A DNA stretch of 64,000 nucleotides from Chiloscyllium plagiosum (GCF_004010195.1 NC_057756.1:4185603-4249602), one strand, 5' to 3'; positions 1 to 64,000 are shown, counted from the stretch's first letter. Notes: a model not told the origin generated them from the letters alone. Numbers and translations: made by a program.

Positions 1-897
1 AGTTTGATAACAACACTAAAATAGGCGGTATAAGCGTATCAGAAATTGCTGCAGGAATTTGATCAGCTGGGTAAGTCAGCCGAAAAATGGAAATTGGAAT
101 GTCATATAGATAAGTGTGATAAGTGTGCATTTAGAAAGTCAAACCAAAGTAAGATTTTTATGGTGAATGGTAGGGCCTCCGGGAGGGTAGTGGAACAGAG
201 GAATCTTGGAGTTCGTGTTTCACTGTAATTGGATTCACAGATAGGTAGGGCAGTGAAGAAACGTTTTGGCACAGTCGCCTCCTGTGAGTATGGAAGTTGG
301 AAAGTTATGTTGCATTTATTCAACACATTGACAAGGCCGCACTTGTTATATAGTACTCAGTTTTGCTCACCATATCATATGAAGAATATTATAAATCTGG
401 AAAGTGAGCAGAAGAAATTTACAAGAATATCGCCTGGACTCAATGCTCTGAATTCTAGCGAGAATTTGATCAAGATAGTACATATTGTTTAGAGAGTAGG
501 AGACAGAAAGTGAATGTTGTAGAAGTGTATAAGGTCGCTAGAGGTATGGATAGGGTGAAGGCACTCAGTCTTTTTTCTCAGGGTTAGGGAATTGAAGACT
601 GAAGAACATCAGTTTATGGGTAGAGAACAAAGCATCAAAGTGAACCTGAGGAGTCATTTTTTTCCAAAGAAGGTGTGACACATATGGAATGAGCTGCCAG
701 CGGAAATGGTTCTGGCCAGTGCGTTATAAAAATTTAAAAGGCGTTTGGACAAGAACATGAATAGAAAGTTTAGAAGGATATGAGCCAAATACCTGTAAAT
801 AGCATTAGAATGGATGGACATTTTCATCGGCACAGGACAGGTTTGGGCCAAATGGTCCTTCTCTGTGCTGTGAGACTCTATGATTTTATGACTCTCT
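1..897 (+). mobile_element. CR1 LINE 3' fragment (RT C-terminus and 3' tail), decayed
   Basis: LTRPHLLYSTQFCSPY matches the CR1 [15 protein letters not shown] motif; ends in tatgactct-type tail. Confidence 0.9.
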
Positions 898-1249
898 AAC
901 AATTAAAAAAAAAATTGAACTATGACTAACACCATTGTTGACCAAAAAGATAATTAGAAATTTCTGGGACCACTATTCTCGGTCCCTTTGTTCGAATATT
1001 CATTTTTTAAAAAAAGCTCATCTTGACATATACATCATCAGTAGCAATATATTTGAACACAAGACTTGTACACATTTTTTTATACCTTGCAACAAGTAAA
1101 TAAATCATTTGGCTGATCTTGTCGAAAGTAGAAACGGTGAATTAAAATCAGCTAGTTATTAATTCAGTGTGAGGAAACACTGTTGTCATTGAATATATGG
1201 AATCATAAAATTGAGATGACATAGTGTGTTAATGGCAAATATAAAGCAT

Positions 1250-2415
1250 ACCAGGTCGTTGGTATGCTCGTTGAGATGTTGGGTTTGTTTTCAGAAGTTT
1301 CGTCAACATGATAGGTAAAGTGATTAGTGAGTCTCTGGTAAAGTGTTCGTGATGTATCCCGTTTGCTTTTTATGTGTTATGGATTGCTGTCGTTGGTGAT
1401 ATTATTCTATCTCTGAGAGGTTAGGAAATGAGTTCCAATTCCAAATATTTGTTAATGACGTTCCAGTTTAAATGTCAGGCCAATACACCTTTTCATCTGC
1501 GTGTATGGATACCAGTGATGGTTCGTTATTCTTATCATCTTTATCAAACACGATAAACGAGAAGAAACGCACAGCCTCAGCAAATATTCAACCAGCTTAA
1601 AATTCACAAAATATAGAGAGACTAATAACTGATTCTCCTTCTTGCACGTCATGTCACAACCGTTTACAGGAAAGCCATAGGCATTGAAAACATACTGAAC
1701 TACAGAAACAACCATCCCGAGTACACAGCTACATCTGAACACTTTTTAAACGAGCCACAACATACTGCAGCACACCGCAACTATGAGAAGCGAGGATAAA
1801 CACCTATCAAACATATTCAGGAACAATGGCTTTCCGGGAAGCACAATCCAGCAAATTATGTACAAAAAACATAAACAGGATGACACAACATGCCCATAGA
1901 ATCGAGTCGACCTATGATACATAAAATACAATTCAGAGATTACCAACAAAGTAGACCAGCCACTGGGCATCGTGATAGTCCTCAAAATGCTACCACATTT
2001 AAACAAATACTGATGAACTTAAATGTCCCCGTACCCACAGCCAGCAAAATTAACGTAATATAAAAATACTCAGCAGGGACTGCAACAAGCATTGTATTTG
2101 ACAAATGGGCAAGAAACTAGCGAACAGGATGAGCACCCACGAGCCAGCAAAAGACGTAACCAACGATCAATGGCATCCATATTCACCGATGAAAGGGGGC
2201 ACCAGGTCGACAGGGACAATGCATCTATCCTGGGACAGGTCAAACAAAGAGACATGAGGGAATTCATGAGGCCAAACAAGATGCATATATAGTAGGTTTT
2301 ACGGGAGACACATGGATAATGTGGCCTAGAATGGTGACGAAATGTCTGAAGTCAAACCAACGAGCTCAACAAGGAATCCGACAACCTAATCCACAACGTA
2401 AGCAACAGATTTTCT
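1250..2415 (+). mobile_element. Penelope-like element fragment (RT C-terminus and GIY-YIG region) with inverted terminal copy at about 1250-1440
   Basis: Frameshifted remnants of FLDV, VYRK, NHP, FRNNG and YIGQT-like motifs; 1255-1335 is a diverged reverse complement of 2305-2390. Confidence 0.75.
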
Positions 2416-3302
2416 TCAAGATCTCATAAAACACACCGTCTTTAGTGCGATGTAATTCTTAGACCCTATTTTCCCTATTTTTTGAAAGAGTAATTCTGAT
2501 GGAAATTCAGCAAACATAAGAGGGATTTTTGAATAATACAAAAGAAAGAGAATACTGGGATGGTTTAGTCGGTATCAGTAAGAGGCTATTCTGCAATGAA
2601 TTTACTCTATGCAAACTTACACAACTGCTTGCAATAGGGTTGTATGATTAAAATACGTCAGTGCTGTGATAGAAAATGAAAACGTACTCGAGGCTCCAAC
2701 TAGAACAACACAACAATCAATCCAACAATAAAGCAACAACGTGTACGTAAATTTCAGGTGGTGTGAAATGTTAATATATAAGATTCAGGGTTTATGGGTA
2801 GTTTAATTATTGGATGATGGGCTAAATCACGTTGTAATAAGAAACGTAACATTTCCAAATTCATTTATTGCATTTCATGAAATACAACCAGCTTCAAAGC
2901 AGGTGGAGGATACAAAAAAGTCTATGTTGTCTGATTATGCATAACCAATTGGAAATGTTCATCTCTGGTCAAGAGACAGAATGACTACAAGTCTATATTG
3001 ATTTGGCAACATATGAATTAGAATATAGGGATATCTGAATGCAATTACTGTTGTCAAATATGTATTAATTATTCATTATTTTGATATTATTCATTAAGCA
3101 ATAGGACATGGACAATGAGTAATATTCCATATATCACCTCACACACATGTAATTAATTTGTTGCAGACACAACAACATGCACTCGGTCCATTCTTCACTG
3201 AAATTAGAGTTTGTGATGCGCCCGGATTTTCTTTACAAAATAGAAGAAAGAGAAGCAATGATGTCTGCCAAATGTGCGATCATGATTATAACAGAAATCT
3301 TA

Positions 3303-3355
3303 GCAACAATAATAATACTAATAATAATAACAACAACAACAATAGCAATAATAAA
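3303..3355. repeat. Imperfect (AAT/AAC)n microsatellite
   Basis: aataataatactaataataataacaacaacaacaat. Confidence 0.9.
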
Positions 3356-3371
3356 ATATATTTCATTACAG

Positions 3372-3398
3372 TCGACACTTTGCTTGGAAAGGAGAAAG
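3372..3398 (+). CDS. Micro-exon class C, 27 nt, xDTLLGKEK
   Basis: tttcattacag|tcgacactttgcttggaaaggagaaag|gtaaat; 17/27 nt identical to exon 42208-42234. Confidence 0.8.
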
Positions 3399-6300
3399 GT
3401 AAATTATGTACTCGACAGATGATATCATTTCTGTAGGTTGCAGTATTAATGATTGAGATAAAAGCAAGCAAAAATAAACAATTCAAGCGCAGATGGATGT
3501 CAGTGCATAGAAGACGAATGATTTCATGTTCGGAGTGAGGTGTTCTCGGTTCTGTTGTTCGAATATTCATTAAAATAGTTCATCTCCACATATAGAATTT
3601 GTTCAATCCTTGTGATGATGGTATTAAAAGACGACTTTGAAAATAATTCATTTGTCTGCCGTGGATTAAAGTAATGAGGTGTGGTTCCATTAATGCATAA
3701 AACATTTCATTGTACTTTGGATGCTGCTCATTTGTGTCACGCTTTGAACTAAGGGTTACATCTTTCAGGTAAATAATTTGATATTTGAAATTTGTTAACA
3801 AAATATTTCGTCTGACTTTGAGTTGTCAGAGTTTGACATCGTTTGCACAACAAGAGTTCAAATGAGGATTACTTGAGTACGTTTAAGGTTTATTTTCGTG
3901 GGCACACCGGCAAAACACTTAGTTCCAATAGTGTGTAAGACTCATTAAAATACAACTTTTGTAGTTGTGTCTCTGAATGGGTAAAATCATTCTACTTGTC
4001 TGCATGACCTTCTTCTGAAAGCATGCTATGTTCCTTGACAAACATAAGATGCTCTTACAATACTGCACACCAAGTTTATATTGAAATTCACTGACAATTT
4101 ATGTACCCTCCTTAATTACGTACTTAGATAAAAGCGGAAACTGCAGAAATATTAAAAATAGGACTTTTAAAGATAATGGAATACCTGTATTTTTGTTGAC
4201 GTACTGCGAGTGTGCGTTTGTGTATATTATGCTTGCTTTACACATCTACATAAATAAAAAAACATATATGTGCACACACAATCATGTAAGCATCATAAAA
4301 TGAAATATTAGGTATAGTGAAGATACAAGCATCTGAACAATGCATTGTGAATGCACAATCCTAGAAACAAATGTGTTCAAATGACTCAGTGGTCTGTGAG
4401 TAGAGCAAGTTGCAAAATTATCAAAGTGTGACCAAAGTTAAGCAGGAACATATTAAAGCATCAGATTAAAGAACAAATAAGCATCTAGAAATTGTTTTTC
4501 GATATTGGTCCATTGAAAAAATGGTTAATTTACTAAGTACAAGGACAGAGACAAGAATAAAAAATGCTGGACAACATACTTCTTGCCGAAATTTCCTTTT
4601 GAATAAGCTATTAATTCAGTGTGTTCTGGGGTACAAATGTGAAGGGTGAGCCTGACTACTCGTGAGCATTGTTATGTTCGGTAACAGAGCCAATTTAAAT
4701 AAAGTGTTCGACGAAAATGAGGAGGAAACATTAACATACAATAATATTACTCTTGAAATGATGAAGAGAAAACGAAGTAGGAACATGCAATGAGTCGTAG
4801 TTCAACTAGAGTTTTGAAAATATTAACAAGGTTAGATACAATAAAATTGATCAATAAGGGAAATAAGAACTTTGGTTAAACAAAATAAGAAGATGCATAT
4901 GAAACAGCTGTTGAATGCATGGTTTTCTGAACTAACAGATGTTCAAAAATAAAAATGCATGTACTATCCTTGTAAAAGCAAGTTCTGATGCCTCACATAA
5001 ATTTTCATCGAAAAGTTTTGAGAACTTTTCATAAAAGAATGTTACAATACTGAATTTTCGTAGAAAAATGTCTGTACTGAATGAGATAAAATATGTTGTC
5101 AAGACAGAAACAAAAAAAGATTATGTCAGAATTGTTCTCAGACCGGACAATTTTGGGAAATGTTTCATCAATGGAGCAGTGCGAGCTTTGCTGTAAACTA
5201 TTAAAACAAAAGATGTTTTCAGGATGCAGAAGTATAAAATATTGCACTTTGCTAGAAGACTGATGAAACCGTAATCCAATGCGTAAAATAAATGAAGAAA
5301 GATGGGAAGGTGCTGATTTTAAAAAGAAACACATAGAGATATAAAAGCAATGACGAAATTTATTGTTCAATGACTTATGTAGCAGTTGCACTTTACCCGA
5401 ATGCAAATAGTTAGAATGTACATTAATTACATATCCTTCATATAAACTTTTTTCCAACGAAGTTGGCATAGACAGCGAACTTTCAGTATGTGCAGAGGAA
5501 ATTTAAAGAAATTGTAAGGACACAGTATGTAATATGCATGCAAAGATTGTTTGCAGGAACATAAAAACATGTCGTGTAGCAATTTAACAAGCACGAGTTT
5601 AAGGAGCGTGTAAAGGAGAAAAAAGCCGTTCCGCTGGTTGGTTGTAGAAGTAGAGATTCGTTGCTAGATTGTTCTTTATTTTATTATAGGAGTGATCAAG
5701 AGATCTTGGAACTCAAATGACCATGAGTTTGTAATTAGGAATTGAGTATGCTTGGAAATTACCAGGCAGGACAATTATACAAATGAGGGCGAATAAATTG
5801 TATCGTTTAGCAACTGATGTTAATTAAGCAAGTGTCAAGCAGTTCTATATCGAAGATAACATCCCACACACAAAAAGAGAGACAAACTCTCGGGTGGGCA
5901 AAATTGATTGATACTAGCAATTGTGTGCAGCTGCAGTAATAACTTCATCGGGGAAAGCATGTCTTAAAATTGAGGTTTCCTTCCCAGAGAACCGGAATTT
6001 GAAGAAAGCCTTGGAAGCTAAAGGTGAGAAATATATTAGGAAAACCATCCTTGATCATACAGCTTGCAAGGCCATGAATAAACTTTCAATGACCGGAGAG
6101 TCATTGGAGACTGCAATATTGGGTCAAGATATTTAGTAATTCTGAAATCAGTGAGAGTAGCGAACGAAAGTTCATATTGCTCATCTCTTTCAATCTACAC
6201 ATCTCTGAAACCACTCAGTAAGTTTGAGATTTTCAGAGAATTACAACAGTCCAGATTAATAATCATCTATTTCCTGGAGAAGGATAAACTGATCCAACAT

Positions 6301-9300
6301 GTATCATGTTGGGTTATCTATTTCTGAATTCATTGCTGAACACTGCAACATATTCATTCTGACTCTAATTCGACCATACTTCGAAAAGAATCTCTAACAA
6401 TATCCCCAGGGATACAACTCATTCCAATGATAATCATTTTCCTCAACACCAATACAAACCAGATGGTCCAGCAAAATCAGTCGATCACAGGCGCTGGATG
6501 GACAGTGTTCATGCTTGCTCCTCTGGACCCCCTGTGAACTGAGACAGGCTTTTCATCTTCTGACTGTACACATTCCCAATCAAGCCACGGGAGCAAAGAT
6601 ACAACAACGATTGCTGAGCTGCAGTTTTCACTCTTCCACCGCACTGACAACTTATCATCCTGTCCACATAAATTATTGGCAAAGCATATAACTCACAAGA
6701 ATTGCTCACGAGTCATTTAGCCACCTAAATGCACAGTATATTTTAACAATCAATCTCCTACAGTACCCTTCCAATCTTCTAGTCTTTTAAAATGCAGATC
6801 ATAGTACACAGACTACTATGATAAAGGGTTTTCAAAATAGGACTTGTAGATTTTTCGTAATACTTTTATTATTGGGACACTGGCAACGAATCAAAAACGT
6901 TAAGCCACCTACTAATATGTAGGAAATACTCACCTGTTTTGATTCTGACACTGACTGAATATTGAATTGATTGAGATATGGGACATATGGAATGATATTA
7001 TGAGTTTTTGATCGCTCATCATATGACTTTTGGTAACCTCACTGTCAGACATTTCGAACATAAGTATTTATTCGGTACACTCTTAATGAGCTAAGTCATT
7101 AAACATTAATGGTATCCTTTCCCTGCATTCTTCAAAACACTGTCGCATGTATATAGTGGGCTAATACTAGCTTTAAAAATTGCAAGTCTGAAACTAATGT
7201 AATCAAACTGATATTCTTAGGTCAGTCATAAAACCAATATCATTACAAATTGATGTAGCATACCATAAGTGGAGTTGTGCTTATATAGACAGGAATCCAG
7301 ATTTCTATTTATAAGCACTTATATCTGCAAATCACAGTTTAGACTATAAACTCTCATCATCGTCTTTGAAGTGTGATTCCATCGTTCTCACGCTGACTGC
7401 GAATGTGGAGGTCACGCAGTAGATTTTAATTGTTTTATTCCTAAACTGACCAGAACTTATCTGAATAATCTTGGTTTTAAATTTGTCACTTGATCTGATT
7501 GCATCTCTGTAGGTAGTTCATATGTAGTGAGAAAAAGGGTAATTCCTCTGCAATGCTTTCAATGTTGATATTGCATTATGGAATGGACTCTGGAAATGTC
7601 GTCGACACATCTGCTGGGATCCGATGCAATCAAATCAGACTCTTGCGAAATGTTTTTCAAATGCAGCAATAGGTATTAAAGACATGAGTTATATTGCTGA
7701 CTGTGGTTTCCAAATTACCGGACTTTTATGAAATGTCTGTCAAATTTCAGCAACATCCTTCTGCAGTCCAGGGAAATTTTTTCTTTAATGTTCTTAGTTT
7801 CTGTTTTTCTCACTATTAAGTGACCCGCTAGAGGTGTCTCATGCGCCACTTGCAACACCTCTTTTCTGCAAACCACTGGCAATATGACTTGATGAGGTTC
7901 TGCCCATTTCTCATCAGCATGAACATGTGATGCAATCCATTTCCTCACTAAAAAAAATAAAATCAAACCATTCAGGGATAAATTCGGATTATTTTTTTTT
8001 TCTATGTGAGCTGTTTGATAGAATTGCTTTAAACTTACATTTTTTCTGCTGTAATTCTGATAATGCATCTGAGCTAAGTATGTCATCTATCTGCTCTAGG
8101 TTTGTGTCAACCATCTGATCAAATACGGTCTCTGCTAATTCCACCTCAACTTTCTTATCTATTTTCCTTGATGTCTTGTGTTTCAGCAGGTGACTTTGTG
8201 ACCTAGTTACCACACGGTCAGGAAAAAATTCCAGGTTATGTGCCCTGCAATGATTCAGATGCCTGAATTTCCATGGTCTTTTCATCCAGTAGGTAGCACG
8301 CCTACCTGTGAACCAGCTCTATCATTAGCAAGGACAAATTGTTGTGGAGCTGACAGTTCCTCAAGAATTCCACCACGACCTCTCCACTCTTTACTGGAAT
8401 TTCTAACCTCACTTTAGGTAATTCGGCCCCTCTTTTCTCTTCGTGAAGTCCCGTTATTGACACATTTTCTGGCAACAATACTTCAGTAATGCATATCTTC
8501 TCATCTTACAACATCCCAGTTTAGTGATGTTGGGTAGTGCCGAGTTGGAGGCTTGGGACAGGGAAAATGTCGGGGATGGGGTCTAATCAAAAATGAAAGG
8601 TGGCACAGTGGCGCAGAGGCCTCACACCACCAGGAACCCGGATTCAATTCCTGCCTCGGGCAACATGCTGTGTGGATTTTCCTCGTGTCTGCGTGGGTTT
8701 CCTGTGCGTGCTCCGGTTTCCTGCCACCGATGTGTAGATTCCCTGTAGTGCATTAGTCAGGGGTAAATGTCGGGGACTAGGTCTGTGTGGGTTGCTCTTC
8801 AGAGGGTCTGTGTGACTTGTTGGGCCAAATGGCCTGTTTCCACACTGTATGGTATCTAATTATTAAAGTGTCCTGTGCCTCTGAATATTGCATTCTCTTA
8901 TCAAGGGCGGCATGGTGGCACAGTGGTTAGCACTGCTGCCTCACAGCGCCAGAAATCCAGGTTCAATTCCCGCCTCAGGCGAGTGACTGCGTGGAGATTG
9001 CACATTCAACCCGTGTCTGCATGGGTGTGCTCCCGTTTCCTCCCCAATCCAAAAATGTGCAGGTCAGGTGAATTGACCATGCTAAATTGCCCATAGTGTT
9101 AGGTATAGGGGGAATGGGTCTGGGTGGGTGCGCCTCGGCGGGTCGGTGTGGACTTGTTGGGCCGAAGGGCCTGTTTCCACACTGTAAGTAATCTAATCTT
9201 TACTTGCTGCTCCTGGCGTATTGGAGTAAGCTTTTCCTTCGCAGATATTGCTTTGAAAAGTTCTGGGATTGCCAAATTAACAAATCTCTGATCAGGTTGC

Positions 9301-12300
9301 ACTCTATGCTGCTTTCTTGCCTGCATTATGCTTTCCATTACCACTCCAACAAAATTTACTGCCTTAGTCTGTTTACCTACATATGACTTCGCATTGCTTT
9401 CCCTAACCCGTCAAAACTGTGATTTCATGTGGCCTACTTCATTGCAGCGAAAACACCGGAGTTGTTTTTAACTTCTCTTTCTCTTTCAATGATTTCATTT
9501 TTTTCTCCAAGTGGTAAGATATTAATATGGTCTTCATAGACATCCACTTTTATCTTTCCACATGAGGGTTTCTCTTCGTCCTAATTTCTCACCCTCACGG
9601 ATTGAAATTAATTTTGGAAGCCAAATTTTGATTGAACAACCATTTAATATTCATCAGCCATTTCAACTGCTCAGATTATTGCTTTACCGCTCTGTTCTTT
9701 CACATAAGCTCTCATGCTTCCAGAAGTGATTTTAATTTTTGTATTTTATTTAAAAGAAGCTCATCCAAAATAAACGACTCTCTAATAGTCCTATAGCTTT
9801 GCTTTATGTTTAATGACTTCACCCAACTAGCAAAATTACTTTGGTTGATCGTTTTGATTTCTGTGTAGGTTAGACCAGCATGCCGCCATAGATTGAGGAA
9901 TCATTGTCAGTACGCTTCTGGCAAAAGGTCAAATACACTTAATAAGGCTTTCTTCACATCCTCCTGAACCCCAGATATATCCTCTGATATCACATAGAAA
10001 CATGCAACATAGACCATAGAACAGTGCAGCACAGAACAGGCCCTTCAGCCCACGATGTTGTGCCGAACATTGATCCTCATGTAAGGTAAACCTAATGTAC
10101 AAACCCTCAAATTTCTGTGGCCATATGCATCTCCACCAGTCTCTTAAATAACCCCAATGACCTCACTTCCACAACTGCTGCTGGCAACGCATTCCATGCT
10201 CTCACAATTCTCAGCATAAAGAACCCGCCTCTCACATCCCCTCTATACGTTCCGTCACACAGCTTAAAGCTATGACCGCTCGTGTTAACAATTTCTGCCC
10301 TGGGAAAATGTATCTGGCTATCAACTCTATCTATGCCTCTCATTATCTTGTACACCTCAATTAGGTCCCCTCTCTTCCTTCTTTATTCCAATGAAAAAAG
10401 TCCGAGCTCAGTAAACTTCTCTTCATAAGATAAGCCCTCCATTCCAGGCAGCATCCTGGTAAACCTCTTCTGAACCCTCTCCAAAGCATCCACATCTTTC
10501 TTACAATAGGGCCATCAGAACTGGACACAGTATTCCAAGTGCAGTCTAACCAAAGTTTTCTGGAGCTGCAACGAGATCTCCTGGCTATTCAACACAATCC
10601 CCCTGTTAATGAAAGCCAAAACACCATATGCTTTCTTAACAACCCTGTCCACTTGGGTGGCAATTTTAAGGGATCTCTGTACCTGCATACCAAGGTCCTG
10701 GTGTTCCTCCACACTGCCAAAAATTCTGACTTTAATCTTGTACTCAACTTACAAGTTCAACCTTCCAAAATGCATCACTTCGCATTTAGCCAGGTTGAAC
10801 TCCATCTACCACCTCTCAGCATCCTTTCAATGTCACGCTGCAGCCAACAACAGTCCTCTATCCTGTCAACGACACCTCCAACCTCTGTGTCGTCTGCAAA
10901 CTAGCCAACCCATCCTTCAATCTCCTCATCCAAGTCATTAATACAAATTACAAAGAGAAGAGTTCCAAGAACAGATCCCTGTGGAACACCACTCACCACT
11001 GACTTCCAGGCAGACTACTTTCCTTCCACTACCACTCGCTGTCTTCTGTCGACCAGCCAATTCTGTATCCAGACAGCTAAACTTCCTTGTATCCCATTCC
11101 TCCTGACCTTCTGAAAGAGCCTACCATGGGGAACCTTATCAAATGCCTTGCTGAAGTCCATATACACCACATCCACAGCTCGACCCTCATCAACTTGTCT
11201 AGTAACATCCTCAAAGAACTCAATAAGCTTTGTGAGGCATGACCTGCCCTGCACAAAGCCGTGCTGACTGCATTTAATCAAGCCATGCTCTTCCAGATGG
11301 TCATGAATCCTCTCCCTCAGAATCCCTTCTACACCTTGCAGACAACAGACATGAGACTGACTGTTCTGTAATTGCTGGGGATTTCCCTATTTCCTTTCTT
11401 GAATAATGAATTACATTTGCCTCCCACCAGTCCTCAGGTACGACTCCGGTGGAGAGCGAGGATGCAAAGATCTTCACAAGCGGCGAAGCAATCACATTTC
11501 TCGCTTCCCAAAGCAGCCGCGGACAAATCTGGTCTGGCCCTGGCGACTCGTCAATCTTAATGTTTGTCAAAATTTTCAGCACAACAACTTCCTCAATCTC
11601 TCTCCGTTCCAGCATGCTTATCTGCTCCTTAATGGTTTCGTTCACTACAAGATTCTTTTCTTCAGTAAAGGCAGAAGCAGAAAACTCATTTAGGGCTTCC
11701 CCCACCTCCTCAGACTCTATAAACAAGTTCTCTATGCTATCCCTGATCGGCCCTATTCTTTCTTTGATCATTCTCTTATTCCTTACTTACGTGTAATATG
11801 CCTTTGGATTCTCCCTAATCCTTCCTGTCAAGCCTTTTCTGTGCCCCTTCCTGGCTCTCCTCAGACCATTTTTGAGCTCCTTCCTTGCGTGCCTGTAATG
11901 CTCCAGAGCTGAGCAAGACCCTTGCTTTCTCCACCTCATGTAAGCCACCTGCGTTCTTTTGACAAGAAACTCCTCCATTCTCGTCATCCAAGGTTCCTTT
12001 ATCTTCCCCCTTCTTGCCTGTCTCAGAGGAACACATTTATGCATCACTCACAACAACTGTTCCTTAAACAATCTCCAAATGTCTATAGTGACCTTTCCAT
12101 TGGTCCATTGATATTGGTGCGATAACCTCACTAGCACTACTTAATTGTTTTATTTGGATAAATGAAAACCACATAGTCACAGGTCACGGCATTTGTTTAG
12201 CCACTTTTTCAATTATGGTACAAAAAGCTTCCATATCCTTCTTGTCAAATTTAGGCAATGCTAAAATATATTTAAACAGTTTCTCAACAGGCCTTTGGTT

Positions 12301-15300
12301 ACCAAGCGTTCACTCATCCTCACTCTCTTAGTCACTGAACTTGGCTTCAGCATTCGTCTGCATCCTTTTAAGCTGGCTTTCCTGTTTAAATGCCAATTTG
12401 TCAAGTTCAAACTCCTGTTTTTTCTTGTGGTCTTCTGTCTCATTTTTCTCTCTCTTCTCTCTCTGTCTCTCTTGCCTTCTCTTTTTCATTTTGTTCCACT
12501 AATGCGATTTTTTTTTTCACTTTCCGCTGCTTTGAATTGCAATTCAAACAGCTTCATTGCTTTTGTCCATTCCTTGTCTTTTGTTTCTAATTAGAGTTGA
12601 TTTATTTCAAATTGAATTTTAGCCATCTGTAAAAATTCTGCTGCCGTTTCCAACATATTCAAATGCTGAGCCATTGCTGCAATTATCTGTCAGTTCCTCA
12701 CTGAAGGCAGCAAATGCAACTAAAACGTGTCTGCTAATTCCGGACCCTGGACTTAATCACCTTCTACAAAACTTCCAAGTCACTACTTCCACCCCCAGAA
12801 ACACCTTGGTGGATGAAAAAGCCACTGCTATCCCAGGCGCTGCTTAAACCATGCGATTTCAACACCCAGAACAAAAGACTCTCACACCTTCTGTGGCTGC
12901 CTTCGAATCCAGCAACCCTAATCACAACTTGGAATGACAGAATTCCCGGGGGTGTCTCCAATTCAGTATGGACCATATCAGACTTCATGAAAACATTTCA
13001 ATGAAGTCGCCAAGACCCTACCTTTTCCAAGTGTTTTTAGCAGTTTTAATGCAAATATTCCAGGAGGAATGCAGCTGGTCAAACCAGTTAGCTTTAATCA
13101 AAACAGAATATATTGACAAGATTGTCGAATGAAATACAACAAGAGAATAAGTTAACTTATCCGAAAACCAAATGGATTATCCCTAATTACAGTGCTGTTT
13201 CAAATACTTGCAACTATCCCAATAAACATCCTTGGCACAAAAGCTAAAAGCAACAAGATCTTACAGGAGAGAAGTCAGAGAGAATCAGCGTGATCCTGCT
13301 TCTTTGCATCCATCAGCGTTTACAACCGCCTGACTGCTTTCTGTGTAGAGTCGAACTGCTAAAGAGACATCAAATAAAAAAACAAAGCTGAACCTAGACA
13401 ACAGGCAACTTACCCTTGTAACTTGATTTTTTTTTTTACTCGAGAGTCTTTTGCTTGAGTCAGTATCTGTTGGGTATAATCAAACTGGCCCTAAAATCCT
13501 TCAACTTAGACTTTTCGAAGTCTGAGTCTTTTACGAGGTCTCTGAAAACAAAACAAGGACAACATAATATTGTTAATGGAGCATAGTCATCTTTTATAAT
13601 GTGATAAGACGTGTTTCTTTACATATTCAGAGATGTTAAATTCAAGCTCTCATAAATTCTATTTTGTAATGACTCGATTAATACCTTCTTTTAGAACCAG
13701 GGACCTTGATGAAAGCATATGGTGAGTTGTGTTATACAGTATGGGCGCCATAAAATTCAAAAAAAGGTAACTACCGATGTGTGCAGCAATGAGATGCACA
13801 CAAGTACATCCCCCTTTCAAGTAGATAGAAACATTGAAGATTTGGACGTATAACAGAGACGGGGACATTTTGCGGGGAGTATTAATATGTTTGTATATTG
13901 TTGCATGTTGTTGTCAACAGCGAAATCCTCTTTGACTTGAATGTATTGCATGCAATTCCACAGCTGAATATAAACCGTATCAGTCTAACAATCCTTCTCT
14001 GACATTTGCATAATTGTTTTCACGCTGGCCATTATATCTCGGTATACTCCAGTAAATGGCAAGACACTTTTCGCAAAAAAATTTCTTGATCATCTTCCAC
14101 GCAATTATACTGATATGAATATCGTCAAATTATCTGCTGTTTCATTTTATAACAGAATCAGAACTCAACAAATGCAAGAAAGGTATTAAGAAGTCTAAAC
14201 TATCAATTTCAATAGTTCGTCAGATGCCTGTTGCATATTTTAAATTGTGCCCAATTTTGTCTTAACAATGATTAAACTGAAGGTTTCATGGTGTCATTTT
14301 TTTTTTAGTCTAAATTGCAAATAACCGAAGAACTGCGTAAATGTCTGATTAAATTCATGAGCAAACATGCACATAGTTCAGTAATAGGTAAAAAAAAAAT
14401 CAAATTAAACAAGGTAACGAAATAAAAACGCGTGTGACAGACAAATATACATTAGAGTCCAGAATAAAATGAAATGGAACAATTTTCCATTATTCAATAC
14501 ACCGTTGGGCGATGAAACTTTATGACATAACTTTTTCACGGGATGAGAGCTTCACTATATTGAGAAACATTTCCAATTTTGCATATAGCAGTTAAGATTC
14601 AAAACCGTGTAAGTAAAACAGTTTTTTTTTGTGTAAAGGTTTGTTAGTGAACTGACAGTCATTGACTCATACAGCATGGAAACAGACCCTTCGGTACAAC
14701 CAGTCCATGCCGAAAACAATCCCACCTAGCTCTATCTGCCAGAGTTTGGCTCATGTGCATCCAAGTTTTTCTGATTCAGGTGCCTATCTAAATGTATTTT
14801 GAACGTTCCAATTACTCTGGTAGCTCATTCCACAAATGGACCACTCTTTTTGTTAAAAATGTCTCTCGTACCTTTTTCTTAAATCCTTCTCCTCTCAACT
14901 TAACATATGCCCATTAGTCTTGAAATCACCCACCGCAGATAAAGGACACCTGCTATTTACATTATCTAGCCTATCTAGCCGTTGCTTACACGTCAAAACC
15001 TTCATGCCCAGCCATATCTTCTAAACCATCGCCAGCGTAATATCGTTCCTGTATCAAGGCAATCATAACTGGGCACAATACTCCAGAAGAGGTCTTCCTG
15101 CACAACTTAATTTGGAGCTGCATCCATAAGTGCCCCTGTTCTGCTCCGCAGCCAAATGCCTAATTTAACATATTTTAAGTTTTGTCCCTGTTTATAGTCA
15201 GAGAGTCAGAGAGATCTACAGTTCATAAACAGACCCCATGTTCTATCTTGTCCTTGTCGAGCAGATATCGTAAAACTAATCTCATGCCATTGACCAGCAC

Positions 15301-18300
15301 ATGGTCCATATCCCTCTATACTGTACCCATTAATATACCAACTTGGATGCATTTTAAATGTAATTGTACCAGTCTCTACCAATTCCTCTGGCAGCTCATT
15401 CCATACAGGCACCATCGTCTCCTTGAAAAAGAAGTTGCTACTGAGATCTCCTATTTTTCTTACCCCTCTCACTCTAAAGTGAGCGTTCCTCCAGTCTGGA
15501 TTCTTCCACTCGTGGGGAAAGACCTTGTCCATTTTATCCTATCCATGCGCTCATGACATTATAAACCTCTATAAGTTTACCCCTCAGTCTCCAACGATGC
15601 AACCAAAAATCCTAGCTTGTTCACCCACTCCGGGTTGCTCAAATCCACCAACCCTGGCAACATCCTTGTCCGTCATCGCTGAAGCTTTTCAAATTTCCCA
15701 GCATCCTTCCGATGGTAGGGACAAGAGAATTGCACATGACGTTCCAAAGTAGCCTATTGATGCTTGTTTTACCAAAATGCAAAACTTCACATATATCTCA
15801 ATCTGCCATTCTTCTGCCCATTGTTCTAATTCGTCAAGATCTCATAATAAATCTTGGACAACCACCTTCCCCAAACTTTGCTAAATTCTGCAAATATATA
15901 GAGATGTATTACAGGTCTGATATTATGACAGACTTATGAAGGTAGCAGAGAGTAGTTATCTGAAAACATAATAAAAAATGCATTTCTGGTATAAAAGCAA
16001 AAGAAAATGTACTAAATATTGTCTTATGACCAGTATTCACTAAAGTGGCGCATTTGCAATAATACGAAACTAAGGAACCAAGAATATTTCATGCAGAGAA
16101 TAACACATGGCTACAGTTTTCAGCAGAAAGTTATGTTCTAAATTCAAAGTATGCAAAAAATGTTACTGTAAAGCTGGGAAAGTACACTGCGATAAAACCA
16201 ATGAGGGTAATGGAATGGGGCTCTGTGAGCTGCAAGTCGAGCTATTTAACAGAATAATCTGAGGTCTATAAAACTTCACATACAATTTCACTTCCAGCAA
16301 TTGGGATACATAAATGTCTCTTGATCGAAAAGAACATAATTGTTAAGCATGAGTCATTATTTTGCTTTTATCACGTTGATATTCACGTTTATGAAGGGAA
16401 TTAAATGTCACCTGATTGTTGTCATGATTCATGATCAATATTCATTCGAAATTATTCTTATGTTTGTCAATTCATGAGGGGAATTTTGATGTTCCCGGTA
16501 CAGATCTTGATGAAGTCAAAAACACTCTAAAAGAAGCAGGTAATTTTGAAGAACGAAAAAATCCGAAATAAGACACATTTTTTTGTGATTTTTGACGTAG
16601 TTTTACTGATAGAGCATTGTGAATTTGGTAATCACTTCACATACTGACACGTTTTATGCCTGAACATTTACACCAGTAATGTGAGCTATTTTTCTTGTAT
16701 TTTGTCAAAGGTGAACAAAAGCAATGAGCAATTTTAGTGGTACAGAAAAAAAAGATTTCATCCAAAGAATTGTCATTGTTTATGAATTTAACATTTGTGT
16801 ATCAAACCGAGGGTGCTCATACTTTGCTAATATACATTATGGAATTAGAGTTCACAATCAGCGTGGGCATGAAAGTAATCGTGAAAGAACCTCGTGTTCA
16901 GGAACTATCAGTCCCAAACATTACACGAATGTAATTTGTACATCCCTCCTTTTTCGGCTAACCAGAGAAAAAAGGAAAGACAAGATTCAGAGGAGAGGAG
17001 ACAGAGCCTATTGAGAGGAAGGTCAGCAGTGAATGTTCCAGCAGGTAAAGGAGAATGAGCCTGAATAGCTTCTCGAAGCTGTGGTTTGTGAGCAGCAAGT
17101 AAGAGTTGCGAATTTGTAATGGAGCAGAGAGCAACACAAGTTTGAATTTAGTAATAAATTATTTGGCACTGTATGTATTAATTAAGTAAAATGGCTAAAT
17201 ATGGCAGTAGAACTCGATATCATAGTCTGCTTCACTGGCCCGTGTGTGAATCCAATCACTTTTCCATTGTCCACGTGAAAAGAGGTTCTCCAGATGCAAG
17301 TCTGAGAAGCCCGGGTTTCGGAGTTGGAGCAATGTCTGGAGATACTGTGGGACACTCGCGAGGTATAGATTATCTTGGATCTCAGGTTGAGGAAGGAGGT
17401 CACACGAATATCGCAGACCACACAGGGAGGAAGGGAATGAGTGACAAACAAACAGAGCAGGAAGGCTATTCTGGCAATGCATAAAACTCCTGTGGCTATC
17501 CACCAGCTGAAAGGATATACATTTTTTACTATGATATTGAGGGAATGACCGCTCAAGGGACAGCAGCAGCAACCAAATTCATGGCACTATTGTTGGCTCT
17601 TCTGCATAGAAAAGGAGGACTAAGCATAAAAATGCAATACATATCGAGGATTCAGTCATAAGGCAAAAAGATAGGCGTTTATATGAGAGCAAACAAGAGT
17701 CCAGGATGGTGTGCTACCTCCCTGGTGCGAAGGTTCTGGTCATCTCAGAGCATTTTGCAGAACATTTTGGAGTGTGTGGGCGAACAGCCAAAGATCGTGG
17801 TACACATTGGCACGAAAGACAAAAGTTACAAAAATGGAGCAGGTGCTAAAGGCAGAATATAGAAACCTAAGAAGAAAGTTGAAGTGTAGGACCTCAAATA
17901 TAGTCTTTTTTTCAGGATCGGTACCACGAGCTAGACAGAGCAGAAACAGCAGGATATATAGAACGAGCACATAGCTAAAAAGATGGTGTGAGGGGGAGGA
18001 ATTCAAATTCCTGGGGCGTTCGGCTCGTTTCTTGTGGAGATGGGATCTGTACAAACTGGGCTGGTTGCACCTGGGCAGGACTGGGATCGATATCCTTGTG
18101 GGTACATTTCGAGTGATTGGGGAATGTTTAAACTTGTCTGGTGGGGTGAAATGAACAAAAGGAGTAGTGCATTAGATGCAGAAATTTGAGGAAGAGGTAG
18201 GAACCAAGGCAAACATGGCTAATAATCAGAACAGGTAGGGAAATGCTGCTGAAAAGAACAGGGACTGTAGTCTGAAATGTGTGTGTTTCAACATCAGAAG

Positions 18301-21300
18301 CATAATAGGCAAGTTAGATGAAATTGGAACTTTGATTAGTACTTGGAACTGTGATATATTAGTGACTACAGACATTGACTGAAAGAAGGACAGAACCGGC
18401 AGTTGACTGTCCCAGGATTTAAAAGTACAGGTATGATACAGGGAAACATCAAAGGGTGAGTGAGTTGCACTACTGGTAAATGTGTATCTCACATCTGTGA
18501 GATAAAGGAGCATGCATCAGAGGAATCATGCAGTGAAGCAATATGGATTAAATTTAGGAATAGGAAGGGTAAAGTCATAATGCAGGGGCTACATTATAGT
18601 CCTCCCAACAGCCAGAGGAAGGTAGAGGAAAGAATATGTGGACAGATTTGGAAAAGAAGTAAAAGTAACAGAATTATTGTTGTGATTTTAACTTCCCTGA
18701 TATTGACTGTGAATCATTACTGTTCTGCTTTTGATGGGACAGAATTTGTCAGGCTCTTTCAGAAGGGGTTCTTGACACAGTATGTAAACAATTCAAAAAT
18801 GGAAAGTGCCTTATCAAACCTGGTTTTGGGAAATGAGACGACCAGGTGAATGTAGTTTTAATGGGAGAGTAGTTCTGGAGGATTGATCACAATACTGTGA
18901 GGTTTAAGATACTCCTGGATTGGAACAGTAGTGGTTATCGGGTGAAGGTGAATTGCAACAATATTTGGCTGGAACTGGAGTATTTTGATTTGAGTTGTCT
19001 GCACGAGGTAATGTCCACCTCAAACATGTGGGAGGTTTTCTAACAACAGTTCATAAGAGGTCAGGAACATCATGTACTTACAAGCAAGTAAGAAAGGTAT
19101 GCCAAGTTATTTGAAAAATGTATGACAAGGACTTTATGAGAAAGTTCAAAAAGAGAAGACGAAGCATATGTAATGCATTAGAGGGTGGAAACTAACGAAG
19201 CCATTGAAGTGTATACAGAAACTAGGAAAGCACTTGAACTAAGAAATGAGATGGTCGAAAAGAGGTCATGAAAAATTGCAATGAGTTGAGCATTTTAAAA
19301 GTATTAAGGTAGGTGACATCCCGGGACCTGATGGGATCTTAGAATATTGAAGGAGGTAAGAGAAAAAAAAAACTGCTGGAGCATTGGCAGATATCTTGTA
19401 TCCTGTTTGGCCAGAGTTGATGTCCCAGAGGAATGAAGATCAGACAATAGGTTCCGATTATTTAAAAGGGGCAGCTGGGATAATGCTGGAAATCAAGGCC
19501 TGGTGTCCTGTCGTCAGTGGTTGGGAAATTATTGGACAAGACTCTCAGCGAAAATATCTATAAGCAATTAGAAGCAAATGGACTTACTCCAATGCATTGC
19601 AAGGTTTTGTGCAGGGAAGGTCATGTCTCACTAACTTGATCTAATTTTCTGAGGAGTTGACGAATATTATTGATGAGTTAAAAACAGTTAATGTTGTCTA
19701 TATGAACTTCAGTAAATCCTTTGACAGAATCCCTAATGACAGATGTGTACAAAACATGAATGAACATAGTTTTGGAGTGACCTGGAAAGATGGATACAGA
19801 ATTGGTTTAGTCTTAGGAGACTGTGGTTAACGTTGGAAGAATGCTTTGAGAAATGAAGAGTTATGGTTAGTGATGCTCAACAGGGATCAGTCTGGACACC
19901 TCAATTGTTCTTAGTCTGTAGAAGGGATTTCAAAGAAAACATGGCGGCTCGAAATAGAAAGCTTTTGGATGAAGCAAATTTTAGTGGAGTTGCATCTTGT
20001 GAGGAGGATTATTAGAGGATACAGCAGGATATTGATCAGACGGAAGCATTATCAGAAAAATGTAAGATGGAGATTAATGTGGACAAATGCGGGGTAATGT
20101 AATTTGGAAGATTAATTACATGGGAAAATTGTACAGTGATCAGCAGAGCCATTCGCAGTGTTGATGTGCAGAGGGAGCTCGTTGTGTAAGTTCACAAGAA
20201 GACCATAAGATGATAAGAAAAACGCGTGAAAGTAAGGCCATTCGGCCCATCGAATCCATTCCACCATTCAATCATGGCTGATGGGCATTTCAACGTCACT
20301 TACTCTCACTCTCCCTGCATCCCTTAATACCTTGCTAGATTAAGAATTTATCAACCTCTGCCTTGAACACATTAACGTCCCGCCCTCGAAAGCGCTCCAT
20401 GGCAATTAATTCCACAGGTCCTACAGTCTCTGGATGAAGAAATGTCACTGCGTTTCTGTTCGAAGTTTATCCCCTCTAATTCTAAGCCTGTGCCCATGTG
20501 TCCTGGGTTTCCCTCGTCTATCCTACTTGTTACCTCTTCGAAGAGTTCGAACCGATTTCACAGGCACGGCATCCCCTTAAGAAATCCATGCTGACTTGTA
20601 CTAATTCGGCCCTGCACTTACAATAATTTAGAAATCTCATCCTGAAGGACGGATTTTAGAATTATACCTACAACCAAGGTTAGGCTAATCGACATATAAC
20701 TTTCCAGAGATCACTGAAGGTAGGGGAACAGGTAGTTAAGGTATCGCACTTGGTGTGTTTGCCTTCATTGGAAGTGCATTGAATATTATTATATCCAGGT
20801 TATGGGCAGTTTTATCGATCATTATTTCGGCCACACTTGGAATATAGCGTGCATTTCTGGTCAACACAATACCAGAGCATATGGACGCTTTTGAGAGGTT
20901 ACTGAATACATTTACCAGGATGTTATCTGCAAGCATGGATCTTTTTCTGCGAGGAAAGGTTAGATAGTATGAGTTGTTTTGATTGGAACGCAGAAGGTAA
21001 GGAGAAGGTGACCTGATAGAAAATAATACAATTCTGAAAGATATGTACAATGTGGAAACTATGAGGTACACTTTTCCCAGGGTAATCGTTTCAATTGGTA
21101 TCCGACACAGTTACATGTTGTGGAGTAGTGGTTGGACATGAAAACAGATCTGTGAGGATAGCTTCTCATACAAAGGATGGTGAGCACCTGGAACATGCTG
21201 CCACAGGAAGTGTTGGAAGCAGACACATCAGCAGCAATGAAGTAGCACTTTCAGAAATTGTGATGATACCGTCACTTTAAGAAGGTTACTTTGTCCTTGT

Positions 21301-24300
21301 TTTTTTTTCCAAAAAACAAGTTCATAATGGCAGAGGGGCCGAAATGTTTGGAAAACACCTTGCACAGCAATGGAAAGTGAGTGGACAGTTTTCACAGTTC
21401 AGCTTTTTTTCCAGTTTTGATTAGTTGTAGTCAGTAGAGCTGCTGGTTTAGCTGTATTGGAGAAGCTGTTGGAGTGCAGAGAAAGGTTCCAAACTTCAGC
21501 AGGAGATTCCTGTCTGACTTTTCTCCATATCATTTTTCCTACCTGTAATAACCTGTTTGAATTCAGCTTCCACCAAGGCGTGTGTTCATGGGATGATAAC
21601 ATATTTGCAACAACTCCTTATTTAAGATCTTGATACGGGTCAGTCAAGCTTTCCAACAATTAATATTCTAAATTTTGATTATTTTTGTGTTTCAACTGTA
21701 GTGATTACATAAATTAAAGTTTACTTAAATCTGAGTGGTTTGAACACTTCACATTTACCTATAAAATAAGAAAAAAAAAGATTTAAGATAACTACCACAA
21801 TTCGGTGACTTTTACTCGAGTGATGGAGAGGGATAAGTGTGCACTACAGGGCAAGAGTTATAGCTGGGGGCAGGGAAATTATGATGCGGTGAGGCATGAC
21901 TTAGGATGTGTGGCTTGGAAAAGTAAGCTTCAAGGCAAGGGCGTAATTGATGTGTGGAGCTTGTTCAAGGAGCAACTATTGAATGTCCTTGATAAGTATG
22001 TACACGTCAGGCAGGGAGGAAAGGGTCGTGTGAGGGAACCGGGGTTTAATAAGGAATTGGAATCCCTTGCTAACTGGAAGAGGGCGGCCTATGTAAAGAT
22101 GAGGCGTGAAGGTTCAATTGGGGCGATTAAGAGTTATAAGGTAGCCAGGAAGGACCTGAAGAGAGAGCTAAGAGCAGCAAGGAGGGGACATGAAAGGTCC
22201 TTAGTTGGTAGGATTAGGGAAAACCCTAAGGCTTTCTATAGGGTTGTCAGGAATAAAAGAATGACTAGGGTAGGAATAGGTCCAGTCAAGGATAGTAGTG
22301 GGAAGTGCGTGTGGAGGCTGAAGAGATTGGGGAGACACTGAATGAATACTTTTCGTCAGTATTCAATCAGGACCAGGACATTGTTGCCGATGTGAATACT
22401 GAGTCACAATTAATTAGAATGGGCGCTCTGAGGTATGTAGGGAGGAGGTGTTGGAAATTCTGGAAAGGGTGAAAATAGATAAGTCCCCTGGGCCTGATGG
22501 CATTTATCCTAGGATTCTCTGGGAAGCAAGGGAGGAGATTGCAGAGGCATTGACCTTGATTTTTATGTCCTCGTTGTCTACAGGAGTAGTGCCAGAAGAT
22601 TGGAGGCGAGCAAATGTGGTTCCCTTGTTCAAGAAGGGGTGTAGGGTAACCCTAGTAACTATAGGCCGGTGAGTCACACTTCTGTTGTGGGCAAAATCTT
22701 AGAGAGAATTGTAAGGGATAGGATTTATGAACATCTGGATAGGAATAATGTGATCAAGGATAGTCAGCATGGTTTTGTGAAGGGCAGGTCGTGCCTCACA
22801 AACCTTATTGAATTCTTTGAGAAGGTAAGTTTTTACACGCATAGACGAGGAATGTCAAATAAAGAAGTTGTAGCAATAAGAGACACAAGATCATGTCAAC
22901 CTGTGATGTTAAGAAATGATGAGATATGCATCTCAGAAGGACTGTTGGCAAAACAAAGTAGTAGGAAGCAGAATTTGTGTGGGTCAACAAATATTCGACT
23001 ATGTTGAGTGAGGTTAGATTGTCTGGTGAAAAGTAACGAAGTGGCATTAGGAGTACTAGATGAACTGTTGGCTCCAGGAATACGATTTCTCTTTGCTAAC
23101 GATATAGCTGGGTCAAAGGTAGGAGTGCTGCCGGCTGTGGTTGAAGTGCCAGTGGAAATCAGGTAAGTTAGTTATTACAGGAACTATATCGGGGAATTTT
23201 TCCTGACTGTGTGGTAAAGAGGACACAGAGACACTGATTGAAATAGCGGGACAAATCAAATAATTGAGAAAATGAAGTTGAATTAAAACTATCAGAAACT
23301 TTGTTTGATCAATTGTTTGAAAGAAAATGGCAAAAGGCGGACAAAAACATGCATATTTTGAGCACACAGAAATTACCCAGAATTACAACAGAAAGTTGAA
23401 AAACCGCAGCAAATTATCGAAATGCCTACACGGAAGGTTAATCTGAATTTATCCCTTATTGTTACTGACTTTAAAATGAAGTCTTGAAGAGGAAATAAAG
23501 ACAATCACATTTTCCAGCAAATCAGAATTGGGCAGACGTTCATCAGGTTATCTTGGCAATGGATTAGTGAAAGGACGTGTTGTACGTACAGTTCGAATTG
23601 CTAGTAGGAAATCATTTTTACTGGCATGGACTGCTTCAGGATGCAATTGAAACTTTTTGTGCATTTTAGTAAATTCACAAACTGCAGGCAGCAATAAAAC
23701 AATAGCTATCATACACAATCCAGCATTTGAGGAACTTCTACAAGTCTTCATTGATTGCGTTGGATGATGTGGAGTCTGTGTGGGTGAAATTGAGGAACCA
23801 CAAAGGCAAAAAAAAACCATAGTTGGAGTTATGTACAGACCTCCTAACAGTGGTCAGGACCAGGGGTGCAACATGTACCGGGAAATAGAGAAGGCATGTC
23901 AGAAAGGCAAGGTCACAGTGATCATGGGAGACTTCAATATGTAGGTGGACTGGGTAAATAATGTTGCCAGTGGATCCAAAGAAAGGGAATTCATGGAATG
24001 CTTACAGAATGGCTTTTTGGAACAGCTTGTCATGCAGCCCACAAGGGAGTAGGCTATTCTGGACCTATGTAATGAACCAGACTTTATAAAAAATCTTAAA
24101 GTAAGGGAACACTTAAGAAGCAGCGATCATAATATGGTTCAGTCTGCAGGTTGAAAGAGAGAAGGCAAAATTGGATGTAATGGTGTTACAGTTAAATAAA
24201 GGTAACTATGAGGGCATGAGAGAGGAACTGACGAAAATAGACTGGAAGCAAAGCCTAGCAGGGAAGACAGTAGAACAAAAATGGCAGCAGTTTGTGGGTA

Positions 24301-27300
24301 AAATTGAGGACACTGTACAGAGGTTCATCCCCAAGAAGAGAAAGATTATCCGGGGAGGGATTAGACAGCCATGGCTGACAAAGGAAGTCAGGAAATGTAT
24401 CAAAGAAAAAGAGAGAGCCTATAAAGTGGCCAAGAGCACTGGGAAATCAGAAGATTGGGAAGGCTACAAAAACAAACCGAGGATAACAAAGAGAGAAATA
24501 AGGAAGGAAAGGATCAAATATGAAGGTAGGCTAGCCAGTAATATTAGAAATGATAGTAAAAGTTCCTTTCAGTACATAAGAACCAAACAATAGGCAAAAG
24601 TAGACATTGGGCCACTTCAAACTGATGCAGGATGCCTAGTGATGGGAGATAAGGAAATAGCTGGAGAACTTAATAAATACTTTGCGTCAGTCTTCACAGT
24701 GCAAGACATGAGTAATATCCCAAAAATTAAAGGGNNNNNNNNNNNNNNNNNNNNNNNNNNNNNNNNNNNNNNNNNNNNNNNNNNNNNNNNNNNNNNNNNN
24801 NNNNNNNNNNNNNNNNNNNNNNNNNNNNNNNNNNNNNNNNNNNNNNNNNNNNNNNNNNNNNNNNNNNNNNNNNNNNNNNNNNNNNNNNNNNNNNNNNNNN
24901 NNNNNNNNNNNNNNNNNNNNNNNNNNNNNNNNNNNNNNNNNNNNNNNNNNNNNNNNNNNNNNNNNNNNNNNNNNNNNNNNNNNNNNNNNNNNNNNNNNNN
25001 NNNNNNNNNNNNNNNNNNNNNNNNNNNNNNNNNNNNNNNNNNNNNNNNNNNNNNNNNNNNNNNNNNNCCGCAGCTGTTCACGTTATATATTAATGATCTG
25101 GATGAAGGGACTTGGGGCATTCTAGCGAAGTTTGCTGATGATACAAAGTTAGGTGGACAGGCAGGTAGTACTGAGGATGTGGGGAGGCTGCAGAAGGATC
25201 TAGACAGTTTGGAGGAGTGGTCCAGGAAATGGTTGATGGAATTCAATGTGAGCAAATGCAAGGTCTTGCGCTTTGGGAAAAAGAATAGAAGCATGGATTA
25301 CTTTCTAAACGGTGAGAAAATTCGTAAAGCTAAAGTACAGAGGGATCTGGGAGTGCTAGTTGAGGATTCTCTAAAGGTAAACATGCAGGTTGAGTCCGTG
25401 ATTAAGAAACCGAATGCAATGTTGTCAATTATCTCAAGAGGGTTGGAATATAAAAGCACTGTTGTGTTCCTGAGACTTTATAAAGCTCTGGTTAGGCCCC
25501 ATTTGGAGTACTGTGTCCAGTTTTGGTCCCCACACCTCAGGAAGGACATACTGGCACTGGAGCATGTCCAGCGGAGTTTCACACCGATGATCCCTGGAAT
25601 GGTAGGTCTAATATATGAGGAATGGCTGAGGATTCTGGGATTGTATTCATTGGAGTTTAGAAGATTAAGGGGAGATCTAACAGAAACTTACAGGGTAATA
25701 CATGGCTTGGAAATGGTGGACGCTAGGAAATTGTTTCTGTTAGGCGAGGAGACTAGGACCCGTGGACACAGCCTTAGAATTAGAGGGGGTAAATTCAGAA
25801 CAGAAATGCGGAGACATTTCTTCAGCCAGAGAGTGGTGGGCCTGTGGAATGCATTGCCACAGAGTGCAGTGGAGGCTGGGACGCTAAATGTCTTCAAGGC
25901 AGAAATTGATAAATTCTTGATGTCACAAGGAATAAATGGCTACGGGGAGAATGTGGGTAAGTGGAGTTGAAATGCCCATCAGCCATGATTGATTGGTGGA
26001 GTGGACTCGATGGCCTGAATGGCCTTACTTCCGCTCCTATGTCTTATGGTCTTACGGTCTTATGCCTAACTAGAACAAAAAAAAAGTGGGAATTGGTATT
26101 TCTCAGAAATAGTAAGAGTTTCCATTAGATTTCAAGATGCCACTCAATTATGAAATATCACAGCTAAAAGGATTGTGGAGGAGTTGCTCAATTTCTTTTT
26201 CACTAGATATGGATTACTCACAGAGATGCAATCAGAACAACGGACAAATATTTCACCGAATTATTCCAGGAAGTTGTGGACAGCTTAAGTATAAAGCAAT
26301 TCAAAACCACGCATACCATCCAGCATTGCAGGAAGCTCTGGAAAATAAGCATCAGACATTAATGATTATGTTAAGAGCTAATAGTTAACACTATCCAAAT
26401 GATCAGGATACAAAAGTCAGTTGGTACTTTTTGCCATTAGAGATGCTACAAATAAATCGTGCAAGTTCACTCCATTTGAATTAGTTTATTTTTTGGCTTG
26501 CAGTGAAAGAAGCACTGAAATTAATTAAGGAAAAAATGTGAGTTAGAATCCAGAACGACATATTTGGACTTTGTATCAAATTTCAGAGAACAGTTAAATA
26601 GTGTGGAGGAGTTAGCTTGAGAGAACTTAAAAATGTCACAACATGTGATGAAACAGAAAGCAGACAAGAAAGCAAACCTTGCAATTTTGCTAACAGGGAT
26701 AAAGTGTTAGTGTTGCTTCCATAGGTGAACTTTGACAAGCAAGGTTGAGTGAATCTAATCAATTCTAAAGGAGATTAATGAGGTGAACTATTTGATTAGG
26801 ATGCCAGATCAAAAGAAGTGTCACAGAGTGTGTGAGGTGAATATGCTCAAAAGGTGATCTGAGGGGGAAGGAAAGCAAAAGGAGAATGCGTTAGTAGTTA
26901 AAACGTAGATTGAAGAAACATGTTCAGAGTATTTTGAACAGCACGTTCCACTAATTAAGTAGGAAAGTAAGGAACTTGTCAAAAATTGGGACAGGTAATT
27001 GAGATAACTTCCTAAGTAAAAACGAAATGACTCAAATGAGCTGTTACTTTTGCATGGGGGCGCATGTGGCAATTACCTGGGAATCGAACCTAATTATGCA
27101 TCATGTAGCTATGGGAAATGCTCCTCCAATTTATCAAGATCGTTATAGACCTAACCCTGTAGAAATGGCACCGGTTCAAAAAGACATTAAGCATATGTTC
27201 CTAAACATTTAATTAAATTGAGTTACAGTGACTGGAGCTCGCCCAGAGTAATGGAGGATACAAATGCTACCTAAAGATTTGTATCGACTCTCACCAAAGT

Positions 27301-30300
27301 CAATGTAGTTAGGATGTGTGATTCATACCTGATTTCACCTTTGGAAAACTTTTGAGAAGGTAGGATAAGCAACATATATTTCCAAATTGGATTTCACAGA
27401 CGATTGAAGCATGTACCATTGTCTGAAAGAGTGAAGGCAATTTCGGCTTTCGTAACACCGAATTGACTATATCAATTTGAGTCATGCCATTTCATATTAA
27501 AAATACGTGCATCACATTTCAAAGCCTAACCAATACAGTCATTACTTGGTTATCCAACTATGTCGGACACATTGACAATGTGGTGACTTTTTAGTTATGA
27601 GTAGAGGGAACATTTGCTTCATTGATCATTATTATTTGTTTGCGTTTGGGAGTCAAGATAGTTGATCAACGTGATTAAGAGTAAACTCGCTAAAATACAA
27701 ATCACCTTAATGGGTCATGTTATGGGGTGCAGATAGTTGAGCACACGGAACGTTAAAATAAAGGTTATTGGAGCATTTTCCACACTATCGATGAAGAAAG
27801 CAGTACAAAGATTCTAGTGATTGAAAAGGTCTTTTGGAAATTTGCAACGACACTTAGAAGTGTGGCTGTTTCACGCACTGAGTTATTGAAGGAGTGCAGA
27901 ATATCGGAAGGAACTTGAGAGACTGAAAGCTGTGTTACTCACTGTTCCAATGTTAGCCATATCGAATTACACAAACCATTCAAGGTGGCTGTCAATGCGA
28001 GTAATGTTGATGTAGTCTTGCAGGAAGACGAAGAGGAGATAGAAAGACATATTGCATTTTTTTGATGAAGTTCAAAGTTGATCAACAGAATTATTCGGAC
28101 AGTTGAGAAGTTAACTTTGAACTTCGTGTTGGTGTTCAAACACTTCAACGTTGATGATGTCAGTAATATGTCTGTGATTATCATGCATATTGATGACAAG
28201 CCATTAACGTTTATGGAGAACTTCAAGGATACTGAAATTCTGATTGTTTTGTTGGAAATTATTATTGCAGCCATTCAATTTCAAATTTGGACATGTGATA
28301 GGACAAGAAAACATAATTACTGACGCATTATCGAGGCTTAGTTGAAAAACAAAAGTAGGTGTTCGGTGACAGGAGCAAACGGAGTAGAATGTCATAGTGC
28401 CTTTTTTGCCTGATTATTTGCCTTGTAATGTATACGTAATGTAGTATGCTAACAGAGTTAAACAAAGAGTTTTAAAATGCAGTCATCTTTGTATATTGAT
28501 GATTCATTATTTAAAATGGTGGGTGTGACGAAGCTTCACTTTTACAACTTATTTTGTCCTTGTTATTTTTTAATTGGAGGTCGGAAAGGCAGAGCTGAGG
28601 AATGTCATAATTGAGCTTTCTTTAATCAAGGAAAGGAAGTGGTCAGTTCTCCCAGTTGAGAATATTTTTTCGAGTTTGATCTAATTGTAACAGAGTGGAC
28701 CTGCTGATTTAGCTGGAGCAGAGAAGCTGAGGGGGAGAGAAAGGTTCCATGATTCAGCAGATGATCCCTGGCTGACGTTTCTCCCAGAAATCTCTCTTGC
28801 CTGTCAGACACAGTGTTTAAATTGCTTTGATAATTTGCTGCATCCGGTCAGCTATGTTATCCAATCGTTAAGTTTTTCTAAATTCCATTTTCATTTGGTC
28901 ATGTTTCAACTTTAGTGATTAAATAAATTGTTTCTGTTTTTTTTTGAAAGCCCAGTGGTTTGACAAATTGCATTACACCTCGGATATCCACATCTCATCT
29001 GCCTTTAAAATAAGAAGTTAAAATCTTGGCTACGTCCATAAAGTGTTTTGGGCACGTCGGGCCTGGTCCATTACACAAGACATGTGTAGACAGGGAATAG
29101 AGGGATATGGATCCTGTAAGTGAAGACTGTTTCCGTGTGGAAGGACAGGATATGTCTGCACAGGCTCCATTCTTGTGTTATATTGTTTCTTGTTCTTTGT
29201 GCTCAGTTTCAGATTCACCCGTTGTGATAAGTAAGAAATGATCAGTTGCACAATGAATGTGAAGTGAACTTAATGGGGAAATGCTCAAAAATATGTTTGA
29301 GAATGGTTCATTCATAGAGCAACATCATTTTCCGAACGCACATTGGAGATATTAACTCATGTGTAGCTTACCTTGTATGCAACTTTGATGACTAGCAGAA
29401 TACCTGAACAAGTTTTCAACAACGCCATCGCTCTTGCTATAAGATGAGAAAGAAAACTGGCCAAAGGATCCAGATGGTGGTTATAAGCAAGCATCAGCTA
29501 AATGATGAAATACGTTCACTCATTGAATTCAAACGGATTTAATTTCCATCAGATGAAAGGAAGAATGTGTAATGTTACTAAAAGAAATCAGTCAGAGGAA
29601 TGCCACAACGTGAATTCTTCATTCAGCGTACATGAACACACATGATGATAGCTGTGTTCCACTGCAGAGACGGTTAGACACTGTATGTTCATTACTAAAG
29701 TGTTACATGTTCAGATGCAAAATGAAGATACAATTGAACCAGTCTAATTGTTGTGGCCGACACAAGATCGGATTTTCTCACCGTTCAGATAAAATCTGTG
29801 CTGACTGCAATTCGCCAACATTTCACCGCTAACTTTTTGTTTTGTTGCCTTAAAGCCGTTCTGTGTCCTACGTTTCTCTCCATGAATGAGGTGGAGAAGA
29901 AACATCGCCTGTGGGATCCTGCCTGAGCTCATCTACTCTGTCTGCTTCAACATGTTTTCCTTCTTTTTATTCTTTTCTTTCTCTATTTATTTTCTGTGAA
30001 GAGATGTAGCCGACGGGGATGCCAGTTTGAGGAAGCGAGGACGAGCGAGAGGCAGAGACTAAGGTGGAGGAGAGAGAATCAGCATTGGGATTATCGAGAT
30101 AGCGAGTCCAATGCGGAGGAGAGCAAGTGTAGTGCGTGGAAAAACGATAACGGTGAATTACACAGAAAACACCGTGTATCTATATCAATGTCCAATTATT
30201 TTTGTGTCCAACTGACTCCTTCTCCCAGTATACATCTTGCACCTATCGCATAGACACACATTCAAGAAAGAGGCAACATAATAATTAGTGGGCGGTACGG

Positions 30301-33300
30301 TGGCACAGTGGTTAGCACTGCTGCCTCACAGCGTGAGAGACCCGGGTTCAATTCCCGCCTCAGCCGACTGACTGTGTGTAGTTTGCACGTTCTCCCCGTG
30401 TATGCGTGGGTTTCCTCTGAATGCTCCGGTTTACTCGCACAGTCCAAAGATGTGCAGGTCAGGTGAATTGACCATGCTGAGACCCGGGTTCAATTCCCGC
30501 CTCAGCCGACTGACTGTGTGGAGTTTGCACGTTCTCCCCATGTCTGCGTGGGTTTCCTCTGGATGCTCCGGTTTACTCGCACAGTCCAAAGATGTGCAGG
30601 TCAGGTGAATTGGCCATGCTAAATTACCCGTAGTGTTAGGTAAGGGGTAAATGTAGGATATGGGTGGGTTGCGCTTCGGCCGGGTGGTGTGGACTTGTTG
30701 GGCCGAAGTGCCTGTTTCCACACTGTAAGTAATCTAATCTAAAGTGGGAAAATTCACTTAAAATTGCGAAGGCACAAAAGCCATGCCAGTCAGTTAAGCT
30801 CGACATTTCCTGTCAAGTGTGAAAGTTATTAAAATTTGTCAATTATTTTTGCTTTACTTGTGTTTATTACAAAACAAATTTCAATGATATTATGTTTTGT
30901 TTTGTTTTTCACAGAGGATAAGTTGCGACAATGTTTAAGAGGTGATTTTCTTTTCTCGAAGTATTCGACTTGTCTCTGTTGATCATTTTCAGTATTTAGA
31001 GTGGACAGACAGTTCTGTGCTTTTCAAACTTCAGGATCCAGAAGTCAAAGAGCTTTTAATACAAACCAGTTATATGGACACGTTTGAACAATAAAAAGAA
31101 AACATCAAAATTTAACATAGTGCAAATTTAAGTAAAGGGTGCAACGTTCCAAAAAGTCAATTACAATATTCCTATGAGTAATGTTTTTGAAGTCAAGGGC
31201 GTAAAATTCCAAATGTACTTTGGTAACCTGAGCCCTATGGAACTTGTCAACATGTTGAAAGACAGTGGGAATAAAGTTGCAGGTAAAGGGGTGTGTATAG
31301 AGTTCATACAATTGAGCTATTCTTCGAGAAGCACGGCTGCTACTTCAAAGTATGAAAACGCACATTATTGAAAATAAGGTCGACTTTGAATGAAGAGCTC
31401 GACATGGTGCGTGTACATGTCCTTGGTATAAACTTGGTAATTTAACGCAAAGGAAGTAGGAGATGTAGTTCCATTCAGAAATTTCCAGGATGCAGTAAAA
31501 ATGTTGCAGACAAAGAAAAATAAACTCTATTGATAACATTAGAAGTGGAATTAGTTTAAAGACAAAGACTGCATTAAAGAATATTGTTACTCCAATTCGG
31601 AAGGAACATAAAATTGTAAAATTGCAAATTGTACTTATATTAGCAGAAAGTTTGTAGCGAACCAATGCGAAACGAATATTCTTAGAAAACAACATTGTTT
31701 TCTTTATAGTTTGCAGTTCTGTGCAAAACAGTTATGGAATGTGTGAAACTGTTTCAGAAAATGTACAAACAGCTGCAATGGTACAGGACAAACGTTACAA
31801 TGACTGCTGATTAAAATTGAAAGGTTTCTCAATGATAAAAATGAAGTAGCTTCGGTAATCTGATTTAATTCAGTAAAGGAGTAGGAATTATTTTCGTTGC
31901 TTGATAGCTCAAGAACCACTGCACACAATTGCCACATATGAAAGACCCAATGTCAGCATGACAAAACATATGTCTATGCTCTGAATATTGCAGCCATACT
32001 ATTGGAAAATAATGGATATACTTGATATCGATGGATTCAACACATTCTGAGAAAAATGGTGTCGAGAAGTTAAAATGAACGATACACACTTCTAAAAGGA
32101 AAAAAAGAAACGGGAGGGAGAGGATCTTTGAAGTGACTCTGCGGAGATTTAGCGTTGGAAAATTAATGTGCTGATTTGTGAATAAACAATTCGTCTTTTT
32201 AAAGGAATTGTCATTAACGCATGTGCTACCATTTGATTTCATTTCAATGCCTGTTATCTTCTCAGAACTGGACAATACATGTAAAACCAATGGTATGTAG
32301 TGAGTGTCATGCAAACTATGTGGAGTAAGTTCCACCTCTTCAAAATTAATATTTAAATCTACATGATAGAATAGCGGGGCACACCGTTCTTCTGAGTAAA
32401 TAATCAGGCAATAATCTGAGGGAGATTTTGCAATGAGTTTGGTCATTGATTTCAATGCAAATTAAAACAAAAAAATGTTTTTAAAAATAGCTGGACGAAA
32501 AGGCAGAAAGTTATTAAGTGTTTGAATACTTCAATGAAACCATACAAAACTCCTCAAATTTCTCCGTCCTTTCAACAATTGCTTCAACATCCCTTTAAAT
32601 TTGATTTCCTTCAAATCATAGTAAGTGGGGCTTCAGCGCACAGGTATTACAAATGAAAGGAATACACAGAAACCACAGATCCACTAAGTAAGGAACGAAA
32701 GCAGAAATTGCTGGAAAAACTTAACAGGTTTTGCACGATCCGTGGAGATTAATCAGAGTTGATGTTTTGTGTCAAGTAACACTTACTCAGAATTTACAAA
32801 TATTTAGAAGCTTGAATATTCAGCCCTTTCACAATGCTGCTATATCAATCTTACCAAAACCTGAAAGACTGCAAAAAACACACTATAAAGCCCGAACTCA
32901 GCACTCACTAAGGCAGAGAAACATGCAATATAGATCAAGCAAATAATGCTGATGATTGTAAACGAAATCTGCTTAAATGTCAACCAAACAAAAATCAGAG
33001 TATAATTCCATTCTTTATTTGCACCACGTGGTTTGCAATTTTGCAGCCATGTTATTATTCAGAAATTTCATTACTCCACATTCCACAGAACAAGAATTCA
33101 GTTCAAATGTTTGCCATCTTTCATTACCCATTGCACACAATGTTGGATCGCAATTATCATTAAATGAATCGTATATCTGCACTATTTTAGATATCTTCAT
33201 TTCTATATGTATAGTTAAATTGAATTCTAAAGCATTTTGATTGGAATCCATGCCATTTCAATGTCCCTCATGTCACAATGCTGCTCCTTGGCTTATTTTT

Positions 33301-36300
33301 CAGAGAGGTCGTAAAGGGTTGCAAAGATTTCAGGGCTAATTTGATTATAGCTAACAGATACTGCCTCAGATAGACAGCTTTGAATTTAAAAAAAAAGTTC
33401 AATGCAAGTGGAGTGGACAGTTCTCCAAGCTCAACTTAACTCTTGTTTGGTTAACTGTCGTGTTAAAAACGCTGCAGGAGCCAAAGTACCAGGTCCAGGC
33501 TTGAACTCTCTCTCTCACTCTCTGACCTCTATCCTGTAAGAATCTGTGTTTGATATTACTTTTTTCTCCCAAGGGGTGATTATGGGGATTTTTACGAGAA
33601 TGTGGAGCAGCAGCATTACTTTGGGATAATCTTTTGGGCTCTCGGCCATGTTAAGTTCTGATGTATTGGTCTATTTTGTTTGTGGTTCATTCAGTAATCT
33701 TGTAAAAGAATGTTTTCTTTCGGACTAAGTGAGTTGGCCAGCTGCATCAGTCCTGGAATATCTGCATTATATTTGCCCAAAATAAGTAGATCATTTCGAG
33801 TCTGGACTGTTTTGTTGGAATGATTTGAGGGGGCTGGCCTGGACTATAACACTTACAAACTCTTTATATTTTCTGTCACAATACAAACTCAGTGATAACT
33901 GTATGGATGCATGGTGACTCAGTAGTTGCTTTGCTCCCTGCGGGATACTGAGATGGTTTCCAACCTTCTCTGTGGAGTTTGCCCATTCTCCCTATATCTG
34001 CACGGTTTCAATCTATGTAATCTGGTTTCCTCCCACAGACCAGAGGCGCGAGGTTAGCTGGTTTAGACATGGTAAATTGCACATAGTGCACAGGAATGTG
34101 TAGGTTTGGTGGATTGGCCAGGGGAAGTGCAGTTTACAGGGATAGTGTAGGGTTATTGTATTGGTACGATGCACGTCAGAAGATCTTTGTAAACATGATG
34201 ACCTTAATGGTCTGCTTTTACACGGTAGTGTTGCCAACATCCAAATGTTTTTGGTTTGATTTTTCATCTTTATTTACACTCTTCCAATAGGCATTACACA
34301 GTACCATACCTGTGAAGCATGTTGGCATCAGAAAAAGAGAATTGCTGAAAACAAAATGTGTGGACAGAAAGCAAGCTCAACGTTTCGAGTTTAATGACCC
34401 ATCGCCAGAATTGACTTTTGCTAGGAAGAGGTGGTCATATATGCTTGTGGTGATGATCGTAATTTGGATGTTATTCATGCCGAGAGAGACAGAGACAGAA
34501 CAGCAGTTGGAAGAAGGAACGATTGGTAAAAATCAGAAATGAAAGATCAACAGCTTCTAATGGGGGCTATTGATAGTTGAGAATATGTTTTTGGTGGCAA
34601 GAGCCCATGTGCTGACAAGGTGTGATATGTCGGAAGTTGATGTAAATACATATGAGAATGCGATCACGCCCTCAAATTATTGATCTCAATATTGCTTGCT
34701 GAAACCTGAAGGGTCAACAAGCTGCAAATGCAAAGCTGTTATTCTAGCATGTTCAGAATTTCGCTGGAGAATGGCAGCATGCTCGAGAATTAGATGGGAT
34801 TCCGGATGAGTTTGTCAGTTGGGTACAAAATTGAATTTACGATTGGAGGCAGATGGTGATTTTGGAATGTTGCCCTTTCCTACTAGTGCCCTGTGACAAC
34901 CGGTCGTTCAAAGGGATTGATTCTGTATGCACATTTGTTCATTATTTATAGAAATGTTTTGGACAAGAATATAAGAAGCATGGTTAGTAACTTACAGTTG
35001 AAACCCAATTTGGTTGCAGATAGGCGGTGAAGAAGATAACTAAGATTTCAAGGAGATGTTGTTAAATTGGACCAATTAGCTGGGAAGAAGAAAATACAGG
35101 TTGCTTTGGACAAATCTGAGATATTGCATTTTGGTCAAACTAACAAGGGTAGAAATTACACAAGTAATAGTAAGGCACTGGGTAACGATAAGGAATAGAT
35201 CTCAGGTGCGTAAGTTTTTGAAAGTTGAGTTGTAGTGGTTAAGAAGGCATTTATTACGCTTTCATTCATTGCTTAGATATTTGAAAATTGGAGTTTTTAT
35301 GCCATGTAGAGGTTTTACAACACTTTCGTGAGTCCCCAATAGAGTTAAGTCCGCAGTTCTGGTCATCCTGTTTCTCGAACGACGTTAAACTGGAGTGGGT
35401 TCCGAAAAGATTACCAGGAAGTGACGGGGAATGGAATGAATTATCACAATGACATGGATAAGCTGAGACGGTTTCGGTGGAGTACATCAGGTGGAAAGGT
35501 GAACATATAGAGATTTAAGAAATTATGAGGACAAACATAAGGTGAATAGCAAATGTATTTTGCAAAGGGTGTGAATTCAAAACTAAGAGAGTAATTATAA
35601 TTGAGAGAAGAAACGTCTAAGAGGAACATGAGGGTAAGTTTTATTCATACAGAGGCTGATTCTTCCGTGCAATAAACTGTCAGAGGAAGCAATAGATGTA
35701 GGTACAGTTGCAAAAATTTAAAAAAATGACACAAGTACCTGAATAGGCTGACTATAGAGGTTATACTGAGGGCACACATGCAGGTGAGCTAGTGTAGTTT
35801 GGGAACATGGTCAGCCTTAACTAGTTGGAACGAAGTTTCTCTTTCAATGTTTCTGAAACTGTAACTCTATGTTGAGCAATCACTCGGGCACACGTTTTTT
35901 TGTGACAGGCAAAGAAAACTTAAGAACAGTTTTGAAATTTGCCTGCCACTTTCAAACACCACTGTGTTCTCTGAAACACAACTCTACCTCGATTTTGCAG
36001 CAATCCTCCAATAAAGTTCAGTGCGAGGACAAATAAAAGAAATAATATGAGCATCCGGCGTTCCAGAGGACTGAATATCATATTCAATATTGTAGTGCCT
36101 GAGCACATTCTGCCGTTTCCTTAACCTAAACGCACAGACCAGGCCTGGTCAACAGAAAGGCGGCCATCATGCCTTTGTTATTAATGATATGCCCTCATTA
36201 GCAGCTCTTGATTCTCCCCGACTGAACTTTACCAAATCCGTTATCTGATCAATGTTCTCTCTCTTTCTGTCTCTTTCTGCCTCTCTCTGTCTCTCCCTCT

Positions 36301-39300
36301 CCTTCTCTGAGTTCCATCTCTAGCTATTGCTTACTCATATCTATCCTCCATTCCACTGTCAACATATATGCCAAGGTTTTCTCAGTTGAAATCAGTTCCG
36401 AAGGCTAACTGGAACTAAAATATGAACTGTGTTTTTGTTTTATCGCAGATGTTTCCAGACCTGTTGTTTTCTCCCCCAGAAATTGTCTTTTTTATTTCTG
36501 ATTTCCAGCTCATATTTACCTTTTTTTTATGACTTGAGGCAAATTGCTGATCTTGGATCTCATCACACTGAATTGAATGTTGTGTGATTTATGAAATTTT
36601 ACATAGTTTTATAATAAATTCAAACATTGATGATCTTAATTGCGCCAACGGAGTTGCACTCAAGGTTTCTTTCTTGTTGTCGGGCTCCACATGCATGGTT
36701 GTAGCACTGTGATAGTTGACATCCTGCTCCTAGAATCGCCTTTCACACCAATAACACGTTTTTCAAGAAGTGTTTGATGAACTTACAGCAATTTCGAAAA
36801 CACCAACACAGCCAACTGATAGAATGAGTGCAAATTTCTGCGATGAATTGCATGTTGTTGATGAGATCAGCGTTTCATTGCCTGTTTGTGACTGCCCAGA
36901 CGCCAGTTAACATTCAGCTGCAATTGTTATGGGCGTCGAGGTGCATGGAGGCTTGACTGGGGAAGGGTATTATCCTTCTTCCTTAAAGGATATTAATAAA
37001 ATAAATGTTTGTTTTTCCTTTTCCTCACATGGTTCAGGATCATCTCTTCATTCCAGATATTTTGCGAATTCAAATTCCACCATTTGCCGAGGCGTGATTC
37101 GAACCCCAGACATCTGAACATTATCTTGGTCTGAGGATTAACAGTCCAATTATAATCTCACACAGACTACCTCGTCCACTGTTTGATGAAAGTCGTGGTA
37201 ACCCTTTATGTTTATGTCTGTTTTATTATGTTGTCATGTTTGCTAACTAAATCTCACACATTATTTCCCTCATTATTCCAGACGAACGATTGATTAATGC
37301 AAAAGATGGTAAATTCTAGTACTTTATCAAACTGTATTGAGTGCTGATGTGCGTGATGATGCGTTCCCTTTATGAAGGTTACGTTGGCTTTGGTTTCTTG
37401 AAGAAAGATAGTAAAGGTACAGGTACCGAAGAGTAAAGTTCAAAAAATGGAAGGGGAATGGCTAGTTCTCCCAGCTCAGATTATTTTCGATCTAGTTTTA
37501 GCTGTAGCAGTAACAAGATATGAAAGTGCAGTGGAGTAGCAAACTTCAGCAAAGAACTCGTCTGAGATATTTCTGAAATCTCTTTCGATAGTATTCCCTC
37601 CGACCTGTAAGATTCTCTGCTTGAATTTACCTTTATGCCAAGGGGTTTGTTTGTGATGTGTTGCTGTATTGGAGTATTAATTAATAGTAGTTTTTGTACG
37701 GGATAGCTTACGTTTTCCAATAGTTAAAGTATTCGAAATGTTGTTTCTTTTGTTCGTGTTTTAAACGTATTCTTGAAGTAAGTCTTGATTTGCTTAAAGC
37801 TGAGTGGTTTCACGAGCTGAATCACACCTGGAGCACCCATTTCAAATCTGATGTATAATAACAGAAAGGTAGGACCTAGTCTATGACCGAGAAAAAGGGT
37901 TGAGATGGTACATAACCCGTGAAATAGTTATTTCTAGATATTAAGTGACAACTGAATTTCTGTCATCTTGAAATTATCTAGAACTTTTTTGCATGATATT
38001 CATCTTTCATATGGTTTCTTATATCCTGAATTTAACATTGATCTTGAACTGAAACCTTCTAACATCGATCTCATAAACGCAATTCATAGCAAACTAGCAA
38101 TGTTTGTATGCGCATAAATTGAAAGTTGCAAAATAATGCATGAATCGCCATCAAATGCTTCCATTTTCTTGATGCACTGATGAAGTTTAAGAATAATTGA
38201 AATTCTCTTCAATTGATATCACTGATTTATTTTGTTCGAGTCTATGAACAAATAGTTGAAGAAAAATAATTGCTCATGCACCGTTATATGTTTTCTTATT
38301 TCCATCTCCCTAACTGAAACTTTGCCTGTAAATGTTAATGATCCTACACATGCTGAACCTAAAACAGTGTATTGCTTGAAGACCATTTGTAAGAAAGCTA
38401 TAATTTAGGCCCAATAGCGTTCACTGGTTGTTGTTGCTCTAGTCATTTGATATAGTTCCATCTTACACATTCTCACAAGACATACCAAGATTGTCATGAT
38501 AATACACAGAAAACAACAACAAAAAAATGTTTCCAGGGCTTCTTAAAAACTGAAAATGACTGATTTTTTTTTATTTTCTGCAGAAATTCAAAAATTGAGA
38601 AATGATCTACAAGCTAGTAGTAAGAATGTGAATCATTGACTGACATTTAAAATAACTTGAAATTATTTGTGTTTTCACTATCGATTTACGAATCTAACTA
38701 ATGCAGGAAATCTTAACTCATTACTTAACTGAGCAAAACTGATGTGGAGAATTGCAATCATCGAGCCCTCTGCCTCGCTGTGTATTATTTGTGGCAAAAA
38801 TATTTTGCAGTGTTAATGCTATTGCTTATGTTGACTGCCACGTAATTTTTATATTAATCATATTCTCAGAGGACAAAGAATGCAATGGTGAGTAAGATTT
38901 AATTATCAGCTCAGCTCACTTTTATTTTGCGCTTACATTCTTCCATTCACAATTATGTATCAGCATTTGTTCAAAGGTTGCACACTTGTGATCAAAACAG
39001 TCACGGTGTACCAAACATGCCCCAACAGATTATTAACTAACAATGCGCATATGTTTTCAAGAGGTTCCAATTACATCAAAAGAAAAGATCTATATGTTGA
39101 AATATAACATCATCCTGAACACCAATGGAACAGCACAAAATATTTTTCCAATACTAAATGAAAAACTTTAAAATTGCAAATGATGAGTAAAATGTAGAAA
39201 TTTATTCCTCAGATGTCGAAGATCTTCTTCAAAAAACAGGTAAATAATTTGAGATCTGATGTGATCGTTTGAAAAATCAATTTTCTTATCCAGTTAAGGG

Positions 39301-42300
39301 AGAGTAATGCTAAAAGTACATGAAACAATTCTTTCGCATATGTATAATGTGAAGATATTCATTTCTTGAATATTCTTGAAATACTGCATAACACGAAAGG
39401 AGATAATTAAGAATTTTAACAACAGGAGGCGTGTAACACATGTTTCATGAATATTTTATAATAGGGTGCACTCGTAATGTGAGGAATAGGTTAAACTAGC
39501 AGTACAACTTCTTACAGTATGGATCAACAGTAAGTGCATGAATAATTTCTGAAAAAGAAACGCTGTCATATTAATCTCAGTTGTGATGTTTCCTTTATGG
39601 GATATTAATAAGCATTAAATCCATGACTTTTAAAATGAAAAAAATGGGAAAATCCTGTCAACGGTGGAACAGTACATCCATATTAATCATTGCGCATTGA
39701 TCCGAACATTTGCATGAACAAGAAATGTGTTTTTATTCTTGTATTTGCTGAAAAAAAATATATCCGAGCCACAGAATGGCGAACATCACCAAACTTCACT
39801 CAAAAAGCTCCCCTATCCTCTCACAAAAAGAGCTGTGGAATTTTCATGATGGTGATGCCACCTTGGAAATCCATAACAGGCGACCTGCCAAATGAAATAA
39901 CCTTCAATGTGGACCGACTTGTTCAGAACCATTGCGCATAATACTGTAGACTGTTATCTGAAATAAATGGCTGTTGTCCGTAATGGCTCAAACTTATTTT
40001 TATTGGATTAGAAAACATCTTGCCTGTCTTACCATATGTCTCTGGTGGGATTCAGGAAGAGTGGAAAATTGGAACTCAAAGATGACAAAGATTCTGCAGT
40101 CCATGGAATCAGGAATAATCTTTGGAAATGCTTCAGAAGCTCTAAAGGATTTGCAATGTCTACTCGGAAAGAAATACTGAATAGTTAGTGGGTGATGTGA
40201 CTCATTCTCAAAAAAGGAAACAGTTGGAAAAGTTTTTATTTTTAAAAAAATCTGTTCCCTGAGTTAAAGGAATAGTGTGTAGTGCAAATGATGAAGATTT
40301 CCTGTTAAAATAATATAACCAAATTGCTAACATTTGCAAAGACCTATACATAGTACAAATAGGTAAAGCTGTTAGATGTCAACTTGGAAAAAATGATATA
40401 TTTTGCTGTGGAAGGAGTAAATTTTAAAAAATGCTCTGAAACACAATTAATGACAAAGAAATGTGCCCAGCAGTATTCAAAAATAGATGTGGTAAGCACA
40501 GATTTTAAAGCAAAAATGTTTTCTTTTATTGCTTAGACATCTTTAGCATCTTGAAACAAATCACCTTCAGGTTCAACAAGGTGAAGCCAATATAATCGGA
40601 AATGAAATTCAATTAGTCAATCTTCTAAATTGCAAAATTGAACAATCAATACAGTCAGTCATGATTTTAGTTATATACTCCTTTACTTTTCCATGTTTCG
40701 AGGACGTATTTACAATATACAACGCTCACACAATAGTCACGGAAAACACGTTTGCTGTTTCCATGCAGAACTTTATATATACATGTATATTCATATGCAG
40801 CAAATAAGGAACACGAATATGGGTTATGCCAAAGGTTTCTTTATTCACACAATATCAGCATTTGTTATAACTAAGAGAAATTTTTAGATGGTCTTCAATG
40901 TTATTTATTTAACATCTTCAATGTGGTATGGACTGTGATGCTGGTTCTTTTTTCGAGAACAGAACATTCAACAGTGAATTGAGTGCAAATTATCTTTGAG
41001 GTGGTTTTGCAGAATCGTCAGAAAACAGCGTATTATAAAGGAAAAGTTTCCAAAATGCGATCAATAGAGTTGTTCGGCAAAGCCAGGTCAACGACAAGAC
41101 TCAGTCGAACTCTGTCACACTGACGGCATACTTCTGTCAGGTCATGAGAGGGTAATGAATCATAATATACATCGTGATGCAACCGGTGTTCAAAGGCGAG
41201 ATTCATCATGAAGAAAATGAGAAAGTGGATAAATATTGAATGAGAGGTATGGGAAAGAACTGTTGAACTCCACGAAGTGGATATTACTCTTGCCCTTAAG
41301 TGAAAGCATACAAGTTTTGGGACTACATGTATTCCGTGAAATATTTAACAGGGCAATTATTGCTGAGCAGCACATTTTACAATTTGTACGATTTGGTTTG
41401 AAATATAACATTTAATAATGTGCAACAGTGCACAATTAAAACATTGTAACAACAAATTATTGGTTGAAAGTAGGGGATGTCCCTCATTGCATAGTTATTT
41501 CGAAAGAAATTGAAGAGCAGTGTCACCCGAAGAATAACAGGAGAAAAAGAAGACAAATGTTTCAAAATGCTTTTAAATACTGATGGCACATACGACCTGG
41601 TATAGATAAAACTTGTGTCGTTTTGTTGCTAAGTACTTCCAAACGTACAATGTATGCCTATTTTGATGTAAATCAACAAGTGCCGTTGACAATCTTAGGA
41701 AAAATGCAGAGGTATTTAGGGATAGGTTGTTCTGCAAATTCCTGAAATTACTGTACACGCACTCAATCAATTAGCCCGAAAGAGTTGCTGAGATGAACCG
41801 AAATGAAAAATAAATTATATTTCCTCTGGAACATGTTATTAAGGATAACAAATTAAGAAATGTGTCAACCATGGGATACATTACTGAGCAAATATAAGAA
41901 AAAGAATACGATTTCTGACTCTCAACTTACATTATCAAAACACTAGATACCTTGATAAATGCTTAATACTTGCTGAAGTTTAAAGAAAGAAATGTTAAAT
42001 TTTAGTTAATTTTGCATGATTTCTTACGCTATTCATGATTCCCGTACTTATGAGGCCTACATTGCTTCATTGTTCCAAATTTTATAAGGTAGTTTTCAAA
42101 CTGAGTAATACTATTTAACATTTTATGCAAAGTGTTTACTTTGTGCAATCGTGAGTTCAGTCGTTTCAGACTATCATCGAGAAATTTAATTGTTCCCTGT
42201 TTTCTAGCAAGCAGATTGCTCGATAAAGAGAAAGGTAACCATATGACATATCCGTCTGCAGCCTTATATGAATTCTAAGAATATGACGACCCTAAAAGTG

Positions 42301-45300
42301 AACAGCAAAGTATAATTGCATTAATTTTTGGAACCCATCGTTAAATTTATGCAGCAAGCTAAAGTAATTTTCCAGATAAAATGGCGCTTATTTTTGACTT
42401 TCTTCTTTTATGATGATAATCATCATCATTGTTTTTCCTATCTTTTATATTAGAAGTAATTAATTTGCAGGCACTGAGCGCCGTTGTCTGTCACAATTTG
42501 TAGCCTGTCTAGTTACGCATTTGAGAAATGCAGTTGTCAGCTCCATTACTGTATTCCATTTGCTGTAGGTGACTCCACAGCGTCGGTGGGGATGGCAATG
42601 TAATATGTTAGCCCAAATACCCAAATGGTATTTGCATGTCAGCAAGGTCTTTGGGTTGTTGGAGAACGTTCAAGTGACGGTATCCCCATGTATCTCTTCC
42701 TGTTATCCTTCCAGAATGAAGGATTTATGCATTTGCAGATGCTGTTTAACTAATTTGACTTATTTTTGCAGTTCCCCTTGCAAACTGTACACGTTGATCC
42801 TATGAAGTGTCACTGGCACAGTAACGAAATGGTTATAAATGTGATGCCAAACGAGAACGCTGTATTTTCATGTGTGATATGAATCCTTGTTAATGACGCT
42901 GGAGCTGTAGCTATCCAAGCTAATGGGGAGTATTCCATGACAATGCACCCTTGTAATTTCTTGATTGTGGTCAGTTGTTGGCCATTCAGCTGAATTACTT
43001 ACTGCAGCGTTCCTAGTCTCTGCCATGCTCTTGTAGGCATTGTGTTTAACTGAAAAGTTCAGTTCTGTCTGCGAATGGGTAGTCACGATGAAAAGCTCAA
43101 CATGACTACCATTCACCAAACATCATAAACCAGTTATTTGTTGTAAATGATGTGGCAGGGGAATGACATCGAAATAAATTTATGCGTCTAATTTTACCAC
43201 TACCAAAGGAGTAAACATACTTTTAACCATATAAGATGCATGCCATTCGCCATCCAAACTATACATCTTGATGTCGGACTCCTGCTCTCTCGACTAGAAA
43301 GCATACACATTATTTTGGTCAGGTCCAGACACAGACAAGTTACCCCTCCCCAGTATTTGTACCCAGCTTGTACAGTTCCGGACATATGGAAAATTCTCAT
43401 TGTTGACTCGATAAACTTTTACCCATTAAGACATCTCGCCCTCCCCTGCATCCCTTCCATTCACTCAGACATGAATTTCCATTTCATCAGCTCATTATGC
43501 AATGCCTCTTCATATTCCCTGAACTGAACAGAATAATCATGTAGAAATCGACAACATTTCCACATCGATCCAGACACAACAGCCCTTCCCATAATTAATA
43601 CAAATCCGCTCCTCTGCATCAGCATCGACAATAAATGTACATTCAACCATCTGGACAAAATGCAATTTGCATTGCGCGAGAACATCCTATTTCCTATGCT
43701 CCAGCCCATTCCTTTCTACTCATGCTTCAGGCCAGATGATCCATAAATCGCATTGGAATTGATCCATCTTCTCCCCATCTTCAAAAGCCACACCCATTTG
43801 AAGTACTAACCATAAATCCAAAGCATGACATCTCCGATATTAAGCATGCAGCCATCCTCGTCCTCTGCAACTTCTGTTTAGCCCGCTTGGACATGTTATT
43901 CACGCACAATCCCCATCTTCCTTAAGTGGTTCTTGAAGATGCAGGGCTCCTGGAGCATTGCTCTTTTGTGTCCTGCTGCAATAATTTGTAGTTTCCTGCC
44001 CAGTGTCACCCTAACAAGTTGCACCTAGCACTGATTAATTGCCATCTTGCTCACTTGGCAATTGCTGCCCTACTGGAAAGCTATCAACAATCCAAGTTGC
44101 CATGTTGGAACATGACAATTGTCGCAAAGCTTGTCCCTTTTTTTCCCCGAAAAACTGTTCCTCTTTCTCAAGGATAATGTGTCCTTGGCTTTTTTTTTAA
44201 TGTCATAAATGGGCCGGGGTCCACTTAGACTATTTTGGTACAGAAATGAAAGTATTTTGAGAGGCCTTTTATTTATATGTAAACAGAAGAGATTGCAGGC
44301 CAAAATGGTCATGCTTTAGAAATGACCTGTAAATGGAAGTGGAGTGGTCAACTCTCTAGCTGAATAGTTCAGTCCAGATCTAGTTACGATTTCTTCAGTA
44401 AGCTGCGTGGGGACAAAAAGGCTTTTGCTCTCCGCCTGCCCTTCTAACGTCAACCTGGAAGAATTTGTTCACTTTGTGCTGTGTTTTTAGGGGGTTTGAA
44501 CTCTGTGCATAATCTGAACAGCATAATTTAGTCTAATTTGGATATACTGAGTTCTATAGGAGTTCTTAAATGTGTTCTTAATAATTTTTTCTCAGTTTTA
44601 AATTCTGTTAGTAAACTTTACTAACTTATTCTCTCCTTTTCAATTTACACTTACTAAAACATGTTGCAAAGTTATGGTCTCAGCTGGCTGCTTAAGAATG
44701 TGTTGAGTGGTTTGGCCGAGTCCATACAACTAACAATGTGAATAACGACTTTTCTGGCACATCTCGGAATCTTTCAACAGATCTTTAGGTAATCGTCACT
44801 GAAGTTTCATAAAGGGTTTAGATATTACATACTTCTTGAAAGATTACCACGAAAGCTTTCATATCAACGTCTGGAATGTCCAATTATGATGGTTAAACGC
44901 GCGAGATAATTCTTTAGAACAAACCTAGACAGGTAATGGAAGTGACAATTGAAAACATATTCTGGTGCTTGAGATCACAATATTGCATTTTCAGAATTGT
45001 TACGGAAAGAAAAAAAGAGCGAGAATGAAAAAGACGTTTGGATTGGTCAAACTCCCAGATCCCCACAGGATCCCCCCACAAGTTCATAGTGCACAGCCAA
45101 TGAAATTACTGTCTTAAATTACTATCTCATTTTGTTTTTAACACATAGATGAAATTATGAATAGGCACGTCAGTATTGAGTTGGAAAGAAGAAAAGACAA
45201 GTTTTGCTTCACTCGAATAATTTTGCTTTGGATTAAAACAGGACATGATATCATGTTCTCAATAAAATTATTTCTACTCTCCAGAAATACGGAAATTAAA

Positions 45301-48300
45301 AGATGACATGTCTAACAAAGGTAAGAAAGATCATGAAACATATGATATAGTGAATATTATTCGATACGTATATGGATATTTATATGACTATACTGGTAGA
45401 GTGCAAATTGGGCGTCAAAAGCTGATTTCCTGGAACAGCACAGCTGGTCAGGCAGCATCCAAGAAGAAGGAGAGTCGACGTTTTGAGCAAAGGTCTTTAT
45501 CAGGAATATGAGGGGAAGGGGAAAGGGGACTGAGAGTTAAATGGAAGGGGAGTGAGACTGGTGAAGATAGCTGGGAATGAGATAGGTAGATTAAGGTGGA
45601 TGTTAACGGCATTTGGTCAAATAGGAGAGTGGAGCGGATGGATTGAAAGGAGGATGCGGAGATAAGAGATTTGAAGAGGGCAGTGCCGAATTGGAGTGTC
45701 GCATATGGGATAATGTGGGGAGAGGGTAGATGAGGAAACTGGTGAAATCATCCATGATCCCGTGTAGTTGAAGTGTACCAAGGTGGAAGCTGAGGTGTTC
45801 TTCTTTCAGGTATCTTTTGGTTATAATTTGGCGGTGGAGGAGGCACAGGAATTGCACGTCCTTGGCAGAGAGAGAAAGAACGTTGAAGGAGTCGGCAACA
45901 GGGCTGTGAGTGTTTCGTCTATGTGTCCCAGTAATGTTCTCTGAAATGTTCGGCCTGTTGTCGTCCTATCTCCTCAACGTAGAGGAGACCACATCGAAAG
46001 CAACAGACACAGTATATGAGGTTTTTGCAGGTGCAGGAAAATCTCTGTTGAGCGTGGAAGGATCCTTTGGGTACACTTTCTTCTATACTGACAAAGTGAG
46101 CAATACAATATCTTTAAAAATGAAAGAAATAAATTAAGTCATAACAGGAAAACCTAAACAAATCATACAAGAACCATTTCGGAATAAAATATTCCTTCAA
46201 TTTTGGACGACGGGATTCACAGATGCAGACACATGTTTATTGTTTTCCTTTTTATTCTTTTATGGTGCCAATATTAAGTGGTGATCATCGCTACATTGAG
46301 TTAGATTTCTTCAGAGTTTGAGTGTATTGCTCAATAACACATGATGAATGGGTAACAGAACTGTTGACATGGTACATCTTTGTTGAAGGAAATCAATGCC
46401 TGTGTGGTGGCAGCGAGGATTTCATTAATATGAACTGCAATGTTTTGTTTGATGCTGTTTTTCACGGATGTTTCAGTTAAGTCTTTATTTTACAATTAAG
46501 GTGTTATTTATTAAAAAAATACTGAAGGTAGTGGAATTTGAAACTTCATGAGTGGGTAGCAGTGTGACTTGAGTGCATGGGCACAAGATTTCAATTGTGT
46601 GTTATCCCACTCCGGTCATTAAACAATGGCATCGCCTGAACTGTGTAAATAGCGAAATCAGAGGTGGTAACTTCAATAAATATCAAACAGGCCATGCCTC
46701 GAATTTTCTTGGTCATAAATTCATAGCGATGTCAGCACGGAAATACTGTACAGTATTCTTCTGTCCAGATGCTTCCTGTCATAGCTATCCTAACCTATTC
46801 CTATTTGTCAAAACGTAGTTCATGCCCCTCTCAAGCCTTTCTATTCACATACCCATTAGTTGCCTGTTAAATGTTGTTACTCTACTAGACTCCAAAACTT
46901 CCTGTAGCACCTCATTCCACACAAGCACCAGCTTCTGCATGAAACAGTTGCCTCTAAAGTCACTTTTAAATCTTTCCCCTCTGAATCTCAACCTTTTCCC
47001 TGTGGTGTCTTATGTGAACAATTCTACACTTTGTAATTTAGTGTTCTCAACTGCAGGTATACTGGGATAAATTAGCAACGGGAACGGAATGATCTTCTGT
47101 AAAAATCTTTGGCACTACACGTTGAATATTACCATGTGTCTTTGATGTCTTCAACTCATTATTATTTCCAAATATTATGTCGGGTGAATTACGTTTTCTA
47201 TTTCTGTCGGGGGAAAACCTGTGAAATGAAACGAAAACGAATGAAAGAATGCAACATCTCACAAAAGATGTTTATGTAGGAGCAGGGTTGCATTTAGCAG
47301 GGCTATTGAAGTGTTTGAATTGATTAGGATGGCGTTAGTTTTCTACTTTTATATTCTTACAACATGGACGCAGGCCCTTTGGCACAACATGTCTATGCTG
47401 AACATATTTCCCAAAGAAAATAAGTCCCACTTGGTTGCATTTAGTCCAGATCTCTCAATCTCTATGCTATTCATTCACCTTTCTCAATTTATTTTGCATG
47501 TTGTACCTGCACTTTTATCTACCACTTCCTGTAGCAGATTTCTTTTACATTAAAACTAAACTCTTTTGAAAAGTTTGCACCTCACGTCATTTCAAAATAT
47601 TTCACCACACAGACAAAAATAACTCCCAAAATGTCGGGAAGACACCTCTGCTATTCACCTTATAGAGTCATAGCGTCATGGAATCAGAGAGTCCTCCAGC
47701 ATGGAGATAGGCCTTTGGGCCCAAACAGGTCCATCCTGCTTAAAATGCCCATTCACGCTAACCCCATTTCCTTGCACTTGGGCCATAACCTTCCAAATAT
47801 TTCCTGTCCATGCATTTGTTCAAATGACTTTTAAATGTGTTTAATGTATATACATCTATCAGTTCTGCTGGCAGGCCATTCCATACACATATAACACTCA
47901 GAGTAAAAGAAAGTTGGCCCTCAGTTTACATTGTATTCGTTCGGCTGTAACTTTAAACTAATGTTCTCTGATCCTCGATTCCTGAAACTTAGGAAAAAAG
48001 ACTGACTATATTGACCCTTTCGATTTCTCTCATGATCTTATACACTTCTATACGTTCTCTCCCCAGTCTTCTGTGTTATAATGGAAGACGGTGGAGTTTA
48101 TTCCCCCTCTCCCTATAATACATTACGCTCAGTCCTGGCAACATCTTTTTCAATTTCTTGTGCACTCTTTCCAGTTTAATGTCATCCTTCCGACAGCAAG
48201 GTGAACAAAACTAATCAAAATATTCCATTTGCGATCAAAAATGTACTGTTCTATTTCAACATGACTTCAAAACGTCTGTACTCAATGCTCTGACCGATGA

Positions 48301-51300
48301 AGACGAGTGTAACAGCACCCTTCTTCATTGGCCTGTCTACCTGTGCCTCTACTTTCAGAGATCTGTGCACCTGAACTCCAAGATGCTATTGTTCAACTAC
48401 ACTCCCGAAAACTCTACTGTTCAGCGTGAAACGCCTGCCTGCTTTGGCTCTCCAAAATGCAAAACCTCAGACTTATCTAGGTTAAACTCCATTGACCATT
48501 TCTCTGCCTATTTCCAACAAGAAGAAGGTCCTGTTGCAATTTCTGATAACTTACTTCACTGTCCACGACACGACCTATTTTAATGCCAGTTGCAAAATTA
48601 GTAATCATTCTATTGTACATTGTCATCCAAATCATTGATGTAGTTAACAAGTAGTAATTGCCCAGACACTGACCCCTGAGGCACACTACTCGTCACAGGT
48701 CTCCAGTCCGACTAGCATCTTTCCACTCTTACTCCGTGTTTCCAACCATCAAACCAATCGTGTATCTACTTTGTCACTACCCACTGGATTCCATACGCAA
48801 TAATCTTGCAGAGCAGCCAACCTGGTGGAACCTTCTCAAACATTATGCATAAATGGCAAGCCCCTCTGTTCTCGCCAACCTTCCTGGTCACTTCATGAAA
48901 AATTTCCAACAATCTTTGAGGCATAATCTCCTACACACAACCTCATTCTTACTCTTCTAATCAACCCCTGTATTCGCAAATGCATATATATCATATATTC
49001 TTCACAGTCTTCTCAAGTAACGTACTTACCACAGATATAAGGCTTACTGGTCTATAGTTGCAGGTTTTCTCTTTGCAGCCCGGTTTGATTGGGGAATAAC
49101 ATGCACTACCTTCCACTCTAATGCAATATGACTAACAATGATGCAAATATATCAGCTAGGGCTTCTGCAATTTCATTTCTTTTTTTTTTCTTGTGGTGCT
49201 CGTGAATATACCCAGAAAGAGTCAGGAAATCTATCTATCTTCAAACATTCCAATACATTAAACGCCTCCTCTCCTGTGATTGTACCAAAGATATCACAAC
49301 TAACAAGCTGAAAATGTGTTGCTGGAAAAGCGCAGCAGGTCAGGCAGCATCCAGGGAACAGGAGAATCGACGTTTCGGGCATAAGCCCTTCTTCAGGAAA
49401 CGTCGATTCTCCTGTTCCCTGGATGCTGCCTGACCTGCTGCGCTTTTCCAGCAACACATTTTCAGCTCTGATCTCCAGCATCTGCAGACCTCACTTTCTC
49501 CCCATCACAACTAACCACTCTAACTTCCAACGTATTCATGTCCTTCACCATGGTTAACTCAGCGAAGAGACATTCATTGAGGATGTCGCCCATCTTCTAT
49601 GATTCTACACGTATATTTCCACATTGGTCCTTCAGGGGTCCTATTTTCTCAAGTTATTCTTTTTTCGTTTAATGTACTAAACAAAATCTTCTTTTTATTA
49701 ACCATAATCCTCTCAGCCAAGGCTCTCTAGTACCCGCTATATACTACCAGGAATTCCCTTGATTCCAGCTGCCAATGCTGCAGCCCTGCCTCCTTCATTT
49801 TACTGGTCAAAATCCCAATATCTCTTGTCATACATGTTTTCCAAATATCTGTCAAACATCCCTTCACAATCACAAGAGCTTTTAGACTTTGAAACCTAGC
49901 TATTTCACTTTGAATTGACTCCCTCCTTCTCGATGTCCCTTTGCATGCAAATTAATCCTATCAATCCTGCAAACTCATGTCTAATTCCATCATAATGTAT
50001 CTTGCGCCAATTTAGAACTTGAATCTTTACACCAGTGTTGTTCCTTTCCATAACTATTTTAAAATAAAGGGCAGTCTCACAAATATTTTTTCAATTTTTT
50101 GAAGAAGTAACAAAGACTTCAGTAATGTGTTCGACAATGTCTCCTATTGGAGATTGGTTAGCAAGGTTAGATCTCATGGAATACAGGGAGAACTCGCCAT
50201 TTGGATATTGAACTGGCTCGAAGGTAGACGTCCGAGGGTGGTGGTTGATTTGTATGTGAGTATAAGAGTTATATTTAGTCAGTTTGCAGACGACAACAAC
50301 ATTGGTGGTGTAGTGACCAGCAAAGAATATTACCTCAGATTAAAACGGGATCTTGATCAGATGGACCAATGGGCTGAGAAGTGGCAGATGGAGTTGAGTT
50401 TAGATAAGTGCAATATGTTGCATTTTGTGAAAGCAAATCTTAGCAGGACTAATACACTTAATTGTAACCTCCTACGGAGTGTTCCTGAACAAAGAAAACT
50501 TGAAGTGCAGTTTCTTAACTCATTAAAAGTGTAGTCGCAGGCAGACCAGATAGTGAAGAAGGCGTTTAGTATGCATTCATTTATTGGTCATAGTATTCAG
50601 TGCAGAATTTGGGATTTTTTGTTCCGGCTGTAAAGGGCATTGGTTAGGCCTTTGTTGGAATACTGCATGTATTTCTGGTCTCTTTCCTGTCGGAAAAATG
50701 TTGTCAAACTTAATAGTGGTCAAAAAACGATTTACAAGGATGTTGCCAGGTTTGGAGGATTTGAGCTTTCGGGAGAGGTTGAATAGGCTAGCGCTATTTT
50801 CCCTGTAGCTTCGGAGCTAAAGGTTGTCCTTATAGAGGTTTATAAAATCATGAGGGTTATGGTTAGGAAAAATGGACAAAGTCTTTTCCCTGGAGTGGGG
50901 GAGCCCAGAATTAGCCGACAGAAGTTTAGGGTGAGAGGAGAAATTTGTAAAAGAGACCTAAGGGGCAGCTTTTGCACGCAGAGGGTTGTGAGTGCATGGA
51001 ATGAGCTGCCAGAGGAAGTGTTGGCGCTAGTACAATTACAATATTTAAAAGGCTTCTGGATGGGTATAAGAACAGAAATGGTTTGTGGGGAAATGGAAAG
51101 GATGCTGCGAGGTGGGGCGAAACGTGTTTGAGATATTTGGTCGACATGGACAAGTTGGACCGAAGGGTCTGTTTCCGTGTTGTACACCTCTATGACTCTA
51201 TTACTATATGAACTATGGTCACTAGTCGTGAAGTACTTCCATCACCTAAGATGCCTTATTTCCCAAGAGTAGCTCGAGTATTGCCTCTTCCCGGGTAGAA

Positions 51301-54300
51301 CTCTCTACATTCTGATTGAGGAAATATTCCTTCACGCGCTTCACAATTTGTATTCCTCTAATTCCTTAACGCTATGGCAGTCCAAGCCTATGTTAGGAAA
51401 ATTAAATTCCCTTTCGATGACAACGCTGTTGTCCGATAAATCTCCCCAGTCTCTATGCAGACTTGCTCTTCGAATACTTATTACATATTTGCGGGTCTAT
51501 AATAGAACCCAGTAATTTCACCGTCCTATTATTTCTTCGTTCCATCGACAAAGCCTCACTGGACGGTCCGTTAGTGAATTCATCTTTGATTACTGCTACG
51601 GTATTTGCCTTAATCAAAAATGCAACTCCCCGTCCCCTCTTTCCAGTGATTCTCTCCGCCGGAAGTATGCACACGGTGCGACATGAAGCTGCCAGTTCTG
51701 TCACTCCCATTGGCGCTCATTATTTACTTAACGTTCATAAATTCAACCCTCAGCATCTTTCGCTCCAGCGAAAGGACGTCAGCCTATCCAGACCCTCCTT
51801 ATGACTCAATTATTTCATGTCCCACAAATATCCTCAAATGTTATATCTGAAACGTGTCCAATTTATTTATATTCTTCCATTAGCAGTGCGACCACAAATG
51901 TAAAACGTACACGAAGAAGCTTTTACTAACTTGCCGTCCAACCTCAATATGACATCACAACTACTGTACTGAGCTGTTTGATCAAGCATTGAAAGCATGC
52001 TAAATACATTCATGACCACCCTCCCTATCTGTAACACAACATTTGAAGAACTATAATCTTGAATCTCAGGGTCTGTGTGCCCAGCAATACTGCATTGGGC
52101 TCTAAAATTAACTGTCTGAAACCTGCCATTTACTAAAATGCAATGCCCCTTCTCAAAAACGACCTCTCATTTATTTTAAAGTAAATCCAATATAAATCAG
52201 ACAGTGGGCAGCATATTGCTTTCGCTTATTTTATTAGAATGTCAGAAACAAAGAATGTACGACTTCAAAATTTGACAGATAAATATATACAGTTCAAATG
52301 TTACCAGGCTTGTCTTGTCACGAAAGAAATATAACTGTGTTGCCTGAGGAGAGGAACAGAGATATGTTTTACATCATTTAGGAAAGGTAATGTGTTTCCT
52401 TTATCTATTAAACAACCAAATATTGCTCTGTTTTCATTTTTTGGAACGTATGTAATATTTCTTCTTCGTATGTTGATAATATTATGCTTCTTGAAGTTAC
52501 CATTATTTTTAAAAATCGGTAAATCTATTATGCAAACATTTTCTGTATGATTAGTGTTGACAGCATTAAAGTCAAATGTGAACTGTGTCATGGTACAATT
52601 CGAATTAGCAGGCAATGTTGCGTAAATGGACATGATTTCTATTTTTAATCCAATGATAGGAAAGTTGAAAGAAGATCTGCTAGATGCAGGTGAAAAATAA
52701 AATTACATAATTTCCGAATTTTCATAAAATATTTAGATTGATTATATTAGAGTAAAACCGTCTCAAAATAATGATTTGCATTAACATCCTGCACATTGGT
52801 ACTCTCAACATTAACTTGAGCAAAACTAATTTCAATTCCACAAACCACGAAAATTTCCAGCAGGAAAACAAGAAATTTATACTCACTTGTTGGAAAACAA
52901 CATAAAACGGGGAAATGCTTGGGAAAGCTTCAAGATCAGAAATCATGCTATAGATAGATCGTTTCAGGTATTAAGAATGTTGATTGGTACCATATAGAGT
53001 CATTGAATCACACACCACATAAACAGACATTTCGGTCGCAAGTGTCCGTGCCAAATATAATTCCAAACAAAACTAGACCCACCGACCTCGTCTTGGCCTT
53101 CATCCATCTAAACCGTTCCTATGCATGTACTTATCCATACGTTTTTCAATGCTGTAATTGCACCCACATCCACCGATTCCTCGGGATTTTTATTCCCCTG
53201 ACTAATAGTGCTCTGTGTAAAACACACCCTCATGACTTTTCTTTTTAATTCTTCTCCTTTCGCATTAAAAATCTTCTGCCTAATCTCGAAATGCCCCATC
53301 ATGGGGTAAAGACACCTCCTATTAAACTTATCAATATGCCTCGTGATTTTCTGTACTTTGACAATGTCACTGCTCAACCTCCTGCCTTCCAGAGAAAGAC
53401 ACATCACACGATCCAACTTTTCTTTACAACTGAAATCATCCTGCTTCATCACAAAATTGGTACATGAGATTCTAAGATCATCTGAAATTTAAATTAATTG
53501 CATCTGGAAAATCGAGTTCCTCTTTTTACTGTAATTGTACACATTTATTGCATATAAATACAGAAATGTTTGGTAAAGTTTGCATCAAATTATTACTTGA
53601 TATTACTTAATGTTTATTCACCACTTTGTGCATTTCATTAACATCTCATGACCTTTCATCATGAATTGGTGAACTTTGAAAAACATTTTGAACTCGACAT
53701 AATAAGAATAACTGCATCTGTCTTTCACAGAATTAAATAGTTGTGTAATTGTGTTTATCATCAATTTTAAATTAATGTAGCAATCCTTGTTATTTGCTCT
53801 TCAAAGAAGCGTACAATTCCATTTATGTTTTCTGGAACAAATCAAACTCTGATTAACCATATCACTGATAAAACTATTGGTTATTCAAAATTCTGTTCTA
53901 AACACCCGTTATTGCCAATTCTCAAGAAGTGTGAGAGAGGTAAATACGTTGAAACAAATGTTTTAGAACATAAATAGAATATAGAACAGTACAACACAGA
54001 ACAGGCCCTTCAGCCCACGATGTTGTGCCGGCCACTGATCCTCATGTATGCACCCTCAAATTTCTGTGACCATATGCATGTCCAGTAATCTCTTAAATGT
54101 CCCCAATGACCTTGCATCCACAACTGCTGCTGGCAACGCATTCCATGCTCTCACAACTCTCTGTGTAAAGAACCCGCCTCTGACATCCCGTCTATAATTT
54201 CCTCCAACCAGTTTACAACTATCACCCCTCGTGTCAGTCATTTCTGCCCTGGGAAATAGTCTCTGGCTAACGACTCTATCTATGCCTCTCATTATCTTAT

Positions 54301-57300
54301 ACCTCAATTAAGTCCACTCTCCTCCTCCTTTTCTCCAATGAAAAATGTCCGAGCTCAGTCAACCTCTCTTCATAAGATAAGCCCTTCAGTCCAGGCAGCA
54401 TCCTGGTAAACATCCTCTGAACCCTCTTCAAAGCAACCACATCTTTCCTCTCACCAGGCGACCAGAAATGGATGCAGTATTCCAAGTGCGGTCTAACCAA
54501 AGTTTTATAGAGCTACAACAAGATCTCACGACTCTTAAACTCAATCCCCCTTTTAATGAAAACCAAAACACCATATGCTTTCTTAGCAACCCTTTCCACT
54601 TGGGTGGCCATTTTAAGGGATCTATGTACCTGCACACCAAGATCCCTCTGTTCCTCCACACTGCCAAGAATCCTATCCTTAATCCTGTACTCAGCTTTCA
54701 AATTCGACCTTCCAAAATGCATCACCTCGCATTTAGCCAGGTTGAACTCCATCTGCCACCTCTCAGACCATCTCTGCATCCTGTCAATGTCCCGCTGCAT
54801 CCGACAACAGCCCTCTAAACTGTCAACGACACCTCAAACCTTTGTGTCGTCTGCAAACTTGCTGACCCATCCTTCAATCCCCTCATCCAAGTCATTAATA
54901 AAAATTACAAACAGTAGAGGTCCAAGGACAGAGCCCTGTGGAACACCACTCACCACAGACTTCCAGGCAGAATATTTTCCTTCTACTACCACTCGCTGTC
55001 TTCTGTTGGCCAGCCAATTCCGTGTCCAGACAGCTATGTTCCCCTGTATCCAATTCCTCCTGACCTTCTGAATGAACCGACCTATCAAATGCCTTGCTGA
55101 AGTCCATATACACCACATCCACAGCCCGACTCTCGTCAACGTTTCTCGCCACATCCTCAAAGAAATCGATAAGGTTTGTGAGGCATGACCTGCCCCTCAC
55201 AAAGCCATGTTGACTGCATTTACTCAAGCCATGCTCTTCCTGAAGAAGGGCTTATGCCCGAAACGTCGATTCTCCTGTTCCCTGGATGCTGCCTGACCTG
55301 CTGCGCTTTTCGAGCAACACATTTTCAGCTCTTCCAGATGGCCAGAAATCATATCCCTCAGAATCCCTTCTAACACCTTGCATACAACAGACGTGAGACT
55401 TACTGGTCTGTAATTGTCGGGGATTTCCCTACTTTCTTTCTTGAAGAGAGGAATTTCATCTGCCTCTCTCCAGTCCTCAGGTACGACTCCAGTGGAGAGC
55501 AAGGATGCAAAGATCTTCGCAAGTGGCGAAGCAATCGCATTTCTCGTTTCCCAAAGCAGCCGAGGACAAATCTGGTCCGGGCATGACGACTTGTCAATCT
55601 TAATGGCTGAAAATATTTTCAGCACATCAGCTTCCTCTCTCTCTATCCATTCCAGCATGCACACCTGCTCTTCAAAGGTTTCATTCACTACAAATTTCGT
55701 TTCTTTCGTAAAGACAGAAGAAAAAAACTCATTTAGGGTTTCCCCTACCTCCTCAGACTCCACACACAAATTCCCTATGCTATCCCTGATCGGCCCTACT
55801 CTTGCTTTGACCATTCTCTTATTACTCACATCAGTGTAAAATGCCTTTGTGTTCTCCCTAATCCGTTCGGCCAAGCCTTTCTCGTGCCCCCTCCTGGCTC
55901 TCCTGAGACCATTTGTGAGCTCCTTCTCGGCTGCCTGTAATCGTCTAGAGCTGAGCTTGACCCTAGCTACCTCCACCTTAAGTAAGGTACATTTTTCCTT
56001 TTGATGAGAAGCTCCACCGCTCTCGTCATCCAAGGTTCCTTTATCTTACCACGTCTTGCCTGTCTCAGAGGGACATATTTATTCATCACTTGCAACAACT
56101 GTTTCTTAAACAGTCTCCACATGTCTATAGTGCCTTTACCATGGAACAATTGCTCCCAATCCATGCTTCCTAACTCATGTCTAATCGCATCATAGTTTCC
56201 TCTTCCCCAATTAAATATCCTCTCATTTTTCCTAAACCTCTCCTCCATAGCTATGTAGAATGTGAGGCAGTTGTGGTCACTATCACCAAAATGTTCTACC
56301 ACCACAAGATCTGATACCTGCCCCGGCTTGTTTCCGAGCAGCAAGTATAGAATGGCCTCAAACCTCGTTGGCCTGTCAACGTACTGAGTTAGGAAACCCT
56401 CCTGAATACACCTTACAAAAACAGCTCCATTCAAATCTTCTGCTCGAAGGAGGTTCCAATCAATATTGGGAAAGTTAGTCACCCATTACAAAAACCCTAC
56501 TACGTCCACACTTTCCGAAAATCTGCCGACCTAAGCTTTCTTCCATCTTCTTGCTGCTATTGGGGGGCCCTGTAGTAAACCACTAACGAGGTGACTGTTC
56601 CTTTGCTGTTCTAATTTCCACCCATACTGACTCCGTAGGCAGATCTTCCTCGACAATGGAAGCTTCTGTAGCTGTGATACTCTCTTTGATTAGTAGTGCT
56701 ACACCCCCTCCTCTTTTTCCCCTCTCCGTATTCTTTTTAAATGCTCTAAACCCTGGAATATCCAGCAACCATTCCTGCCCCTGAGAAACCCATGTCTCTG
56801 TTATTGCCACAACATCATAGCACTAGGTACTGATCCGTGCTCTAAGTTCATCATTTTTATTTCTGATACTTCTTGCATTAAAGGAAACTGACTTTAACTG
56901 ATCCCTTGGTTCCTTCCCAGGAAAATTCTTCCCACTAGCTGGTCTACCTCTTGCTATTGCCTCATCTGCATCAAGTCTCACCTCCGGTATACAGCGCAGG
57001 TTCCCACCCCCCGGCCATACTAGTTTAAACCCTCTCAAACTGCTCGAACATACCTTCCACAAAAGACATTGGTCCCCTTCCAGTTCAGATGCAACCCGCC
57101 CTTCTTCTACACGTCCCACCTTCCCCAGAAGGCATCCCAATTATCTACATATCTGAAGCCCTCCCTCCTACACCAGCTGTGCAGCCACGTGTTAAGCTGC
57201 GCCCGCTCCCTGTTCCTCACCTCGCTATCTCGTGGCACTGGTAATAAACTAGAGAACACTACTCTGTTCGTCCTGCATTGCAGCTTCATCCTAACTCTCT

Positions 57301-60300
57301 GAAATCACTTTTTATATCCGAGATCCTTTTCCTGGCTACATTATTAGTGCCAATATGTAACACGATTTCTGGCTGTTCGCCTTCTCCTTTTAGAACCTTA
57401 TACACCTTATCGGAGGTGTCCCAGACCCTGGCACCAGGGAGGCAACATACCTTCTGGGAATCCCGATCCTGACCACAAAATCTCCTGTCGATTCCCCTAA
57501 TTATCGAGTCCCCTACCACGAGTACTTTTCTATTCTGCCCTCTTCCCTTCTTTGCCACAGTGTCAGGCTCAGTGCCAGAGAACTGACTGCTATGGCTTTA
57601 CTCTGGTAGGTCATGCCCACCAGCAGTATCCAAAACTTATTGCTGAGGGGAATGTCCACAGGGGATCTCTGCACTGTCTGCTGGGCCCTTTCCTCTCCCT
57701 AACTGTAACCAATCTATCCTTGTCCTGATCCTTAGGAGTGACCAACTCCCGGTAATTCCTCTGAATTACACCCTCAGCCTCCCGAATGATCCGTAGTTCA
57801 TCCAGCTCCAGCTCCAATTCCCTAACACGGTTTTCAAGAAGCTGGAGTTGGGTACACTTCCTGCAGATGTAGCCAGTGGAGACGTGCGCCATATCTCCCA
57901 ACTGCCACACTCAACAGGAGGAGCAAGCAAATGCCCTAGCATCCATACTCATTTATAGTGAGATCATGCAGATAAAGTGCAATAAACTTTCATACGAAAA
58001 AAAATATGTTTTTTTTTCTTTTTAAATATTCTTTTATGATGTCAAACCTGAAAATCGGACATGATGAAAATGGTGAACAATTGCCGTCAGTCATAAATTG
58101 TATCTTGAATGCTGAACACTTGAAGTACTTGAAGTACACATTGGTATGGAATTTTCACGCAGTCACCACATCTCGGGGTATGTCTTAGCAGACAAACTGA
58201 CTAAGTATTGACAGAGCAGTCACAATTCACTGAATAGAAGACCTTAGCTCCATTTGGAATTTGAGCTAATGCTTTACAAGAATACATATTCATATAATGC
58301 AACATATATGCTTCGAAATAAATGATTAGAGATACAGGTGTGAACGTTCTGTGATAAGAATCAAATGTAAACTGTTCATCTAAATCTCATGACAGTGTAT
58401 ACAATTCTGCAGCAATTTCTACTTCAAGTGTTCAGCATTTGACATTTACGCCAATATGAGTCATTTGACATTGAGCTCTTGCAAGTTCATTTCCCAAAAT
58501 GTTGTTCGAACAGAGAATTCAACACTTCCTCCTTCTACTCCAATACCTTCTTTCTTTCCCCAACAGCTATCATAATTTTATCTTCAATCTGTTCTTATTC
58601 TATTTCCGTTTTCTTTGCCATCCTATCTCCGACACTCACTTCCAAATGTTTCCTCCCTTAACGGTTATGAGCCCCTTTTCAGTATTAATGCACTCTCTTC
58701 ATGATAAGATTCACGATATTTCATTTTTTTCTTTACTGATCATCGCAGCAAGCTTTTCCACTACACCAAACTGAGATGTAAACATCTTCACTTCATGACA
58801 GTTTTGTCTTCATATCTCTGCTCTCAAAATTCTCAAAAGTCTGCAAAGTATAACGACCTATTTCAGGCATGTCTTCTGGGAACAAATTTGATTTGATGTA
58901 AGAATGCTACATTACATAATATTCGATCTTTACTTTTGCAGTACTTCTGATCGAAGCAATTTTATGGACTGTCTTTCATTGAAATACATGAATTTGCTAT
59001 CCACAGAAACCCAAAATACATCACAAAGCTCGAAGTTCTCCACTTCCCGACTTGTGAACATTACGCATCCACCTTGGAGGTGGGTTGAGCAATAAATAGT
59101 AGTGTGCTGTGTTTCGTTACATAGCAGCAGCCAACAAGTCCACACCAACCCTACTAAGAGTAAACCACCCAGACCCATTTCACTCTGCAAAATTCACCTA
59201 ACACTATGGGAAATTTAGCATGACAAATTCACCTGACCTGCACATCTTTGAACTGTGGGACGAAAGCAGAGCACCCAGAGAAAACCCACGCAGACATGGG
59301 GAGAAGATGCATACTTAGTGCCTGGCACTGTGGGGTAGCAGTGCTAACCACTGAGCTACCATGCCGCCCTTAGTTTTTAAAAAAATTCTTTCCTTCATAT
59401 TCCTTCATGTCCTTATACCACCCTATTGCAGCAAGCATTTTCAGCCTTACATGCTCGCCACTATTCTTCCTTGTGCGAGGGTTTATGTTTTTAGATTAGA
59501 TTCCATACAGATTCCCTGATATTATTGTGCCAACGTTTTGACTACGTTTGAGACAATGGTAATGATTGTGCAAAACGTCAATTTTCATCATTTTTATTTC
59601 CTAATAAAAATAGCAATAGCTATTTATCATTTTATCATTTATTTTCAATAGTAATTAGAATTTATTACTTTTCTAGCAATTAGCAGTATCTGATGTACCT
59701 AGGCATCCGTTAATCATACAGAGTAACCAATAACCATTTATACTTGTAATCTTCTCTGACAAATCATTTAATATGCATTCGAAAGCGTTTCACATAAAAC
59801 ATGTGCTATTTCTGTTTTTGTTGTTATCATTATTAATATTATTATTGTCGTTATTGCTGTCGTTACTATTAGCTGATTGGGAAATACTAAGGTGCCAATT
59901 CGGTAAGAATGCTTATCAAGAATAAGGACAAGAGCAGCAATAAGATGAAAAGGAGAAGAAGGAGAAAGAGAAGGCATGGGGTGGGGAGGAAGAAGAAGAA
60001 GAAGAAGAAGAAGAAGAAGAAAAGAAGAAGAAGAAGAAGAAGAAGAAGAAGAAGAAGAAGAAGAAGAAGAAGAAGAAGAAGAAGAAGAAGAAGAAGAGAA
60101 GAAGAAGAAGAAGAAGAAGAAGAAGAAGAAGAGGAAAGGAGGAGGAGGAGTTGTGTGAGGATGATGAGACGGACACGAAGAAGAAAAGCAAACTGCTTTC
60201 ATAACACTAATATTCTGTCATCATTCTGGTTAGAATTGACATCATGTTTAACCTTGTTTCCTCACTGGTGAGTAATTATAGATCTATAGTGAAGCCAACG

Positions 60301-60810
60301 TCAGCCACATATTTCCAATTACACTTGCAAAACTAATAGGTTCCTGTTATTAACCGGTTCAGTCTCATTTTTTCTGCATGTTAGTACGGCACTGTTTATT
60401 ACATAGGCTAAAAAGTTTGCTTTGCTTTGTTTTTGTAACTGTACTACAATATATTTGGAAGTTGTACAGGCGTCAAGTTTTTGAAGCGAGATTTGTTAGA
60501 AGGATGCATTCCATGAAAGTGTACCAAAGTGCCAACTTAAAAAATAAGACTAAATAATTCAAACTCTTCAGTCTGCTCCAGAATACAACACGATCAGCAA
60601 TTCGTTCTCGTCTTAACTTAGGAAAAAAAACATTTGTCCATTCAATTCATTCACAGAATTCCGAACGTGTTCTGAGGAATTAGGAGTACAAAGGAAAACT
60701 ACAAATATTACCAAGCGGCTTCACACATGGCTAACTTACGATGCTAATCTTCTTTTTCAGGGACTATTGATGTTTTGCAAATTAGTAATTGCAGCTCTTC
60801 AGAACTCTGA
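3372..60810 (+). CDS. Multi-exon host gene (5' end outside window) encoding a long Cys-containing coiled coil from phase-1 micro-exons; family unassigned; 3' part (after 45320) uncertain
   Basis: 12 AG..GT-bounded exons of 18/27/36 nt join in frame to [117 protein letters not shown]; no stops; heptad periodicity continuous across junctions. Confidence 0.75.
4480..5800 (+). mobile_element. Very old CR1-like LINE remnants
   Basis: ttctcagaccggacaattttgggaaat reads FSDRTILGN ([12 protein letters not shown]), followed by a KILHF-like stretch. Confidence 0.4.
5988..6023 (+). CDS. Micro-exon class D, 36 nt, [12 protein letters not shown]
   Basis: tttccttcccag|agaaccgg...gctaaag|gtgaga; open in phase 1. 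Confidence 0.85.
8598..8860 (+). mobile_element. tRNA-derived HE1/V-SINE-type element, diverged
   Basis: ggtggcacagtgg A box, ggattcaattcc B box, V-domain-like core, CR1-like tail ggcctgtttccacactgta. Confidence 0.8.
8905..9199 (+). mobile_element. HE1/V-SINE-type element, full length
   Basis: gggcggcatggtggcacagtggttagc...ggttcaattccc...cactgtaagtaatctaatct. Confidence 0.92.
9993..12102 (-). mobile_element. CR1 LINE, 5'-truncated, nested in Gypsy gag; same subfamily as 53965-57950
   Basis: [41 protein letters not shown] in broken ORFs. Confidence 0.95.
14156..14182 (+). CDS. Micro-exon class A, 27 nt, ESELNKCKK
   Basis: ttcattttataacag|aatcagaactcaacaaatgcaagaaag|gtatta. Confidence 0.85.
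14655..15890 (-). mobile_element. Two or more decayed CR1 3' fragments
   Basis: [17 protein letters not shown] motif; reverse-complement tails (agtcattgactcatacagcatggaaacag). Confidence 0.85.
16504..16539 (+). CDS. Micro-exon class D, 36 nt, [12 protein letters not shown]
   Basis: gttcccggtacag|atcttgatg...gaagcag|gtaatt; keeps the Leu heptad register. Confidence 0.8.
17010..21258 (+). mobile_element. Old near-full-length CR1 (ORF1 esterase, APE, RT), with a minus-strand CR1 piece at about 20200-20710; tail resumes at 29076-29180
   Basis: VCYLPGAKV esterase motif near 17710, EAIWIKFRN...HYSPPNS APE motif, GRSCLTNL near 19620. Confidence 0.85.
21790..22826 (+). mobile_element. CR1 internal fragment (linker and RT N-part)
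   Basis: [50 protein letters not shown]. Confidence 0.95.
23762..26063 (+). mobile_element. Relatively young 5'-truncated CR1 inserted into the Gypsy integrase
   Basis: [25 protein letters not shown], open RT C-terminus to 25970; tail (tcttatgg)n. Confidence 0.95.
24735..25067. other. Assembly gap (333 N) inside a CR1
   Basis: Run of N. Confidence 1.
30290..30740 (+). mobile_element. HE1/V-SINE-type element with internal 142-bp tandem duplication
   Basis: Units 30337-30478 and 30479-30620; A and B boxes; taatctaatct tail. Confidence 0.93.
30915..30941 (+). CDS. Micro-exon class A, 27 nt, EDKLRQCLR
   Basis: tttgtttttcacag|aggataagttgcgacaatgtttaagag|gtgatt; Leu4/Cys7 at the same positions as in 14156 exon. 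Confidence 0.85.
31042..31068 (+). CDS. Candidate alternative or decayed class B micro-exon, 27 nt, EVKELLIQT
   Basis: ccag|aagtcaaagagcttttaatacaaacca|gttata; 17/27 nt identical to 39213 exon; weak donor and a competing upstream AG at 31033-31034. Confidence 0.45.
32266..32292 (+). CDS. Micro-exon (class B position), 27 nt, ELDNTCKTN
   Basis: ctgttatcttctcag|aactggacaatacatgtaaaaccaatg|gtatgt; strong splice sites. Confidence 0.75.
33271..33851 (+). mobile_element. Solo LTR of the Gmr1-like Gypsy family
   Basis: TG...CA ends; shares gagtggacagttctc and ggcctggNcNataaca blocks with the 21259/28524 LTRs. Confidence 0.7.
33905..34225 (+). mobile_element. Diverged V-SINE-type element
   Basis: ctgtggagtttgcccattctcc...ggtttcctcccacag core. 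Confidence 0.7.
34335..34790 (-). mobile_element. Penelope-like 3' fragment
   Basis: gaattgctgaaaa...aacgtttcgagt...gaccc end motif of the same type as 45410 and 49305 copies. Confidence 0.55.
34790..35870 (+). mobile_element. Decayed CR1 3' fragment
   Basis: ILHFG-like and cagttctggtca (QFWS) remnants, CR1 3' tail. Confidence 0.75.
37282..37308 (+). CDS. Micro-exon class C, 27 nt, DERLINAKD
   Basis: ccctcattattccag|acgaacgattgattaatgcaaaagatg|gtaaat. Confidence 0.85.
37345..37918 (+). mobile_element. Solo LTR-like relic of the same Gypsy family
   Basis: agttctcccagctcag, gagtggttt...cacacctgga blocks shared with other LTR copies. Confidence 0.6.
38584..38619 (+). CDS. Micro-exon class D, 36 nt, [12 protein letters not shown]
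   Basis: ttttattttctgcag|aaattcaa...gctagta|gtaaga. Confidence 0.9.
38870..38887 (+). CDS. Micro-exon (short class A-like), 18 nt, KDKECN
   Basis: catattctcag|aggacaaagaatgcaatg|gtgagt. Confidence 0.8.
39213..39239 (+). CDS. Micro-exon class B, 27 nt, DVEDLLQKT
   Basis: tttattcctcag|atgtcgaagatcttcttcaaaaaacag|gtaaat. Confidence 0.85.
39650..40520 (+). mobile_element. Very old CR1-like RT remnant
   Basis: [14 protein letters not shown] resembles CR1 HGIRGNLxxWIxNW. Confidence 0.4.
42208..42234 (+). CDS. Micro-exon class C, 27 nt, ASRLLDKEK
   Basis: ccctgtttttctag|caagcagattgctcgataaagagaaag|gtaacc. Confidence 0.85.
42470..43170 (-). mobile_element. Old LINE 3' fragment (L2/CR1 group)
   Basis: Resembles recurrent shark LINE tail (ttgagaa...gtggtgag...cttgaac type); related short pieces at about 36870-37170 and 62600-62810. 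Confidence 0.45.
43170..43950 (+). mobile_element. Decayed Penelope-like RT fragment
   Basis: C-rich remnants with likeness to PLE RT (cctccccttcc..ga, ctcccactccacattgc-type blocks). Confidence 0.45.
44175..44730 (+). mobile_element. Solo LTR-like relic
   Basis: gtgtccttggctttt start, ggagtggtca, ggcc.agtccata end as in 33271 copy. Confidence 0.55.
45285..45320 (+). CDS. Micro-exon class D, 36 nt, [12 protein letters not shown]
   Basis: tttctactctccag|aaatacgg...aacaaag|gtaaga; paralog of 38584 exon. Confidence 0.9.
45410..46068 (-). mobile_element. Penelope-like 3' fragment (GIY-YIG region and terminal motif)
   Basis: [20 protein letters not shown]; terminal cagcaggtcaggcagcatcc-like block with decayed hammerhead motif at about 45475-45505. 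Confidence 0.75.
49305..49503. mobile_element. Short Penelope-like insertion forming a perfect 71-bp inverted repeat; 12-bp TSD
   Basis: Arms 49306-49376 and 49397-49467 are exact reverse complements; ATCACAACTAAC at 49293-49304 and 49504-49515. Confidence 0.9.
49369..49396 (-). ncRNA. Minimal type I hammerhead ribozyme motif (PLE type)
   Basis: CUGAAGA-A-GGGC-UUAU-GCCC-GAAA-CG-UC: conserved boxes, 4-bp stem II, palindromic ACGU in place of stem III. Confidence 0.65.
52654..52689 (+). pseudogene. Class D exon with mutated acceptor ([12 protein letters not shown]); possibly rescued as a 30-nt exon 52660-52689
   Basis: atttttaatccAA|tgataggaaagttgaaagaagatctgctagatgcag|gtgaaa; AA where AG is expected; in-frame internal TAG acceptor at 52657-52659. 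Confidence 0.65.
52995..53450 (-). mobile_element. CR1 3' fragment
   Basis: [17 protein letters not shown]...FTQ motif in ORF 53108-53452. Confidence 0.85.
53913..53939 (+). pseudogene. Class A pseudo-exon with mutated acceptor (xPILKKCER)
   Basis: cccgttAT|tgccaattctcaagaagtgtgagagag|gtaaat; good donor, Leu4/Cys7 conserved, AT where AG is expected. Confidence 0.55.
53965..57950 (-). mobile_element. Near-full-length CR1 LINE (ORF1 zinc finger/zipper and SGNH esterase; ORF2 APE and RT), frameshifted
   Basis: [64 protein letters not shown]. Confidence 0.96.
55240..55267 (+). ncRNA. Minimal type I hammerhead ribozyme motif within an 87-bp PLE-end insertion (55241-55327)
   Basis: ctgaaga a gggc ttat gccc gaaa cg tc; insertion flanked by GCTCTTCC at 55233-55240 and 55328-55335. 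Confidence 0.65.
59118..59369 (-). mobile_element. HE1/V-SINE-type element with internal deletion
   Basis: Reverse complement of gggcggcatggtagctcagtggttagcactgct; V-core present. Confidence 0.88.
59873..59902 (+). CDS. Candidate 30-nt phase-1 exon, [10 protein letters not shown]
   Basis: gttactattag|ctgattgggaaatactaaggtgccaattcg|gtaaga; symmetrical and open, but no clear paralog. Confidence 0.5.
59989..60150 (+). repeat. (GAA)n tract of about 47 units with two interruptions, followed by (GGA)n
   Basis: Direct reading; pure purine strand. Confidence 0.98.
60761..60810 (+). CDS. Candidate terminal coding exon, [20 protein letters not shown] if entered in phase 1
   Basis: gctaatcttctttttcag| strong acceptor with branch-like ctaat; TGA at 60808-60810; donor-like gtaaga at 60872. 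Confidence 0.35.
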
Positions 60811-63800
60811 TATCAGAACACATGCCATGACAAATGCTGTCGATTGATCGAAAACCACTTTTCCTAATCAAGTAAGAAACAGAAAAATATCTTGAAATAC
60901 ATTGTCTATGCATGCTATAACAAATTACTGGATGAAACAGAATGCTTTCTGAACGAAGATGGCAGCCGGCATTGTGTCACTAATGTAAGATATGGACTTT
61001 ATGCCTGTGTCTATATGTTCCTTGGCCAGTCCATTGAGTAGTTCGCCTAAGATTAAAAACAATCTGATAATAACAATAAGGATGCAGCATCCAATGGAAT
61101 GTATGAGCTATTTCGTTTCCATTACTAAATGTAAATAAGTTTACAAAAATACTTTCAATTGTTCGTTGTTCCAAATTGTTTTAATGTCACTCCCAAATGC
61201 TTTATTGCATATATATTTGTCTGATTATATTTGATCATTTCAGTTGGTTAAAACACACATGCATTCTTTCTGGAGCTGCACGAATAAAAGTAATTTTGTT
61301 TGAACAGGTGTGAATTTTATTTAGCGACGGCTGCAATCACCTCTCTTTCTCGGTCTACGAGCTCCGCTGCTGCTTCAGTTGGTGGTTTCTTTTCAAGTTT
61401 TTGTTGAGTATTTACTGAGTGTTCACTGCATTTTCACTTATCCCTCAGTAACAAAAAATAATCCTCCGTCATCCTAATCCTTACTGTTTGCGATTTCCAA
61501 TAACTGCTGTTGGCGGCTCTTTAGATCTGTTTTGCGAATATTCTGTCAGGTGTGAGTTATTTAGTTGTTTATCCACTTACAAAGTCGAATTTCGAGCCAT
61601 CGTTTCATTGACTGCCGACCTCTGCAGGATCCTCAAGTAGTATACATAATGAGGTAAAATACAAGGAGACGACGTACATTGTTTGAAGTTATATTTCGCA
61701 CTAGATCTACTCCTAGCCATATTCCATCATTCATCTGTCGCGCCCACACCAACAACCTGAGAAGTCCAGTCAGTATAGCCGATTTAAAAACATGCATTTC
61801 CAGAGTTTGTGCCAAAATGTGATTAAGAACCCTTCTAACCTCCTTCCCTTACTCAACCCTCTCTAAATACTCAAGCAAACAGTGCGAGCCAGAACTTGTC
61901 ATCTTCATGTATACTATAATGTGATTTTTTTGGCCATCTTAACTACCAATTTGAGTCTCTTGTGTCTAAACCGTAACATTAATGCCACCATGCAACAGAT
62001 CTCCGTACATGCTTCAATGTTCTAACATTGTTCTACCCAACATCACGACACTGTTCGTGAAAGAAATTGTTTCTTTCTCACATCTCCTTGTAACTTTCTC
62101 CTTTCAAATTAAAGCGAGTAAGTACATTTCTAATCCGAAAAAAAGAAGGCTCCGAGTACCCAGTCTGCCCATGCCTCTCATGGTGTTGCCCTTCAACCAC
62201 CAACGGTTCAAATGAAAAGAAATTGGGTTTTCTATTCTCTCCTTAAACCTAATTCCTTCCAAACTAGGCGAAAGTTGTTTTCTCTCTTTCTACAATTAGA
62301 CAACATTTCCCACCTCTGTGATTAACCTCATATATACATATTACTTCGTCTGCCAGGATTTTAACTATTAAGCAAATTTTGATTATATGTTTCACCGTAC
62401 ACTCGTTAATTCCTCTTGACTGTTTGCCACGATGCTAGAGATATTTGATTCTGTACCTAGAAAAAACAAATATGATAGTACAATTACTTGCATTATGAAT
62501 GCGATTTTGACAGATGTTAAACAATCAAGTACAGCGTACTGGTCCATTTAACATTTGTCATATTGGGACATCATCCACAAAATGTCTCAGTCTGCTGATC
62601 CCTTCTTATTTATTCACTCCTGCGTAAGTGGTTGGTCTTCTGCGACTGACCATCATGAGTTGCCCTTGAGGAGTTGTGGTGATTTGCCTTCTCGAAGAGT
62701 TGCATTTCATGTGGTACTTTCTATCATTCTGACAAACTTTAATCCTTGCTAATGTAGTACCGCCAGCATTTTCGACTCTCACTGTATTAAGGGGTGAATA
62801 CTTAATATCCCATGAAACTATGTTTGGAAATACATACTTAAATGCCTCTTGGGAGTACAGTTTTGAAGAAGATCAGGAAGCAGAAATCCAAAAATGCAAG
62901 AATATGTCATCTGAGGACACTTGGATTTACGAACATTTTCTTCCTGTAATTACCAATTGTTTTCAGCAACTATTTTACATGTACAACTCGGCTGTAAAAC
63001 TGAATGAACGATTAAAGCAAATTTACTTTTGCTTGTGAACGTGACCAGATATTTACCATTTAATGAGACCCCACCGAATATCAAGATGAACTAACGAATA
63101 CAGATGTGTAAAAACGTAAACTGCTTCATCTTTATGGTTGTATTCTGGTCAATGAATTAGGTACCATTCGATAATAAGAAAAGATAAAGAATATTGCCTT
63201 GATGACAGATTATCTGACAGTGTATTAGTAAGCAAAATTTATAATGTTAGACTGCAATCCCGAAAAGACTTATGTAAAAAAAAACACATAAACCATATTG
63301 GCGACTCAACAGTGCACATCCACGTGTTGTGTTGCACACAAGTTTTCTTGAGTTTTACAGCGGTTGTATCATTAATGCAGCTTCAATTCATTATCCTTTG
63401 TAATGCTTAAATGAGTTTAACTTCTACGTAGGAATGCTTATACAGTAAGAATGAAATTGATTCATAAGCGAAGTTTGTGTTCTCAACTCTGACGAGTGAA
63501 TTCTTGTGTTGAATTTGCCTGCTGGATATCTCGGTTATATCACATTCAAACATGTATGGCTCCTATTGAAGGTCAAAGCTATTTGCACTCCTTTGACATA
63601 AAAAAATCTACAAAGAGCCCTTCTAAAGCATGTTTGTCTTTCATATAATTCTTACATATGAGAAATGAATTTGCAGCTTATAAAATGCATTAACAGATAT
63701 TACACGAAAGTTGGAACAGATCATACACGTTATAACATGGTAAAAATGTTAATGATATGTTTGCTGTTTATTATTTTATAACAAAGGAATGTTCAGCAAT

Positions 63801-64000
63801 TCTTATGAAAATTAGCCCAATAATTCATCTAGCCCGAGGTTTCGTTCATGCATTAATTAGTAAGCTGGCAATCCAAGCTTATGCAATATAATGCCATTCA
63901 TTTTTTGTCGGTTTTTAACAGTCAAAATTGAAATTTCATGCATATATGCATTTCTTTCTGCCTTGACATTCCTTGAGCACTGCAAGCACGTACAAAACAT

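Follow-up and report, generated by a model that had tools for sequence, protein, structure and literature searches.

A section of Salomonsen et al. (2014; PMC4046983) describes the chicken BG genes, relatives of B7 and butyrophilin, in which a row of very small symmetrical exons, each supplying one heptad-based unit, encodes a long α-helical coiled-coil tail. These exons measure 21 (sometimes 24) nt, number 13-36 per gene with the number varying between paralogues, and are separated by in-frame introns that permit variants. The same section presents BG proteins as having an IgV ectodomain and no B30.2 domain, and butyrophilins as having “a few cytoplasmic heptad repeats” (PMC4046983). Butyrophilins with variable heptad numbers were reported in cartilaginous fishes in a portion of PMC12841164, and the B30.2 domains of BTN and TRIM proteins are cytosolic in the corresponding parts of PMC4046983 and PMC2657112. 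The locus described here, on contig C47 of the shark Chiloscyllium plagiosum, is probably one giant plus-strand gene, in which about 100 phase-1 micro-exons encode a coiled-coil rod followed by a B30.2 domain, and it belongs to a chondrichthyan family.

Micro-exons of the window and controls against chance

The window is the whole 64,000-nt stretch of C. plagiosum DNA that was analysed. A preliminary description had reported 12 symmetrical phase-1 exons, totalling 351 nt and free of stops when joined, and all 12 were reconstructed from its clues as described. They comprise seven exons of 27 nt, four of 36 nt and one of 18 nt, with 11 CAG acceptors and one TAG, a pyrimidine-rich tract ahead and GT 3′ of each, and their join remains open in phase 1 over 116 full codons plus split ends. 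The leucines reported at positions 9, 16, 23, 30, 37 and 44, numbered from the exon at 5988, were also reproduced.

All exons lie on the plus strand and in phase 1. The 27-nt exon at 3372-3398 encodes (x)DTLLGKEK (acceptor cag, donor gtaaat; detector score 26.9) and the 36-nt exon at 5988-6023 encodes (E) plus 11 residues (cccag, gtgaga; 29.4). A 27-nt exon at 14156-14182, (E)SELNKCKK, carries the core-Cys motif EL..C (score 20.3) and precedes a 36-nt exon at 16504-16539, (D) plus 11 residues (24.0). Two consecutive 27-mers follow, (E)DKLRQCLR at 30915-30941 (29.1) and (E)LDNTCKTN at 32266-32292 (21.9), the latter being the least typical of the set. Next come the 27-nt exon (D)ERLINAKD at 37282-37308 (23.1) and, at 38584-38619, a 36-nt exon encoding (E) plus 11 residues (21.3). 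This last is the sole window exon with a final A rather than G, and an alternative 33-nt donor is present. The 18-nt exon (K)DKECN at 38870-38887 (25.1), where the register skips, is followed by the 27-mers (D)VEDLLQKT at 39213-39239 (20.2) and (A)SRLLDKEK at 42208-42234 (26.5) and by a 36-nt exon, (E) plus 11 residues, at 45285-45320 (29.3). A 13th window exon, absent from the earlier list and outside the training set of the detector, is the 30-nt (G)KLKEDLLDA at 52660-52689 (22.8).

Scanning 264 kb (C47:4085603-4349602) with generic splice rules only, and with no coding filter, showed that on the plus strand the 27-nt length was represented by 21 candidates and the 36-nt length by 19, while other lengths gave ~7.5 each; on the minus strand the two lengths gave 5 and 8, respectively. 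The exon detector, at a score of at least 18, returned 38 plus-strand and 0 minus-strand matches, a contrast that is partly circular in the contiguous region, 32 of whose 44 exons had served as training examples. The probe, generic-length and frame tests are free of this circularity. Thirteen plus-strand exons were detected in 80 kb of probes outside the training data and, with no requirement for an open frame, phase 1 was open in 43 of 44 high-scoring units as against 1128 of 1935 (58%) random AG..GT 27/36-mers. The other two frames of the 44 chosen exons were open in only 16/44 and 21/44. The 27/36-nt exon code proposed earlier is genuine, with 63 nt corresponding to 21 residues, or three heptads, and with both lengths enriched on the plus strand only.

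Hydrophobic pairs across exons peak at spacings of 7, 14 and 21. The earlier argument that chance sites would not keep register stands as regards exon order, since over the 264 kb the genomic order gave a better heptad register than 5000 of 5000 permuted orders (for the 13 exons of the window taken by themselves, P=0.012), but not as regards a single global register, which over 12 exons was no better than for permuted order (13 versus 11.3, P=0.22); the register skips locally, for example at the 18-nt exon. Mean pairwise exon identity was 0.43 for the 27-mers and 0.47 for the 36-mers, whereas random genomic segments gave 0.26 and composition-matched shuffles 0.31-0.32. Within the array the exons are alike while their 100-nt flanks lie at the shuffled level, except in one recent 6.5-kb duplicate pair. 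The alikeness of the exons amid randomised flanks reflects old duplication with selection on the exons only. The micro-exons are thus confirmed as real, coding and under coding selection, and as building a heptad coiled coil. That they are splice-like sites arisen by chance, copies of a dispersed repeat or a relic that has died and is no longer expressed can hardly be entertained: AT-rich DNA readily gives K/N/E-rich open micro-frames, and a loose composition filter yields 15 plus-strand phase-1 matches against 2-13 in the other strand/phase combinations, but the excess is confined to particular lengths, one strand and one frame, the heptad register is lost when exon order is permuted, the exons have been conserved amid randomised flanks, the B30.2 exon at the end is intact, and a stop occurs in only 1 of 44 units.

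Extent of the array and its terminal B30.2 exon

The preliminary description took the 12 exons for a gene encoding 117 aa, a view that does not hold, as the window is the middle of a far larger array. Exons extend on the plus strand from C47:3,968,430 to a stop codon at ~4,578,016, a span of roughly 609 kb; 57 micro-exons were found in the 344 kb sampled, from which a total of about 100 is extrapolated. Exons of this kind are present all along C47:4085603-4349602 as well as in probes L022-L025, L027, L028 and L030, and no micro-exon was detected in probes L026 (3.886-3.896 Mb) and L029. Across the sampled array the exons do not change in strand, phase or type, and exon density is low over its last 100 kb.

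A B30.2 (PRY/SPRY) exon is located at L030:9100-9617, starting at C47:4577499, 328 kb downstream of the window and 8.3 kb downstream of a 36-nt micro-exon at L030:804. Its acceptor, ttttgcag/TC, is in phase 1 and opens a 177-aa frame that ends in a stop (Pfam SPRY E=4.9e-18). The SPRY match at C47:4577660-4577983 (plus strand, 65.7 bits) is the sole one on C47 among the matches listed, with 150 of 293 candidates scored. As the exon is entered in phase 1, splicing from any of the micro-exons would preserve the frame; we infer that it is spliced to the exons of the window. The domain is only about 27-35% identical to named BTN/TRIM proteins, and its best named look-alikes, by sequence and by fold, are TRIM/bloodthirsty/A33 proteins.

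In the flanks and probes, 150 of the 181 plus-strand ORFs that reach 88 aa or more were scanned and gave matches to retroelement families only, with no interrupting domain, and the ORFs of the window are likewise of retroelement families only, with no Ig or lectin domain. The whole ~609 kb would constitute one transcription unit. Division of the array into more than one gene, either a BG-like unit without B30.2 or two or more tandem genes with undetected small first/last exons, appears unlikely. The ~265 kb outside the sample, the exonless L029 and the sparse last 100 kb leave room for it, first exons in the B30.2 family would be so small that Pfam could not detect them, and two further B30.2 paralogues on C47 indicate that the family does duplicate. 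However, only one SPRY match lies near the array on C47 (150/293 candidates scored), the contiguous 264 kb contain no interrupting domain ORF, the array keeps one strand, one phase and the same exon types throughout, and the elephant-shark relative combines a coil of >1000 residues with one B30.2 domain, which would make this the normal state of the family.

Relatives of the B30.2 exon

The family had been considered unassignable from the window; the phase-1 B30.2 exon that lies downstream, outside the window, makes an assignment possible, and it identifies a chondrichthyan family. An exhaustive HMMER search with the exon identified P0051, P0013, P0010/P0156 and P0017, all chondrichthyan wherever the organism is recorded. 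P0051 (XP_042192744.1), a 1697-aa protein of the elephant shark Callorhinchus milii and the longest public model, was automatically named “nuclear-pore anchor-like”. It displays a hydrophobic N-terminus, a coil of ~1150 aa and a B30.2 domain (residues 1501-1697; 41% identical to the shark exon) ending in ISIV. An older C. milii model, XP_007898089.1, bears the automatic name “myosin-2 heavy chain-like”. Other relatives include XP_055510696.1 (“TRIM69-like”, Leucoraja erinacea), XP_038668997.1 (“TRIM39-like”, Scyliorhinus canicula) and chiPu_0007878 (Chiloscyllium punctatum). B30.2 identity between the shark gene and its chondrichthyan relatives ranges from 39 to 59%, and in the protein searches identity to the exon never exceeded 59%; judged by identity, none of the named relatives is the orthologue of the shark gene. 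Alignment of five B30.2 members presents 29 invariant columns of 205, including the SDPRF-type start, WEV, LWN and FYN, and the ISIV C-terminus is found in four of the five, the catshark having LTVM. In these relatives the coil lies immediately ahead of the B30.2 domain. Its length, as seen in predicted models only, varies from 0 (a B30.2-only model) through ~90 aa (skate) to ~1150 aa (elephant shark).

The coil of P0051 displays heptad autocorrelation peaks at 7, 14 and 21 and eight EL..C motifs. A hydrophobic residue occupies position -3 relative to Cys in 9/13 cases in the shark and 10/17 in P0051, and position +4 in 8/13 and 16/17, respectively, over a background of 0.21-0.22. The recurring Cys occupies the core “d” heptad position (EL..C...L) in both shark and elephant shark. 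Alignment of the spliced shark peptide with the coil of P0051 scores 40 bits (32% over 191 aa, E=3.4e-5; best of 50 shuffles 23.5 bits), which lends modest support because coiled-coil sequences align easily. Residues 331-890 of P0051 contain a 33-step path of 9/12-residue spacings between residues with G-initial codons (at most 21 steps in 1000 shuffles), a pattern that fits a like exon structure but could reflect a 21-residue sequence repeat instead; on the shark's joined peptide the path has 12 steps and is non-significant (P=0.118). P0051 starts with MD, 15 hydrophobic residues and RAKRRKK, and P0156 with MN and 13 hydrophobic residues. In precomputed Pfam assignments P0051/P0157 carry only PF00622, with no RING, B-box or Ig. 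The shark gene belongs to a cartilaginous-fish family whose public models are characterised by a short hydrophobic N-terminus, a variable coil and an ISIV-type B30.2 domain, and this long-coil family is apparently undescribed in print, as far as the literature was searched. The suggestion that the gene was missed by annotation holds in that the closest relative of near length found is a B30.2-only “hypothetical protein”, but a like architecture is annotated, under a misleading name, in the elephant-shark RefSeq model. Such micro-exon genes are evidently hard for annotation, as the B30.2-only model and the 59% ceiling on identity illustrate.

A true butyrophilin/ERMAP-type gene, with leader, IgV (and IgC) and TM exons in the unsampled ~70 kb upstream (C47:3.896-3.968 Mb) and the array as a hugely expanded cytoplasmic heptad region, is conceivable but doubtful. 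Phase-1 heptad micro-exons ahead of a phase-1, single-exon 3′ B30.2 accord with it, the start of P0051 looks like the TM segment of a butyrophilin followed by a basic stop-transfer and could belong to a truncated model, many B7/BTN-type C2-set_2 exons occur on C47 at 5.69-10.2 Mb (150/302 candidates scored), and variable-heptad butyrophilins figure in the portion of PMC12841164 cited above. Nevertheless, no C2-set_2 match falls at C47 3.89-4.58 Mb among the same 150 of 302 candidates, the models of two independent relatives (P0051/P0157 and P0156) open with Met and a hydrophobic stretch and have SPRY as their only Pfam family, and no Ig family reaches a share of at least 10% in the Atlas clusters of long SPRY proteins. 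No Ig ORF was found in the window or in the 150 flank and probe ORFs scanned; the V-set search, with 150 of 1319 candidates scored, carries no weight either way. A type II C-type lectin receptor (CD23-like) was rejected, as a whole-genome Lectin_C search with 133 of 133 candidates scored placed 0 of 115 matches on C47 and none was present in window ORFs.

Protein topology and comparison with known designs

Each 36+27 exon pair would contribute 21 residues, or three heptads, and splicing in genomic order would produce a rod of ~1000 residues, roughly 150 nm long and rich in K, E, L and D, presumably a parallel dimer. The N-terminus may anchor the protein, leaving rod and B30.2 domain in the cytosol, as in the topology of butyrophilin and BG tails, and the ligand-binding B30.2 head would be held far from the membrane. 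Cassette splicing of 63-nt exon pairs could change rod length with frame and heptad register intact. According to the positive-inside rule a basic flank faces the cytosol, and the basic cluster after the hydrophobic segment of P0051 would therefore place the downstream part there.

A Cys at core “d” would be more at home in an oxidising, extracellular setting than in the cytosol. With 13-15 residues, the hydrophobic N-termini are rather short to anchor a protein in the membrane, and they may be signal peptides that are cleaved off.

The opposite topology, in which a cleaved signal peptide yields a secreted or lumenal parallel dimer with interchain disulfides at the core Cys and B30.2 heads serving humoral recognition, collectin-like but on a coiled-coil stalk, has an appreciable though low chance of being correct. 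Core “d” Cys, present in the shark and the elephant shark alike, can form interchain disulfides in parallel dimers; with 13-15 residues, the h-regions match signal peptides in length, V-T-A/V in P0051 fits the -3/-1 rule of signal peptides, and extracellular modules are typically encoded by exons that are symmetrical and in phase 1. Against secretion, the n-regions (MD-, MN-) are without the usual positive charge of signal peptides, a strongly basic cluster directly follows the hydrophobic segment of P0051, and B30.2 is cytosolic in BTN and TRIM proteins, within the scope of the parts of PMC4046983 and PMC2657112 noted above.

Under the preferred, membrane-anchored cytosolic arrangement, the protein may, quite speculatively, exemplify a hitherto undescribed class of cartilaginous-fish innate sensors or tethers, namely N-anchored dimeric coiled-coil “rulers” of 150-200 nm with a distal B30.2 head and a reach set by splicing in three-heptad steps. 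If so, the rod would be redox-lockable through its conserved core cysteines, the array would be the largest of heptad micro-exons known, and the gene could possibly be a form related to the ancestor of butyrophilin/BG tails, before or without Ig domains.

Membership of BTN, BG or TRIM is not claimed, as neither the sampled sequence nor the models of the relatives yielded an Ig, RING or B-box. Class IV TRIM proteins (RING, B-box, coiled coil, B30.2) have in common with the shark gene a coiled coil ahead of a single-exon B30.2, but the relatives' models are without RING or B-box, and no B-box match was found on C47 among 150 of 312 candidates scored. TRIM coils are ~100 aa long and are not built from micro-exon arrays. 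Chicken BG genes likewise build a coiled coil from heptad-based tiny symmetrical exons. In the shark, however, the exons measure 27/36 nt, two exons make three heptads, about 100 are extrapolated over ~609 kb, and a terminal B30.2 exon is present while no Ig exon was found; identity as a BG gene was rejected on exon lengths, on the B30.2 exon and on IgV not being found, although the array works like a BG tail. Butyrophilin/ERMAP genes have heptad micro-exons followed by a single-exon B30.2, as here, phase-1 entry having been checked for the shark gene alone. They differ in having IgV/IgC ectodomains, whereas no Ig was found in the shark locus or the relatives' models, and in having a few exons of 21 nt rather than about 100 of 27/36 nt. 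The analogy with butyrophilin, ERMAP and BG drawn in the preliminary description thus holds for gene design.

Micro-exons and intron content of the window

The twelve micro-exons that a preliminary description placed in this region were all reconstructed from its clues, and the boundaries of the three exons for which it gave coordinates were borne out on the sequence. All twelve lie on the plus strand; seven measure 27 nt (3372-3398, 14156-14182, 30915-30941, 32266-32292, 37282-37308, 39213-39239 and 42208-42234), four measure 36 nt (5988-6023, 16504-16539, 38584-38619 and 45285-45320) and one measures 18 nt (38870-38887). Each is preceded by a pyrimidine-rich tract with YAG and followed by GT. 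The join of the twelve exons comprises 351 nt without a stop in phase 1, and the leucines expected at 9, 16, 23, 30, 37 and 44, numbering from the 5988 exon, are present at those positions. An additional, thirteenth micro-exon of the same kind, absent from the preliminary description, extends from 52660 to 52689 (+). The twelve are coding micro-exons as proposed, but they do not constitute a whole gene, since exons of this kind run far past the window on both sides. The ORFs scanned in the window contain no cellular domain, including Ig, B30.2 and lectin, whose absence had also been noted in the preliminary description.

The introns of the window display LINE reverse-transcriptase remnants and one N gap. 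The latter, a 333-base run at 24735-25067, interrupts a long plus-strand open frame (24594-25970) whose portion after the gap (25068-25970) matches RVT_1; this frame is a LINE copy located in the 14-kb intron between the exons at 16504 and 30915, and the N run itself may conceal an exon. Further RVT_1 remnants were identified on both strands, at 11015-11386 (-), 22645-23007 (+), 50103-50534 (+) and 54834-55196 (-). Introns made up mostly of retroelement debris account for the alternating GC skew seen across the window. An acidic "ORF" at 59949-60155 was rejected as an exon, as it corresponds to a (GAA)n microsatellite of ~140 bp (59990-60130) that reads as poly-E/K/R and gives low-complexity Pfam matches. 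At 48215-48583 (+), within an intron of the array, a 122-aa open frame resembles BK-channel beta subunits (CaKB) at E=6e-4, although its 20 bits fall short of the 25.1-bit cut-off; its translation is unconvincing and the match is probably due to chance.

Extent of the micro-exon array and tests against chance

Sampling covered the window, 100 kb on either side of it and ten-kb probes along the contig (C47, NC_057756.1), 344 kb in total. Exons of 27 and 36 nt occur throughout the contiguous 264 kb of window and flanks, its first and last kilobases included, with an almost strict 36/27 alternation downstream of the window, where a 36+27 pair totals 63 nt and encodes 21 residues, equal to three heptads. 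Array exons were also found in probes at C47:3.96-3.97, 4.04, 4.08, 4.35, 4.40, 4.475 and 4.569 Mb, and were not found in those at 3.886-3.896 Mb and 4.55-4.56 Mb. In all, 57 exons were detected in the 344 kb sampled; the distance from the first of them (C47:3,968,430) to the terminal exon described below is 609,068 bp, of which 265 kb lie outside the sample, and extrapolation over the whole span gives ~100 exons encoding ~1000 residues of coil. No long coiled-coil ORF, Ig or other domain interrupts the array in the contiguous 264 kb, and 150 of the 181 ORFs that reach 88 aa or more on the plus strand of the flanks and probes, when scanned, revealed only RVT_1, RNase H and one GDSL esterase. 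The GDSL-type open frame (L002:4042-4647 (+), in a sampled stretch of C47; E=1.8e-9) is followed after ~1.6 kb by an RVT_1 fragment (L002:6268-6612 (+)), an arrangement resembling that of some LINEs, which carry an esterase domain in their first ORF.

A loose composition filter alone was unconvincing as to the reality of the exons, because AT-rich DNA yields many K/E/N-rich micro-frames. The array nevertheless exceeds chance, convincingly, by four independent tests, based on length, a detector, frame and order. When generic splice rules were applied to the 264 kb for lengths of 12 to 63 nt, with no coding filter, the plus strand displayed 21 candidates at exactly 27 nt and 19 at exactly 36 nt, against ~7.5 at other lengths, while the minus strand gave 5 and 8, respectively. 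The detector, which combined splice PWMs with residue composition and was trained on 32 exons, returned 38 plus-strand and 0 minus-strand matches at a score of >=18, a comparison that is circular for the training exons; exons outside the training set number 12 in the contiguous region, and a further 13 come from separate probes totalling 80 kb, where the minus strand gave a single 15-nt match plus one in L026 (3.886-3.896 Mb), outside the array. With the demand for an open frame dropped, 43/44 high-scoring units were open in phase 1, compared with 1128/1935 (58%) of random AG..GT 27/36-mers, and the 44 chosen exons were open in only 16 and 21 cases in the other two frames.

Exon order is informative since exons of 9 and 12 residues are not multiples of seven, and the heptad register thus depends on their succession. 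Hydrophobic pairs straddling junctions peak at spacings of 7, 14 and 21 (30, 37 and 34 pairs, respectively) and are also high at 11 and 18 (25 and 26), with 7-17 at neighbouring spacings. The 7+14 pair count was 67 in genomic order against 42.4 +/- 6.2 in permuted order, a value reached by 0/5000 permutations; for the window only, it was 18 against 10.3 +/- 3.1 (P=0.012). A single global heptad register over the 12 window exons was not significant (P=0.22), owing to local skips in the rod such as that at the 18-nt exon, and this test was superseded by the cross-junction spacing test.

Within a length class, exons share 43-47% identity; random genomic segments reach 26%, and shuffles of matched composition 31-32%. 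The 100-nt intron flanks are alike only at the level of shuffled sequence, with the exception of one recent 6.5-kb duplication. The duplications are therefore old and the exons alone have been kept. The array is ordered, coding and under selection. The recent tandem duplication involves 36-nt exons at L017:2121 and L017:8597 (C47:4301723 and 4308199), the sole exon pair whose flanks remain alike (local scores of 77 and 80 of 100). The two copies present 5 base differences, 4 of them non-synonymous, including S>C, E>K and I>T, and only one copy has the EL..C Cys. The final base is G in 41/44 exons, so that the junction codons encode E (24), D (7), G (5) or A (4) at 40/43 junctions.

The terminal B30.2 exon and its cartilaginous-fish relatives

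A SPRY search of the genome (150 of 293 candidates scored) gave a single match on the contig near the array, at 4577660-4577983 (+) with 65.7 bits. This locus, the exon at C47:4577499 in the sampled stretch L030, comprises a 177-aa open frame with a stop at its end that matches Pfam SPRY (E=4.9e-18). The first two bases after its acceptor, ttttgcag|TC, finish a split codon (G+TC = Val), and thus the B30.2 exon is in phase 1, as is every micro-exon; a 36-nt exon resembling those of the array precedes it by 8.3 kb. The butyrophilin/ERMAP layout suspected in the preliminary description, in which a B30.2 encoded by one exon comes after the heptad micro-exons, is therefore present, albeit with its B30.2 outside the window. 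Array and B30.2 exon probably belong to one gene, judging from their phase and arrangement in the genomic sequence.

The contig carries two additional B30.2 exons of this subtype, at 994524-995036 (+) and 1296629-1297150 (-), 41-42% identical to the elephant-shark protein described below; they probably represent paralogous genes, perhaps with micro-exon arrays of their own. The 10.7-Mb contig also contains at least 13 C2-set_2 (B7/butyrophilin-type IgC) exons at 5.69-10.2 Mb and one V-set exon (10206275), and looks like a B7/BTN-rich small chromosome. Clustered SPRY and B-box exons on contig C37 (9-34 Mb), well over a hundred in number, form a very large TRIM-like expansion in the bamboo shark.

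Word-indexed searches with the B30.2 exon revealed only distant TRIM/bloodthirsty proteins (27-35% identity) among longer proteins and, among those of near length, a Chiloscyllium punctatum model, "hypothetical protein chiPu_0007878", that consists of B30.2 only (59% identity). In an exhaustive HMMER search, all named proteins among the closest single-domain matches were chondrichthyan. They include little skate "TRIM69-like" (XP_055510696.1; P0156, cluster of P0010; 45% identity), catshark "TRIM39-like" (XP_038668997.1; P0013; 42%) and elephant shark "nuclear-pore anchor-like" (XP_042192744.1; P0051; 41%), an older version of which is named "myosin-2 heavy chain-like". P0051 comprises 1697 aa, with an N-terminus of MD, 15 hydrophobic residues and RAKRRKK, a middle of ~1150 residues of K/E/L-rich coil broken by a DKDPTGST repeat, and a B30.2 at 1501-1697 whose last residues, ISIV, are also those of the bamboo-shark exon. 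The skate model shows the same design complete but on a small scale, with a hydrophobic N-terminus, ~90 aa of coil and B30.2. The ESM Atlas contains clusters of 1277-1802-aa SPRY proteins with automatic names derived from coiled coils, one of them "isoform X51", which serve as leads only; no Ig family is listed in these clusters at a share of 10% or more.

Similarity extends to the coil. The in-silico spliced bamboo-shark peptide matches that of P0051 with 40 bits (E=3.4e-5), while 50 shuffles gave at most 23.5 bits. The P0051 coil carries eight EL..C motifs and its autocorrelation is that of a heptad repeat, with peaks at 7/14/21, and in both species the Cys is flanked by hydrophobic residues at -3 and +4, which places it in the core "d" position. 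Residues 331-890 of P0051 contain a 33-step chain of residues with G-initial codons in steps of 9/12 residues (1000 shuffles, at most 21); this appears to fit the same exon code, and a 21-residue sequence repeat could give an equal trace. The corresponding path on the bamboo shark's own joined peptide was not significant (P=0.118). Residues ~895-1010 of P0051 form a perfect (DKDPTGST)n repeat, which, rather than the coil, accounts for most cross-matches to other bamboo-shark contigs, and residues 1-330 as query matched only the elephant shark's own two models. An unnamed chondrichthyan coil-B30.2 family is defined by three features, namely its B30.2 subtype, a coil with core Cys and a hydrophobic N-terminus, and the bamboo-shark gene fits it on the first two.

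Predicted protein and comparison with known systems

Consecutive splicing of the exons would yield a two-stranded parallel coiled coil of ~150 nm with the B30.2 placed at its far end. Since every exon both starts and ends in phase 1, the frame survives whichever exons are joined, while the heptad register would be kept only when 36+27 pairs are removed, making 21 residues the natural splicing quantum; rod length may thus be tuned by splicing. The favoured topology would comprise an N-terminal anchor and a rod in the cytosol. The positive-inside rule predicts the side of the membrane from the charged flanks of a hydrophobic segment, and P0051, with an acidic, otherwise uncharged start and basic residues clustered behind the hydrophobic segment, fits this placement, which is also favoured by the cytosolic location of BTN and BG tails. 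In a rival topology the N-terminus would be a signal peptide that is cleaved off and the rod would be extracellular, held together by disulfides, for which the core Cys would be well suited. A CD23-like type II lectin stalk, an idea derived from the core Cys and the 63-nt unit, was rejected for lack of a CTLD on the contig, where 0 of the 115 matches of a whole-genome Lectin_C search lie (133/133 candidates scored).

Membership of the butyrophilins or of the TRIM proteins is unproven, as neither the relatives' models nor the sampled locus yielded an Ig, RING or B-box; in the latter, the sample of the array stops short of the 5' end. Genome-wide lists for B-box (150/312 candidates scored, no match on C47) and V-set (150/1319 scored) were filled by other loci and are uninformative for the array locus. 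Enterophilin combines a leucine zipper with B30.2. No description of the coil-B30.2 family, or of an array of such size, was found in the full-text literature searched, whose coverage excludes subscription journals; the kind is not wholly new, as predicted models of its relatives are public. The analysis exposes a cartilaginous-fish family with a hydrophobic N-terminus, a coil of 0 to >1000 residues and B30.2, hidden in databases under such names as "TRIM39-like", "nuclear-pore anchor-like" and "myosin-2 heavy chain-like". The locus is also a stress case for annotation, with micro-exons 5-15 kb apart in LINE-filled introns, from which pipelines appear to retain just the terminal B30.2 exon.

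The tails of chicken BG proteins are encoded by 21/24-nt exons, 13-36 per gene (PMC4046983), and B30.2 is the module with which TRIM proteins and butyrophilins bind ligands (PMC2657112, PMC4046983). The shark array works like a BG tail joined to a butyrophilin-type B30.2; identity with a BG gene is ruled out by the different exon size and the presence of B30.2. The 36+27-nt module shows how the periodicity of a protein can be tied to the size of its exons and the phase of its introns, and the combination bears on the origin of the B30.2 plus coiled-coil cytoplasmic module in BTN, BG and TRIM proteins. Butyrophilins display heptad micro-exon tails in short form, whereas in the bamboo shark the principle they share with BG is pushed to an extrapolated ~100 exons over ~600 kb.
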